Shown here: piece after piece, positions 1 to 64,000 of the stretch
Layout: each line of letters begins with the position of its first letter
How positions within the stretch are numbered: position 1 is the first letter of the stretch
Source of the DNA: Ophelia neglecta
Taxonomy: Eukaryota
Assembly (NCBI GenBank): GCA_965285935.1
Contig: OZ260662.1
Span: 20,584,001 to 20,648,000 of the forward strand
Length of the DNA stretch: 64,000 nt
Direction of reading: 5' to 3'
Notes under the pieces: generated by a model
Databases searched by the model: none
What the model saw: the letters and a program-made list of their open reading frames with translations, nothing else
Told to the model about the DNA's origin: nothing
Translations under genes and position numbers: made by a program

Positions 1-1119
1 TCTAATTTTTTTATTGAATAAAAATTGGCGGGCATTAACTAAATAAAATATAACGCAGAAGGGAAAACCTTGAAAAAATGGAAAAATTTGAAAGGGTGGA
101 CTTAGCACTGTATTAGTTTAGGGAAATTTGATTTCTGATTCGGATAGTAGTAATGTAATGTAGATTCAACAGACCAACATCGACTTACATATCATATAGC
201 ACTATACTGTTTACATCTTAAAGATATTTGACCACTTGACGCCTGTGTCCCGCTACCTATGTATAACTAGTTGTACTAAGGCTGCTGCGGAGAAGCGTCC
301 AGTGTACCTGTGGATTAATTATAATTTATTATTATTTAATTTTAATTGTAGCATAAACAATAAAAATATAAGCTATGGCAAATAGATTTGTGAATTTAAT
401 GTAAAACCTGAACAGATGTTGGCATACACAGTATGTTCACGTTTAAAGGAAGAAAGTTTGATCGTTTTTTTCCATAGAACAAACGGCCTGTCAGAAGATG
501 TTGCCGAAAATGTTAAGTAAAGTTATGAGATTTATCGTGCGCCTTAATATGGACCAAAATTCGCATGTACCGGATAAGAAATCCTCTTTCAATGTTTAAT
601 GACAGTTACGAGTCTTGACACGAAAAAAGGAGTTATCAATTATATGTCATTCAAAATAATTCTTTCGGGGAACTTCCTTTCAACTAAGACAATTATAACA
701 AAACACATGTTGTGACCGTTGTATTCATTTTGGGAATTAGGCAAGGTATTCGAATTGCAACAATCGTGTTTTAAGATGTATTCGTTCAGGTCAGCGCAAA
801 AACTTATTTATTCTATTTTTTATTAATTGAAACAACCGGCGTTTTGCGCTGTGCCAAATTATTTCATACGCGACCGAGGACCTGACTGTTTTTATTTATT
901 TTTTGACTTTCCACCTTATCTTATGTATTGTCACAAATATTAATACTTTCACGTACTTTTCCGTCATATGAGTAAAATTTACGTAGACAGAGAGATGTTT
1001 TATAAAGAACTATTTTTACCATCATTAATTGTTGTTATGCGAAAACGTTTCTATGTTTTGTCCTCAATACAGATCACTAACAAACCGAATTTCTAGAACA
1101 TTGTATTATCTTCTTTCAG

Positions 1120-2132
1120 AATACAAAATAACGGACTACCTTTATCATCGAGGCACATCAAAACTGGTAGCAAACATTTACTTCATGAGAGAAGCTTCAG
1201 ATACGGAGGTATAGTATCATAAATATCAAAAAAATACTTTTAGTTATTTATAAAGCTACAGGAGTTAGACCTTCATGCAACGCAATACCCAATGTATTAC
1301 AATAGGGACTGTAATGTGATTGAACATTTCATTCTGATCTCCCCAGAAGGGAACAGGGGTAATCATTCTTATTAATTAAAAAAACCATCAAAAATGATTG
1401 CAGCAACTTTTTGCTATGCTCAACGGACAAGCATAAACAAAGTTTATGGAATATGAAAATATATGGTGTGAACATACAAACTTGCCGAAATTTGACTTGT
1501 AAAGTTGTCTTTTAGCGTAGAACAAGTATTTGTATTTGCACCATAACCTGCTTTCAAAATTGAATTCTGTTATTTCCTAATGTTTTTGTTTATGACCGTT
1601 TGTGCAATTTGATGTTCATTCAGTACTTTCCCACACCCCTTGCCTGTTCACAAAACTTAAGAAACTTAAGGTTATCATACTGCGATGGACGTAATACAGT
1701 ACATAAAAAATATAAAGAACTTATGACCTTCATCTGCTATATCAATACGATCAATTTTAGTATCCTTAAATGTTAAATAGTCACCCGTTTCTATAGGTTA
1801 TACCATTCTTCAATGGTAAACGAAGCAAACAATATTTCAAATAAAATGGGAGAGTCCGGTTGGATTAATAGCTTTAATTCGACGGTCTTAAAGTTAGATT
1901 TTTACTCTAAATTTATGCTCAAATTTAGGATTTCGCAGAAATGAATAATTTAATGAGTATTTTATTAATCAGTCGTATGCATAATAAACACTGTTCGCTA
2001 ACTTACATAGACATTTTTTAAACATTCCAGTATGAGAAGTTCCGGGAATTCATTGACGAAGTTGTACCATCAGGGAGGGAACCTCTCCCCCAGTCAATAT
2101 TTGTGATTGAAAAGCCCAAACATACCTGTTGA
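1120..2132 (+). CDS. HNMT-like methyltransferase copy A, last two exons (exon 6 1120-1208, exon 7 2031-2132); earlier exons lie upstream of the window
   Basis: ctttcag|AATAC..GAG|gtatag encodes (E)YKITDYLYHRGTSKLVANIYFMREASDTE; ttccag|TAT..TGA encodes YEKFREFIDEVVPSGREPLPQSIFVIEKPKHTC*. Phases are compatible and the same exons occur in three other copies. Confidence 0.85.
1290..1900 (-). mobile_element. Highly decayed LINE ORF2 C-terminal remnant in intron 6 (also in the other gene copies)
   Basis: Broken minus-strand peptides such as TEFNFESRL and the paralogous SEGRKGRRSNELCICL resemble the KFR..GR..ER.C..C end of LINE ORF2; many stops and frameshifts. Confidence 0.35.
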
Positions 2133-2440
2133 TGGGAAGAATATTATAATACAATTTGCGCTGCTTGCCCAATATAATACGAACGTACAGTATAAGAACA
2201 AGTTCGTGACTCTATTTTTTTAATTTACTTTATCCATAATTGATAAATAGTTATTGATGAGACACAAATGATAAATATATGTATCAGTTTGATGATAAGG
2301 TTGATGCACTGTGAACGAATCAACCAGTGCTTATAAGCTTTATTATACAGTTTTATATACCATATAGATTGTTTATAGAAATTAATATCATTATATTACA
2401 AACTGTCTTTTTTTTTTATTCGTATGAGAATGAGTCCAGC

Positions 2441-2446
2441 AATAAA
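2441..2446 (+). terminator. Candidate polyadenylation signal of copy A (also at 44680-44685 in copy C)
   Basis: AATAAA about 310 nt after the stop codon, followed by T/GT-rich sequence. Confidence 0.4.
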
Positions 2447-5400
2447 CTTATTTTTCGTTTATCAGGTTGTAGTTTTGACAGCGAGATATCGGCGCCATAA
2501 TGATTTGAAGTGATACAATTTATCAATTTAAATGCGTTTGCAGGCTTCAAAGGTCATTGACCTGGACTTTGTCTTCCATGATAGAGATATAAATTAACAA
2601 TAATAATCACATAATATATAATAGGGATAAAGCAAGTCATCATTAGTTCGAAACTAATTAAAGTCAAAGAAACTTCCTATGGATATTATGTCTAAGAAAC
2701 CGCGAGATCAAAAAGACACCATATTACATTGGCATTGACTGTCCTACCCTTTACTATAACGCTTCTTAATGTGTACATTAAATTACAAATTGTAAAATTT
2801 TGTCCGAAATATACACTCATATTCTAGGAGTAATTGGAAACGCCAACTTCTCTAATTATTTTTAACCACTACCTGTACCATTTGTAATTTGTGAGATCAG
2901 AAACACATTATATTGAATTGGCCTTGACAGTCCTACCACTAAATATAACGCTTCTAGCTACAAAAATTCCAATGCTCATTCCTAGTACACCGACTCGAGT
3001 GTGATATATACATCCAATAGTGATGTGTCGTACCTGTCAAAAAAACATTGCTTGATATGTACATTAAATTACAAATTGTAAAAATTTGTCCGAAATGTAC
3101 ACTCATATTTTTGCTCTTTAAAGCCAACTAATCAATTATTTTTTAAGCCACCAGCTGAGCCAGTTGCAAATCGAAAACAAAGATTAGTCATTGACTGAAG
3201 ACACGTAAGAAAAGAAAAGTAATACGAACAAGCAGACGGAGCATACATTTTATCACAAAACAAGTGGACACATCAAATTTGATCCACATTCAAATACTTA
3301 CCTTGATGGCCGAGTTATCTTGGAATCTCTTTCATTGTGTTTCTTTTTTATAAAAATCAATCAGTTGAACATTTGAAAATCAAACAAAACAAACTAAAAC
3401 AAAAAGCACTGAAGTTTTAAGGAAATAGTCCTATTCCTATTAAATTTCGCATTGGGAACAGAGCTCGGCACAAATTAAAACACGAAACTTACTACTGCCA
3501 CATGGGACCAAATCAAACAAATAGACATGTAACCTGTCGACACTATGCAGTTATTTCTCGGGTAACAAATTTCATATCTTTTTTTCTATGCCAATGTGAA
3601 ACAGCAGTAGAAGGCCAGAAGGATACATACACAGCCCACGTACCTTATCCCGCTAGACACCAAAAATTCGTATATCCAACGATAGTTTCATTAATCAAAA
3701 AGAGCACATACATCGATCATGATAAGTTATATTTACAAAATTTATACATTTTGGTAAATATTCTTCAGAGACTTTACTACAATACCAGAGAATCTCGCAC
3801 AGTGTACACAGCCGTGTTTACAGAATACATCTCATTCACATTTATAAGTAGTCTCATTACGCGACAGAAATTCAATTGCATGACTTTTATATATAGAAGT
3901 GAATGCACTGAAATATAGGTGTTATATTCCTCTTCTTGGGGGAGAACAAATGCACGAAATGAGGAATTTAAAGATTCTAAACTGAACAGTTAACAGTATT
4001 TGGAATAAATTATTAAATAAGAGATACTACTTATTCATACACAAAATAGGGCCACACTAATGCTAGTGGAATCTACAAGACACACTCAAAAATACGACAA
4101 ACACACGTATTCCAAGACTTGCAACATTTCCTTTGCATGTTCATTTACTGACCTCTGGGGAGCCATCGAGTATTTGTAGAATAGGACCCTTAGAATTCTG
4201 TGACGTTTCCACCCAATATGAGACAGATTATGACATAAAATGTAACAACATGTACATAGAATGTAAGGAAGCAGCAATCTGGGCGTTATCAATAATCCGA
4301 CCTTAGGGTTCTCCTCGCCAAAGGATCCATAGAGACAGGTGCTTATCCCGTGTTACGGTGCCTATTATGGGCACACCCATCAACCTGGTAATCTATGTTT
4401 ACGGTACAGCACCAAACAACTAGTGGCTTTACGTCATCACAACCAGATGCAGCAGAGTGCGCTGTGCCGAACAAGATAAACAAGTGAGTTATGACCTTAG
4501 GGGACAGTTCAGAAGGTCGCAGAAGACATCCGAAAATTTTCCTGCCCATCTAACTGAGTGGCTAGGTCCTGATAATTTTGTCGAAGAACAAGTATATAAA
4601 TACAGTTATCCACTTGAACGTGGGTAGAACTGAAAGCAATGACCGATAAACTGTTGAATCTGCGACCTCAAGATGTTGTTGGTTACGTTCTGCCGCTACC
4701 AGATGTGAGCGAAAACAAGAAAGTTGGTTTTTAAACGATGGCTGCCCGTCCGAGAATTTAAAAGTCATATAGTTCAGAGTCGAAGACATCCATAATATTC
4801 CGGTTAACTGAAGATTCGCGTTACAAGTTTTTATCAGTTTAGGTATGTTAGTTTTCATCTGTTCTTCTACAGTGTTGGCCTAGGCATTATTTTGTTACGC
4901 CTATAAATAATGGTGACTGATACTATTTAATTCCGGGAGTTCGCCGGGTGCTAGAAATGCGCCAAGCAACAATTGACTGTACACTGTACTACGTGTGATG
5001 TGCGAGGCCATCTTGAGAAATCTGTCTCCTGCAGGTTCAGGGCACATCCGGCGAGAAAATCTCGCGTGACGTAATTATTTTTGCAGAGCTATAGCCTTGC
5101 GATGTCATCGAGGTCATACGGCTGCATAGGGCAGCTAACATTAAACTATATATGGCGAATCAAATGACACTCCATTGATGTCAATGTATGTGACAAAGAA
5201 ACCAGTTGCACAGTATAACATGCTGAATTCTTATCCTATTAGCCATTCATACTTATGGCAACACTTGTAATTAATACTAATTAATCTAACATTTAACAGT
5301 TCTAAATGCTTATACTTTATACGGTTTTATTGTATTGGTATTAATAAAGTATGTATTAAGGGGGGCAATCGGACACGGAACAATTGTTTGTACCTGGAGA

Positions 5401-6195
5401 CAAACTGTTTTCTTTCCGCATTACATTCACTTTATTCTGATGAGGCTGAAAAAGCTGTACGAAATGCGATTTTTTTGGGCACATCTTTAATTAAAATTTA
5501 TTGAAGTGGGACAAGTGACAAAACCTAGTTTGTGTTTCTACCAAAACACAAATAAAATAATATGTTTTTCTTGAAGGATTGTATTGAAAAAGGGATCGCT
5601 GATTTTATCCCGAGTTGAATTCCAAAGGGCCGGTATAGAATCTAGTAAAATCGTCAGCAGTCTTAGAAGGTTGAACTATGTTTGCATTTATTAGTCATAA
5701 GAAAGTTCAACATGAAAAAGTACTGTTGTCTATTAGTCTTTTTGTCAAGTTATGTCAATACAATAACCTGCGAAGAAGCTTGATGTGTCTGGTTAATTAT
5801 GAGTTGTGCTATAAAGTAGAAAATACTTGTTTTACCAATATACCTATATTGCTTCAGTGATTAATCGATCTAGTACGAAGCCTTAAAATAGACCACATGC
5901 GCCCTAGCTACACAACTAAAAAAAACTATGGCACAGTTGCCACACAGTTCTAGTGGTAGGCATGTGTTTAGCATAGTCTTACCTTGACGGCGGGTGTTTA
6001 ACATGGCCTCATCCTGCCAATTGGTTTGACATGACCAACTAAAAATGGTCAATGAACTAACTGGAATTTCATGCTGCCATATTTACCGTGAATTGGTGGT
6101 AAATTAACTGTGCCGCAGTAAAATACACATCTGGTACCGAAAAGCTGTCGTACCGAACACTCAACGTGATATATAGGTGAATACACATTGCCGAA

Positions 6196-6331
6196 ATGGA
6201 TTTCCCGTTTTATTTAGAAGCCTTAAGAGAGCTCAATTCTCATACAGAAGAAGTAGAGTATGATTTTTTCAAGCAGGATGATGGTTTTCTGGGTATAACT
6301 TCCGCTCGAAGATTACTCAGCTTAGGAGCCG
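6196..6331 (+). CDS. HNMT-like coding exon 1, variant 1 (intact; distal to body B)
   Basis: gccgaaATGG start; MDFPFYLEALRELNSHTEEVEYDFFKQDDGFLGITSARRLLSLGA(G); 136 nt; donor G|GTAAGT in phase 1, matching exon 2. Confidence 0.8.
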
Positions 6332-9041
6332 GTAAGTAAAAAAAAATTACCTTATTAATCACTATATAAGATAGAACCAGTCCATAGAGTACTAAATTTT
6401 CTCAGCCATATGTTTTGTTCCCAATCAATGAGAGAAGTCTGTGGGTCATTTTTAATACTGTCTCATTTTATCGAAAAAAGAGAGTTTCTCAAACACTTTT
6501 CATTCCAAAGTGTTGATGGAGGGTAAATTTTTTCCCAAGTACTAAAACATCAGTTATTAATGAAGGAAAAGCGCAATTCTCCAGTCAACCGTCTTTAATA
6601 ATAGGTTTTTGCAAATAAATGCTGACAGTCTGCTCCAAAACTTTCCAGGCCGCTTAGTCCAGTGGCAGATGAACCCCCAAAAATGGACCAACAATATTTT
6701 GCTTTTTTTTTGGTCTACTGATCAAGAATAATGCCACTTCGGTACGCTTGAAGAATTTGAAATATCAAGTTGGCGGCCATTTTATAAAGTTGGCAATTGG
6801 TGGATTATATGTTGAGGTATTTAGAATTTGATTAAAGGGGGGGGGGAGGGATGATAAACATTATTTGTAATTATCAAGTTAATAAAGTAAATGAAGAATT
6901 AACTGACACTGAAATATAGAAAATGTCCGACAATGTGGCCGTCATTTACCCCTTTGTTGACTGTATATTGCCTGAGGTAAATGTCTGAATAAACGGTATT
7001 ATTTTTAAGAATTAAGTAATGGTTTCAGAACATATTGTTGTTTATTAAGACTCCACATATCTGGTGCATCATTCCTAATATATGTTTGATTTATGTATGA
7101 TATTCATATAATTACCCATTACACATGAGTCAGATGCTAATCGTAGTTTATGCAGTCTCATTCATGCTAAATTATACATTGTGATTTATAAGCGTCATGT
7201 ACACACCCTGTACTAAGAAAAGAAATAACATACTATGGTGGTTATCAATTCTTTCATCACGTTTCCAATTTTACAACATAATTCATTCAACACATCAAGT
7301 ACAAACCATGTACAGGGTGAAGTATTAACCATCGATGATTGGAAAACTTTATATTGAAAGCATAAAATTGATACCACACGCAATGAGGTGAAGCCAACAG
7401 TTTTCCATGACGGGAGTCAGAACACAAAACTAATGAATCAGTGGTCCACAGGACCCAGCTGAATTGTGCCCCAGGAGAGCTCTCCATAATACAGTGTTAG
7501 ACTCTTTTGTAATTATATCGCCTCGTTAATGCAATATAATGTTAACTATGAATACCATTCACGCTTTTATTGTGATTAAACATTCACTTGCATGTGCCAA
7601 GATATTATGTCAGTATGAAGCAGATACTATAACATTAGGAAGATGATGCACATGGCCCCTAGCTCTAGGACGTGCGGAATAGATCCCCCACGACAATTGC
7701 AATTTTACTGCATGTTCATCGTCTGCTCTGGTTGAAGGCAAATCGCTTACCTAAATACATTTCAACTCATGTACATCGGATTTTGATACTTTTTCCAAGG
7801 AAATCCTCACACAGATTGTATTTATTCGCGTATATATTTATTAATATTAACCCAAATATGTACATCTAAACATTAACACTCTGCCACACTCGATTCCATT
7901 TCTAGAGAAGGCTAAACTACTATATTCCTTTCATAGTTTCCTACTAATTTTCATTCCGTTTGTAAGAATGAGGGTATAGTCTAATTTGTCATCCACACTC
8001 ACATGTTAAGCCCAATATATATTTAATAGCCTTCCTGTTATTGAATATTCGTATTTCCTTGTTCTTTAATAGATTTATGTATTGCCTTGGTTTCGGAAGT
8101 TTGAATGAGATTGCCCACAGCTGTGACACCACAGTTGCAGCTTTATCAGACAGTATTCCCGCCGAAATTGGTATGATATTCAGTGGAAAGAATAATAAAT
8201 TAAAACGACTTAAGCGTCAATAACTTCGATTAATAGGACATAAGCATATTTTAAATAACTTTGCCAATATTTAATACGCATTTCTACAAGCATGTTAAAG
8301 TTCATAAAAGAATATGAATTTATTAATATTTATGAATTAGTATTTCCAGATGACAATATCGGTTTTTGCGCATAGCTGTTTAGATTTCACAATCCCAAAT
8401 ATGTGGTTAGATGGCATATAAATGGTTTATAAAATATATCTGACAAACGTAATGAATTGTTTTTGGCTCGCTGACGTAGCAATAGGAACCACATTGGCCT
8501 TCAGCAAAGTAAAGTACTCGGAAAATATCACTTGCTATTATCATATATATATGTCCCATCCCCTGCAGTTTGTTCCCGTTTCAGTAACAAAGAATGTGCA
8601 GGCTGACATTGATACCCCAATAAATGCACCACGGCCACATGTCAAAAAGAAAGTATACCTCTTGGCCAGTCAACGTCATGCACATGCAGGCTGACACCGA
8701 TCTCTAATAAATGTTTGATTTCTTAGATTACCAACCTAAACTTTCTGGTGACCTCTCACTCATCGGTCATACGGAACCCTTAACTAGGACAGTGTATATC
8801 AAATCGCAAAACCCTACTGTTGCTTCATTTATCAAATAACCTGAAGCCTTTGCATATTTATCAATAAATTACTATTATAGAAATGTTAGCTGAATGTTCC
8901 TGATGTAGGTGACACAAGAATTCCGAAGTGCATCCCAGCGAACTAACATGAAAACATGATAAACAGCCTCATATATGCAGACATATTTCTTTTTGGCAAT
9001 GCTGTACTAGAATCAACAAACGTAACTAGTTCATCGACAGG

Positions 9042-9993
9042 TCTTTGAGCATTTCATGTGATGGAATCCCCATAAACTGTAAAACAACGGTTCGGTATTT
9101 TAGAGGTACCCTGGAACAAACTATGAGTGGTGAAGTGATGGGGAAACTGGTAGTTAAAAAGGTAAATTCCAAAATAAAATTCTTGTATAGGAACTCCATG
9201 TTTATTCCATGTGGCGTAAGAAAATTATTGTGTATGTCACTTGTTCAGTCAAATTTTGACTATGGTGCTAAATTTTGGTATTCTGGTTTGACGAAGCACA
9301 CTAAAGATGGATTTCAGTGTGCTCAGAACAAAATTGTTAGATTTATTTTAAACCTTGAAAGTAGGGCACATGTTGGTAATCCTCTTAATTTTTAAGGATC
9401 TATCTATTTTGCCTGTATCTCTTAGAAGTCATTATATGACTAGTGTTCTGATGTATAAATGCTTAAATAACATGGCTCCGAAATAAATGAATAATTTTGT
9501 GAGAGTTAGAGATGTTCATAACCATTGTACTAGAGGTAGTCTGTTCAATGTGGTATTGCCAAAGGCTAATGGGAATGTTGGAAAAGGTTCTTTTATGTAT
9601 CAGGGTGCTATGACTTGGAACAATCTTCCCAGCCATGTAAAGTCAGCTGTTAATGTTGATACTTTTAAGTGTACAAGTAAGGCTTATTTTCTTGGCCTGT
9701 TGACCTAATTAGTTGAAACAGGTTCTGTTGTATGGCGATGGAAGTGTATTATATTTTATTATGTAGGTGCTAAATATGGTTTTGGTGGAATTGATGTATG
9801 CATACCCCTGGGACCACCATGGAAATAAGTTACTATTGTGGTGACTTTCTGGTGCTATCCTTTTCACTGTGATGCAAGTCTAGTCTGTCCTGTGCCATTT
9901 AGTCATGCATATATATGTGCAATATCATTTTATAGTTTACTTGTATTTTTGATGTTTACAGTGAATAAACTTAACTAAACTAAACTAAACTAA
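9042..9993 (+). mobile_element. 5'-truncated CR1/L2-group (Crack-like) LINE, 3' end
   Basis: ORF2 C-terminal peptides (KVNSKIKFLYR, LVQSNFDYG, QNKIVRFIL, SFMYQGAMTWNNLP), then AATAAA and a (CTAAA)n tail; absent from the paralogous site near 13530. Confidence 0.85.
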
Positions 9994-11178
9994 ATGTTAT
10001 TAGCCTGCCTATTGCTGGTACTGTCTCAGGCCTTGAGTGTCGTTCACCCCGTAGCCCCTCGTGTTCCCCCCAAAGAAATTCTCGACTTCGAGGAGGTCTT
10101 TGGCGTCGATGACGTCCTGAATATTTACTTGGTCTATCAGCCTATAGCTAGATAATTTAATTTATGCAAAAAGAAACCTCCTTTATGCAATAGCCATTTG
10201 CCATCGCCTAATCTCAGAGACCATGGGGTTATACGGAAATTGTATTGGATATTTTTTCCTTGAATTCAAAGTGGTTGTCATTTACTCTAAGCACACCCTA
10301 AATATAAAGTTTGCCCTGTTGACAGAATAAACTATTTCATTTAACATTTAGCGTGTAGACAAATAATTAAATTGTATTGGCAAAACCGCGATTTTTACTT
10401 CATATGGGCCTTATGCAAACACGGCGGACAATCTTTTATTTTTTTTTCTCTCAAAAAGTCGGAAAAAATGGCAGGTGCAAAAAATATTTACCCCTGGTGT
10501 GAAAGTCATCGACGCCGGTCATAAAAATGGTGCTGCCCGGCAACATCTTGTTTTGCGACGAAATTATTTACGGATTTAAACTTAGGCTCGGCTCATTCCA
10601 AAGTTGTATCATTTGACCGCTAAAGGCACTGATGCTATACCGATGAGATGGATTAAATCTATTCTCCAGTCTCGATGCGTTTTGGCCCGGTATGCAGGAC
10701 ATAGAAGTATGAAATATAGTTGTGCTATAGAAAGTAGAGAATACTTGTTTTACAAATTGGCCTATATTGCTTCAGCGATTGGTTCATCTAGTACGAAGCT
10801 AATAAATAGCCCAGATGCGCCCTAGCGGCAAGCTTTACAAAAGAACTATGACAACGTTTCATCGCATTACTAATGCTAGACATGTATTTAGCACAGGCTT
10901 ACCTTGACGGCGAGTGTTTAGCATGGCCTCATCTTGCCGCCCGGTTGGTTTAGCATGAGTCAAATTGCTAGGCGGGCAACAAAAACGTAGTAATATAGTA
11001 CAGCACACTGGAGCTTAAGCGCTAGAACTGGGTTATGAACTCACTGGCATAGCCCGCTGCCATATTTACCGTGAATTAGTGGTTACTTAACTGTTCCGCA
11101 GTAAAATACTCATCTGGTACCGAAAAGCTGTCATACCGAACACTCAACGGGATATATAGGTGAATACACTTTGCCGAA

Positions 11179-11314
11179 ATGGTTTTCCCGTTTTATTTAG
11201 AAGCTTTAAGAGAGATCAATTCTCATACAGACGAAGCAGAGTATGATTTTTTCAAGCAGCATGATGGTTTTCTACGTATAACTTCCGCTCGAAGATTTCT
11301 CAGCTTAGGAGCCG
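11179..11314 (+). CDS. HNMT-like coding exon 1, variant 2 (intact)
   Basis: MVFPFYLEALREINSHTDEAEYDFFKQHDGFLRITSARRFLSLGA(G); 136 nt; donor GTAAGC. Confidence 0.8.
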
Positions 11315-11419
11315 GTAAGCAAAAAAGATTACCTGATCAATCCCTTTAAAATAGAAAGAGTCCATAAAGTACTAACTTTTCTCAGCCATATGTTTAAGTA
11401 TGTTTTCAAGTATATAACA

Positions 11420-11616
11420 AATATGTGGACGGACAGGCTGGCTTCCGGGAGAAGCACATTTATTGACAATATTTTTGTTATGCGAGCTTTTCACGGAGAA
11501 ATGGCTAGGTGGGAAACGCCAAATATTTGCAGCAGTTGTGGAATTTAGCCGCCAACGCGTGGTACAAATTTACGAAGGCCGGCGAGAGGGGAAGAATTCT
11601 CTCATTTTTCAGACGC
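11420..11616 (+). mobile_element. Short fragment of the RTE-X-like LINE reverse transcriptase also at 29.4 and 49.1 kb
   Basis: QAGFREKH and EKWLGGKRQIFAAVVEFSR, paralogous to 49080-49295. Confidence 0.8.
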
Positions 11617-12179
11617 AGAGCCTAAGTTATGCTAACTCAATACTGCGAGTATTACAGCATCCTAGTGGCGGTTAAACGGATAGCAGGAGACAGCCATCAA
11701 CCGACTAGGCACCTTACTATCTAACAGTTGGCATGGGTGTGTGTACTGATAGTATTAAATCTACATCCCAAAACAGCAAACACAACATTAGGATGATGCA
11801 GGTGTAGTCGACAGTTGTCCATGATGGGAGTTAGAACACAAAACAAATGTGTCAGTGGTCCACGTATAGGACACAGAGGAATTGTGCCCCAGGAGAACTC
11901 CCCATAATAGAATGTTAAGCTGTTTCAAAAATGTAGATGCTACAAATGGAATTGTCTCAATAAACAAAATACCAAAGGGGCGTGTAAGAAGTATCCGCAC
12001 TGTTAAGAGGAAAGGGACTTTGAATCTCCTCGTGAATGCAATATAATGTTAATTATGAACAACAGTCACGCTTTTATTGTGATTAAACATCCACGTGCAC
12101 GTGCAACGAAATATATTATGTCAGTATGAAGCAGATACTATAACAGTAGGAAGATGATGCACATGGCCCCTAGCTGTAG

Positions 12180-12560
12180 GACGTGCGGAATAGATCCCCC
12201 ACCGCAATTGGAATTTCACTGCATGATTATCTTCTGATCAGGTTCCAGGCAAATCGCTTACCCAATTTTTCAACGCATGTAAATTTGATTATGACACTTC
12301 TTGCATGGAAACCCGCACACATATTGTATTTATTCGCGTTTATATTTATTATTATTAACCCAAATATGTGCGTCTTCACATTAACATCTGCCTCAATTCC
12401 ACACTCCAAAGAGGAATGGCCCGATTCCATTTCCAGAGAAACTTCAAATTCCTTTTATATTTTCCTACTTATTTTTATTTCCTATGTAAGAATAAGGAGC
12501 ATGGCCAATACATATCAGATTGCCTTCTTGTTATTGATTTTTTCCCTAAAACCTTGTCCT
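12180..12560 (-). mobile_element. Decayed LINE ORF1 (RRM-like) remnant; paralogue at ~7670-8040
   Basis: KRNLKFL ... VKTHIFGLIIININAN ... RSVIIKF resembles the RRNNL..G / RPIIVKF ORF1 pattern; heavily degraded. Confidence 0.35.
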
Positions 12561-14402
12561 TTAAAGGATTTTTTGAATAACCTTGGTGTCGGGAGTTAGA
12601 AGGGGATTGCCCAATTCATTGATTGATCTATTTAACGCGTTACACCAGAGTTGCAGCTTTATCTGATAGTATTCCCCCGCAATTGTAGTGAGAAAAATGA
12701 TAACTTAAAACGATTTAAGCGTAAATAATTTCGATGATAATGAAATCAGCATTTTAAAAATATCATGGCCAATTTTAATACGCATTACTACATGCATATT
12801 TGAAGTTCATAAAAGAATATGGATTTTTGAATATTTGTGGATTAGTATGACCAGATGACAATATCTGTTTTTGTGCACAGCGGTTTAGATTATATAATTT
12901 ACAAATATTTGGTGAGATGGAATAAATTGTTGTCATATCTGACAATGTAAAAAACAAATTTTGGCTTGCTGCTGTAACAATTGAAACCTCTTTGGCATTA
13001 GGCAAAGCAACAGCAATGGAAATATCTCTTGATTATATCATTTATATATACCATCCCAAGCAGTTCGTTGCGGTTCAATAACAAAGTATACTGCATGGTC
13101 AGTCATGATCTCGCATATGCTGGGTGACATCGGTCCCCTAACAAATGCATCACGGCCACATTTAAATAACAAAGTTGGCCTATACCTCATGGCAAGTCAA
13201 CGTCATGCACATGCAGGCGGACACCGATCTCTAATAGATCTCACTCATCGGTCAGACGGAACCTTTGTGTTGGACAGTGTGTATCAAATCGCAAAAGATG
13301 CCGATTCACCCTACTGTTGCCTCCTTTATCACCTTGCCTTTAGCCAATGCATATTTATCATTATTTAATTATTCTAGAAATGTTTATTGAATTTAGTTGA
13401 TGTAGGTGACACAGGAATTCAGAAGAGCATCACAACGAACTCGAATAAAAACATAGTAAACAGCAGAATTTTTTTTTCTTTGGCGATGCTGTATTAGGAT
13501 CAGCATACGTTACTTGTTCATCGACAGGGATGTAATAAGCTTGCATATTGCTGGTACCGTCTCAGGCATTGAATGTCGTTCACCCCGTAGCCCCTCGTGT
13601 TCGCCCCAAAGAAATTCTCGACTTCAAGGGGGTCTTTGGCGTCGATGACGACCTGAATATCTACTTTGTCTAACAGCCTATAGCTAGACAATTTAATTAA
13701 TGTAAAAAGAAACTCCTTTATGCAATAACCATTTGTCATCGCCCAACCTCAAAGACCATGGGGTTATACGGAAATTGTATTGAATATTTTTTCCTTTAAT
13801 TCCAAGTGGTTGTCATTCACTCTAAGCACACCATAAATATAAAGTTTGCCCTGTTGACAAAATAAACTATTTCATTTAACACTTAAGCGTGCAGACAAAT
13901 AATTAAATTGTATCGGCAAAACGGCGATTTTTACTTCATATGCAAACACGGCTGACAATCTTCTCTAAAAAAATCGTAAAAACTGGCAGGTGTAAAAAGT
14001 GTTTACCCTTGGCGTGCAAGTCATCGACGCCAGGCATAAAAATGGTGCTGCCCGGCAACATCTTGTTTTGCGGCGAAATTATTTACGGATTTAAACTTAG
14101 GTTCGGCTCATTCCAAAGTTGTATCAATTGATCGCTAAAGGCACTGATGTTATACCGATGAGATCGATTAAATCTATTCTCCAGTCTCGAGACGATGTGG
14201 ACCGGTTTGCGGGTCATAGAAGTATGAAATATAGTTGTGCTATAGAAAGTAGAGAATACTTGTTTTACAAATTGGCCTATATTGCGATTGGTTCATCTAG
14301 TACGAAGCCTAAAAATAGCCCAGAAGCGCCCTAGCGGCAAGCCTTAAAAAAGAGTTGTTTAGCATGAGTCAAATTGCTAGGCGGGCAACAAAAACGCGGT
14401 TA

Positions 14403-14748
14403 GGGACGCACCATTCAATATCTGGGGGGGGGGGGGGGGGGCGACAAATTTTTAAAAAAAAATTGTTTGTTTCTGGTTATGCATAAAAAAAATTGTTTGT
14501 TTCTGACTCTGGAAAAACATTAATTGTTTGTCTGATATTTTCTTTAAAATTTTTTTTTTTTTTTTAAAGTTTGATCAAGGCTAGGGAAAAAAATATTTGA
14601 TAGAGATTTGTTAGAAAAAAAAATTGTTTGCTTCCCAAATAGGAAAAAATAAATTGTTTGTTTGTCCAAAGCTAGAAATTTTTTTGTTTCACTAGAAAAT
14701 ATTTTGTCGCCCCCCCCCCCCCCCCCCAAATATCTAATGGTGCGTCCC
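14403..14748. mobile_element. PIF/Harbinger-type MITE upstream of exon 1 variant 3
   Basis: TIR GGGACGCACCATT / AATGGTGCGTCCC with poly-G and poly-C subterminal tracts; TTA duplicated at 14400-14402 and 14749-14751; empty site near 10990. Confidence 0.9.
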
Positions 14749-14818
14749 TTATATAGTACAGCACAAGCTGTCGTATCGAACACTGAACAGGATATAAAGG
14801 TGAATACACGTTGCCGAA

Positions 14819-14955
14819 ATGGATATCCCGTTTTATTTAGAAGCCTTAGGAGAGCTCAATTCTCATACAGAAGAAGCAGAGTATGATTTTTTTCAAGCAG
14901 CATGATGGTTTTCTACGTATAACTTCCGCTCAAACATTACTCACTTTAGGAGCCG
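14819..14955 (+). pseudogene. HNMT-like exon 1, variant 3 (frameshifted; nearest to body B)
   Basis: T7 instead of T6 in GAT TTT TTC gives 137 nt and an early TGA; also R>G, RR>QT and S>T changes; donor GTAAGC retained. Confidence 0.7.
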
Positions 14956-15056
14956 GTAAGCAAAAGAATTACCTCATCAATCACTATTTAAGATAGAACG
15001 AGTCCACATAGTACTAAATTTTCTCAGCCATACGTTTTAGTATGTGTTCTTGTTTC

Positions 15057-15128
15057 TGCGCGGGGCGCCTGCCCGCTGCTGCCTATGTTTAAATAGTTAT
15101 GGGTGGCGGCGGGTGGGCGTCTCGCGTG
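15057..15128 (+). other. GC-rich 31-bp stem-loop in intron 1 (copies at ~37449-37520 and ~57123-57194)
   Basis: 15057-15087 pairs without gaps to 15098-15128 using only Watson-Crick and G-U pairs; 10-nt loop. Confidence 0.75.
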
Positions 15129-16025
15129 TCTGTGTGGTTGACAAATAAGGAACACCCTTTCTAGAGCTCTTCATGCTTACCTGGTTCAGGTGCTTTGTTC
15201 TACCATCATCATTCTTCTTGCAATACTATCATATCTATTGTATTTGTATCATTATCGGTCGTGCACCATTTTTTTATTAACAAGGGACTATTGTTATATT
15301 TTGTTCTAAATTGTAGGCAATTAATAAATATTTTGTTACAAGGGGTCTTTGATTTTTCTTTTATAACCAGTTTTTGGACTACTATATTGATTATAGTTTA
15401 TCGTATCTTATCGCTCCCTGCCTACTTTCCAGTTTCTTGGTGTTTTGGAATTGGTGACTTAGCAGACATATCACACGTTATGTCACTTAATGATTAGTAT
15501 AGTTACTCCCTCATCTCATGTCATCATATCATTTTTTATCCCACGCATATTTGTAAGATTGTCTCAATGATTTTATTTGGAAATTACCTTTTTGAAGCCT
15601 TCTGTAAAATCCAAATTATGTAAATAAATATATTTAAACCAAATACTTAAATTGACTTCTGAAAAGACACAAGGATATGCATAGGATGAATAGATAAATA
15701 GCAGTCACACTGTGCAACAGTGCGAATCCATACATGATCAAATTTTTGTTAATGGTGTAGAGAGATCTGCTCATTTCCAAATGCCTTCATGTAAAAATCG
15801 AATGAATACCAATTGTGTTTTGGTCACATCACTGGCATGAAATTGATATATTCATATTTTCTTATGTGGCTTTTACTTTTGACAAGAATCATACACAAGT
15901 TGCTGCAAATAACACACCTTGTTCGTTTACCCCACCGTGTAAAGTGTAGATTAAAACAATGGAACAAACAATTTATCAAATATACCTCAAAGAAGTATTT
16001 AGCAATGGCACTGATAGGACAAGAT

Positions 16026-18225
16026 ACTTGTATTCCAGAAATCGAAACTAAATTCAATAAATATAAACATAAAGAACATTCTTGGATAACTTATGGAATA
16101 TTGCATTCTATACACACTAGAGATCTGCTTGCCAAAAAGCGAAACACTGTTGAAAATACACCCAGGTACACAGAAACAAACAACCACTTACTACATTATA
16201 GGAGTGTACTTGACAAAGTGATTAAACATACCCGTTTCGAAAATGCTAAAAGTGATATCAAACGTACATGGGCCAATATAAAAATGTTAATGGGAAGTTA
16301 AACTGATAATAAAATTCAGCGGTTATTTTATGATGATCTAAATAATAAAATTACGGACCCTCAGGAAATAGTAAATAAATTTAATTCATTTTTTGGTAAT
16401 ATAGGAAACATTGTATGTCCTCAGGACAACAGGGAATCCAGCCCATTTCAAACTTATCTGAAACAGCCGCTCATGAATAGAATTTTCCTCAGAAATACAG
16501 ATGGTTCTGAAATTGTGCAAATAATGAGTAAGTAAAAACCAAAAACCTTCTTTGGTTTCGATGGCGTAACTCCGAAATTATTATCACAAACTGTTCATGC
16601 CATAGCGCATCCTCTCGCCGAAATTTTTAATTTAATGCTTAGAACAGGAACATTCCCACAAAAGATGAAGATAGCAAAAATCCTCCCATTTTATAAAAAA
16701 GACGATCCAAGTAGATTTACAAATTATCGGCCAATAGCTATCCTGCCAGCCTTTTCTAAATTTTTTGAAAAACTACTCTATAATCGTCTGTATAACTTTC
16801 TAGCGTCCTCTTCCCCTCACAGTATGGTTTTAGGAAAAATCACTCGACCGAATACGCTAGCCAAGAATTACTTGACCACACAGTGAATAATATAGGTGCC
16901 AAACAAAACGTTGCCGCAATATTTATTGATTTAACAAAGGCTTTCGATACTATGCACCATGAGACATTACTTTCAAAATTAGAACATTATGGAATCCGAG
17001 GCACGCCACTCAAAATATTTAAAAACTACCTTGCAAATAGAGCGCACTTCGTTTCCTATAACAATTATACCTCTGGTAATGTACCCTCAAATCATGGAGT
17101 GCCCCAGGGCTCCATATTGGGGCCCTTATTGTTTCTTCTGTATATAAATGACATTTCGCAATCCTTAAAACATTCAATGACCATTTTATTTGCTGATGAC
17201 ACCAGCTTGATCCTACATGACAGTGATATCAACACCCTTATTCTTAACATGAACTCTGATTTCGAAAACATTAATCTTTGGATAAATGCAAATAGTCTTT
17301 CAAAAACATAAACAAAAGCAAATATATCACATTTAGACGCTCAACTAGAAATAATTACAAAAATTCAAACTATGTGGTCAAACTAAAAAGTATGAAAGTA
17401 GAACAGGTGCAACATTATAAATTCCTAGCAACCTTTTTTGATGAGAAACTAAACTGGAGAGCTAACATCAATGAAAAATGTAAAAACATATCAAAGATTA
17501 CTGGCATATTAAACAAATTAAAACACCAACTACCATGTTATATCCTAAAAATAATATACACCTCTCTTATTCAGCCTCACCTAACTTATGGTTTAACATT
17601 ATGGTATAACCAAAACAATCAAACTGAGTGCAACAGACTCTTCACACTACAAAAGCGAGCCATGAGAATTATCACAAAATCCCCATACCTCTCTCATACC
17701 GAGCCTTTGTTCAGATCCACTAGTATACTTAAATTAAAAGAATTATTTACATTCCAATGCCTGAAAATATATTTTGCCCTTATTAACAAAACCTGTCCTC
17801 ATTATACCTTAACAAGCATCACATTAACGAAAAACGTAACCCGTTCCTATTATACTAGAAGCCTGGAAGTAATTCAGCGAAAGCCCATAAGACTAGATAT
17901 TGCTAAGCAGTGCCTGTGGTACAAATTGCTAATATCAACCAATACTATCCTATATGACTTGAGAAGTTCATTGTCAAATAAGACCGATTACAAGAATATT
18001 TTTATTAGTCAATATATAAATACATGTTGTCTGCAAGACTGTTATGTCTGTAATAGTAACCCATCATAATATTTTTTTTTCTCGCCAATATTTATGTATA
18101 GAAATATGATTGTATTTTAGAATATGTAACGCGTATGTCTGTGCTCCTGTGTCAATAGGGCGGCCAGTGTCTACAGCTACGGCCATTACTGGCGTCCTTT
18201 AATAAATTGATTTCAAATCAAATCA
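16026..18225 (+). mobile_element. 5'-truncated CR1/L2-group LINE (disrupted RT) in intron 1 of copy B only
   Basis: NYRPIAILP, FIDLTKAFDT, GVPQGSILGPLLFLLYIND, LFADDT; 3' stem-loop, AATAAA and (CAAAT)n tail; AAGAT duplicated at 16021-16025 and 18226-18230; empty sites near 38433 and 58107. Confidence 0.95.
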
Positions 18226-18555
18226 AAGATTTATTGAAAACAAATCAAGTCACTAAGATATAACAACACTTCGAAGGTACAGCACTATTAGCACCAGTAG
18301 ACTGGAAAAATTCATGCAGTTAAATATGCTTGAATAACATTCTGAATTTGGAAAGGTTACAATAGGGACAGCCTATCAGTTGGTTGGCATGTTTTCAATC
18401 AATCTCCTTATAATATTAATGTGGTTTTTTTCTGGGGACAGGACATGCAGAGAGTTTGATAGAATGGCCCATATATACGAGGCGCAAACAAAGCGATATT
18501 GATGCAAAACGGACAACACTACGATGTAATTACCTTTACTCAATAATTTGTGCAG

Positions 18556-21500
18556 GTGACGGACACTTTGAGGATCAGCTAACCAAACAAGGTTTATTAA
18601 AGAACTTAGAACTTTACCATGCTGTCGAACCAAACGCGACGGTTTTAGACAGTCTGAAGTCTCGGATACAGGCTCTTTTTCCTAAAGCGTTCGTATGTTG
18701 AAGAATTTTTTATTATTTAATGGCAATTAAACCAACAAATTCCTTAAACTGATTATGCAAGTTTTAGGAGTCTTCTGATATGCATCAAAGCGATGCGAAT
18801 GCCCAGGACGTAGGCATTTGCCTATACTGCATTATTATGTTTCCTACTTACAGACAATCTTTCAACAATTACCGGCGGATGAGTTCGAAGGAATAGCAAA
18901 AAACGGCGACGATGAGATGGATAAGACACCGGAAAAATACGACGTCATACTAATAATGCGCATGCTCAGCTATGTAAAGGACAAGGTAGATTGCATCATA
19001 GATATGTATAATCCATATGTATTCTCTATGTCTATGATTGCATGCACTTTTTTTTAGGAGTGTGAATTGGTCGAGTGTCGAAGTGCGAGTTAAAAAGGCG
19101 AGGAGCGAGATAAAAAGTCGAGGAGTGAGTTAAGAAAGCGAGGCCCGTCCTCAACCACGAGTGACATGACCTGGTAATTCTCACGTGCAGGCAAATCGAA
19201 TGCGCCCTGCCCAGGAATGTTAAATTAAATGTTTGGGTTTTAACGTCCCTTTCAACACTTGAGAGGTCATATCGGGATAGGGAGTCTCTTGGAACGATGA
19301 GGCGAAGGTCTGATGAATCACTCCCCCACACAAGGTTAGGTTGAAAACAGCCCTCTCAAGCTGGGTTCGAACTCAGACCTTGGAGGTCGGAGGTCCAGCA
19401 CGCTACCACTGGACCACGGAGACTCCCTCCCTGCCCAGGAAGCGCTCGAGTTGCACCACAGCAGGCTGAGGTAGACTTATATTAGTCCGGTAAAAACGAC
19501 TAGGAAGCGTTCATTATATATGGCCGGAGGGGGGGGGGTTAATTTAATTTTTTTTTGGGTGGGGGGGCCTTTATTCAACCCATTTCCATGGGGGGGGGGG
19601 GGATTTTTGTTAACCTATTCACAGGGGGGGGGGGGACGATTTTTTTTAACCTTTTAACAAGGGAACGCGTTTTTTCACGTATTTCTTATTGACACTTTTG
19701 GGTAGCTATTTTATTGAAATATATATTGTACAAAAGTGTGTAGTGAAACTGCAAATGCAAATGATCAAACTTAGACAAATTCCAGATTTTATACAGTAAT
19801 GACATATGAATAGCAGGTATATACAACTCTTTTGGCATGAAATGATACATTATACCCATGACTCCGAATTCAGAACAAATCATAAGGTACAAAATGATTT
19901 ATTTCTTATTTATGAATGTGCACATTGTTATAAGCGATGCAGTCCTGGTTAATCCATTATTATCATACAATACTTATCAAAACAATGAGATAATAACAGA
20001 TTTAGGACTTGTAGAAATGTAAAATATGACAAGATGTTCGCAGTGACACAGAACTAGCAATCATGAATCAGTAATAAACATTGACAAACATAAAACGAGT
20101 TACGATAGTGTCTGCTGTGCAACAGCCTGACACAAAATTATATATATCACGCAACACTGACCAGACATGCACACTAAAACAAATCGACTCGTATGCACCA
20201 ATACAGCACTTACAAAACTTGAAAGAACAGTGATACATATATCCAATTGAAATAAAAATCAAGTCTAATAACTGGAATTACGAGGATGTTTGAATGAGGA
20301 TGTTCCATTGGGCCACCCCCTATGGGGCCAATTGGTCAATGTACCTGCTGTCTCCCTAACTTTCATGTGATAGATGTATTGACATGACGTGCAATAATAC
20401 ACAGTACAACTTTTACAAACTATTTCCATGGCGATGACAATATCACAAAAATCGGGAGAAAGTCCATTAAATCAACGAATCAAAGACAAAATATATTTAT
20501 TTGGCTCAGCTTAATTGAAGCTTTGATATTAATAAATAGCACCAGGGACATTGAACTAAAATAAAATCATCGAAATATATGCTAAAATGATCAAATCCTG
20601 AACAACATCCACTCAAAAAGTTTCATACCCTCTATATCTAATGACATGCTATGACTCGAATCATTAAAAATTAATGTTGGTCCCTTCAATTGAAGTAACT
20701 GACGAGCACATGCACAGTACCACATGAAAGCATCCCGCTCACATCCAAATACTCCTTTCCCCTCCGCACTAGAGATGGAGAAATATCATCGAGTGAATAA
20801 CAACTTGTCTTTGATGGGGGGGGGGGGGGATTATTTTTCCACTTATTTCCGAGTGGGGGTGATATTTTTCCAGCTTTTTCTGAGGGGGGGGGATATTTGT
20901 CCACCTATTTCGGAAGGGTGTGGGCAATTTTTCCCATCTATTTCCAAGGGGGGGTGCAATTTTTTGGACGTATTTATTTCAAACATTTACCACCACTACT
21001 ACGCACCCACCCACCCCCCCCCCTCCCCCATCCCCCGGCCATAAATAATGAACGCTCCCTTATCAATCAAAGGATAATCTGACGTAGATTATCGTAAAAA
21101 TTTAAAATATAGGGTATTAATAATCAAAAGGGAAGAGCATTTGAATTGAGAATCAAAATATAACGGAAATTAATCAACCATTGCATTATCATTGCTGTGG
21201 AAAATATTCTTTCACGTAAATTTGCAAAATAGGTCTTATTGACCTTCCCCTCTCTTTCTTAACTCGCTCCTCGAATTTCATCTCGCTCCTCGCTTTTTTA
21301 ACTCGCTCTTCGCTGCTCCACCAATTTACACAGTCATTTCTTACCTTAGTCCCGGGTTGCCGGTTACTACATCCAATTCACAAATGAGTTATTATGATGA
21401 AATGGGATGTATCTGACAACATACGCTCACCCTACACAGGTACCATCTGGTGCAATTTCTAAAAAACAATCATCATCCTTTGGCCAAACTATTCGTGTTC

Positions 21501-24500
21501 CAATGGGTTAGTTTCCTGAATGGTGGGAAGTTGAACATTATCAGGAAATGTTCACCTTATTTTGGCAATATAGATGATTTATTTTGGTATATAAATTAAT
21601 ATTGCAGACAATATTTTCTGCTATGTTCGGGTCTTTATCACAAAAGAGAAAATGATTTCGATATTCAGATAGTAAATTTCCCATTCCTTGGCGGCAAGAT
21701 TTTTATTTTCCAAGCTATTAGATGATATTTCGAGGACTCTGGGTTTTATAAGAACTTAAGCGTGTGCTGGATGAAGGGTTGTTCGCTTGCCTCATAATTA
21801 CATCACCTATTGATGGCTTCAATTCATATATTGTTACACTAACTTATTTGAATTCTGGTACAAAGTGTCACTAGAATTGTCGTCCTTGCCTCTTAATAAC
21901 ATCAATATTCCTGTCCTCAAATATAATAGCAACAAATATATATGGCATATTGTGTGTGCTGTTACGACATATAAGTCATTTTTATATAAAATAAGTTCAA
22001 TAATGACATCATTAAAAGTGTTACGTGTTATTTTCCTTGCGAATAGTGGTTTGTATAGAAAAAATTAACATACAGAGAAGGGTCACTCTCTGTGACATTT
22101 CTTTATCCTAACCATAGGACCCATAACACGATGCTCATTTCATAACAAATAACACCATGTATTACCAAATTTGATTTGATCTTTAAAAGGTAAGACTTCT
22201 TCGCCTCGCATATTCCTTGTTACTTGAAGGCGGGAAAATGATAATTATCCACAATGAAGGTGCCTCTACATTTTCGCTTTTTGGTGAGTTGTTTTGTGGT
22301 ATTTGTTTTGAATTTTAACACTTTAACAGTTTGCATATAGAATCACATGTTTAGCAAGTTTCTTTTTCAACTGATTTGATTTATTGTCACACTTAATTTT
22401 GTGATAATAATGAATGCCCCTGGATCGGGTACTAGATGGCCCAACGCTCTCAATTCTAGCATACTGTTGTTTGCTATAAAGAACCATGTACAAGAATACA
22501 TTATTCGCAGCGACCAAAATCCTATTATCAACATTCTTATTTAGGATCATATTCCCAATTTAAATGCTGCAATTCTTCAAATTCCTGGAATATCAACTGT
22601 CTGATGACACTCTAAAAATCTTAAGTTGATGCCTTGTAGACGAAACAATAGCATTGATTATGAAAGCGGTCCGCAATAATCGCGAACCACCAGCCACAGG
22701 CCCATAAATCTCACATACAAATAAATGTCCAGCTCCCAAACAGTAAATAATGTTTGAAGAAGATAATAGATATTGATGTTGTTTGCAATGAGAATCGGTC
22801 AACAGTTTTCCATGATGCCAGTCAGCCCTAAACAAACGGGTTTATGGTGAAGGTAGGACCGATAAAATATGATCCAGCATGGCCTATAATGGTCCAAGCC
22901 ATATCACCATTAGGACACTAAAGATGAAATTTTCAATAATCAATTGCCAATGCGCCCAGAAAATGGACTTCCCGTTGAGGTACAGCCCCATAAAATTATT
23001 CACGTCATAATTATAGAATAAGATTATATTGCTCTTATCTTAAGGGACAAGTACATTATAAATTTAGGCAAAAAAAGTGATAATTGAATTTATTGATTTG
23101 ACCATGCATATATATTCAGAGGCGACATGGTACACTCTTTCTCATAATGTATGGTAATGTCACCTTTTTTTATATATCGCAAACATGGTCGTCTTTTCAT
23201 TCCACACAATGCCGATATTGACATATTCCTGTTTCTAAAACTGTTGCAATGATTCAGATGTGTCTGAACACAGAAGTACAACTTGTATCTGCTGCAAGAG
23301 ACTTTAGATATATGTGTGCGGGAATTTGTCTGCTGGTACCTGGTTAATTTGGACCGATTGTTTGACAATTCTTGATAACCTATTTTGTTTTGTCTGTCTT
23401 GTATCTACTTCCGTTTTTATCGATTAACATGCAATTAATGAAATGTGTTTTTCTTCAAAAATCGCCATTTTAAGCTTTAAAACGCTACATGCAGTTTTCA
23501 GATCCTAATGGACATTGCATATACTATAAGCATATATATGTGTTCAGTAGAATAAAAAATCGAGTGTTGTATTTGTCAATGTGTGCATCTTGCACTCTTA
23601 TATATAATATGGGTGCTATTTATAGGTGAGCGTTTCGGCATAAGTAAGAGACAGTACTACGCCCGTCACATTGCAGAGGATTTGAAAAGCGCAGGTCTCA
23701 TTTACAAAGGTAAAACGCACTGTTTAATGGTTTATACGGCAGTTTTCTCGTTACTTTTATTACTTGAGAAGTTGGGTTTTTTGTCAAATGTATGTGCATG
23801 CCAAAACATGTTCATCTAGTGACATGACAGTTGGGGTTATAAAAACTGCAAACTAGAATTCAATGAAATAAATGGATGGATTTTTATGGTAACACGACTT
23901 CTTATTCTTAAGAAGAAGTCGAACATTGTTGCTTTGGATGTAGTTAGCAAACATTAATGATGCTAAATAGGAAAAGCTAAGTAGAAATGTCATATACTGC
24001 ATACACAATTATTCGTGGGAAATATATCATTGTAGAATATCAAGAAACTTAATACTTGAGATTAGTACATTATATCAGATACATATAGTTGCACTATACG
24101 TCTCTGATTATATGGAGTATTGGCGGAAACCGTCCCTGTGATGAAGCAGTAGGTCCAGAAGGTTACTTATTTTTGCAATTTCACAATTGATGGGACGAAG
24201 AAGATAGTTGGAGGGAGGGGGACATTATCAACCCTCTCTTTGAGAAAATTTTGCTAAATATGACTTTTATGACATTCTAATTAATTAGTATAATATTAAT
24301 GTACCCAAATTCGACAAAACTGACTCTTGGCAGGATGGACTTGGCACTGAAGAAGTTTAATGAGGAAATTTCTGGTTCGGATAGGAATTCATCTAATACA
24401 TATATACATTACATGGAGTTCTGTAGGAAACCATTCCTGCGACGAAGTAGTAAGTCCAATGGGCGACTTATTTTCGTAATTTGACAAATGATAGGACCGA

Positions 24501-26930
24501 GGATGCCCCCTTCCTTCTTTTTCAGAAAGTTTTGCTTAATATGATTCTTTTGACATTCTAATTATTTGATTGAATAAAAATTGGCGGGCATTAACTAAAT
24601 AAAATATAAAGCAGAAGGAAAAACCTTGAAAAAATGGAAAAAACTTGGAAGGGCGGACTTAGCACTGTAGAGTTTAGGGAAATTTGATTTCAGATGCGGA
24701 TAGAAGTAATGTATTGTAGATTTTATGGAGCAACATTGACAAACATATCACATAGCAGTAAACTATTTACACCTTCAAGATATTTGTCCACTTGACACCT
24801 GTGTCCCGCTTCCTATGTATAACTAGTTATACTAAGGACGTAGCGGACAAGCGTCCAGTGTACCTGTGGCCTTAATTGTAGCTCGAACAATAACAATAAA
24901 TAGCTATGGCAAATTGATTTTGTGAATTTAATGTAAAAGTTGAAGACATACACAGTATGTTCACGTGTATGGAAGGAAGTTCGATGGAAATAAATACTCA
25001 TTAATATGGAAAAACATAGCAAAAACATAAGTCTATTTCTTCAGTTTCTTTCGAAATGAAGAAAAACCTATTTCTGCCAGAATAGAAAAAAAAATTCTTT
25101 CCATAGAACAAACGGCATGTCAGAAGATGTTGCCGACAATGTATAGTAAAGTTAGGAGATTTGTCGTGCGCCTTAATATGGCGAAAATTTGCATATACCG
25201 GGTAAGAAATCCTCTTTCAATGTTTAATGACATTTAAGAGTCTTGACACGAAAAAAGGAGTTATCAATTGTTTGTCATTCAAAATAATTCTTTCGGCGAA
25301 CTTCCGTTCAACTAAGACAATTATAACAAAACACACCGTTGTATTCATTTTGGGAATTAGGCAAGGTATTTTCGTCTTCGAATTGAATCAATCGTGTTTT
25401 AAGATATGTATTCTCTCAGGTCATCGAAAAAACTTATTTTTTCTATTTTTTATTCAATAAAACAACCGGCGTTTGGCGCTGTGCCAACATATTTTATACG
25501 CGACCGAAGACCTGCCTGTTTTTTTTTTGACTTTTCACCTTAGCTTATGCATTGTCACAAATATTATTTCTTACAGGTACTTTTCCGTCATATCACATAT
25601 TAAACCAATTTCTAGCAAGGTATTTTCGTCTTCGAATTGCATCAATCGTGTTTTAAGATATATTCTCTCAGGTCATCGCAAAAACTTATTTTTTCTATTT
25701 TTTATTCAATAAAACCACCGGCGTTTGGCGCTGTGCCAACATATTTTATAAGCGACCGAAGACCTGTCTGTTTTTTATTTTATTTTTTGACTTTTCACCT
25801 TAGCTTATGCATTGTCACAAATATTAATTCTTACAGGTACTTTTCCGTCGTATCACATATTAACCAAATTTCTAGAACAATGTATTATCTTCTTTTAGAA
25901 TACAACATTACGGACTACCTTAATCATCGAGGCACATCAAAACTGCTAGCAAACATTTACTTTATGAGAGAAGCTTCAGATACGGAGGTATAGTATGTTA
26001 GATATCAACACAAGTACTTTGATTTATTTATTTATAAAGCTAAAGGAATTAGACCTACATGCAACGAAATACCCAATGTATTACAGTAGTGAGTGTAATG
26101 TGATTAAACATTACAGTCAGACAGAAGGGATAATAATTGATAATTAATAAAAGCAATCAAAAATGATTTCAGCAACTTTTTGCTATGCTCAACGGACAAG
26201 CATATACAAAGTTCATTTGATCTCCGCCCCTTCCTTCCTTCAGATAAAACCGATCTAATGGAATATGAAAATATAGTGTGTGGACTTACAAACTTGCCGA
26301 AAATTGACTTGAAAAGTTGTCTTTTAGCAGAGAACAAGTATTTGTATTTGCACCATAATCTGCTTTCAAATTGAACTCTGTTATTTCCTTATGTTCTTGT
26401 TTATGACCATTTATGCACGTTGGTGTTCATTCAGTATTTCTCACACCACTTGCCTGTTCACAAAACTCAAAATGTAAGTTTATCATACTGGGATGGACGT
26501 AATACAGGACAATACATTAAAAATATAAAGAACTTATGACCTTCAGCTGCTATATGATCAATGTGTGTATCCTTATATGTTAAATAGTCTCCCTTTTCTA
26601 TAGGTTACACCATTCTTCAAGGATATACTAAGCAAACAATATTTAAAATCAAATTGGAGAGTCCGGTTACATTAATAGCTTTAATTCGACTAAAGTTAGA
26701 TTTTTACTCTTAATGTATGCTCAATATAGGATTTATGAAATAAATAATTTAATGAGTATTTTAGTAATCAGTCCTATGCATAATAAACACTATTCCATAA
26801 CGTACATAGACATTTTTAAACATTCCAGTATGAGAAGTTTCGGAAATTCATTGACGAAGTAGTACCATCGGGGAGGGAACCTCTCCCCCAGTCAATATTT
26901 GTGATTGAAAAGCCCAAACATACCTGTTGA
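18556..26930 (+). CDS. HNMT-like methyltransferase copy B, exons 2-7 (18556-18692, 18854-18985, 22190-22283, 23626-23709, 25899-25987, 26829-26930)
   Basis: All introns are GT-AG with a continuous frame: G|DGHFED..HAVEPN..KYDVILIMRMLSYVKDK|VRLLRLAYSLLLEGGKMIII..IAEDLKSAGLIYK..SIFVIEK. This matches the recalled HNMT motifs LSIGGGAG, VVEPS, KWDFIHMIQMLYYVKD and SFIVIEA. Confidence 0.9.
18997..19036. mobile_element. 40-bp CATAGA..TCTATG mini-element (P-element-like termini)
   Basis: Terminal inverted CATAGA/TCTATG; ATTGCAT duplicated at 18990-18996 and 19037-19043; absent from copies C and D. Confidence 0.65.
19218..19428 (-). mobile_element. tRNA-derived SINE
   Basis: Minus strand has A box GTGGTCCAGTGG and B box GAGTTCGAACCC and a LINE-like tail GTTGAAAGGGACGTTAAAACC; 13-bp TSD CCCTGCCCAGGAA at 19205-19217 and 19429-19441. 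Confidence 0.9.
19503..21059. mobile_element. PIF/Harbinger-type non-autonomous element nested in the 19057-21335 element
   Basis: TIR GG(A/G)AGCGTTCATTAT(A/T)TATGGCCGG at both ends, poly-G and poly-C subterminal runs, flanked by CTA and TTA. Confidence 0.85.
25360..25875. repeat. Tandem duplication of ~256 bp at the 3' end of intron 5 in copy B
   Basis: GCAAGGTATTTTCGTCTTCGAATTG..AATTTCTAG occurs twice head to tail; single in the other copies. Confidence 0.9.
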
Positions 26931-27284
26931 TGAGAAAAATATTATCATACAATTTGCGCTGTTTGCTCAATATAATACGATCTTACAGTTTAATAACAAG
27001 TACGTCACTCTATATTTAATTTCCTTCATCCAAAATTGTTATTGATCAGACATTATTATATGTATCAGTTTGATGACAAGGATGATGCGCTGTGAACGAA
27101 TCAACCATGTCTTAACCTTTATTATACATTTTCAAATACCATATAAAATGTTTATAGAAATTAATATCGTTATATTACAAATTGTCATCATTTCTTATTC
27201 GTATGAGAAAGAATCGAGCTTTTTTTTTTGGATCAGGTTGTATTTTGATAGCGAGAAATCGGCGCTATATTGTTTGAAATTATA

Positions 27285-27463
27285 CAAGTGAAACATGTCT
27301 ATTAAGGATAGCCAAGGGACTGGCTTAATGTGACCACATTAGCAAGGTGGCCTTTTAAGGCAGGTCAATTTATATGGTTGTAAATGGAGAACGGCTAGGA
27401 AAGCATGATCTTAATGGGCAGGTGACCTTATTACACAGGTGACCACTAAGACAGGTTTGACTG
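27285..27463. mobile_element. Tc1/mariner-pogo-type MITE
   Basis: Right end GGTGACCACTAAGACAGGTTTGACTG-TA, degenerate left end TA-CAAGTGAAACATGTCT; absent at paralogous sites near 2520 and 44755. Confidence 0.75.
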
Positions 27464-28178
27464 TAAATGCGTTTGCAGGCTTCAAAGATGATTGATCTGG
27501 ACTTTGTCTTCCATGATAGAGATATAAATTAACATTCATAATCAAATTATATAAAATAGAGATAAAACCAAGTCATCAGTAATTCGAGATTATTCAAACA
27601 AACTGTTTTTTTCTTAGGCATAACGTTCACTTTATTCTGATGAGGCTGAAAAAACTATACGAAATACGATTTTTTTGGCATAACTTTAATTAAAATTTAT
27701 TGAAATGGGACAAGTCAAAATCCCGGTATTCTTTACTACACGAATAAAATAATATGTTTTTCTTGAAAGATGGTAATAAAAAATGGATCGCTGGCTTTAT
27801 CCCGACTTGAATTCCTAAAAGCCGGTATAAAATCAAGGAAAATCGTCAGCAGTCTTAAAAGGATGAACTATGTTTGCATTTATTTTTTATTAGAAAATTC
27901 AACAAGAACAGGTGTTTTTGTCTTATAGTCTTTTTTATCAAGTGATGTAAGTAACAATTACCTGTGAAGTAGCTTGATGATTTTGGTATATTATCAGTTA
28001 TCCTATAAAGTAGAGAATACTTGTTTTACGAATAGGCCTATATTGCATCAGTGATTAATCGATTTAGTACGACACCTAAAAATAGACCACATGCGCCCTA
28101 GCGGCAGCACTAAAATAAAACTATGGAAAAGTTGCCACACAGCACCAGTGCTAGGCAGTGTTAAGCATAGTCCTACCT

Positions 28179-28934
28179 GAATTTTGACTGAATAACTTTA
28201 TTTCATTTTTGATCTTTGCCTTTCCGATATTTTTATATAAACCATAACTCTGCGAAACATATTCTTAGGTAGCTCTCACGCTAGCGGTTTTAAACCTTAA
28301 ACCTTAGTTGGGATCATCCTAACCGTTTTGAGCATGATTCAGCTTTAATTAACTCTTGTTTTATATATATTTTTATTTTTTGGATTAACCTTATTTATTT
28401 TATATGTATGTAATGCGTGTCAATCTGTATATGTCCAGCTAGTTGTAATAAGGCTGTTATTAACACTTGTTATTGTCTAATATTGTAAGTAGTATTCTCA
28501 AAGTTTTTTGTTTTGTAGTTATTTGACATGAGTTTGTTATATTAACCATTGTAGTTTCCATTCAACTAAAATGTATGTTTGCTGAAATGTGCTTATTGGT
28601 TAAATAAATATATTTGCTTTGGCGAAGGGAAAGAGGTCTGTAATATTTGAGATAATCTTATGTCTACTTGTGCGGTATATCATTACAAATTTTATTTGAT
28701 GGATTGTTGTGATGAGTGCATGCGAATTAATATTCCATCACTTACTATCAAACATATATGGTGTACTTTTTTTCCCAGTACTCATCTATATATTCAGTGT
28801 TATATTATGGTAGCTTTCACGCTAGCGATTACCTAAATCTTAGTGAGGGTCTCCATGGCCATAATTATAATTTACAATCAATCATTGTACATATTCATTT
28901 TGCTCTGGTCGAATAAATATATCTGAATCTGAAT
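28179..28934 (+). mobile_element. CR1-type LINE 3' UTR fragment upstream of exon 1 variant 4
   Basis: AATAAA plus (ATCTGA)n tail; CTACCT duplicated at 28173-28178 and 28935-28940; empty in other cassettes. Confidence 0.8.
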
Positions 28935-29145
28935 CTACCTCGACGGCGTGGGTGTTAAGCATGGCCTCAATTAGCCGCTCGGCTGGTTTGGCATGACCAA
29001 CAAAAATGCGGTCATCGCTAGAACTTGGCAATGTTGTTACTTAACTGTGCTGCAGTAAAATAACGTTACACATCTAGCAGTGGTACCGAGAAAGCTGTCA
29101 TACCGAACACTCAACGTGATACTTTGGTGAATACACATTGCCGAA

Positions 29146-29281
29146 ATGGATTTCCCGTTTTATTTAGAAGCCTTAAGACAGTTCAATTCTCATACAGAAG
29201 AAGCTGAGTATGATTTTATCAAGCAGCATGATGGTTTTCTACGTATAACTTCCGCTCGAAGATTGCTCAGCTTAGGAGCCG
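29146..29281 (+). CDS. HNMT-like coding exon 1, variant 4 (frame intact, weak donor)
   Basis: MDFPFYLEALRQFNSHTEEAEYDFIKQHDGFLRITSARRLLSLGA(G); 136 nt; donor is GTTCGC. Confidence 0.65.
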
Positions 29282-29384
29282 GTTCGCAAAAAAAATGTAC
29301 CTTATCAATCACTATAAGATAGAACGAGTCCAAAAAGTACAAACTTTTCCCAGCCATATGTTTTAGTATGTGTTCTAGCATTCA

Positions 29385-31280
29385 AACATGTGGACGGACA
29401 GGCTGGCTTCCGGGAGAAGCACGGGATTATTGACAATATTTTTGTGATGCAAGCATTTGCGGAGAAATGGCTGGGTGAGAAACGCCAAATATTTACGGCA
29501 ATGGTGGACTTGAGCCGCGCTGTCGATACTGTAGTACACGCCAACGCGTGGTACAAAATTAATGAAGGCCGGCGTGAGGGGAAGAATTCTCTCATTTTTC
29601 AGACGCATGTATGAAGAAAAAAGGCGGTGGTTCGTGATCAGACTGGTACCCTGGGGAGGAATGGACATGCGGTAACTTGGTACGCCAATGCGATGTGGCC
29701 AGTCCTCTAATTTTTGCCTTCCTAATCAACAATCTTGATGAGGCGCTATCCCGGAATAATATCGACTGTCCTGATTGGGACACACTGGGTGTGGCGCTTC
29801 TGCTTTAAATAAAAACGCTGATGATTGTTTGATCGTTTCCAGTACGGCAGAGGGGCTACAGAGAGGACTTGACATCCTATTAAACTGGTGTAAAGAATGA
29901 CCACTTAAGGTCAACCAGGACAAAACTTAAATCTTCATATATCGCCACGGTCGCAAAATTCCACCGGAAGAGTTGTATTATGACGGCACGAAACTGGAGA
30001 AGGTAGACTCATTCTTATATCTCGGAGTTCTACTGAACTGTAAAAACTCATGGAAAGAGGCCAAATCCAGAACCCTTGGCCAGGCTCGCAAGGCGATGTA
30101 TGCACTGGAAGTAAAACTCCACAGATTGGAATTCACTGTGACAGAAAAGGTTGAACTGTCCAACATTATGGTACTACCAGTCCTGTTATACGGGGCGGAA
30201 CTATTGGGCTATGAACCCAGCCCCCAACTGGACCGGTTTCAATTGGCTATTGTAAAGCATAATCTTCATCCAAAGAAAACAACCACTACCGCCATGATAT
30301 TGATGGAGTTGGGCATCTGCCCAGCTAGTGAACTAAGAGAGAGCAGGGTGGTGGGATACTGGTCCTCCCTGATCGATCCCACACACAGACATAAACCATC
30401 TACCAAGCTATATTTTGAGATGCGAAGTTCGACTAGAGATCACAGGTGGTGCACTGGTGTAAGAGACATATCGTCTCGTCAAGGATTCGGTACGGAATGG
30501 CGGACCAATCAGATCACCAGAAAACAGTCCTTCATGGCTAGATATAAGGACGTCTCCAGAGAGCATACGTTCAAGAACTCCTTTAATATTTGTGTCCAGA
30601 GTAGTAAGGGCGAATTATACCATGACCCTGTGGCTAAGTCCGACGTGGGAGATTCCGCCTGGCATTAGTTAAATCTGGACTATGGTAACGCCTTCACACT
30701 CACCAGGTACCGCTGGAGAAATTGCTACGTGGGGTCAGAAACCTGTAGCTGAAAAAACAGCCCTACTAGTAATAAACCGTGCAATTATTTTGGTTTGGTT
30801 GATGATGATTGCCACTTTTTCCTACAATGTGACAGATTCACTAATCAGCGAATTCAATTAATCGACAATTGTTACAGGCTGGTCCCAACACAGCAGACGG
30901 TGGTAACATACGCTGCTCATACGCTGATATACGCTGTCAATGCGCTGGCCATTCGCTACACATACGCTACTCGTAGGTTCAATACGGTAAGAATACGCCA
31001 CAAATCTGTTTTCCAAATGTTTTTTGTGCGTATGAAAATTATATTATGAGATACTGTAGTACACGCCAATGCGTGGAACAATTCTTACGTTTCTTTTACG
31101 TTTCTCTCATACGTACTAATGTGACAGGGCCTTAAGACTGCTAACGTCGAGATGTCGGAGAATGCTAAACAGATTGGCCCGATACATCCTACAGTGTGTC
31201 AGAATGAAGAAGGATGTTTAGATAGAACTCTGCCGCCAAAGATACATGAATGCACAGGTGAACGACTCCTTTATGGCATC
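29385..31280 (+). mobile_element. RTE-X-like LINE, RT and C-terminus, degraded copy
   Basis: QAGFREKH, MVDLSRAVDT, FLYLGV, VLLYGAEL, DDDCHFFLQC; multiple stops; paralogous to 49075-50735. Confidence 0.9.
30907..31134. mobile_element. Truncated Harbinger-like MITE end inserted in the LINE
   Basis: Absent at ~50587; CATACGCT-like internal repeats; ends TGTGACAGGGCC-TTA; no matching left TIR. Confidence 0.55.
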
Positions 31281-32800
31281 CACCATATGGTCGCCCTGAA
31301 TTAGAGCACTATCATCCATCCCCGATATATAACTGAAGTTTACACCATTTAGATCATCCCCAATAACATGTGACTGACTATTGCGAAGCCAGTGTTCCTG
31401 TAATAAAATTATATCATGACCGTCCATTAAATCACGTAGATATTCCCATCTTGGTTCATTTATACCATGTATATTATATGAGCATAATTTCAGTGTATGT
31501 AGAGCCATAAGGGCTAGCTATTGTTATCTCTAGGCATTATGTACCTTCTGACTCGAACACCATGGGGCCACATTTCTTCATCAAGTAGGCGTTTAAATTC
31601 AGATACACCGACAGTGAGTTTGAATGACTTAAATTTAGCATTGACATTTGAAACGCATTTAAGTTTTATTAACTGGATCCCTAAGTCGGAGACATGATCA
31701 CGAATGTGGCAACCTTCAGTGCTAGCGTCCACACGATAGACAAATAAGTCTCTCTGTGGTTCAGGGGCACCTCGAAATCTGGTGTCGGACTTGGTCCCAG
31801 TTACGGTTTTGTTCTCACGTTTTCTGCGACGCCGTTCATGTTTTTGAAATTCAAAGCCGGCTGATGAGTCAGAAAATCTACTTTGCCGATCAATTGAAAG
31901 ACAGCTCTCAGCCCTCTGAAGTCTATTAAATATTGGTTCCTTATTATGCATTCCTTGATTTGCGTCCATGGACTTTGATTGGGGTCTCAGCGAATCATCG
32001 TGGTGAACTGGACGCTGATGGTTTCTCCCCTTTGGGATATCAATAGGGTACGCACTATCGATAGCAGAGTAGTGTCAAGGCATCTAGTATATCATCAATT
32101 TCGATGGCTTGTTTTGGTCTTATACTCGATCCCTTCCGGCATTTTCTTTGGGCTTATCAGCATTTTATCAAAACTAGACCATAGTTTTTCTTTCGAGTTA
32201 TGAATTGTCGTCGGGGAAAGAAAGCTTAGTACTGCTCTCCGGACATTGTCCCTGGTACCACTTTGAAGACTAAACACTATGTAGGCCAAAAGTGGGTCCT
32301 CAAACTTAACATTGGTGGCATCTGAAGGTGGGGTATCTGGTCTGACCTCCCATTGGCCTCTGGGTTGGAAATGTTATCTTTGTAAAGGGTTTTTGTGACG
32401 GTCTCTTCACGACACTAGGATGTGGAGGTGGGTGCATCCTCAGTATATATCCTGTTGTCATCGAGTTTCTTCACCTCGGTTTCATCACTACCATTGTCAT
32501 TACAATCGCTGGCTGGGTCATCCTCATTCTCATTAATTAGTCTATCAGTAAACTCTTCAAGATTACAGCTTCCACCCAGAATCTGTGAACGGCTTATACT
32601 GGCATGAGCCAAAAAGGAAATCAACACTCTCTTCAAGATCAACAAATCCCTTGAATAATGCTTGTGACACTCGATTAGTGTGCTTTTGGCACAGTCCCCA
32701 ATCAGTATAGATACCCAGTTGTTTCCCTTTAGCAACCTCATAATAGGTTTTACGCTCACTGTTATCTTCACGGGGCCCATCGTCAAGCATCATCATCAGT
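31281..32800 (-). mobile_element. 5' part of a LINE: fragmented ORF1 (Cauli_VI-like domain, acidic linker, AYIVF..KEKLW domain, RRM-like C-terminus) and start of the ORF2 AP endonuclease
   Basis: ORF1 end LFVYRV..SFKLTV..WPHGVRVRRY stops 5 nt before MALHTLKLCSYNIHG..DIILLQEHWL..(R)PYGG, typical APE N-terminal motifs. Confidence 0.85.
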
Positions 32801-34121
32801 TTTAAGAACTATTAGTTCGATTAATAACAGACATTTGATACTACTTGTTTCTTCATTTATTGGAGCGGAACAGTCACTGGCGAGTATTCTTATGTGAGCG
32901 ATATTAAGGTTCAAATGACCAAAAGACGGAAAAAGGCTAATTCTCGGACCAACTGCATGCAATATCCAATCTATGAGCGGGACCTGAGTGTATTCAGTGT
33001 ACTCATATAAATTCTTTCACTAAGCAGAAACATGTCAAAAATTCCGAACATAATGCGCGCACACTACGCAGTTTAGTCTTATAGTCTTCATATGCGTCGT
33101 TAATAATAAATGGTTATGAAAAAATGATTACTTGTAATCATAGTCTGGAGTAAAGTTCTTCAATGGTCCTTGATTAAACAATGACTTTAGTGTTGCAAGA
33201 GCAAGATTGAACCTGTGCTATCATTCAACATAGTATTCATTAAAGTCAAGCAGTTTGTTGTGAAATCTCATATAAAGTGTTTGTTGGGTTAGGTTAAATG
33301 TGAGTACTTTTAGGCCCCGCACAACAATCTCATGTCTATCTATCTGTGGTTTGCGGCCTATTTCACCGACGGTCGATGGCCCCGAAGCATGGCTCTGTTG
33401 TATGCGTGTAACCAGGCCAGGTCCTAATACACATGGATATTATGTATGTATTTAATATCGGGATTTAGCGATAGCACCGCATGTCACTTTGGAGCTCTTA
33501 CTCAGGACGTCCATTCATCCTTGGCATACTTGCTCATTATTGCCTGCAGGGGCGTAGCAACCACACCGGATACCCCCGCCATGGCCGGACCACTTTCCCC
33601 AAAGCTAAGATGACTAAATTGCTTGAAATGGGACTATTTGACACCTCATTTTGTCAAATATTCCGGGGGGCGGGCATGCCCCCGGACCCCGGAAGCATTG
33701 CGTCGCACTTTGAAAAAGTCCGGTATAGAATCTAGGAAATCTAGAAGTATGACATATGTTTGCTTTATTAGTCATTAGATAGTTCAAATAAAAAAACTAT
33801 TGTTGTACTTAAAGTCTTTTTTTATCTAGTAGTTATGTAAATATGAATAACCGGTGAAGTAGCTGGATGAATTTGGTTAAGTATCAGTTATGCAACAATA
33901 CTGGTTTTACGAATAGGCCTATATTGGTTTAGTGATTGATCGATCTATTACGATTCCTAAATACTGCCCACATGACTAGCGGCAAGGCTTAAAAAAAACT
34001 ATGGCAAATTTGCCACACAGTATTAGTGCTAGGCATGTGTTTAGCATAGGCTTACCTTGACGGCGGGTGTTTAGCATAGGCTCATTTTGCCGTGATATAT
34101 AGATGAATAAACATTGCCGAA

Positions 34122-34247
34122 ATGGATTTCCCGTTTTATATAGAAGCCTTAAGAGAGCTCAATTCTCATACAGAAGAAGCAGAGTATGATTTTATCAAGC
34201 AGCATGATGGTTTTTACGTATAACTTCCGCTCGAAGTTTAGGAGCCG
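34122..34247 (+). pseudogene. HNMT-like exon 1, variant 5 (frameshifted)
   Basis: 1-bp deletion gives GGT TTT TAC GTA TAA, plus a 9-bp deletion; donor GTAAGT retained. Confidence 0.8.
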
Positions 34248-37215
34248 GTAAGTAAAAAAAATTACCCTATTAATCACTTTATAAGATAGAACGAGTCCAT
34301 AGAGTACTAAAATTTCTCAGCCATATGTTTTGTTCCAAACCAACGAGAGACGTCGGTGGATTATTTTTAGTACTTTCCCATTTTAAATAGAAAACAGAGT
34401 TTCTCACTTTTCATTCCAAAGTGTTGATGGAGGGCAATTTTTTCCCAAGTACTAAAACATCAGTTATCAATAACGGAAGGCGTAATTCTTCGGACAACCG
34501 TCTTTAATAATAGGTTTTTGAAAATAAATGCTGACAGTTTGCTCCAAAAACTTCCCAGGCTCCTTAGTCCAGTGGCAGATCAACCCCAAAAATGGACCAA
34601 CAATATTTTGCATTATTTTTAGGTCGATTTAGGCCTACTGATCAAGAATCTGAGTGATTCCACACTGGCACGCTGGAAGAATTTGAAATATCAAGATGGC
34701 GGTCAAACATGGCCGCCATTTTGTATAGTCTATAAATTGTTGTTTGCACTGGATGGATTATATGTTACAGTACTTAAAATTTGATTAAATGTGGGGGAGG
34801 GGGGGGGGGGAGGGCAGATAAACCTTATTTGTAATTATCAAGTTAATAAAGAACCAACTGACACTGAAATATAGAAAATGTCCGAAAATATAGCCGTCAT
34901 TTATCACCTTTTAGACTGTATATCGCCTGAGGTATATGTCTGAATTAACGGTATTATTTTTAAGAATGAGGGTCATGTTTTCAGAACATATTGTAGTTTA
35001 TCAAGTCTCCACATATCTGGTACATCAGTCTTAATATATGTTTGATATATGTATGGTATTCATATATTTACCCATTACACATGAATCAGATGCTAATCGT
35101 AGTTTATGCAGTCTCATTCATGCTAAATTATACATTGTGATTTAAAAGCGTCATGTACACACCATGTACTAAGAAAAGAAATATAAGATACTATGGTGGT
35201 TATCAATTCTTTCATCAAATAGTCGTGGGGGAGAACAAATGCCAGAAATGAAGGAATTAAGGATTGTAAACTGATAAGTTTACAGTATTTGGAATGAATA
35301 ATTAAATAAGATATACTTCATATTTATACATAAAATAGGGACACACTAGGGCTAGTGGAGTCTAGACACAAGCAAAATAAGACAAACACATGTATTCCAA
35401 GACTTGCACCATTTGCTTTGCATATTCATTTACTGACCTCTGGGGAGCCATCGAGTATTTGCATAATAAGACATCTAGAGTTCTGCGACTTTTCCGCCCA
35501 ACACGCGTCATATTATGACATAAAATGTAACAACATGTACATAAAATGTATCGCAGCAGCAATCTGGGCGTTATCAATAATCCGGCCTTAGGGTTCTCCT
35601 CGCCAAAGTATCCATAGAGACAGGTGCTTATCCCGTGTTACGGTGCCTATTGTGGGCAGACCCATCAAACTGGCAATCTGTGTTTACAGTACAGCACCAC
35701 AATAAATTGTGGTTTTACGTCAACACAACTAGATGCAGCAGAATGCGCTTTGCCGAGCAAGACACTCAAATGAGTTATGACTTCCGAAGACAGTTCAGAA
35801 GGTCGCAGAAGACACTCGAGCATTTTCCTGCACATCTGAGTGGCTGGGTCCTAATAATTAGAACTGAAAGCAATGGCCGACAAGGGTGTTGAATCTGCAA
35901 CCTCAAGATGTTGTTAGTTACGTTTTGCCGCTACCAGATGTAAGCAAAAAAAATGTTGGTTTTAAACAATGGCTGCCCGTTCGAGAATTTAAAAGCCATT
36001 TAGTTCATAGTCGAAGACATCTATAATTTCCCGGTTAACTGAACATTCGCTATACAAGTTTTCATCAGTTTATGTTTGTTTTCATCTGTTCGTCTACAGT
36101 GTTGGCATAGGCCTTCTTTTGTTGCACCTATAAATTATGGTGACTGATACAATTTAATGCCGGGAGTTCGCCGGGTGCTAGAAAAGCGTCCAGGAATGGC
36201 ACAATTGACAGGTGGCATATTAAATGAGATAGAGCTACACTGTACAACGTGTGTTGTGCGAGCCCATCTTGAAAAAATCTGTCTCCTGCAGGTTCAGGGC
36301 ACATCCGGCGAGAAAATCTCGTGTGACGTAATTATATTTGAAGAGCTATAGCCTTGCAATGGTCAACGAGGTCATATGGCTACATAAGGCAGCTAACATT
36401 AAACTATATATAGCGACTCAAATGACACTCCATTCATGTCAATGTATGTGACAAAAAAAACAGTTGCGCAATATAACATTCATACTTATGGCAAGACTAA
36501 TAATTAATACTTATATAATCTAATATTTAACAATACTAAATGTTTATACTTTATACGGCTTTATTGTATTGCACAAATAAAATCATATGTTTTTCTTGAA
36601 GGATTGTATTGAAAAAAGGATCGCTGATTTTATCCCGAGTTGAATTCCAAAGGGCCGGTATAGAATCTAGTAAAATCGTCAGCAGTCTTAGAAGGTTGAA
36701 CTATGTTTGCATTTATTAGTCATAAGAAAGTTCAACATGAAAAAATACTGTTGTCTATTAGTCTTTTTTGTCAAGTGCTGTCAGTACAAAAACCTGTGAC
36801 AAAGCTTGATGAACTTGGTTAATAATGAGTCATGCTATAAAGTAGAAAAACTTGTTTTACGAATAGGCCTTTATTGCTTCAGTGATTGATCGGTCTAGTA
36901 CGAAGCCTAAAAATAGACCACATGCACCCTAGCTACTCGACTAAAGAAAAAACAGTTGCCACACAGTTCTAGTGCTAGGCATGTGTTTAGCATAGTCTTA
37001 CCTTTGAGGGCGGGTGTTTAACATGGCCTCATCCTGCCAATTGGTTTGACATGACCAACTAAAACTGGTCAATGAACTCACTGGAGTTTCTCGCTGCCAT
37101 ATTTACCGTGAATTGGTGGTAACTTAACTGTGCCGCAGTAAAATACACATCTGGTACCGAAAAGCTGTCGTATCGAACACTCAACGGGATATATAGGTGA
37201 ATACACATTGCCGAA

Positions 37216-40200
37216 ATGGATTTCCCGTTTTATTTAGAAGCCTTAAGAGATATCAATTCTCATACAGACGAAGCAGAGTATGATTTTTTCAAGCAGCATG
37301 ATGGTTTTCTACGTATAACTTCCGCTCAAAGATTACTCAGTTTAGGAGCCGGTAAGCAAAAGAATTACCTGCTCAATCACTATATAAGATAGAACGAGTC
37401 CATATAGTACTAACTTTTCTCAGCCATATGTATGTGTTCTCTTGTTTCTGCGCAGGGCGCCTGCCCGCTGCTGCCTATGTATAAATAGTTATGGGTGGCG
37501 GCGGATGGGCGTCTCGTGTGTCTGTGTGATTGACAAATAAGGAACACCCATTCTCGGGCGCTTCATGCTAATCTGGTTCAGGTGCTTTGTTATATCATCA
37601 TCATATTTCTTGCAATACTATCAATCTATTGTATTTGTATTATTATCGGTTGTGCACCATTTTGATAAACAAGTGACTATTGTTATATTTTATTGTAAAT
37701 AGTAGGCTATTTTACAAATATTTTGTTACAATGGCTCTTTAATTTTTCTTTAATAACCAGTTTTTGGACTACTTTATTGATTATACTTTATCGTATCTTA
37801 TCGCTCCCTGCCTACTTTCCAGTTTCTTGGTGTTTTGGAACTGGTGACTTAGCAGACAAATCACACGTTATGTCAGTTAATTATAAGTATAGTTACTCCC
37901 TCATCTCATGTCATCATATCATTTTTTATCCCACGCATATTTATAAAGATTGTCTCAATGATTTATTCGAAAATTACCTTTTTCGAAGCCCTTGGCTTCT
38001 GCAAAATCCAAATTATGTAAATAAATATGTTAAGACCAAATACTTAAATTGACTTCTGAAATGACATAAGGATATGGACAGGATGAATAGATAAATAGAA
38101 GTCACTCTGTGCAACAGTGCGAATCCATACATGATCAAATTTTTGTTAAGGGTGTAGAGAGATCTGCTTATTTCCAAATACCTTCATGTAAACATTAAAC
38201 GAATACCAATTGTGTTTTGGTCACATCACTGGCATGAAATTGATATATTCATATTTTCTTACGTGGATTTTACTTTTGACAAGAATCATACACAAGTTGC
38301 TGCAAAGAACACACCTTGTTCGTTTACCCCACAGTGTAAAGTGTAGATTGAAACAATGGAACAAACAATTTATCAAATATACCTCAAGGAAATATTTGGC
38401 AATAGCACTGATAGAATTTCTTGGGGACAAGATTTATTGAAAACAAATCAAGTCACTAAGATTTAACAACACTTCGAAGGTACAGCACTATTAGCACCAT
38501 TAGACTGGACAAATTCATGCAGTTAAACATGTTTGAATAACATCCTGAATTTGGAAAGGTTACAATGGGGACAGCCTTTCACTTGGTAGGCATGTTTTCA
38601 ATCAATCTCCTTTTGAATATAAAGAGAGTTTGACTCTTATATACGAGACGCGCACAAAGCGATATTGAGGCAAAACGGACAACACTGCGATGTAAGAACC
38701 GTTACTCAATAATTTTTGCAGGTGACGGACACTTTGAGGATCAGCTAACCAAACAAGGTTTATTAAAGAACTTAGAGTTTTACCATGCTGTCGAACCAGA
38801 TGCGACGGTATTAAACAGTCTGAAGTCTCGGATGCAGGCTCTTTTTCCTAAAGCGTTCGTAAGTTGAAGAATTTTATTATTTAATTTAATAGCAATTAGG
38901 CCAACAAGTTCCTTGAACTGATTTTGCAAGTTTTAGGAGTCTTCTGAGATAAACCAAACATCAAAGCGATGCGAATGCCTAGGACGACGGCATAGGCATA
39001 GACTGAATTAATATGTTTCCTACTTACAGACAATCTTTCAACATATGCCGGCGGATGAGTTCGTAGGAATAGCAAAAAACGGTGACGTCATCGTTGATGA
39101 GATGGAAGAGACACCGGGAAAATACGACGTCATACTAATAATGCGCATGCTGAGTTATGTAAAGGACAAGGTAGATTACATGCACTATTTCTTACCGAAG
39201 TCCCGGGTTGCCGGTTACTACATCCAATTCACAAATGGGTTTGTCATGATGAAATGGGTTATATCTGACAACATACACTCACCCTACAGAGGTACCATCT
39301 GGTGCAATTTTTTGATAAACAATTATCATCCTTTGGCCAAACTATTCGTATTCCAATGGGTTAGTTTCCTGAATGGTGGGAAGTTGAACATTATCAGGAA
39401 ATGTTCACCTTATTTTAGGTATATAAATGATTTATTTTCGTATATAAATAAATATTTAAGACAATATTTCCTGCTATGTTCGGGTCTTTATCACAAAAGA
39501 GAAAATGATTTCGATATTCAGATAGTAAATTTCCCATTCCTTGGCAGCAATAGTTTTATTTTCCAAGTTTTTGAATGATATTTCGAGGCCTCAGGTTTAT
39601 AAGAGCTTAAACGTGTGCTGTATGAATGATTGTTCGCTTGCCTCATAATTACATCACCTATTGATGGCTTCCATTCATATATTTTTACACTCACTTATTT
39701 GAATTCTGGTACAAAGTGTCACAAGAATTGTCGCCCTTGCCTCTTAATAACATCAATATTCCTGTACTTAAATATAATAGCAACAAATATATATGGCATA
39801 TTGTGTGTGCTGTTACGACATATAAGTCCTTTTTATATAAAATAATTTCAATAATGACATCATTGAATGTGTTACGTGTTATTTTCCTTGCGAATAGTGG
39901 TACGTATAGAAAAATTTTAACATCCAGAGAAGGGTCACTCTCTGTGACATTTCTTTATCCTAACCATAGGACCCATAACTCGATGCTCATTTCATAACAA
40001 ATAACACCATGTAGTACCAAATTTGATTTGATCTTTTAAAGGTAAGACTTCTTCGCCTCGCATATTCCTTGTTACTTGAAGGCGGGAAAATAATAATTGT
40101 CCACAATGAAGGTGCCTCTACATTTTCGCTTTTTGGTGAGTTGTTTTGTGGTATCTGTTTTGAATTTTAACAGTTTAACAGTTTGCATATAGAATCACAT

Positions 40201-43200
40201 GTTTAGCGAGTTTCTTTTTCAACTGATTTGATTTATTGTCAAACTTAATTTTGTGATAATAATGAATGCCCCTGGATCGGCTACTAGATGGCCCAACGCT
40301 CTCAATTCTAGCATACTGTTGTTTGCTATAAAGAACCATGTACAGAAAACATTATTCGCAGCTGCCAGAATCCTATTATCAATATTCTTATTTAGGATCT
40401 TATTCCCAATTTAAATGCTGCAATTCTTCAAATACCTGGAATATCAACTGTCCGATGACACTCTAAACATCTTGAGTTAATGCCTTGTAGACGAAACACT
40501 AGCATTAATTATGAACGTTTATGACAGCGGGCCGGAATAATCGCGAACCACCAGCCACAGGCCCATATATCTCACATACAAATAAATCTCCAGCTCCCAA
40601 ACAGTAAATAAAGTTATAAGACGATAATAGATATTGATGTTGTTTGCAATGAGAAGCGATCAACAGTTTTTCGTGATGCGAGTCAGCCTTAAACAAACGG
40701 GTTTATGGTAAAGGTAGTACTGATAAAATATGATCCAGGATGGCCTATGATGGTCCAAGCTATATCACCATTAGGAGATTGAAGATGAAATTTTCAATAA
40801 TCAATTGACATTACACCCAGAAAACGGCCCCATAAAATTATTCGCGTCATAATTATAGAATCTGATTACATTGCTGTTATCTTTAGGGACAAGTACATTA
40901 TATAATTTAGGCAAAAAAAAGTGATAATTTAATTTATTGATTTAACCATGCATATATATTCAGAGGCGACAACGTACACTGTTTCTCATACTGTATGTTA
41001 ATGTCGTCTTTCTTTATATATCGCAAAAATGGCCATGTTTTCATACCACACAATGCTGATATTGTTATATTCCTGTTTCTAAAACTTTTGCAATGATTCA
41101 TGTGTGTCTGAACACACAGAAGTACAACTTTTATCTGCTGTAAGAGACTTGAGACATATGTGTGTGGGAATTTGTCTGCTGGTACCTGGTTAATATGGAC
41201 CGATTGTTTGACAATTCTTGAAAACTTATTTTGTTTTGTCTGTTTTGTATCTACTTTCGTTTTTGTCGATTAACATGCAATTAATGAAATATGTGTTTTT
41301 CTTTAAAAAAATCGCCTTTTTAAGCTTTCAAACGCTACATGCAGTTTTCAGATCCTGATGGACATTGCATATACTATATGCATATATACTGTATGTGTTC
41401 AGTAGAATCAAAAATCGAGTGTTGTATTTGTCAATGTGTGCAGCTTGCACTCTTATATATAATATTGGTGCTATTTATAGGTGAGCGTTTCGGCATAAGT
41501 AAGAGACAATACTACGCCCGTCACATTGCAGAGGATTTGAAAAGCGCAGGTCTCATTTACAAAGGTAAAACGCACTGTTTAATGGTTTAAACGGCAGTTT
41601 TCTCGTTACTTTTATTACATGAGAAGTTGGTTTTTTGGCAAATTTATGTGCATGCCAAAACATATACATCTAGTGACTTGTCATTTGGGGTTATAAAAAC
41701 TGCAAACTAGACATAAATGAAATAAATGGGTGGATTTTTATGGTAACACGACTTCTTATTCTTAAGAAGAAGTAGAAAATTGTGGCTTTGGATGTAGTAA
41801 CCAAACATTAATGATGCTAAATAGGAAAAGCTAAGTAGAAATGTCATATACTGTCAACCCTCTCTTTCAGAAAATTTTGCTTTATATGACTTTTATGACA
41901 TTCTAATTAACTAGTATAATATCAATGTACCCAAATTCGACAAAACTGACTCTTTGGAGGATGGGCACTGAAAAAGTTTAACGAGGAAATATGATTTTTG
42001 GTCCGTAAAGGAATCATCTAACACATATATACATTAAATAGAGTTCTGCAGGCCCTGCGACGAAGTAATAAGTGGAATAGGTGACTTATTTTTGTAATTT
42101 GACAAAAGATAGGACGAAAGAGGTCCCCATCCTTCTTTTTTAGAAAGTTTTGCTTTATATGATTCTTTTGACATTCTAATTATTTGATTGAATAAAAATT
42201 GGCGGGCATTAACTAAATAAAATATAACGCAGAAGGGAAAACCTTGAAAAAATGGAAAAGAAAACTTGGAAGGGCGGACTTAGCACTGCAGAAGTTTAGG
42301 GAAATTTGATTTCTGATTCGGATAGTAGTAATGTAATGTAAATTCAATGGACCAACATCGACTTACATATCACGTAGCAATAAACTGTTTACATCTTTAA
42401 GATATTTGACCACCTGACGCCTGTGTCCCGCTACCTATGTATAACTAGTTATACTAAGGCTGCTGCGGAGAAGCGTCCAGTGTACCTGTGGATTAATTAT
42501 AATTTATTATTATTTAATTTTAATTGTAGCATAAACAATAACAATATAAGCTATGGCAAATAGATTTTGTGAATTTAATGTAAAACCTGAACAGATGTTG
42601 GCATACACAGTATGTTCACGTTTAAAGGAAGAAAGTTTGATGGAAATAAACACTCATTAATATAAAAAAAAACATGGCAAAAACATAAGTCTATTTCTTC
42701 AGTTTCTTTCGAAATGACAAAAAAACCTATTTCTGCCAGAATATAAAATAAATTCGTTTTTTTCCATAGAACAAACGGCCTGTCAGATGTTGATGTTGCC
42801 CACAATGTTTAGTAAAGTTATGAGATTTATCGTGCGCCTTAATAAAATTTATGGCCAAAATTCGCATGTTCCGGATAAGAAATCCTCTTTCAATGTTTAA
42901 TGACAGTTACGAGTCTTGACACGAAAAAAGGAGTTATCAATTATATGTCATTCAAAATAATACTTTCGGGGAACTTCCTTTCAACTAAGACAATTATAAC
43001 AAAACACATGTTGTGACCGTTGTATTCATTTTGGGAATTGGGCAAGGTATTCGAATTGCAACAATCGTGTTTTAAGATGTATTCGCTCAGGTCAGCGCAA
43101 AAACTTATTTATTCTATCTTATGTATTGTCACAAATATTAATAATTACACGTACTTTTCCGTCATATGAGTACAATTACGTAGGCAGAGAGATGGTTTAT

Positions 43201-44374
43201 AAAGAACTCTTTTTGCTATCATTAATTGTTGTTTCACGAAAACGTTTGTATATTTTGTCCTCAATACGTATCACATATTAACCAAATTTCTAGAACATTG
43301 TATTATCTTCTTTCAGAATACAAAATAACGGACTACCTTAATCATCGAGGCACATCAAAACTGGTAGCAAACATTTACTTCATGAGAGAAGCTTCAGATA
43401 CGGAGGTATGGTATCATAGATATCAAAAAATACGTTTAGTTATTTATAAAGCTACAGGCAATAGACCTACATGCAACGCAATACCCAATGTATCACATTA
43501 GGGACTGTAATGTGATTTAACATTACATTCTGATCTCCCCAGAAGGGAACAGGGGTAATTATTCTTATTTATTAAAAAAGTCATCAAAAAAGATTTCAGC
43601 AACTTTTTGCTATGCTCGACGGATAAGCATAAACAAAGTTCATTTGATCTTTGCCCCTTCCTTCCTTCAGATATAACCGATCTTATGGAATATGAAAATA
43701 TAGGGGGTGGATTTACAAACTTGCCAAAAATTGACTTGAAACGTTGTCTTTTAGCGGAGAACAAGTATTTGTATTTGCAAATTAATCTGCTTTCAAAATT
43801 GAACTCTTTTATTTCCTAATGTTCTCGTTTAAGACCGTTTATGCACGTTGGTGTTCATTCAGTATTTCTCACACCACTTGCCTGTTCACAAAACTCAAAA
43901 ACTTAAGGTCATCATACTGGGATGGACGTAATACAGGACAATACATTGAAAATATAAAGAACTTATGACCTTCAGCTGCTATATCAATATGATCAATTTG
44001 AGTATCCTTATATGTTAAATAGTCTCCCTTTTCTATACGTTACACCATTCTTCAAGGGTATACGAAGCAAACAATATTTCAAATCAAATGGGAGAGTCCG
44101 GTTGCATTATTAGCTTTAATTCGACGGGGCTAAAGTTAGATTTTTACTCTAAATTTATCCTCAAATTTAGGATTTCGCTGAAATAAATAATTAAATGAGT
44201 ATTTTAGTAATCAGTACTATGCACAATAAACACTATTCCATACTTGTAATAGACATTTTTTAAACATTCCAGTATGAGAAGTTCCGCGAATTCATTGACG
44301 AAGTTGTACCATCAGGGAGGGAACCTCTCCCCCAGTCAATATTTGTGATTGAAAAGCCCAAACATAGCTGTTGA
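37216..44374 (+). CDS. HNMT-like SAM-dependent methyltransferase copy C, complete, 260 aa (exons 37216-37351 [exon 1 variant 6], 38722-38858, 39030-39170, 40042-40135, 41481-41564, 43317-43405, 44273-44374)
   Basis: Seven GT-AG exons total 783 nt with no internal stop: MDFPFYLEALRDINSHTDE..RLLSLGAG|DGHFED..HAVEPD..KYDVILIMRMLSYVKDK..SIFVIEKPKHSC*. Class I MTase motif I is split by intron 1; colinear with HNMT. Confidence 0.92.
38190..38560 (-). mobile_element. Decayed LINE ORF2 C-terminal remnant in intron 1 (also ~57860-58230; split by the LINE in copy B)
   Basis: SAIAKYF..RTRCVLCSNLC..KSKIHV resembles the AKFR..C..C..E.EIHV CCHC region. Confidence 0.4.
39330..39600 (+). mobile_element. Decayed Penelope-like RT fragment in intron 3 (also ~21480-21740 and ~59005-59275)
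   Basis: QTIRIPMG, FRYINDL (NIDDL in copy B) and LYHKRENDFDIQIVNFPFLGSN match the Penelope-like motifs GIPMG, RYIDD and LYDKRDDF.F.IVNFPFL.SN in order. Confidence 0.75.
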
Positions 44375-47285
44375 TTGGAAGAATATTATCATACAATTTG
44401 CGCTGTTTGCTCAATATAATACAAGCGTGCAGTTTAAGACCAAGTACGTGAATCTATATTAAATTTCCTTTATCCATAATTGATAAATAGTTATTGATGA
44501 TACTTAATGATTAATATATGTATGTGTTTGATGATAAGGTTGATGCACTGTGAACGAATCAACCACTGCTTATAAGTTTTATTATACAGTTTCAAACACC
44601 ATATTAAATGTTTATAGAAATTAATATCGTTATATTACACATTTTCGTTTTTTGATATTCTTATGAGAAAGAATCGAGCAATAAACTTATTTTTCTTCGT
44701 TCAGGTTGTAGTTTTGACAGCGAGAAATCGGCGCCATAATGCTTTGAAATTATACAATTTATCAATTTACATGCTTTTACAGGCTTCATAGATGATTGAC
44801 CTAGTCTTCCACGATAGAGAAATAAATTAACAATAACATTTTATCACAGAACAATTGGACACATCAAATTAATCATAGAATCTCTTTCATTATGTTTCTT
44901 TTTTATAAAAATCCTTCAGGTGAATATTTGCAAACTAAACAAAACAAACTAAAAAAGCACTGAATTTCTTAAGCAAATAGTCCTATTCCTATTAAGTTTC
45001 GCATTGGGAACAGAACTAGGCATAAATTTAAAACACGAACCTTACTACTGCCACATGGTACCAAATCCATAGAAATAGACATGTAACCTTTCGACATTAT
45101 TCAATTATTTCTCGGGTATCTTAATATTGTCCGCTACGTTCCGTATATCTTTTCTATGCCAATGAGTAACACCAGTAGTATGCCAGAATAATACGTACAC
45201 AGCCCACGTACCTTATCCCGCTGGAAACCAAAAATTCGTATATCCAACGATAGTTTCATTAATCTAAAATAGCACATACATCAATCATGATAAGTTATAT
45301 TTACAAAATCTATACATTTTGGTAAACATTCTTCAGAGACTTTACTACAATACCAGAGAATCTCGCACAGTGTACACCGCCGTGTTTGCAGAATACATCT
45401 CATTCACATTTATAAGTAGTCTCATTACGCGACAGAAATTCATTTGCATGACTATTATATATAGAAGCTAATGCACTAAAATATATGTCTTAGATTCCTC
45501 TTCATGGGGGAGAACAAATGCAATAAATGAGGGCCTTAAGGATTGTAAACAGAACAGTTAACAGTATTTGGAATAAATAATTAAGAATTCTGCGACTTTT
45601 CCACCCAACACGAGACACATTATGACATAACATGTAACAACATGTACATATAATGTACGGCAGTAGCAACCTGGGCGTTATCAATTATCCGGCCTTAGGG
45701 TTCTCCTCACCAAAGGATCCATAGAGACCGGCGCTTATCCCGTGTTACGGTACCTATTGTGGGCAGACCCATTAAACTGGCAATCTATGTTTACGGTACA
45801 GCACCAAAAAACTAGTGGCTTTATGTCAACACAACCAGATGCAGCAGAGTGCGCTGTGCCGAACAAGATAAACCATTTAGTTATGACCTTAGAGGACAGT
45901 TCAGAAGTTCGCAGAAGACATCCGAAAATTTTCCTGCCGATCTAACTGAGTGGCTAGGTCCTGATAATTTTGTCGACAAACAAATATATAAATACAGTTA
46001 TCCACTTGAACGGGGGTAGAACTGAAAGCAATGACCGATAAAGTGTTGAATCTGTGACCTCAAGATGTTGTTGGTTACGTTCTGCCGCTACCAGATGTGA
46101 GCAAAAACAAGAAAGTTGGTTTTAAACGATGGCTGCCCGTCCGAGAATTTAATAGTCATATAGTTCAGAGTCGAAGACATCCATAATATTCCGGTTAACT
46201 GAAGATTCGCGTTACAAGTTTTCATCAGTTTATGTTAGTTTTCATCTGTTCGTCTACAGTGTTGGCCTGTGCATTCTTTTGTTACGCCTATAAATAATGG
46301 TGACTGATAATACCGGGAGTTCGCCGGGTGCTAGAAATGCGCCAAGCAATAATTGACGGGTGCCATACTAAATGAGATAAAATCTAGCGCTACACTGCAC
46401 TACGTGTGATGTGCGAGGCCATCTTGAGAAATCTGTCTCCTGCAGGTTCAGGGCACATCCGGCGAGAAAATCTCGCGTGACGTAATTATTTTTGCAGAGC
46501 TATAGCCTTGCGATGTCATCGAGGTCATGCGGCGGCATAAGGCGGCTAACATTAAACTATATATAGCGAATCAAATGACTCTCCATTCATGTCAATGTAG
46601 GTGACAAAGAAAATAGTGGCACAGTATAAGATGCTGAATTCTTATCCTATTAGCCGTTCATACTTATGGCAACACTAATAATTAATACTTACATAATCTA
46701 CTATTTAACAGTACTAATTATTTTATACTTTATACGGTTTTATTGTATTGTTATTATTAAAGTAAATATTAAGTGGGGCAATCGGACACGGAACAATTGT
46801 TTGTACCTGGAGACAAACTGTTTTTTCCCGCATTACATTCACTTTATTCTGATGAGGCTGAAAAAGCTATACGAAATACGATTTTTTGGCACATATAAAT
46901 TTATTGAAATTGGACAAGTGACAATACCTAGTATTCTTTTCTACCAAAACACAAATAAAATAATATGTTTTTTTTGGAGGATTGTATTGAAAAATGGATC
47001 GCTGACTTTATCCCGACTTGAATTCCTAAAAGCCGGGTATAAAATCTAGGAAAATCGTCAGCAGTCTTAGAAGTATGAACTATGGTTGCATGTATTAGTC
47101 ATTAGAAAGTTCAGCATGAACAAGTATTGTTGTCTATTAGTCTTTTTTGTCAAGTGATGTAAATAACAATAACCTGTGAAGTAGCTTGTTGAATTTGGTT
47201 AATTATGAGTTGTGCTATAAAGTAGAAAATGCTTGTTTTACGAATAGGCCTTTATTGCTTCAGTGATTGGTTAATCTAGTACGAA

Positions 47286-48564
47286 CCCAGCTAGCACAGT
47301 CACATTGGGCCAACGTTGTGCCAATTATTCATGATACATTGGCCCGATGATGTAACGACAATATCGGGCCAACGTAATTTTGGCCAGCAGGCCAACTATG
47401 GTGCAACGTCGTAGGCATAGGCATTCGGCCAACGCTGGGCCACATCCTAGCCAATCATTTGCTCACTTCATTGGACCATCATAAGGCCACTATTTGACCA
47501 GCATTAGTTGGGGGATATGTTAACAGTGCAGGCTTGTGTGCAATTGTGACTGTTGAATTAAGTTGGCCCACTATTGGCCCAACATAGACCTAAAGTGTGA
47601 GCAGCATTACCCTGTGGTATGTTGCCCTGTATAAGGCTGTATGGTTGATCTAGTTATAGACAAAGAAAAAAATACAGATACACATTCAAATTACTTTATT
47701 CCACAAGTGATACATTTATCAATGTGTCAATTGTCGCCTTGGTTGGAGCATCACTCTCCAGGGATGGAGCTCAGTCAGCTGTAAATGGAAATGTCTAGGT
47801 TACTCATCAATCAATAGGTTTTTCTGATCACAGAGAAATCATAAACAAACCTCAGGGCGGGCATGACTTCTTTGCCACTATAACAAAACAATAGCCTATT
47901 GTACCTTACTTAAAGAATACCGGAGATATTAATATTGTTTGTAGCTATGAAACCAAACTGATACATCCACTTACCTATAATAATCAGGTGACAGTTTTCA
48001 GCAGCTCGAAATCGCAAAACCAGCGTGAAGGATTCTTGAATGCGGGAAGACAAGGAAGTATAACTGCGCATGTGCGAAGTATTCGTGCGCGGAACTCAGC
48101 GCGCCAAACCACTCACTTTCAAATCGTCCCTTGCGTGAGAGTAGCGCCAAGAAATAGTCTAGCCGCAATGAATATGCTACGGATATAGAATTTGCAACAA
48201 ATTTGATGCTCAAGATGTACATATATATGTCTAGTGGTTCGATCATTAAAAAAAAATTCGAATGATCGCTTGTCCTAAACCTGCAGCCATAAGTCGGAGG
48301 AAAGTGTTGAAATTGCAAAGTTACCCCAACGTTTTGAACCTGCATCGGCCAAACAATGTACATAGACCATATCGCAGGAATGCTGTCGCCTTACTTTGGG
48401 CCAATGTTGGAATTACAGCATCGTCCCCATTTTGAACATACTGCATTGGGCCGACTAAGTAAATGGGTTGTATCGCCGGAGTGCCCCGAAACCTTCATTG
48501 GGCCAATGCGGTGAATTCGATCGCGATCTTACGATGTTGGCCCAATGTGACTGTGCTAGCTGGG
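47286..48564. mobile_element. Non-autonomous CMC/EnSpm-like TIR element upstream of exon 1 variant 7
   Basis: Perfect 29-bp TIR CCCAGCTAGCACAGTCACATTGGGCCAAC; many subterminal TTGG(G/C)CCAA motifs; empty in other cassettes; TSD not clean. Confidence 0.88.
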
Positions 48565-48845
48565 TTAAGCCTAAAAATAGCCCCCATGCGCCCTAGCGGC
48601 ACGACTTAAAAAAGAACTATGGCACAGTTGCCACACAGTACTAGTGTTAGGCATGTGTTTAGCATAGGCTTACCTTGACGGCGGGTGTTTAACATGGCCT
48701 CATCTTGCCGCTCGGCTGGTTTGGCATGACCAAAAAAAATGCGCTCATCGCGTGAATTAGTGGTTACTTAACTGTGACGCCGTAAAATACACATCTGGTA
48801 CCGAAAAGCTGTCGTACCGAACACTCAACGTGATATAGAGGTGAA

Positions 48846-48981
48846 ATGGTTTTCTCGTTTTATTTAGAAGCCTTAAGAGAGTTCAATTCTCATACAGAAG
48901 AAGCAGAGTATGATTTTATTCAGCAGTATGATGGTTTTCTACCTATAACTTTCGCTCGAAGATTACTCAGCTTAGGAGCCG
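48846..48981 (+). CDS. HNMT-like coding exon 1, variant 7 (intact, most diverged)
   Basis: MVFSFYLEALREFNSHTEEAEYDFIQQYDGFLPITFARRLLSLGA(G); 136 nt; donor GTAAGC; small deletion just upstream of the ATG. Confidence 0.7.
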
Positions 48982-49074
48982 GTAAGCAAAACAAAACCTT
49001 ATCAATCACTATAAGATAGGACGAGCCCATATAGAACTCACTTTTCTCAACCATATGTGTTCTACTATATAACA

Positions 49075-50735
49075 AATATGTGGGCGGACATGCTGGCTTC
49101 CGGGAGAAGCACGGGGTTATTGACAATCTTTTTGTGATGCAAGTATTTGCGGAGAAATGGCTAGGTGAGAAACGCCAAATATTTACGGCAATGGTGGACT
49201 TTAGCCGCGCTTTCGACTCTGTAGTACACGCCAACGCGTGGTACAAATTAATGAAGGCCGGCGTGAGGGGAAGAATTCTCTCATTTTTCAGACGCATGTA
49301 TGAAGAAAAAGGCGCTTGTTCGTGATCAGACTGGGACCCTGGGGGAGGAATGGACGTGCGGTAATGGGGTACGCCAGGGCGATGTGGCCAGCCCTCTAAT
49401 ATTTGCCTTCCTAATCAACGATCTTGAGGAGCCGCTATGCCGGAGTAATATCGACAGTCCTGATTGGGACCCCCTAGGCGTGGCACTCCTGCTTTACGCC
49501 GATGATTGTTTGATCGTTTCCACTACGGCAGAGGGGCTACAGAGAGGACTTCACAGCCTATCAAACTGGTGTAAAGAATGGCCACTTACGGTCAACCAGG
49601 ACAAAACTAAAATCTTCATATATCGCCACGGTCGAAAAATGCCACCCGAAAAGTTGTATTATGACGGCACGAAACTTGAGAAGGTAGATTCATTCCTATA
49701 TCTAGGAGTACTACTGAACGGTAACAACCCATGGAAAGAGGCCAAATCCAGAACCCTTAGCCAGGCTGGCAAGGCGATGTGTGGACTGGAAGTAAAACTC
49801 CACAGATTGGAATTCACTGTGACAGAAAAGGTTGAACTGTCCAACATTATGGTACTACCAGTCCTGTTATACGGGGCGGAACTATGGGGCTATGAACCCA
49901 GCCCACAACTGGACCGGTTTCAATTGGCTTTTGTAAAGCGTCATCTTCATCTAAAGAAAACAACCACTACCGCCATGATATTGATGGAGTTGGGCATCTC
50001 CCCAGCTAGTGAACTAAGAGAGAGCAGGGTGGTGGGTTACTGGGCCTCCCTGATCGATCCAACACACAGATATAAACTGTCTAGCAAGCTATATTTAGAG
50101 ATGCGAAGGTCGACTAGAGATATCAGGTGGTGCACCGGTGTAAGAGACATATCGTCTCTTCAAGGATACGGTACGGAATGGCGGACCAATCAGATCACCA
50201 GAAAACAGTCCTTCATGGCTAGATATAAGGACGTCTCCAGAGAGCATACGTTCATGAACTCCTTTATTATGTGTGTCGAAAGTAGCAAGGGCGAATTATA
50301 CCATGACCTTGTGGCGAAGTCCGACGTGGGAGAACCCGCCTGGCATTTGTTAAATCTGGACTATGGTAACGCCATCACACTCACCAGGTATCGCCGGAGA
50401 AATTGCTCCGTGGGGTCAGGAACCTGTAGCTGGAAAAACAGACCTACTAGTAATAAACCGTGCAATTATAGAGGTTTGGTTGATGATGATTGCCACTTTT
50501 TGCTACAATGTGACAGATTCGATAATCAGCGAAATCAATTAATCGACAATTGTTACAGGCTAGTCCCAACACAGCAGACGGTGGTAAGACTGCTAACGGC
50601 GAGATGTCGGAGAACGCTAAACAGACTGGCCCGATACATCCGAGAGTGTGACAGAATGAAGAAGGATGTTTAGATAGAACTCTGCCGCCAAAGAGACATG
50701 GATGCACTGGGGGTGAACGACTCCTTTATGGCATC
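49075..50735 (+). mobile_element. RTE-X-like LINE, RT and C-terminal zinc-finger-like region (one frameshift near 49310)
   Basis: AGFREKH, VDFSRAFDSV, GVRQGDVASPLIFAFLINDL, LLLYADD, YLG, CHFLLQC; 457-aa ORF at 49300-50673. Confidence 0.95.
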
Positions 50736-52255
50736 CACCATATGGTCGCCCTGAATTAGAGCACTATCATCCATCCCCGATATATAACTGAAGTTTACAC
50801 CATTTAGATTATCCCCTATAACATGTGATTGACTATTGCGAAGCCAGTGTTCCTGTAATAAAATTATATCATGACCGTCCATTAAATCACGTAGATATTC
50901 CCATCTTGGTTCATTTATACCATGTATATTATATGAGCATAATTTCAGTGTATGTAGAGCCATAAGGGCTAGCTATTGTTATCTCTAGGCATTATGTACC
51001 TTCTGACTCGAACACCATGGGGCCACATTTCTTCATCAAGTAGGCGTTTAAATTCAGATACACCGACAGTGAGTTTGAATGACTTAAATTTAGCATTGAC
51101 ATTTGAAACGCATTTAAGTTTTATTAACTGGATCCCTAAGTCGGAGACATGATCACGAATGTGGCAACCTTCAGTGCTAGCGTCCACACGATAGACAAAT
51201 AAGTCTCTCTGTGGTTCAGGGGCACCTCGAAATCTGGTGTCGGACTTGGTCCCAGTTACGGTTTTGTTCTCACGTTTTCTGCGACGCCGTTCATGTTTTT
51301 GAAATTCAAAGCCGGCTGATGAGTCAGAAAATCTACTTTGCCGATCAATTGAAAGACAGCTCTCAGCCCTCTGAAGTCTATTAAATATTGGTTCCTTATT
51401 ATGCATTCCTTGATTTGCGTCCATGGACTTTGATTGGGGTCTCAGCGAATCATCGTGGTGAACTGGACGCTGATGGTTTCTCCCCTTTGGGATATCAACA
51501 GGGTACGCACTATCGATAGCAGAGTAGTGTCAAGGCATCTAGTATATCATCAAGTTCGAAGGCTTGTTTTGGTCTTATACTCGATCCCTTCCGGCATTTT
51601 CTTTGGGCTTATCAGCATTTTATCAAAACTAGACCATAGTTTTTCTTTCGAGTTATGAATTGTCGTCGGGGAAAGAAAGCTTAGTACTGCTCTCCGGACA
51701 TTGTCCCTGGTACCACTTTGAAGACTAAACACTATGTAGGCCAAAAGTGGGTCCTCAAACTTAACATTGGTGGCATCTGAAGGTGGGGTATCTGGTCTGA
51801 CCTCCCATTGGCCTCTGGGTTGGAAATGTTATCTTTGTAAAGGGTTTTTGTGACGGTCTCTTCACGACACTAGGATGTGGAGGTGGGTGCATCCTCAGTA
51901 TATATCCTGTTGTCATCGAGTTTCTTCACCTCGGTTTCATCACTACCATTGTCATTACAATCGCTGGCTGGGTCATCCTCATTCTCATTAATTAGTCTAT
52001 CAGTAAACTCTTCAAGATTACAGCTTCCACCCAGAATCTGTGAACGGCTTATACTGGCATGAGCCAAAAAGGAAATCAACACTCTCTTCAAGATCAACAA
52101 ATCCCTTGAATAATGCTTGTGACACTCGATTAGTGTGCTTTTGGCACAGTCCCCAATCAGTATAGATACCCAGTTGTTTCCCTTTAGCAACCTCATAATA
52201 GGTTTTACGCTCACTGTTATCTTCACGGGGCCCATCGTCAAGCATCATCATCAGT
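50736..52255 (-). mobile_element. Second copy of the LINE 5' part (ORF1 plus APE start)
   Basis: ORFs 50670-50963, 50969-51424, 51550-51744, 51870-52241 and 52018-52251 are near-identical to those at 31.2-32.8 kb. Confidence 0.85.
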
Positions 52256-53576
52256 TTTAAGAACTATTAGTTCGATTAATAACAGACATTTGATACTACT
52301 TGTTTCTTCATTTATTGGAGCGGAACAGTCACTGGCGAGTATTCTTATGTGAGCGATATTAAGGTTCAAATGACCAAAAGACGGAAAAAGGCTAATTCTC
52401 GGACCAACTGCATGCAATATCCAATCTATGAGCGGGACCTGAGTGTATTCAGTGTACTCATATAAATTCTTTCACTAAGCAGAAACATGTCAAAAATTCC
52501 GAACATAATGCGCGCACACTACGCAGTTTAGTCTTATAGTCTTCATATGCGTCGTTAATAATAAATGGTTATGAAAAAATGATTACTTGTAATCATAGTC
52601 TGGAGTAAAGTTCTTCAATGGTCCTTGATTAAACAATGACTTTAGTGTTGCAAGAGCAAGATTGAACCTGTGCTATCATTCAACATAGTATTCATTAAAG
52701 TCAAGCAGTTTGTTGTGAAATCTCATATAAAGTGTTTGTTGGGTTAGGTTAAATGTGAGTACTTTTAGGCCCCGCACAACAATCTCATGTCTATCTATCT
52801 GTGGTTTGCGGCCTATTTCACCGACGGTCGATGGCCCCGAAGCATGGCTCTGTTGTATGCGTGTAACCAGGCCAGGTCCTAATACACATGGATATAATGT
52901 ATGTATTTAATATCGGGATTTAGCGATAGCACCGCATGTCACTTTGGAGCTCTTACTCAGGACGTCCATTCATCCTTGGCATACTTGCTCATTATTGCCT
53001 GCAGGGGCGTAGCAACCACACCGGATACCCCCGCCATGGCCGGACCACTTTCCCCAAAGCTAAGATGACTAAATTGCTTGAAATGGGACTATTTGACACC
53101 TCATTTTGTCAAATATTCCGGGGGGCGGGCATGCCCCCGGACCCCGGAAGCATTGCGTCGCACTTTGAAAAAGTCCGGTATAGAATCTAGGAAATCTAGA
53201 AGTATGACATATGTTTGCTTTATTAGTCATTAGATAGTTCAAATAAAAAAACTATTGTTGTACTTAAAGTCTTTTTTTATCTAGTAGTTATGTAAATATG
53301 AATAACCGGTGAAGTAGCTGGATGAATTTGGTTAAGTATCAGTTATGCAACAATACTGGTTTTACGAATAGGCCTATATTGGTTTAGTGATTGATCGATC
53401 TATTACGATTCCTAAACACTGCCCACATGACTAGCGGCAAGGCTTAAAAAAAACTATGGCAAATTTGCCACACAGTATTAGTGCTAGGCATGTGTTTAGC
53501 ATAGGCTTACCTTGACGGCGGGTGTTTAGCATAGGCTCATTTTGCCGTGATATATAGATGAATAAACATTGCCGAA

Positions 53577-53711
53577 ATGGATTTCCCGTTTTATATAGAA
53601 GCCTTAAGAGAGCTCAATTCTCATACAGAAGAAGCAGAGTATGATTTTATCAAGCAGCATGATGGTTTTTACGTATAACTTCCGCTCGAAGATTACTCAG
53701 TTTAGGAGCCG
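53577..53711 (+). pseudogene. HNMT-like exon 1, variant 8 (frameshifted)
   Basis: Same 1-bp deletion as variant 5 (135 nt, early TAA); donor GTAAGT. Confidence 0.8.
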
Positions 53712-56700
53712 GTAAGTAAAAAAAATTACCCTATTAATTACTTTATAAGATAAAACGAGTCCATAGAGTACTAAAATTTCTCAGCCACATGTTTTGTTCC
53801 AAACCAACGAGAGACGTCGGTGGATTATTTTTAGTACTTTCCCATTTTAAATAGAAAACAGAGTTTCTCACTTTTCATTCCAAAGTGTTGATGGAGGGCA
53901 ATTTTTTCCCAAGTACTAAAACATCAGTTATCAATAACGGAAGGCGTAATTCTTCGGACAACCGTCTTTAATAATAGGTTTTTGAAAATAAATGCTGACA
54001 GTTTGCTCCAAAAACTTCCCAGGCTCCTTAGTCCAGTGGCAGATGAACCCCAAAAATGGACCAACAATATTTTGCATTATTTTTAGGTCGATTTAGGCCT
54101 ACTGATCAAGAATCTGAGTGATTCCACACTGGCACGCTGGAAGAATTTGAAATATCAAGATGGCGGTCAAACATGGCCGCCATTTTATATAGTCTATAAA
54201 TTGTTGTTTGCACTGGATGGATTATATGTTACAGTACTTAAAATTTGATTAAATGTGGGGGGGGGGGGGGGAGGGCAGATAAACCTTATTTGTAATTATC
54301 AAGTTAATAAAGAACCAACTGACACTGAAATATAGAAAATGTCCGAAAATATAGCCGTCATTTATCACCTTTTAGACTGTATATCGCCTGAGGTATATGT
54401 CTGAATTAACGGTATTATTTTTAAGAATGAGGGTCATGTTTTCAGAACATATTGTAGTTTATCAAGTCTCCACATATCTGGTACATCAGTCTTAATATAT
54501 GTTTGATATATGTATGGTATTCATATATTTACCCATTACACATGAATCAGATGCTAATCGTAGTTTATGCAGTCTCATTCATGCTAAATTATACATTGTG
54601 ATTTAAAAGCGTCATGTACACACCATGTACTAAGAAAAGAAATATAAGATACTATGGTGGTTATCAATTCTTTCATCAAATAGTCGTGGGGGAGAACAAA
54701 TGCCAGAAATGAAGGAATTAAGGATTGTAAACTGATAAGTTTACAGTATTTGGAATAAATAATTAAATAAGATATACTTCATATTTATACATAAAATAGG
54801 GACACACTAGGGCTAGTGGAGTCTAGACACAATCAAAATAAGACAAACACATGTATTCCAAGACTTGCACCATTTGCTTTGCATATTCATTTACTGACCT
54901 CTAGGGAGCCATCGAGTATTTGCATAATAAGACATCTAGAGTTCTGCGACTTTTCCGCCCAACACGCGTCATATTATGACATAAAATGTAACAACATGTA
55001 CATAAAATGTATCGCAGCAGCAATCTGGGCGTTATCAATAATCCGGCCTTAGGGTTCTCCTCGCCAAAGTATCCATAGAGACAGGTGCTTATCCCGTGTT
55101 ACGGTGCCTATTGTGGGCAGACCCATCAAACTGGCAATCTGTGTTTACAGTACAGCACCACAAAAAATTGTGGTTTTACGTCAACACAACTAGATGCAGC
55201 AGAATGCGCTTTGCCGAGCAAGACACTCAAATGAGTTATGACTTCCGAAGACAGTTCAGAAGGTCGCAGAAGACACTCGAGCATTTTCCTGCACATCTGA
55301 GTGGCTGGGTCCTAATAATTAGAACTGAAAGCAATGGCCGACAAGGGTGTTGAATCTGCAACCTCAAGATGTTGTTAGTTACGTTTTGCCGCTACCAGAT
55401 GTAAGCAAAAAAAATGTTGGTTTTAAACAATGGCTGCCCGTTCGAGAATTTAAAAGCCATTTAGTTCATAGTCGAAGACATCTATAATTTCCCGGTTAAC
55501 TGAACATTCGCTATACCAGTTTTCATCAGTTTATGTTTGTTTTCATCTGTTCGTCTACAGTGTTGGCATAGGCCTTCTTTTGTTGCACCTATAAATTATG
55601 GTGACTGATACAATTTAATGCCGGGAGTTCGCCGGGTGCTAGAAAAGCGTCCAGGAATGGCACAATTGACAGGTGGCATATTAAATGAGATAGAGCTACA
55701 CTGTACAACGTGTGTTGTGCGAGCCCATCTTGAAAAAATCTGTCTCCTGCAGGTTCAGGGCACATCCGGCGAGAAAATCTCGTGTGACGTAATTATATTT
55801 GAAGAGCTATAGCCTTGCAATGGTCAACGAGGTCATATGGCTACATAAGGCAGCTAACATTAAACTATATATAGCGACTCAAATGACACTCCATTCATGT
55901 CAATGTATGTGACAAAAAAAACAGTTGCGCAATATAACATTCATACTTATGGCAAGACTAATAATTAATACTTATATAATCTAATATTTAACAATACTAA
56001 ATGTTTATACTTTATACGGCTTTATTGTATTGTTATTTATTTTTTAAGTATGTAGTAAGGGGGGCAATCGGACACGGAACAATTGTTTGTACCTGGAGAC
56101 AAACTGTTTTTTTTTCGCATTACATTCACTTTATTCTGATGAGGCTGAAAAAGCTATACGAAATACGAATTTTTTTTGGCACATTTTTAATTAAAATTTA
56201 TTGAAATGGGACAAGTGACAATACCTAGTTTTTTTTCTACCAAAGCACAAATAAAATCATATGTTTTTCTTGAAGGATTGTATTGAAAAAGGGATCGCTG
56301 ATTTTATCCCGAGTTGAATTCCAAAGGGCCGGTATAGAATCTAGTAAAATCGTCAGCAGTCTTAGAAGGTTGAACTATGTTTGCATTTATTAGTCATAAG
56401 AAAGTTCAACATGAAAAAATACTGTTGTCTATTAGTCTTTTTTGTCAAGTGCTGTCAGTACAAAAACCTGTGACAAAGCTTGATGAACTTGGTTAATAAT
56501 GAGTCATGCTATAAAGTAGAAAAACTTGTTTTACGAATAGGCCTTTATTGCTTCAGTGATTGATCGGTCTAGTACGAAGCCTAAAAATAGACCACATGCG
56601 CCCTAGCTACTCGACTAAAGAAAAAACAGTTGCCACACAGTTCTAGTGCTAGGCATGTGTTTAGCATAGTCTTACCTTTGAGGGCGGGTGTTTAACATGG

Positions 56701-56889
56701 CCTCATCCTGCCAATTGGTTTGACATGACCAACTAAAACTGGTCAATGAACTCACTGGAGTTTCTCGCTGCCATATTTACCGTGAATTGGTGGTAACTTA
56801 ACTGTGCCGCAGTAAAATACACATCTGGTACCGAAAAGCTGTCGTATCGAACACTCAACGGGATATATAGGTGAATACACATTGCCGAA

Positions 56890-59800
56890 ATGGATTTCCC
56901 GTTTTATTTAGAAGCCTTAAGAGATATCAATTCTCATACAGACGAAGCAGAGTATGATTTTTTCAAGCAGCATGATGGTTTTCTACGTATAACTTCCGCT
57001 CAAAGATTACTCAGTTTAGGAGCCGGTAAGCAAAAGAATTACCTGCTCAATCACTATATAAGATAGAACGAGTCCATATAGTACTAACTTTTCTCAGCCA
57101 TATGTATGTGTTCTCTTGTTTCTGCGCAGGGCGCCTGCCCGCTGCTGCCTATGTATAAATAGTTATGGGTGGCGGCGGATGGGCGTCTCGTGTGTCTGTG
57201 TGATTGACAAATAAGGAACACCCATTCTCGGGCGCTTCATGCTAATCTGGTTCAGGTGCTTTGTTATATCATCATCATATTTCTTGCAATACTATTAATC
57301 TATTGTATTTGTATTATTATCGGTTGTGCACCATTTTTATAAACAAGTGACTATTGTTATATTTTATTGTAAATAGTAGGCTATTTTACAAATATTTTGT
57401 TACAATGGCTCTTTAATTTTTCTTTAATAACCAGTTTTTGGACTACTTTATTGATTATACTTAATCGTATCATATTGCTCCCTGCCTACTTTCCAGTTTC
57501 TTGGTGTTTTGGAACTGGTGACTTAGCAGACAAATCACACGTTATGTCACTTAATGATTAGTATAGTTACTCCCTCATCTCATGTCATCATATCATTTTT
57601 TATCCCACGCATATTTATAAAGATTGTCTCAATGATTTATTCGAAAATTACCTTTTTCGAAGCCCTTGGCTTCTGCAAAATCCAAATTATGTAAATAAAT
57701 ATGTTAAGACCAAATACTTAAATTGACTTCTGAAATGACATAAGGATATGGACAGGATGAATAGATAAATAGAAGTCACTCTGTGCAACAGTGCGAATCC
57801 ATACATGATCAAATTTTTGTTAAGGGTGTAGAGAGATCTGCTTATTTCCAAATACCTTCATGTAAACATTAAACGAATACCAATTGTGTTTTGGTCACAT
57901 CACTGGCATGAAATTGATATATTCATATTTTCTTACGTGGATTTTACTTTTGACAAGAATCATACACAAGTTGCTGCAAAGAACACACCTTGTTCGTTTA
58001 CCCCACAGTGTAAAGTGTAGATTGAAACAATGGAACAAACAATTTATCAAATATACCTCAAGGAAATATTTGGCAATAGCACTGATAGGATTTCTTGGGG
58101 ACAAGATTTATTGAAAACAAATCAAGTCACTAAGATTTAACAACACTTCGAAGGTACAGCACTATTAGCACCATTAGACTGGACAAATTCATGCAGTTAA
58201 ACATGTTTGAATAACATCCTGAATTTGGAAAGGTTACAATGGGGACAGCCTTTCAGTTGGTAGGCATGTTTTCAATCAATCTCCTTTTGAATATAAAGAG
58301 AGTTTGACTCTTATATACGAGACGCGCACAAAGCGATATTGAGGCAAAACGGACAACACGACGATGTAAGAACCGTTACTCAATAATTTTTGCAGGTGAC
58401 GGACACTTTGAGGATCAGCTAACCAAACAAGGTTTATTAAAGAACTTAGAGTTTTACCATGCTGTCGAACCAGATGCGACGGTATTAAACAGTCTGAAGT
58501 CTCGGATGCAGGCTCTTTTTCCTAAAGCGTTCGTAAGTTGAAGAATTTTATTATTTAATTTAATAGCAATTAGGCCAACAAGTTCCTTGAACTGATTTTG
58601 CAAGTTTTAGGAGTCTTCTGAGATAAACCAAACATCAAAGCGATGCGAATGCCTAGGACGACGGCATAGGCATAGACTGAATTAATATGTTTCCTACTTA
58701 CAGACAATCTTTCAACATATGCCGGCGGATGAGTTCGTAGGAATAGCAAAAAACGGTGACGTCATCGTTGATGAGATGGAAGAGACACCGGGAAAATACG
58801 ACGTCATACTAATAATGCGCATGCTGAGTTATGTAAAGGACAAGGTAGATTACATGCACTATTTCTTACTGAAGTCCCGGGTTGCCGGTTACTACATCCA
58901 ATTCACAAATGGGTTTGTCATGATGAAATGGGTTATATCTGACAACATACACTCACCCTACAGAGGTACCATCTGGTGCAATTTTTTGATAAACAATTAT
59001 CATCCTTTGGCCAAACTATTCGTATTCCAATGGGTTAGTTTCCTGAATGGTGGGAAGTTGAACATTATCAGGAAATGTTCACCTTATTTTAGGTATATAA
59101 ATGATTTATTTTCGTATATAAATAAATATTTAAGACAATATTTCCTGCTATGTTCGGGTCTTTATCACAAAAGAGAAAATGATTTCGATATTCAGATAGT
59201 AAATTTCCCATTCCTTGGCAGCAATAGTTTTATTTTCCAAGTTTTTGAATGATATTTCGAGGCCTCAGGTTTATAAGAGCTTAAACGTGTGCTGTATGAA
59301 TGATTGTTCGCTTGCCTCATAATTACATCACCTATTGATGGCTTCCATTCATATATTTTTACACTCACTTATTTGAATTCTGGTACAAAGTGTCACAAGA
59401 ATTGTCGCCCTTGCCTCTTAATAACATCAATATTCCTGTACTTAAATATAATAGCAACAAATATATATGGCATATTGTGTGTGCTGTTACGACATATAAG
59501 TCCTTTTTATATAAAATAATTTCAATAATGACATCATTGAATGTGTTACGTGTTATTTTCCTTGCGAATAGTGGTACGTATAGAAAAATTTTAACATCCA
59601 GAGAAGGGTCACTCTCTGTGACATTTCTTTATCCTAACCATAGGACCCATAACTCGATGCTCATTTCATAACAAATAACACCATGTAGTACCAAATTTGA
59701 TTTGATCTTTTAAAGGTAAGACTTCTTCGCCTCGCATATTCCTTGTTACTTGAAGGCGGGAAAATAATAATTGTCCACAATGAAGGTGCCTCTACATTTT

Positions 59801-62800
59801 CGCTTTTTGGTGAGTTGTTTTGTGGTATCTGTTTTGAATTTTAACAGTTTAACAGTTTTCATATAGAATCACATGTTTAGCGAGTTTCTTTTTCAACTGA
59901 TTTGATTTATTGTCAAACTTAATTTTGTGATAATAATGAATGCCCCTGGATCGGCTACTAGATGGCCCAACGCTCTCAATTCTAGCATACTGTTGTTTGC
60001 TATAAAGAACCATGTACAGAAAACATTATTCGCAGCTGCCAGAATCCTATTATCAACATTCTTATTTAGGATCTTATTCCCAATTTAAATGCTGCAATTC
60101 TTCAAATACCTGGAATATCAACTGTCCGATGACACTCTAAACATCTTGAGTTAATGCCTTGTAGACGAAACACTAGCATTAATTATGAACGTTTATGACA
60201 GCGGGCCGGAATAATCGCGAACCACCAGCCACAGGCCCATATATCTCACATACAAATAAATCTCCAGCTCCCAAACAGTAAATAAAGTTATAAGACGATA
60301 ATAGATATTGATGTTGTTTGCAATGAGAAGCGATCAACAGTTTTTCGTGATGCGAGTCAGCCTTAAACAAACGGGTTTATGGTAAAGGTAGTACTGATAA
60401 AATATGATCCAGGATGGCCTATGATGGTCCAAGCTATATCACCATTAGGAGATTGAAGATGAAATTTTCAATAATCAATTGACATTACACCCAGAAAACG
60501 GCCCCATAAAATTATTCGCGTCATAATTATAGAATCTGATTACATTGCTGTTATCTTTAGGGACAAGTACATTATATAATTTAGGCAAAAAAAAGTGATA
60601 ATTTAATTTATTGATTTAACCATGCATATATATTCAGAGGCGACAACGTACACTCTTTCTCATACTGTATGTTAATGTCGTCTTTCTTTATATATCGCAA
60701 AAATGGCCATGTTTTCATACCACACAATGCTGATATTGTTATATTCCTGTTTCTAAAACTTTTGCAATGATTCATGTGTGTCTGAACACACAGAAGTACA
60801 ACTTTTATCTGCTGTAAGAGACTTGAGACATATGTGTGTGGGAATTTGTCTGCTGGTACCTGGTTAATATGGACCGATTGTTTGACAATTCTTGAAAACT
60901 TATTTTGTTTTGTCTGTTTTGTATCTACTTTCGTTTTTGTCGATTAACATGCAATTAATGAAATATGTGTTTTTCTTTAAAAAAATCGCCTTTTTAAGCT
61001 TTCAAACGCTACATGCAGTTTTCAGATCCTGATGGACATTGCATATACTATATGCATATATACTGTATGTGTTCAGTAGAATCAAAAATCGAGTGTTGTA
61101 TTTGTCAATGTGTGCAGCTTGCACTCTTATATATAATATTGGTGCTATTTATAGGTGAGCGTTTCGGCATAAGTAAGAGACAATACTACGCCCGTCACAT
61201 TGCAGAGGATTTGAAAAGCGCAGGTCTCATTTACAAAGGTAAAACGCACTGTTTAATGGTTTATACGGCAGTTTTCTCGTTACTTTTATTACATGAGAAG
61301 TTGGTTTTTTGGCAAATTTATGTGCATGCCAAAACATATACATCTAGTGACTTGTCATTTGGGGTTATAAAAACTGCAAACTAGACATAAATGAAATAAA
61401 TGGGTGGATTTTTATGGTAACACGACTTCTTATTCTTAAGAAGAAGTAGAAAATTGTGGCTTTGGATGTAGTAACCAAACATTAATGATGCTAAATAGGA
61501 AAAGCTAAGTAGAAATGTCATATACTGTCAACCCTCTCTTTCAGAAAATTTTGCTTTATATGACTTTTATGACATTCTAATTAACTAGTATAATATCAAT
61601 GTACCCAAATTCGACAAAACTGACTCTTGGGAGGATGGGCACTGAAAAAGTTTAACGAGGAAATATGAGTTTTGGTCCGTAAAGGAATCATCTAACACAT
61701 ATATACATTAAATAGAGTTCTGCAGGCCCTGCGACGAAGTAGTAAGTGGAATAGGTGACTTATTTTTGTAATTTGACAAAAGATAGGACGAAAGAGGTCC
61801 CCATCCTTCTTTTTCAGAAAGTTTTGCTTTATATGATTCTTTTGACATTCTAATTATTTGATTGAATAAAAATTGGCGGGCATTAACTAAATAAAATATA
61901 ACGCAGAAGGGAAAACCTTGAAAAAATGGAAAAAAAAACTTGGAAGGGCGGACTTAGCACTGCAGAAGTTTAGGGAAATTTGATTTCTGATTCGGATAGT
62001 AGTAATGTAATGTAAATTCAATGGACCAACATCGACTTACATATCACGTAGCAATAAACTGTTTACATCTTTAAGATATTTGACCACCTGACGCCTGTGT
62101 CCCGCTACCTATGTATAACTAGTTATACTAAGGCTGCTGCGGAGAAGCGTCCAGTGTACATGTGGATTAATTATAATTTATTATTATTTAATTTTAATTG
62201 TAGCATAAACAATAACAATATAAGCTATGGCAAATAGATTTTGTGAATTTAATGTAAAACCTGAACAGATGTTGGCATACACAGTATGTTCACGTTTAAA
62301 GGAAGAAAGTTTGATGGAAATAAACACTCATTAATATAAAAAAAAACATGGCAAAAACATAAGTCTATTTCTTCAGTTTCTTTCGAAATGACAAAAAAAC
62401 CTATTTCTGCCAGAATATAAAATAAATTCGTTTTTTTCCATAGAACAAACGGCCTGTCAGATGTTGATGTTGCCCACAATGTTTAGTAAAGTTATGAGAT
62501 TTATCGTGCACCTTAATAAAATTTATGGCCAAAATTCGCATGTTCCGGATAAGAAATCCTCTTTCAATGTTTAATGACAGTTACGAGTCTTGACACGAAA
62601 AAAGGAGTTATCAATTATATGTCATTCAAAATAATACTTTCGGGGAACTTCCTTTCAATTAAGACAATTATAACAAAACACATGTTGTGACCGTTGTATT
62701 CATTTTGGGAATTAGGCAAGGTATTCGAATTGCAACAATCGTGTTTTAAGATGTATTCGCTCAGGTCAGCGCAAAAACTTATTTATTCTATCTTATGTAT

Positions 62801-64000
62801 TGTCACAAATATTAATAATTACACGTACTTTTCCGTCATATGAGTACAATTACGTAGGCAGAGAGATGGTTTATAAAGAACTCTTTTTGCTATCATTAAT
62901 TGTTGTTTCACGAAAACGTTTGTATATTTTGTCCTCAATACGTATCACATATTAACCAAATTTCTAGAACATTGTATTATCTTCTTTCAGAATACAAAAT
63001 AACGGACTACCTTAATCATCGAGGCACATCAAAACTGGTAGCAAACATTTACTTCATGAGAGAAGCTTCAGATACGGAGGTATGGTATCATAGATATCAA
63101 AAAATACGTTTAGTTATTTATAAAGCTACAGGCAATAGACCTACATGCAACGCAATACCCAATGTATTACAGTAGGGACTGTAATGTGATTTAACATTAC
63201 ATTCTGATCTCCCCAGAAGGGAACAGGGGTAATTATTCTTATTAATTAAAAAAGTCATCAAAAAAGATTTCAGCAACTTTTTGCTAAACTCGACGGATAA
63301 GCATAAACAAAGTTCATATGATCTTTGCTCCTTCCTTCCTTCAGATATAACCGATCTTATGGAATATGAAAATATAGGGGGTGGATTTACAAACTTGCCA
63401 AAAAATGACTTGAAACGTTGTCTTTTAGCGGAGAACAAGTATTTGTATTTGCAAATTAATCTGCTTTCAAAATTGAACTCTTTTATTTCCTAATGTTCTC
63501 GTTTAAGACCGTTTATGCACGTTGGTGTTCATTCAGTATTTCTCACACCACTTGCCTGTTCACAAAACTCAAAAACTTAAGGTCATCATACTGGGATGGA
63601 CGTAATACAGGACAATACATTGAAAATATAAAGAACTTATGACCTTCAGCTGCTATATCAATATGATCAATTTGAGTATCCTTATATGTTAAATAGTCTC
63701 CCTTTTCTATACGTTACACCATTCTTCAAGGGTATACGAAGCAAACAATATTTCAAATCAAATGGGAGAGTCCGGTTGCATTATTAGCTTTAATTCGACG
63801 GGGCTAAAGTTAGATTTTTACTCTAAATTTATCCTCAAATTTAGGATTTCGCTGAAATAAATAATTAAATGAGTATTTTAGTAATCAGTACTATGCACAA
63901 TAAACACTATTCCATACTTGTAATAGACATTTTTTAAACATTCCAGTATGAGAAGTTCCGCGAATTCATTGACGAAGTTGTACCATCAGGGAGGGAACCT
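56890..64000 (+). CDS. HNMT-like methyltransferase copy D (exons 56890-57025 [exon 1 variant 9], 58396-58532, 58704-58844, 59716-59809, 61155-61238, 62991-63079, 63947 to window end)
   Basis: Same exon structure as copy C at offset +19674; splice sites intact; last exon cut by the window. Confidence 0.9.

What the first reader, a model, noticed from the sequence alone, without database searches (positions are those of the whole stretch)
6196..57025. Nine first coding exons for three methyltransferase bodies: candidate variable-first-exon system
Seen: exon 1 with several hundred bp of upstream sequence starts at 6196, 11179, 14819 | 29146, 34122, 37216 | 48846, 53577, 56890, exactly three before each body. 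All keep the ATG and a GT at the same position; six keep a 136-nt open frame ending in phase 1 that joins exon 2 to rebuild motif I (LSLGAG|DG). I found no exon 2-7 sequence between cassettes of one triplet. Known: UGT1A and clustered protocadherins splice alternative promoter/first-exon cassettes to shared constant exons. Inference: this may be a young, independently arising version for a small-molecule N-methyltransferase; I know of no such description for HNMT-like genes.
Basis: partly seen in the sequence, partly recalled or inferred. Interest (0 to 1): 0.9.

Follow-up and report, generated by a model that had tools for sequence, protein, structure and literature searches.

The report
Duplicated first exons before methyltransferase genes
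An invertebrate genome carries a tandem array of methyltransferase genes, each preceded by two or three copies of its promoter and first coding exon; the spare copies could serve as alternative first exons, but no RNA data exist and I found no sign that selection maintains them.

Summary
All nine exon-1 copies lie at the stated coordinates. Six keep a 136-nt phase-1 open frame, and no remnant of exons 2-7 lies between them. The window is part of a larger array: six gene units on one chromosome carry 2, 3, 3, 3, 3 and 2 exon-1 modules. A single-copy paralogue on another chromosome has one exon 1.

A 5' module (upstream sequence, the ATG exon, about 90 nt of intron 1) was duplicated twice before the array expanded. 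This gave three module types (D, M, P), told apart by their downstream junctions. Unit duplication, unequal crossing-over and gene conversion then spread and shuffled them.

The distal modules look competent: ATG, open frame, consensus donor, no conserved acceptor. A transcript started there should splice to exon 2 by default.

No public RNA run holds the locus, so usage is untested. Within the array exon 1 evolves at about dN/dS 1 in all three types, while exons 2-7 sit at 0.3-0.6. Disabling lesions hit proximal and distal modules about equally. The encoded N-termini are at least 76% identical to the reference proximal copy.

My reading: young, redundant, largely neutral alternative first exons or orphans, not a UGT1A- or protocadherin-like diversity system. 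Drosophila hydra is a close precedent. The HNMT-like assignment has only weak tool support.

The parts
6196..6331 (+). Exon-1 module, type M, distal in unit U1. ORF intact, donor GTAAGT, 2.2 kb of upstream sequence homologous to a proximal module.
11179..11314 (+). Exon-1 module, type D, middle position in unit U1. ORF intact, donor GTAAGC, followed by a 227-nt remnant of the retroelement that marks type D.
14819..14955 (+). Exon-1 module, type P, proximal in unit U1. It has a +1 frameshift (T7 where the other copies have T6 or TTTTA). Homology to other proximal promoters stops at -54.
14403..14749 (.). High-copy MITE-like insertion with about 45-nt inverted ends and G16/C18 tracts, in the promoter of the 14819 module. 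Next to it about 135 nt of proximal promoter are missing.
   Evidence: (unitig depth up to 28,000)
18556..26930 (+). Body of unit U1. Exons: e2 18556-18692, e3 18854-18985, e4 22190-22283, e5 23626-23709, e6 25899-25987, e7 26829-26930. All frames are open and all splice sites canonical. Intron 3 holds a 2.3-kb insertion.
29146..29281 (+). Exon-1 module, type D, distal in unit U2. ORF intact but donor weakened to GTTCGC. Retroelement fragments follow at 29383-30906 and 31133-32043.
34122..34247 (+). Exon-1 module, type M, in unit U2. Broken by a 1-nt and a 9-nt deletion. The promoter lacks the stretch that corresponds to -178..-31 of proximal modules.
37216..37351 (+). Exon-1 module, type P, proximal in unit U2. 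Intact; intron 1 runs on to exon 2.
38722..44374 (+). Body of unit U2. Exons: e2 38722-38858, e3 39030-39170, e4 40042-40135, e5 41481-41564, e6 43317-43405, e7 44273-44374 (with stop). With exon 1 the CDS is 783 nt, 260 aa.
48846..48981 (+). Exon-1 module, type D, distal in unit U3. ORF and donor intact. A 15-nt deletion lies just upstream of the ATG.
49073..51497 (+). Dispersed retroelement, 5'-truncated and in sense orientation, starting about 92 nt after the donor of the D module. Its reverse-transcriptase ORF is at 49300-50670.
   Evidence: (PF00078, E 1.7e-18)
53577..53711 (+). Exon-1 module, type M, in unit U3. It carries the 1-nt frameshift and the same promoter deletion as 34122.
56890..57025 (+). 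Exon-1 module, type P, proximal in unit U3. Identical to the 37216 copy.
58396..64000 (+). Body of unit U3. Exons: e2 58396-58532, e3 58704-58844, e4 59716-59809, e5 61155-61238, e6 62991-63079. Exon 7 starts at 63947 and runs 48 nt past the window end.
1120..2132 (+). Tail of the preceding unit (Um1): e6 1120-1208, e7 2031-2132.

Best explanation
The locus is a six-unit tandem array (about 130 kb) of a seven-exon, 260-aa SAM-dependent methyltransferase gene, probably HNMT-like.

Before the array grew, a 5' module was tandemly duplicated twice. The module holds upstream or promoter sequence, the ATG-bearing 136-nt exon 1, and the first 87-100 nt of intron 1. The result was three module types (D, M, P) that differ in what follows the shared core.

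Whole-unit duplication, unequal crossing-over between modules and gene conversion then copied and shuffled them. The order is M-D-P in some units and D-M-P in others. Two units have only two modules, and one of those modules is an M/P hybrid.

Inferred, not shown: the distal modules keep ATG, frame and a consensus donor and have no conserved acceptor. A transcript started at one should therefore splice to exon 2 of the next body. That would make them redundant alternative first exons giving almost the same protein.

Nothing in their evolution shows that this is selected. I take them as a young, largely neutral by-product of a very dynamic array, not as a diversity-generating system.
For: Architecture and copy numbers.

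Three junction types, with a shared core from -31 to +220. The D junction is a dispersed retroelement.

The M/P hybrid in the last unit and the staggered blocks of 98.3-99.6% identity show ongoing unequal crossing-over and conversion.

Five of six bodies are intact with canonical splice sites. dN/dS is 0.3-0.6 within the array and about 0.3 against the chromosome-7 paralogue.

Exon 1 against that paralogue has pS 0.35-0.45 and pN 0.05-0.10. Within the array, changes by codon position are 17:14:16, and amino-acid versus silent variants are 29:10, close to the neutral ratio of about 3.8:1.

Each module type has one lineage with a disabling lesion, and every intact body keeps at least one intact module.

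Precedent: in Drosophila hydra at least four of nine duplicated first exons act as start sites (PMC1904467).
Against: There is no RNA evidence, so 'would splice by default' is inference.

Sense-oriented retroelement fragments downstream of D modules could terminate or trap transcripts.

Substitution counts are small (39 variants in exon 1). Weak purifying or diversifying selection cannot be excluded.

No substitution has created a stop or destroyed a start in 47 inferred changes, where about 3.5 are expected. I computed P of about 0.03 by hand from the fractions; itself gives P = 0.08 for stop gains alone. This hints at some constraint.

Exon 1 changes at half the per-site rate of the adjacent intron. 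Conversion or alignment noise may explain this, but so could selection.

Proximal copies show an excess of amino-acid changes (12:1, against 40:27 in the body; Fisher P = 0.027). A purely neutral view does not predict that.
Confidence: 0.5

Rival explanations
1. Silent orphans. Only the proximal (P) module is ever used. Distal modules are dead remnants of partial duplications that look intact only because they are young and are refreshed by gene conversion. Units whose proximal module is damaged (U1, perhaps the last unit) are genes that died recently.
For: Exon 1 evolves at about dN/dS 1 within the array.

Three of nine window copies are frameshifted and one has a weak donor.

M modules of units 2 and 3 lack 147 nt of proximal promoter.

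D modules are followed at +92 by a sense-oriented retroelement.

Conversion and unequal crossing-over are evident.

In the first unit of the array (outside the window) the body is already a pseudogene.
Against: Proximal copies are no better conserved than distal ones: 12 amino-acid versus 1 silent variant in P, against 19:9 in M+D.

The proximal module of U1 is the most damaged of all, with a frameshift and promoter loss, yet the U1 body is fully intact.

Some distal modules share 0.65-2.2 kb of upstream sequence at 81-92% with proximal promoters, so silence would need an extra cause.

No nonsense or start-loss substitution is seen in any copy.
Confidence: 0.3
2. Adaptive variable-first-exon system. 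Each module has its own regulated promoter. The slightly different N-terminal 45 residues, which in HNMT would line the substrate pocket, tune specificity, as in UGT1A.
For: All structural requirements are met.

The N-terminus of HNMT (Phe9, Tyr15, Phe19) contributes to ligand binding and is conformationally flexible (PMC8533269).

Amino-acid changes are in excess in exon 1 relative to the body in proximal copies.

Every intact body keeps at least one intact module.
Against: The encoded N-termini are 76-91% identical to the 37216 copy, far less diverged than UGT1A or protocadherin variable exons.

No test rejects neutrality.

Module number and order vary between units through recent rearrangement.

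Lesions accumulate.

Family membership in HNMT is itself only weakly supported.

There are no RNA data.
Confidence: 0.15
3. Assembly artefact. Near-identical blocks are haplotypes or mis-joined repeats, so the number of modules per gene is overstated.
For: Blocks of 7-15 kb at 98.3-99.6% identity lie side by side.

All three DNA runs come from one sample and are short unitigs that cannot span the repeats.
Against: The three module types differ by 5-25% and have distinct junctions, so the triplets do not depend on the near-identical blocks.

Block offsets differ (18.9, 19.5, 24-25 and 35.7 kb), and units differ in insertions.

Unique inter-module sequence is present in independent unitigs at single-copy-like depth.
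Confidence: 0.03

Closest known systems
Drosophila melanogaster hydra (nine tandemly duplicated alternative first exons; PMC1904467)
   Same: The first exon was duplicated repeatedly in tandem within a young, fast-evolving locus. Copies are flanked on the 3' side by a transposon. The whole locus was also duplicated. Ka/Ks is elevated but below 1.
   Different: hydra is a de novo gene with no known protein family. Here the gene is an old enzyme family with a conserved single-copy paralogue. For hydra, use of at least four first exons was shown by RT-PCR and 5' RACE. Here nothing is shown at the RNA level.
UGT1A, GCNT2 and clustered protocadherin loci with multiple variable first exons (PMC1885805, PMC3325998)
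   Same: A tandem array of first exons, each with upstream sequence and a donor, lies in front of one set of constant exons. In UGT1A the variable exon encodes the substrate-binding part of a small-molecule-conjugating enzyme.
   Different: In those loci the variable exons are long and strongly diverged, each has a proven promoter, and adaptive evolution has been reported. Here the exon is 136 nt, copies are 90-100% identical at the DNA level, only 2-3 stand per constant set, and the whole arrangement is itself repeated six times.
Histamine N-methyltransferase (PDB 1jqd, 1jqe) and HNMT-like carnosine N-methyltransferase (PMC3660329)
   Same: The protein is about 260-290 aa. A glycine-rich SAM motif follows an N-terminal helix. 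The exon-3 motif (YDVILIMRMLSYVKD) aligns to HNMT residues 134-150.
   Different: Similarity is not significant in exon-by-exon searches (E 0.36). The substrate is unknown. Nothing I found in the papers searched describes multiple first exons for HNMT genes.

Membership tests
Gene cluster with multiple variable first exons (UGT1A / PCDH type) | Two or more first exons in tandem, same orientation, upstream of a single set of constant exons | tested here: met
   2-3 exon-1 copies per body, with no exon 2-7 remnant between them.
Gene cluster with multiple variable first exons (UGT1A / PCDH type) | Each variable exon has a 5' splice donor and no 3' acceptor, so it can only be a first exon | tested here: met
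   15 of 16 copies keep GTAAG. The only AG with a modest pyrimidine tract upstream (about -77) is not conserved in the chromosome-7 paralogue. Judged from sequence only.
Gene cluster with multiple variable first exons (UGT1A / PCDH type) | Each variable exon has its own active promoter | tested here: inconclusive
   Upstream homology to proximal modules ranges from 31 nt to 2.2 kb. Four modules lack the -178..-31 or -190..-54 stretch. There are no CAGE or RNA data.
Gene cluster with multiple variable first exons (UGT1A / PCDH type) | Transcripts join each variable exon to the first constant exon | not testable with these tools
   No RNA run holds the locus. The only holders are DNA unitigs of one sample.
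Gene cluster with multiple variable first exons (UGT1A / PCDH type) | Variable exons encode diverged protein segments kept by selection | tested here: not met
   N-termini are 76-91% identical to the 37216 copy. Changes by codon position are 17:14:16, and amino-acid versus silent variants are 29:10, near the neutral ratio. Lesions occur in all three types.
HNMT-like class I SAM-dependent methyltransferase | Glycine-rich SAM-binding motif I after the first beta strand | tested here: met
   LSLGAG|DGH is rebuilt across the exon 1 / exon 2 junction in every unit. Read from the sequence.
HNMT-like class I SAM-dependent methyltransferase | Significant sequence similarity to HNMT or a methyltransferase Pfam family | tested here: inconclusive
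Searched exon by exon only. Methyltransf_12 at E 0.11. HNMT 1jqd residues 134-150 at E 0.36, ranked third. Atlas methyltransferase cluster at score 0.79. Exons 1 and 2 gave nothing.
HNMT-like class I SAM-dependent methyltransferase | Rossmann-like methyltransferase fold with an HNMT-type substrate domain | not tested
   This needs the spliced protein, which has no single reference, so folding was left out.

The most novel reading that the evidence does not exclude
The distal modules are working alternative first exons that back each other up. Units whose proximal module is dead (U1: frameshift plus promoter loss; the last unit: promoter deletion) stay functional by starting at a distal module 7-12 kb upstream. 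If so, this is a variable-first-exon locus caught at birth in an enzyme gene, before any specialisation.
Probability: 0.3. Interest if true: 0.55.

Novelty: new member of a known kind. Interest (0 to 1): 0.35.

Why it matters
If the distal modules are used, the array would be a natural series of the earliest stages of a variable-first-exon locus. It would show duplication, redundancy, loss of one or another copy, and hybrid formation by crossing-over, six times side by side. The exon concerned probably forms part of the substrate pocket of a small-molecule methyltransferase. That would make the origin of UGT1A-like designs open to test. If they are not used, the locus is an ordinary example of partial duplicates carried along in an unstable tandem array.

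Tried and rejected
RNA evidence. The look-up of sequencing runs found no RNA run, only three DNA-like runs from one sample. I used the single read-laying run on 10500-16400. It returned short unitigs that neither span the modules nor settle the T7 frameshift at 14819.

Family assignment, exon by exon.
- Pfam and PDB with single exons gave nothing significant.
- PDB with exon profiles gave only one weak HNMT hit.
- The search for homologous proteins with the open frame around exon 3 found nothing.
- An exon-1 profile against 1.8 billion representatives returned two unrelated repeat proteins.
- The Atlas search gave only a weak methyltransferase lead.

Ideas rejected.
- Remnants of deleted gene bodies between modules: none found.
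- Retrotransposition or template switching as the origin of D modules: rejected, because D modules carry up to 1.5 kb of sequence homologous to proximal upstream regions.
- A conserved acceptor in front of the ATG exon, which would make these mutually exclusive internal exons: not supported.
- Rfam and tRNA scans of the window: empty.
Full report
OBSERVATION. In the genome search they match the 37216 copy at 90-100% identity.

All nine keep the ATG and a GT at the donor position. The copy at 29146 has changed GTAAG to GTTCG. Six copies keep the 136-nt open frame that ends in phase 1: 6196, 11179, 29146, 37216, 48846 and 56890. The copy at 14819 has one extra T in a T-run. The copies at 34122 and 53577 share a 1-nt deletion, and 34122 also lacks 9 nt.

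GENE MODEL. I defined the gene by comparing unit 2 with a paralogue on another chromosome (G000:C7, loci L001 and L002) and by reading the splice sites. It has seven exons with canonical AG/GT sites and a CDS of 783 nt, or 260 aa.

No trace of exons 2-7 lies between modules, by blastn or by a permissive tblastn.

WIDER CONTEXT. The window is G000:C2:20584001-20648000. Searching the whole assembly and fetching both flanks shows six gene units in one orientation over about 130 kb. They carry 2, 3, 3, 3, 3 and 2 exon-1 modules. The chromosome-7 paralogue has one exon 1 for one body.

The first unit, outside the window, is a pseudogene: it has a 2-nt deletion in exon 2 and has lost exon 7. The other five bodies are intact.

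MODULE ANATOMY AND HISTORY. All 16 modules share a core from -31 to about +220 relative to the ATG, that is, until 87-100 nt into intron 1. What follows defines three types.
- P (proximal): intron 1 continues to exon 2.
- M: followed by sequence found only in this array.
- D: followed at about +92 by a 5'-truncated, sense-oriented dispersed retroelement. Its reverse-transcriptase ORF is at 49300-50670.

Upstream homology to a proximal module ranges from 31 nt to 2.2 kb. These are therefore DNA-level tandem duplications of a 5' module, not retrocopies.

The order is M-D-P in two units (including 6196, 11179, 14819) and D-M-P in two others. The last unit has D plus a hybrid with an M-type upstream region joined to a P-type exon and intron. 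The crossover lies between -12 and +19.

Staggered blocks of 7-15 kb at 98.3-99.6% identity link neighbouring units. A tree of the core is poorly resolved, and types are only partly monophyletic. Together these results show that the triplets arose once, were copied along with the units, and are still being reshuffled by unequal crossing-over and gene conversion.

STATE OF EACH MODULE.
- Unit 1: M (6196) and D (11179) are intact. P (14819) is frameshifted, carries a high-copy MITE-like insertion at 14403-14749, and lacks about 135 nt of proximal promoter.
- Unit 2: D (29146) has a weak donor. M (34122) is frameshifted and lacks the stretch that corresponds to -178..-31. P (37216) is intact.
- Unit 3: D (48846) is intact apart from a 15-nt deletion before the ATG. 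M (53577) is broken like 34122. P (56890) is intact.

Each type thus has one damaged lineage, and every intact body keeps at least one intact module.

SELECTION TESTS.
- Exons 2-7 give dN/dS of 0.3-0.6 between units and about 0.3 against the chromosome-7 paralogue. Within the array their changes by codon position are 23:10:36, with 40 amino-acid against 27 silent variants.
- Exon 1 was well constrained on the long branch to the paralogue (pS 0.35-0.45, pN 0.05-0.10).
- Within the array exon 1 changes are spread 17:14:16 over codon positions, with 29 amino-acid against 10 silent variants. The neutral ratio is about 3.8:1.
- Proximal copies alone give 12:1 and distal copies 19:9. Proximal copies differ from the body (Fisher P = 0.027). 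Distal copies do not.
- Exon 1 changes at about half the per-site rate of the next 83 nt of intron. With no codon-position bias, this fits conversion or alignment noise as well as it fits selection.
- No substitution has made a stop or removed a start in 47 inferred changes, where about 3.5 are expected. From the fractions I computed P of about 0.03 for all copies and about 0.09 for distal copies only. itself printed P = 0.08 for stop gains alone.

In short, distal modules are not decaying faster than proximal ones, but nothing shows that they are maintained.

EXPRESSION. No public RNA run holds the locus. The three holders are DNA unitig sets from one sample. Laid on 10500-16400, they confirm the unique inter-module sequence at single-copy-like depth and show the high-copy element before 14819. 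They cannot settle the T-run frameshift. Use of the distal modules is therefore untested.

HOW IT MOST LIKELY WORKS (inference). A module with upstream sequence, ATG, open phase-1 frame and a consensus donor, but no acceptor, can only act as a first exon. A transcript started there would contain the downstream modules as intron and would splice to the first acceptor, exon 2. This needs no special mechanism and would give a protein differing in 3-11 of 45 N-terminal residues. Sense-oriented retroelement fragments after D modules might cut such transcripts short.

I put about 0.5 on the locus being a neutral by-product whose distal modules are structurally competent. I put about 0.6 on at least one distal module producing spliced mRNA, 0.3 on complete silence, and about 0.15 on an adaptive system.

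FAMILY.

Support is weak. Exon 3 gives Methyltransf_12 at E 0.11. Its profile hits human histamine N-methyltransferase residues 134-150 at E 0.36, third in rank. The Atlas gives a methyltransferase cluster at 0.79. Exons 1 and 2 find nothing.

The glycine-rich motif at the exon 1/2 junction fits a class I SAM methyltransferase. From memory, the protein also appears colinear with human HNMT. That is a lead, not a test. If the assignment holds, exon 1 would encode the N-terminal segment that in HNMT contributes Phe9, Tyr15 and Phe19 to ligand binding (PMC8533269).

COMPARISON AND NOVELTY. Tandem arrays of first exons in front of shared exons are known from UGT1, GCNT2 and PCDH (PMC1885805, PMC3325998).

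The closest match is Drosophila hydra. It has nine tandemly duplicated first exons, most flanked 3' by a transposon. At least four are used as start sites, the whole locus is also duplicated, and the coding sequence evolves fast (PMC1904467).

I found no description of this for an HNMT-like gene in the papers searched. I class it as a new member of a known kind, of moderate interest until RNA data exist.

An earlier report on this genome also said that no RNA data could be obtained. My search agrees with it.

Noticed in passing
window 14403-14749: A MITE-like element of about 350 nt. It has about 45-nt terminal inverted repeats that each include a long homopolymer (G16 on one side, C18 on the other). 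Its copy number is very high in the DNA runs (summed unitig depth up to 28,000, against about 50 for unique sequence).
   Followed up: partly
window 49073-51497 (also 29383-30906 and 31133-32043): A 5'-truncated non-LTR-type retroelement with an open 457-aa reverse-transcriptase frame. Copies at 87-94% identity lie on several other chromosomes, so the family may still be young.
   Followed up: partly
window 18997-21335: A 2.3-kb insertion in intron 3 of unit 1 that is absent from units 2 and 3. It has G-run and C-run rich stretches that translate as Gly/Pro-rich frames. It may contain further copies of the homopolymer-bearing MITE.
   Followed up: no
window 31133-45982 versus 50585-65665; 46753-53793 versus 65665-72706 (extended coordinates): Staggered near-identical blocks (98.3-99.6%) with different offsets along the array. 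They indicate very recent unequal crossing-over or conversion. They are worth checking with long reads as possible haplotype mis-joins.
   Followed up: partly
G000:C7:12882995-12893450 (L001, L002): A single-copy paralogue of the array gene with the same seven-exon structure and one exon 1. It is a useful outgroup and probably the conserved founder-type copy.
   Followed up: partly
L004-L006 (G000:C2:20534870-20561000): The first unit of the array is a pseudogene: 2-nt deletion in exon 2, exon 7 lost, and about 13 kb inserted between exons 5 and 6. It still carries two intact exon-1 modules.
   Followed up: partly

Follow-up and report, generated by a model that had tools for sequence, protein, structure and literature searches.

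Apparent loss of the proximal first exon and promoter in one unit of a probable methyltransferase array: young pseudogene or possible rescue by a distal exon 1

In a 64,000-nucleotide (nt) stretch of Ophelia neglecta contig OZ260662.1 (here called the window), one gene body of a tandem array, body B, appears to have been left without a functional exon 1 and promoter of its own. Judged from the DNA, B is either a young pseudogene or a gene read from a spare promoter and exon 1 lying 12 kb upstream. Rescue of B by a distal first exon after duplication and loss has, in our estimate, only just less than an even chance of being correct. The arrangement has the look of an ordinary duplication by-product rather than of regulated exon choice.

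The window holds a tandem array of a seven-exon gene, all on the forward strand, whose product is a probable class I SAM-dependent methyltransferase. Four bodies (the tail of A, then B, C, and D) alternate with triplets of exon-1 copies, and no single constant region lies downstream of the array. Body A is represented by exons 6 and 7 (1120..2132), its 5' part being outside the window. Gene C (37216..44374) is complete, with a proximal exon 1 and exons 2 to 7, and encodes 260 amino acids (aa). The coding sequence of gene D (56890..64000) is identical to that of C, with exon 7 cut by the window end. The C and D units are 99.2 to 99.5% alike, and none of their 36 SNVs falls in the 735 coding nt (p = 0.028). 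All three complete units share the layout of two extra exon 1s plus a body; since C and D share it by recent descent, its recurrence is not independent. Exons 2 to 7 were found in bodies A to D only (E ≤ 1e-3, 64-kb window), and a search of the window for decayed bodies behind the orphan exon-1 copies found none. Each duplicated segment runs from upstream DNA through exon 1 into the beginning of intron 1 and includes none of the later exons. Rfam gave no matches across the 64 kb.

Methyltransferase motifs follow consensus patterns, and words resembling them were recognized by eye in the expected order and spacing: LLSLGA (glycine-rich, at the end of exon 1 and running into exon 2), HAVEP (exon 2, resembling the acidic end of a strand), KYDVIL (exon 3), and LLLEGGK (exon 4). 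According to a published description, the motifs of class I SAM-dependent methyltransferases occur in the order I, post I, II, III (PMC13410288). The array protein (257 to 260 aa) may be like these seven-beta-strand enzymes in motif order; none of the searches reached significance. Methyltransf_12 matched B exon 3 at E = 0.21, below the cut-off, in one of eight pieces, and this was not repeated for C exon 3. In 23 single-exon scans of Pfam and NCBIfam nothing rose above the cut-off, with exons as short as 27 to 47 aa. Protein database searches gave 19 candidates for B exon 2, none with E ≤ 0.1, and no candidate for C exon 3. The protein of this species was thus not recovered, although blanks with queries of 31 to 47 aa say little. 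With C exon 1, a HMMER search of a representative library returned two proteins (eight repeated short stretches in one, none in the other), which were judged spurious. Solved structures, searched with three of the seven exons, yielded no methyltransferase match (best E values of 0.3 to 0.82, unrelated proteins), and a plasmid tblastn with two exons gave one match (E = 3). The array protein may resemble histamine N-methyltransferase (HNMT)-like proteins, a tentative lead.

Body B itself is intact from exon 2 onward, as the original prediction stated. Its exons 2 (18556..18692), 3 (18854..18985), 4 (22190..22283), 5 (23626..23709), 6 (25899..25987), and 7 (coding part to the TGA, 26829..26930) have AG acceptors in 6/6 and GT donors in 5/5 cases, with the frame open to the TGA. 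Two predicted details were recovered as well: exon 7 differs from that of copy A by three silent changes and one replacement (K/E), and exon 3 bears an in-frame 9-nt indel (132 nt in B, 141 nt in C and D), a length difference that is not polarized by A, whose exon 3 is not within the window. Three insertions are present in B and absent from C and D. They are a sense, frameshifted LINE fragment in intron 1 (16020..18225), recognized by an RVT_1 match (E = 8.4e-24), ORFs, and a self-alignment gap; a terminal-inverted-repeat element in intron 3 (19060..21331) with a second, nested arm pair at 19502-21060; and a MITE near exon 1, described below.

Comparison of body B with C gave a pN of 0.034 and a pS of 0.095 (pN/pS 0.36, p = 0.003), with introns mostly 6 to 9% different. 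Exons 4 and 5 together differ at 3/178 nt, which is not significant conservation against a neutral-B expectation (p = 0.055), and the B/C replacements (16.5 in 490 sites) are unpolarized, with about 17 to 23 expected from a neutral B lineage alone. No disabling lesion was found in body B, compared with about 4 expected if it had been neutral since the split (P = 0.02); for neutrality over 10, 25, and 50% of the lineage, the probability of a lesion-free body is 0.67, 0.37, and 0.14. A crude likelihood ratio of a body still constrained to a whole gene neutral since its proximal exon 1 died is 3.2 to 7.3, or 2.1 to 4.1 at half the coding indel rate, or 3.4 to 20 if that exon died at least half-way back. 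Since body B is conserved and lesion-free, it is modestly favored to be functional, or recently so.

Upstream of body B lie three exon-1 copies, v1, v2, and v3. The nearest, v3 (14819..14955), is by position the original exon 1 of body B, and its intron aligns with intron 1 of C and D across 1 kb (79/1048 differences, 7.5%). As predicted, v3 carries a +1 frameshift: it is 137 nt long, compared with 136 nt in intact copies, has a run of seven Ts at 14887-14893, and stops at a TGA in codon 29 (14903-14905). Among the nine copies, the T run is seven long in v3, six in four others, and four in the remaining four. The amino-acid changes noted earlier were also found, as four private replacements (F3I, R11G, R39T, and S42T) with no private silent change; since exons 1 to 3 hold 17 of the 23 replacements, this excess is not special to v3. 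A sequencing error in the T run, which had been named in advance as a refutation of the prediction, was examined using C and D as a control. Over 13.2 kb, 0/80 runs of at least five and 0/29 of at least six differ between the two units, although polishing could have levelled these copies, which weakens the control. Between the B and C introns, 2/18 runs of at least five differ (2/6 of those of at least six). That C/D runs are invariant while B/C runs differ argues that real slippage outweighs error here, and the extra T is probably real. Splice rescue of v3 was rejected because the stop falls within the exon, 50 nt ahead of the donor, as was a restart at the next Met, which would lose 112 residues; nor is there support for ribosomal slippage at the T run.

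The predicted damage in front of v3 was likewise present. A 346-bp MITE (14403..14748) with terminal inverted repeats (arms of 52 nt, 90% complementary) ends 67 nt before the ATG, close to the predicted distance of about 70 bp. TTA is duplicated at its borders (14400-14402 and 14749-14751), and a 3-bp duplication of this kind would suggest a PIF/Harbinger type. The deletions claimed upstream of v3 amount to about 104, 127, and 6 bp relative to the v2 upstream DNA. They lie in a v2-like block (13530..14399) with 6/139 and 2/56 differences to v2 and 20/116 to D. The last v3 upstream DNA homologous to C and D is a 54-bp segment (14765..14818; 4/54 differences to D). New here is that the upstream DNA of C and D is kept by v3 for 54 bp only and is carried by v1. 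These comparisons suggest that the v3 upstream DNA was duplicated from that of v2 4 to 8% divergence ago and then suffered three deletions and the MITE, which would make the loss an old one.

Both v1 (6196..6331) and v2 (11179..11314) had been described as intact. This stood for frame and donor, each copy having an ATG, an open frame, and a GTAAG donor (GTAAGT in v1, GTAAGC in v2); it did not extend to v1's private replacements or to v2's upstream DNA. v1 has three private replacements (A20V, H28D, and R33G) and one private silent change, which is about the neutral rate and ratio. The v2 coding sequence is the closest to C/D (6 differences), whereas its upstream DNA (9994..11178) is rearranged and 15 to 28% different from that of C/D, being a sister of the v3 upstream DNA (support 98/98; 65/823 differences). 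v1 and v2 differ at 7/45 residues, and either gives an in-frame protein of 257 aa with body B. Counted back from the exon 1/exon 2 junction, v1 differs from C/D at 11, 24, 40, and 41 nt, v2 differs from C/D at 11, 17, and 24 nt, and v1 and v2 differ from each other at 17, 40, and 41 nt; counted forward from it, B differs from C/D at 56, 57, 78, 80, 89, 93, and 113 nt. Because the v3 frame ends at codon 29, with no further in-frame Met before residue 113 of 257, a full-length B protein would need v1 or v2, in agreement with the earlier claim that a functional B must splice from 6331 or 11314.

The DNA upstream of v1 (5400..6195) is of the C/D type, with 47/788 differences to D (6.0%) and 8/190 (4%) near the ATG, from -250 to -60. 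On the strength of this similarity and of two short words, one GC-box-like and one CCAAT-like, it is a putative promoter. v1 is the only one of the six distal exon-1 copies with C/D-type upstream DNA; since this is the type found at the complete genes, v1 is the likelier start for B and our best candidate. The DNA downstream of v1 (6340..7259; 90/903 differences) is common to the Y-type orphans at 34122 and 53577 and is not that of C/D intron 1. The AG located 19 nt before the ATGs of v2 and v3 has 3 T in 16 nt, compared with 7 to 11 for 12 real acceptors. Premature polyadenylation barring a long intron was also considered, and AATAAA frequencies were uninformative (1.96/kb compared with 1.88 to 1.97/kb in working introns), as were pyrimidine-rich YAG sites (10 in 12 kb compared with 3 in 1.3 kb of C intron 1).

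Phylogenetic comparison showed that the flanks are mosaic. In the upstream tree v1 groups with C/D (support 100/99), and in the intron tree the DNA downstream of v1 groups with the Y-type orphans (94/94). Upstream, 29 sites side with D versus 6 that do not; for the intron the count is 6 versus 10 (p = 0.003), so the affinity of v1 switches across exon 1. An 86-nt intron tree did not group v3 with C/D, and the exon-1 tree had no supported branch. One of four triplet mosaicism tests was significant; for v3 the test was unsupportive (p = 0.31) and was replaced by the pairwise alignment. Flank allele counts of 0.53 and 0.75 per site were set aside because they include nonhomologous ends. At silent sites the exon-1 copies diverge by 0.064, a third of the 0.18 seen upstream, a pattern to be expected if exchange takes place at the exon. 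The divergence of the v1 upstream DNA from D is close to that of the v3 intron, which dates this DNA to about the time of the B/C split. We infer that the exon-1 copies and their flanks arose by unequal crossing-over and do not form a maintained repertoire.

All nine exon-1 copies within the window end in the same phase. Exon 1 comprises 45 codons and ends inside the glycine motif, and thus is not a whole domain. The copies hold 22 replacement alleles for 105 sites and 6 silent alleles for 30 (ratio 1.06), numbers so small that weak constraint on one copy is possible, and pN and pS over 21 pairs are 0.072 and 0.064. By these measures the copies vary like neutral DNA, with no purifying signal as a group. 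Four of the nine are damaged, three by a frameshift and one by a degraded donor. The orphan at 29146..29281 has an open frame, a donor degraded to GTTCGC, and an insertion interrupting its upstream DNA; the Y-type orphan at 34122..34247 is frameshifted by 1-nt and 9-nt deletions, and that at 53577..53711 has the same 1-nt deletion. The copy at 48846..48981 is open in frame and donor, with eight replacements relative to the column majority, a 14-nt deletion abutting its ATG, and an inverted-repeat element upstream. Thus, all four orphans preceding C and D carry damage to the frame, donor, or ATG context. The probability of two intact orphans by chance is about 0.18.

The rescue of B could have proceeded as follows. 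Unequal crossing-over with exchange points in or beside exon 1 would have generated body-less pieces of promoter plus exon 1. In unit B, the trees suggest that about 8.6 kb was inserted between the C/D-type upstream DNA and B's own exon 1, so that the displaced upstream DNA would now stand in front of v1. v3 would have been left behind v2-type upstream DNA, most of which was then lost to deletions and the MITE, and would have been frameshifted; these lesions are observed, and their order is our reconstruction. B would survive as a single gene, transcribed from the v1 promoter and spliced from 6331 to 18556 across a long first intron of 12.2 kb. Splicing would skip v2 and v3, probably for want of a good acceptor ahead of either. 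v2 would be the second candidate start. Most likely, on our analysis, this is redundancy followed by loss, as in Arabis PEP1, with no regulated choice among functionally different exons.

That B is instead a young pseudogene, which died when v3 or its promoter broke and has not yet accrued lesions, with v1 and v2 as silent relics, is a serious possibility that we rate somewhat below even. The neutrality of the exon-1 copies as a group and the damage to all four orphans before C and D fit it, as do the insertions borne only by B and the intact copies supplied by C and D; a lesion-free body is also no surprise after neutrality for a quarter of the lineage and less expected after half. Yet the v3 upstream damage suggests an old loss while the body is without lesion, giving a likelihood ratio of 2 to 20 against this explanation. 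Moreover, an active promoter with a consensus donor is expected to be spliced to the next strong acceptor, as would apply to v1 if its promoter is active. If, on the other hand, the extra T were a homopolymer error, v3 and B would form a normal gene. A +1 in a T run is the commonest type of long-read error, and this is the sole frame lesion of the v3-B model. We find this hardly credible, given the invariant C/D runs and the independent damage from the MITE, the deletions, and the four private replacements.

The original prediction also regarded B as the best test of a cassette model. In its wider form, variable first exons would be maintained as in UGT1, v1 and v2 serving body B and orphans such as 48846 serving D, with differing N termini. 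Finding v1 spliced to B would demonstrate rescue by a single distal exon; a cassette requires at least two first exons on the same body, and B is therefore no test of a cassette as such. We consider the wider model improbable. The layout shared by all three complete units, the common phase, and the differences between v1 and v2 are compatible with it, and pseudogene and relic exons also occur within UGT1 clusters (PMC1885805). However, the sequence lends it no support: pN in exon 1 is about equal to pS, four of nine copies are damaged in frame or donor, each body was duplicated with its exons rather than sharing one constant region, the short exon splits the glycine motif, and the layout common to C and D reflects recent descent. 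There is thus only a slight chance that an invertebrate array of small-molecule methyltransferases is evolving a variable-first-exon system in which exon-1 recombination shuffles promoters, N-terminal helices, and bodies, with v1 and v2 both live on B. We similarly doubt that v1 and v2, with different promoters and B's own exon dead, represent an early UGT1-like stage outside vertebrates.

If v1 drives B, the locus would be a clear natural case of first-exon change by duplication and loss in which the steps can still be traced; automated annotation would wrongly report B as a pseudogene or a 5'-truncated gene. Use of both v1 and v2 would show how variable-first-exon clusters can begin. A silent B would represent routine birth and death within a tandem array.

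UGT1/Pcdh-type clusters resemble this array in having same-phase tandem first exons upstream of common exons, with some relics and birth and death. They differ in having one constant region and roughly a dozen variable exons that each encode a complete N-terminal domain, compared with 45 codons and duplicated bodies here. Selection has been detected in them, with little gene conversion in UGT1, whereas the exon studied here is neutral-looking and homogenized. The Ugt1, Gcnt2, and Ugt2a organizations have been reported as vertebrate-specific (PMC1885805). The closest precedent is Arabis alpina PEP1, in which exons 1a and 1b lie 6.3 kb from each other and are each joined to a single exon 2 (PMC3527215). 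As here, a partial tandem duplication took in the promoter, the first exon, and some of intron 1, within a family that has full-length tandem copies; the exon-1 copies of unit B are also several kb apart, v2 and v3 lying 5.0 and 8.6 kb from v1. In PEP1 the distal exon 1 can splice past the proximal one to the shared exons 2 to 7, and frame and donor in B are compatible with such splicing. cDNA and 5' RACE demonstrated both PEP1 transcripts, and neither exon is interrupted (PMC3527215), whereas in B the distal splice is a prediction from DNA and the proximal copy is dead. In contrast to PEP1, the array has three exon-1 copies per unit, and this layout is repeated along it.

Self-alignment and exon mapping showed that a single 7-exon gene is repeated in tandem in the window. 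The sequence has 36-37% G+C, spliceosomal introns, and LINE and MITE insertions across the 64 kb, and is presumably from an animal. Body A is represented by its last two exons (6-7), bodies B (exons 2-7 at 18556-26930) and C are complete, and body D is truncated by the window end. The 136-nt first coding exon is present in nine copies (starting at 6196, 11179, 14819, 29146, 34122, 37216, 48846, 53577, and 56890), three preceding each of B, C, and D. A search of the window found no exons 2-7 outside the four bodies at E<=1e-3; thus, six distal exon-1 copies are without a body of their own. Joined to its nearest exon 1, body C gives a 260-aa frame, and D is identical to C as far as it runs.

When the exon translations were read by eye against consensus patterns, motif-like words were found in the order of seven-beta-strand methyltransferases. 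The one tool match for this family was Methyltransf_12 on exon 3 of B (one of eight pieces; E=0.21, below threshold), and the remaining single-exon searches gave blank or irrelevant results. The gene family is probably that of a methyltransferase, and presumably the protein resembles histamine N-methyltransferase. The motif order has been described (PMC13410288), and the histamine N-methyltransferase family is reported from deuterostomes, acoels, and anthozoans (PMC10244343).

Upstream of B lie the exon-1 copies v1 (6196-6331), v2 (11179-11314), and v3 (14819-14955). The original prediction described v3, the nearest, as broken, and this was confirmed: the 7-T run at 14887-14893 is unique to v3 among the exon-1 copies, the frame is shifted to a stop at codon 29, four replacements are private, the upstream region has deletions, and a 346-bp MITE with a TTA duplication ends 67 nt before the ATG. 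The claim that the rest is sound also held. Each of v1 and v2 is intact in frame and donor and, joined to B, gives a 257-aa frame, body B keeps its splice sites (AG at 6/6 acceptors and GT at 5/5 donors over six exons), its exon 7 differs from that of A by three synonymous changes and one replacement, and a 9-nt indel in exon 3 separates it from C/D (unpolarised).

That the extra T is a sequencing error appears very unlikely. The MITE and the upstream deletions are damage independent of it. Moreover, when runs with matching flanks were counted, homopolymer length varied between C and D (99.2-99.5% identical over 13.2 kb, 63 substitutions) in 0/80 runs of >=5 and 0/29 of >=6, while B and C introns differed in 2/18 and 2/6, respectively. 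These counts cap errors at ~2-5% per run and show true slippage to be common at B/C depth, although the C/D control falls short of proof, as polishing could have levelled the two. Besides the 63 substitutions, the C and D units (31133-44326 and 50585-64000) differ by 3 small indels, and upstream of C there is a ~212-bp deletion at 36571 relative to the D unit. In the gene block, 0/36 substitutions fall within 735 coding nt (p=0.028). The pair would have arisen by tandem duplication very recently, or else the assembly would have placed two haplotypes one after the other.

The exon-1 copies share ~0.2-0.9 kb upstream, exon 1, and ~90 nt of intron. In all nine copies (6196 to 57025), 90-100 nt of intron 1 are common before three unrelated continuations start from nearly one point (~6420, 11400, 15050, and equivalents), and even at silent sites, the copies of exon 1 resemble one another about three times more closely than the upstream DNA does. 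The upstream tree grouped v1 with C/D (100/99), v2 with v3 (98/98), and the two Y-type distal copies (34122 and 53577) together; the intron tree grouped v1 with the Y copies (94/94), and the exon-1 tree had no supported branch. Between -250 and -60, v1 differed from C/D at 8/190 positions and from v2 at 32/190. Down to -55, the v3 upstream showed 6/139 and 2/56 differences to v2 and 20/116 to D, its last 54 bp were closer to D (4 differences) than to v2 (6), and its intron was alignable with C/D over 1 kb. The switch in v1 affinity across exon 1 was significant in a triplet test (p=0.003); three other tests, including the v3 triplet, were not. Silent divergence among exon-1 copies was 0.064 versus 0.18 upstream. 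This suggests conversion or crossing-over centred repeatedly on exon 1, which may have been a site of unequal exchange. The similar ages of the v1 upstream (6.0% from that of D) and the v3 intron (7.5%) point to a split in which an inserted ~8.6-kb block would have separated the original upstream of B from its original exon; the picture would be identical had the duplicate arisen independently at about that age. GC-box-like and CCAAT-like words, putatively of a promoter, occur at matching positions only in v1, C, and D.

Blocks 7517-9041 and 12024-13528 are 18% divergent duplicates, but the adjoining 9994-10844 and 13530-14353 are only 8% divergent, and the v2/v3 duplication itself may be patchy in age. 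The putative intron from v1 to B holds what is probably the 3' part of a LINE in + orientation (9042-9993); this fragment terminates in AATAAA and short (CTAAA) repeats, and its ORF matched nothing in Pfam. The sequence common to the regions after the X-type distal copies (29400-30906, 49061-50587, and 11400-11617, where v2 retains only the first ~200 bp) reads by eye as a decayed LINE. An inserted element of 1.3 kb (47289-48566), bounded by perfect terminal inverted repeats of 31 bp, is located ~280 bp upstream of the copy at 48846. Intron 5 of B, just upstream of exon 6, carries a ~255-280-bp tandem duplication (25361-25894, 91% identical) absent from C/D.

Exon-1 alleles showed 22 replacements at 105 sites and 6 silent changes at 30 (ratio 1.06). 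In 21 pairs of 7 independent copies, omitting the near-duplicates 56890 and 34122, pN was 0.072 and pS 0.064. Three copies are frameshifted (two share one event), one has a degraded donor, and one has lost its ATG context; private changes are 3 replacements and 1 silent in v1 and 1 of each in v2. Nothing in these small numbers suggests a maintained repertoire. Between bodies B and C, pN was 0.034 and pS 0.095 (16.5 and 13.5 changes, p=0.003), and introns mostly differed by 6-9%. Because the comparison is unpolarised and ~17-23 replacements would be expected from neutral evolution of the B lineage alone, this ratio is no proof that B is alive. The absence of disabling lesions is more helpful: none was seen versus ~4 expected over the whole lineage, with a probability of 0.02 under full neutrality, 0.14 for half, and 0.37 for a quarter of the lineage. 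B/C replacements are concentrated in exons 1-3 (17/23, plus a 3-residue indel), and exons 4-5 are nearly invariant; the N-terminal half could be under relaxed or diversifying selection.

The likeliest reading, at slightly under an even chance, is that B is a single gene with a 12.2-kb first intron, begun at the C/D-type putative promoter of v1. In this gene, v2 and v3 would be passed over for want of a T-rich tract at the AG preceding their ATG (3 T in 16 nt there, compared with 7-11 for the 12 real acceptors), and v2 would be the second-choice start. Nearly as likely, B is a young pseudogene: the v1 exon looks neutral, the B/C path has its replacements concentrated in exons 1-3 anyway, three insertions are present in B alone, and two intact distal copies would arise by chance with P ~0.18. 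Against this, body B has no lesions, and a crude Poisson comparison favoured constraint on the body after v3 death 3-7x (2-4x with coding indels half as frequent, 3-20x if the death of v3 dates at least half-way back, which is suggested by how old its duplicated upstream is, at 4-8% divergence from that of v2). The sequence cannot separate these two readings.

A regulated cassette of first exons is improbable given the ratio of 1.06 and a repertoire not visibly maintained. The original prediction that a functional B must splice from 6331 or 11314 was sound, but its cassette framing overreached; what B could put to the test is rescue by a distal first exon and not a cassette. New here is the tentative ranking of v1 above v2 as the start of B, and with the diagnostic positions, one RNA read would suffice to decide its first exon.

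No invertebrate methyltransferase cluster with variable first exons was among the literature matches listed, which covered few subscription papers and no supplements. In UGT1, GCNT2, and Pcdh clusters, numerous variable exons, each encoding a complete domain, are described on one constant region, with selection detected (PMC1885805). The array lacks three defining features of such clusters tested here and is thus not classed with them. Its anatomy at B matches that of Arabis alpina PEP1, in which a 2-kb duplication takes in the promoter together with exon 1 and a portion of intron 1, and exons 1a and 1b, 6.3 kb apart, are each spliced to one exon 2 (PMC3527215); for B, the likeness is one of anatomy, with putative splicing.
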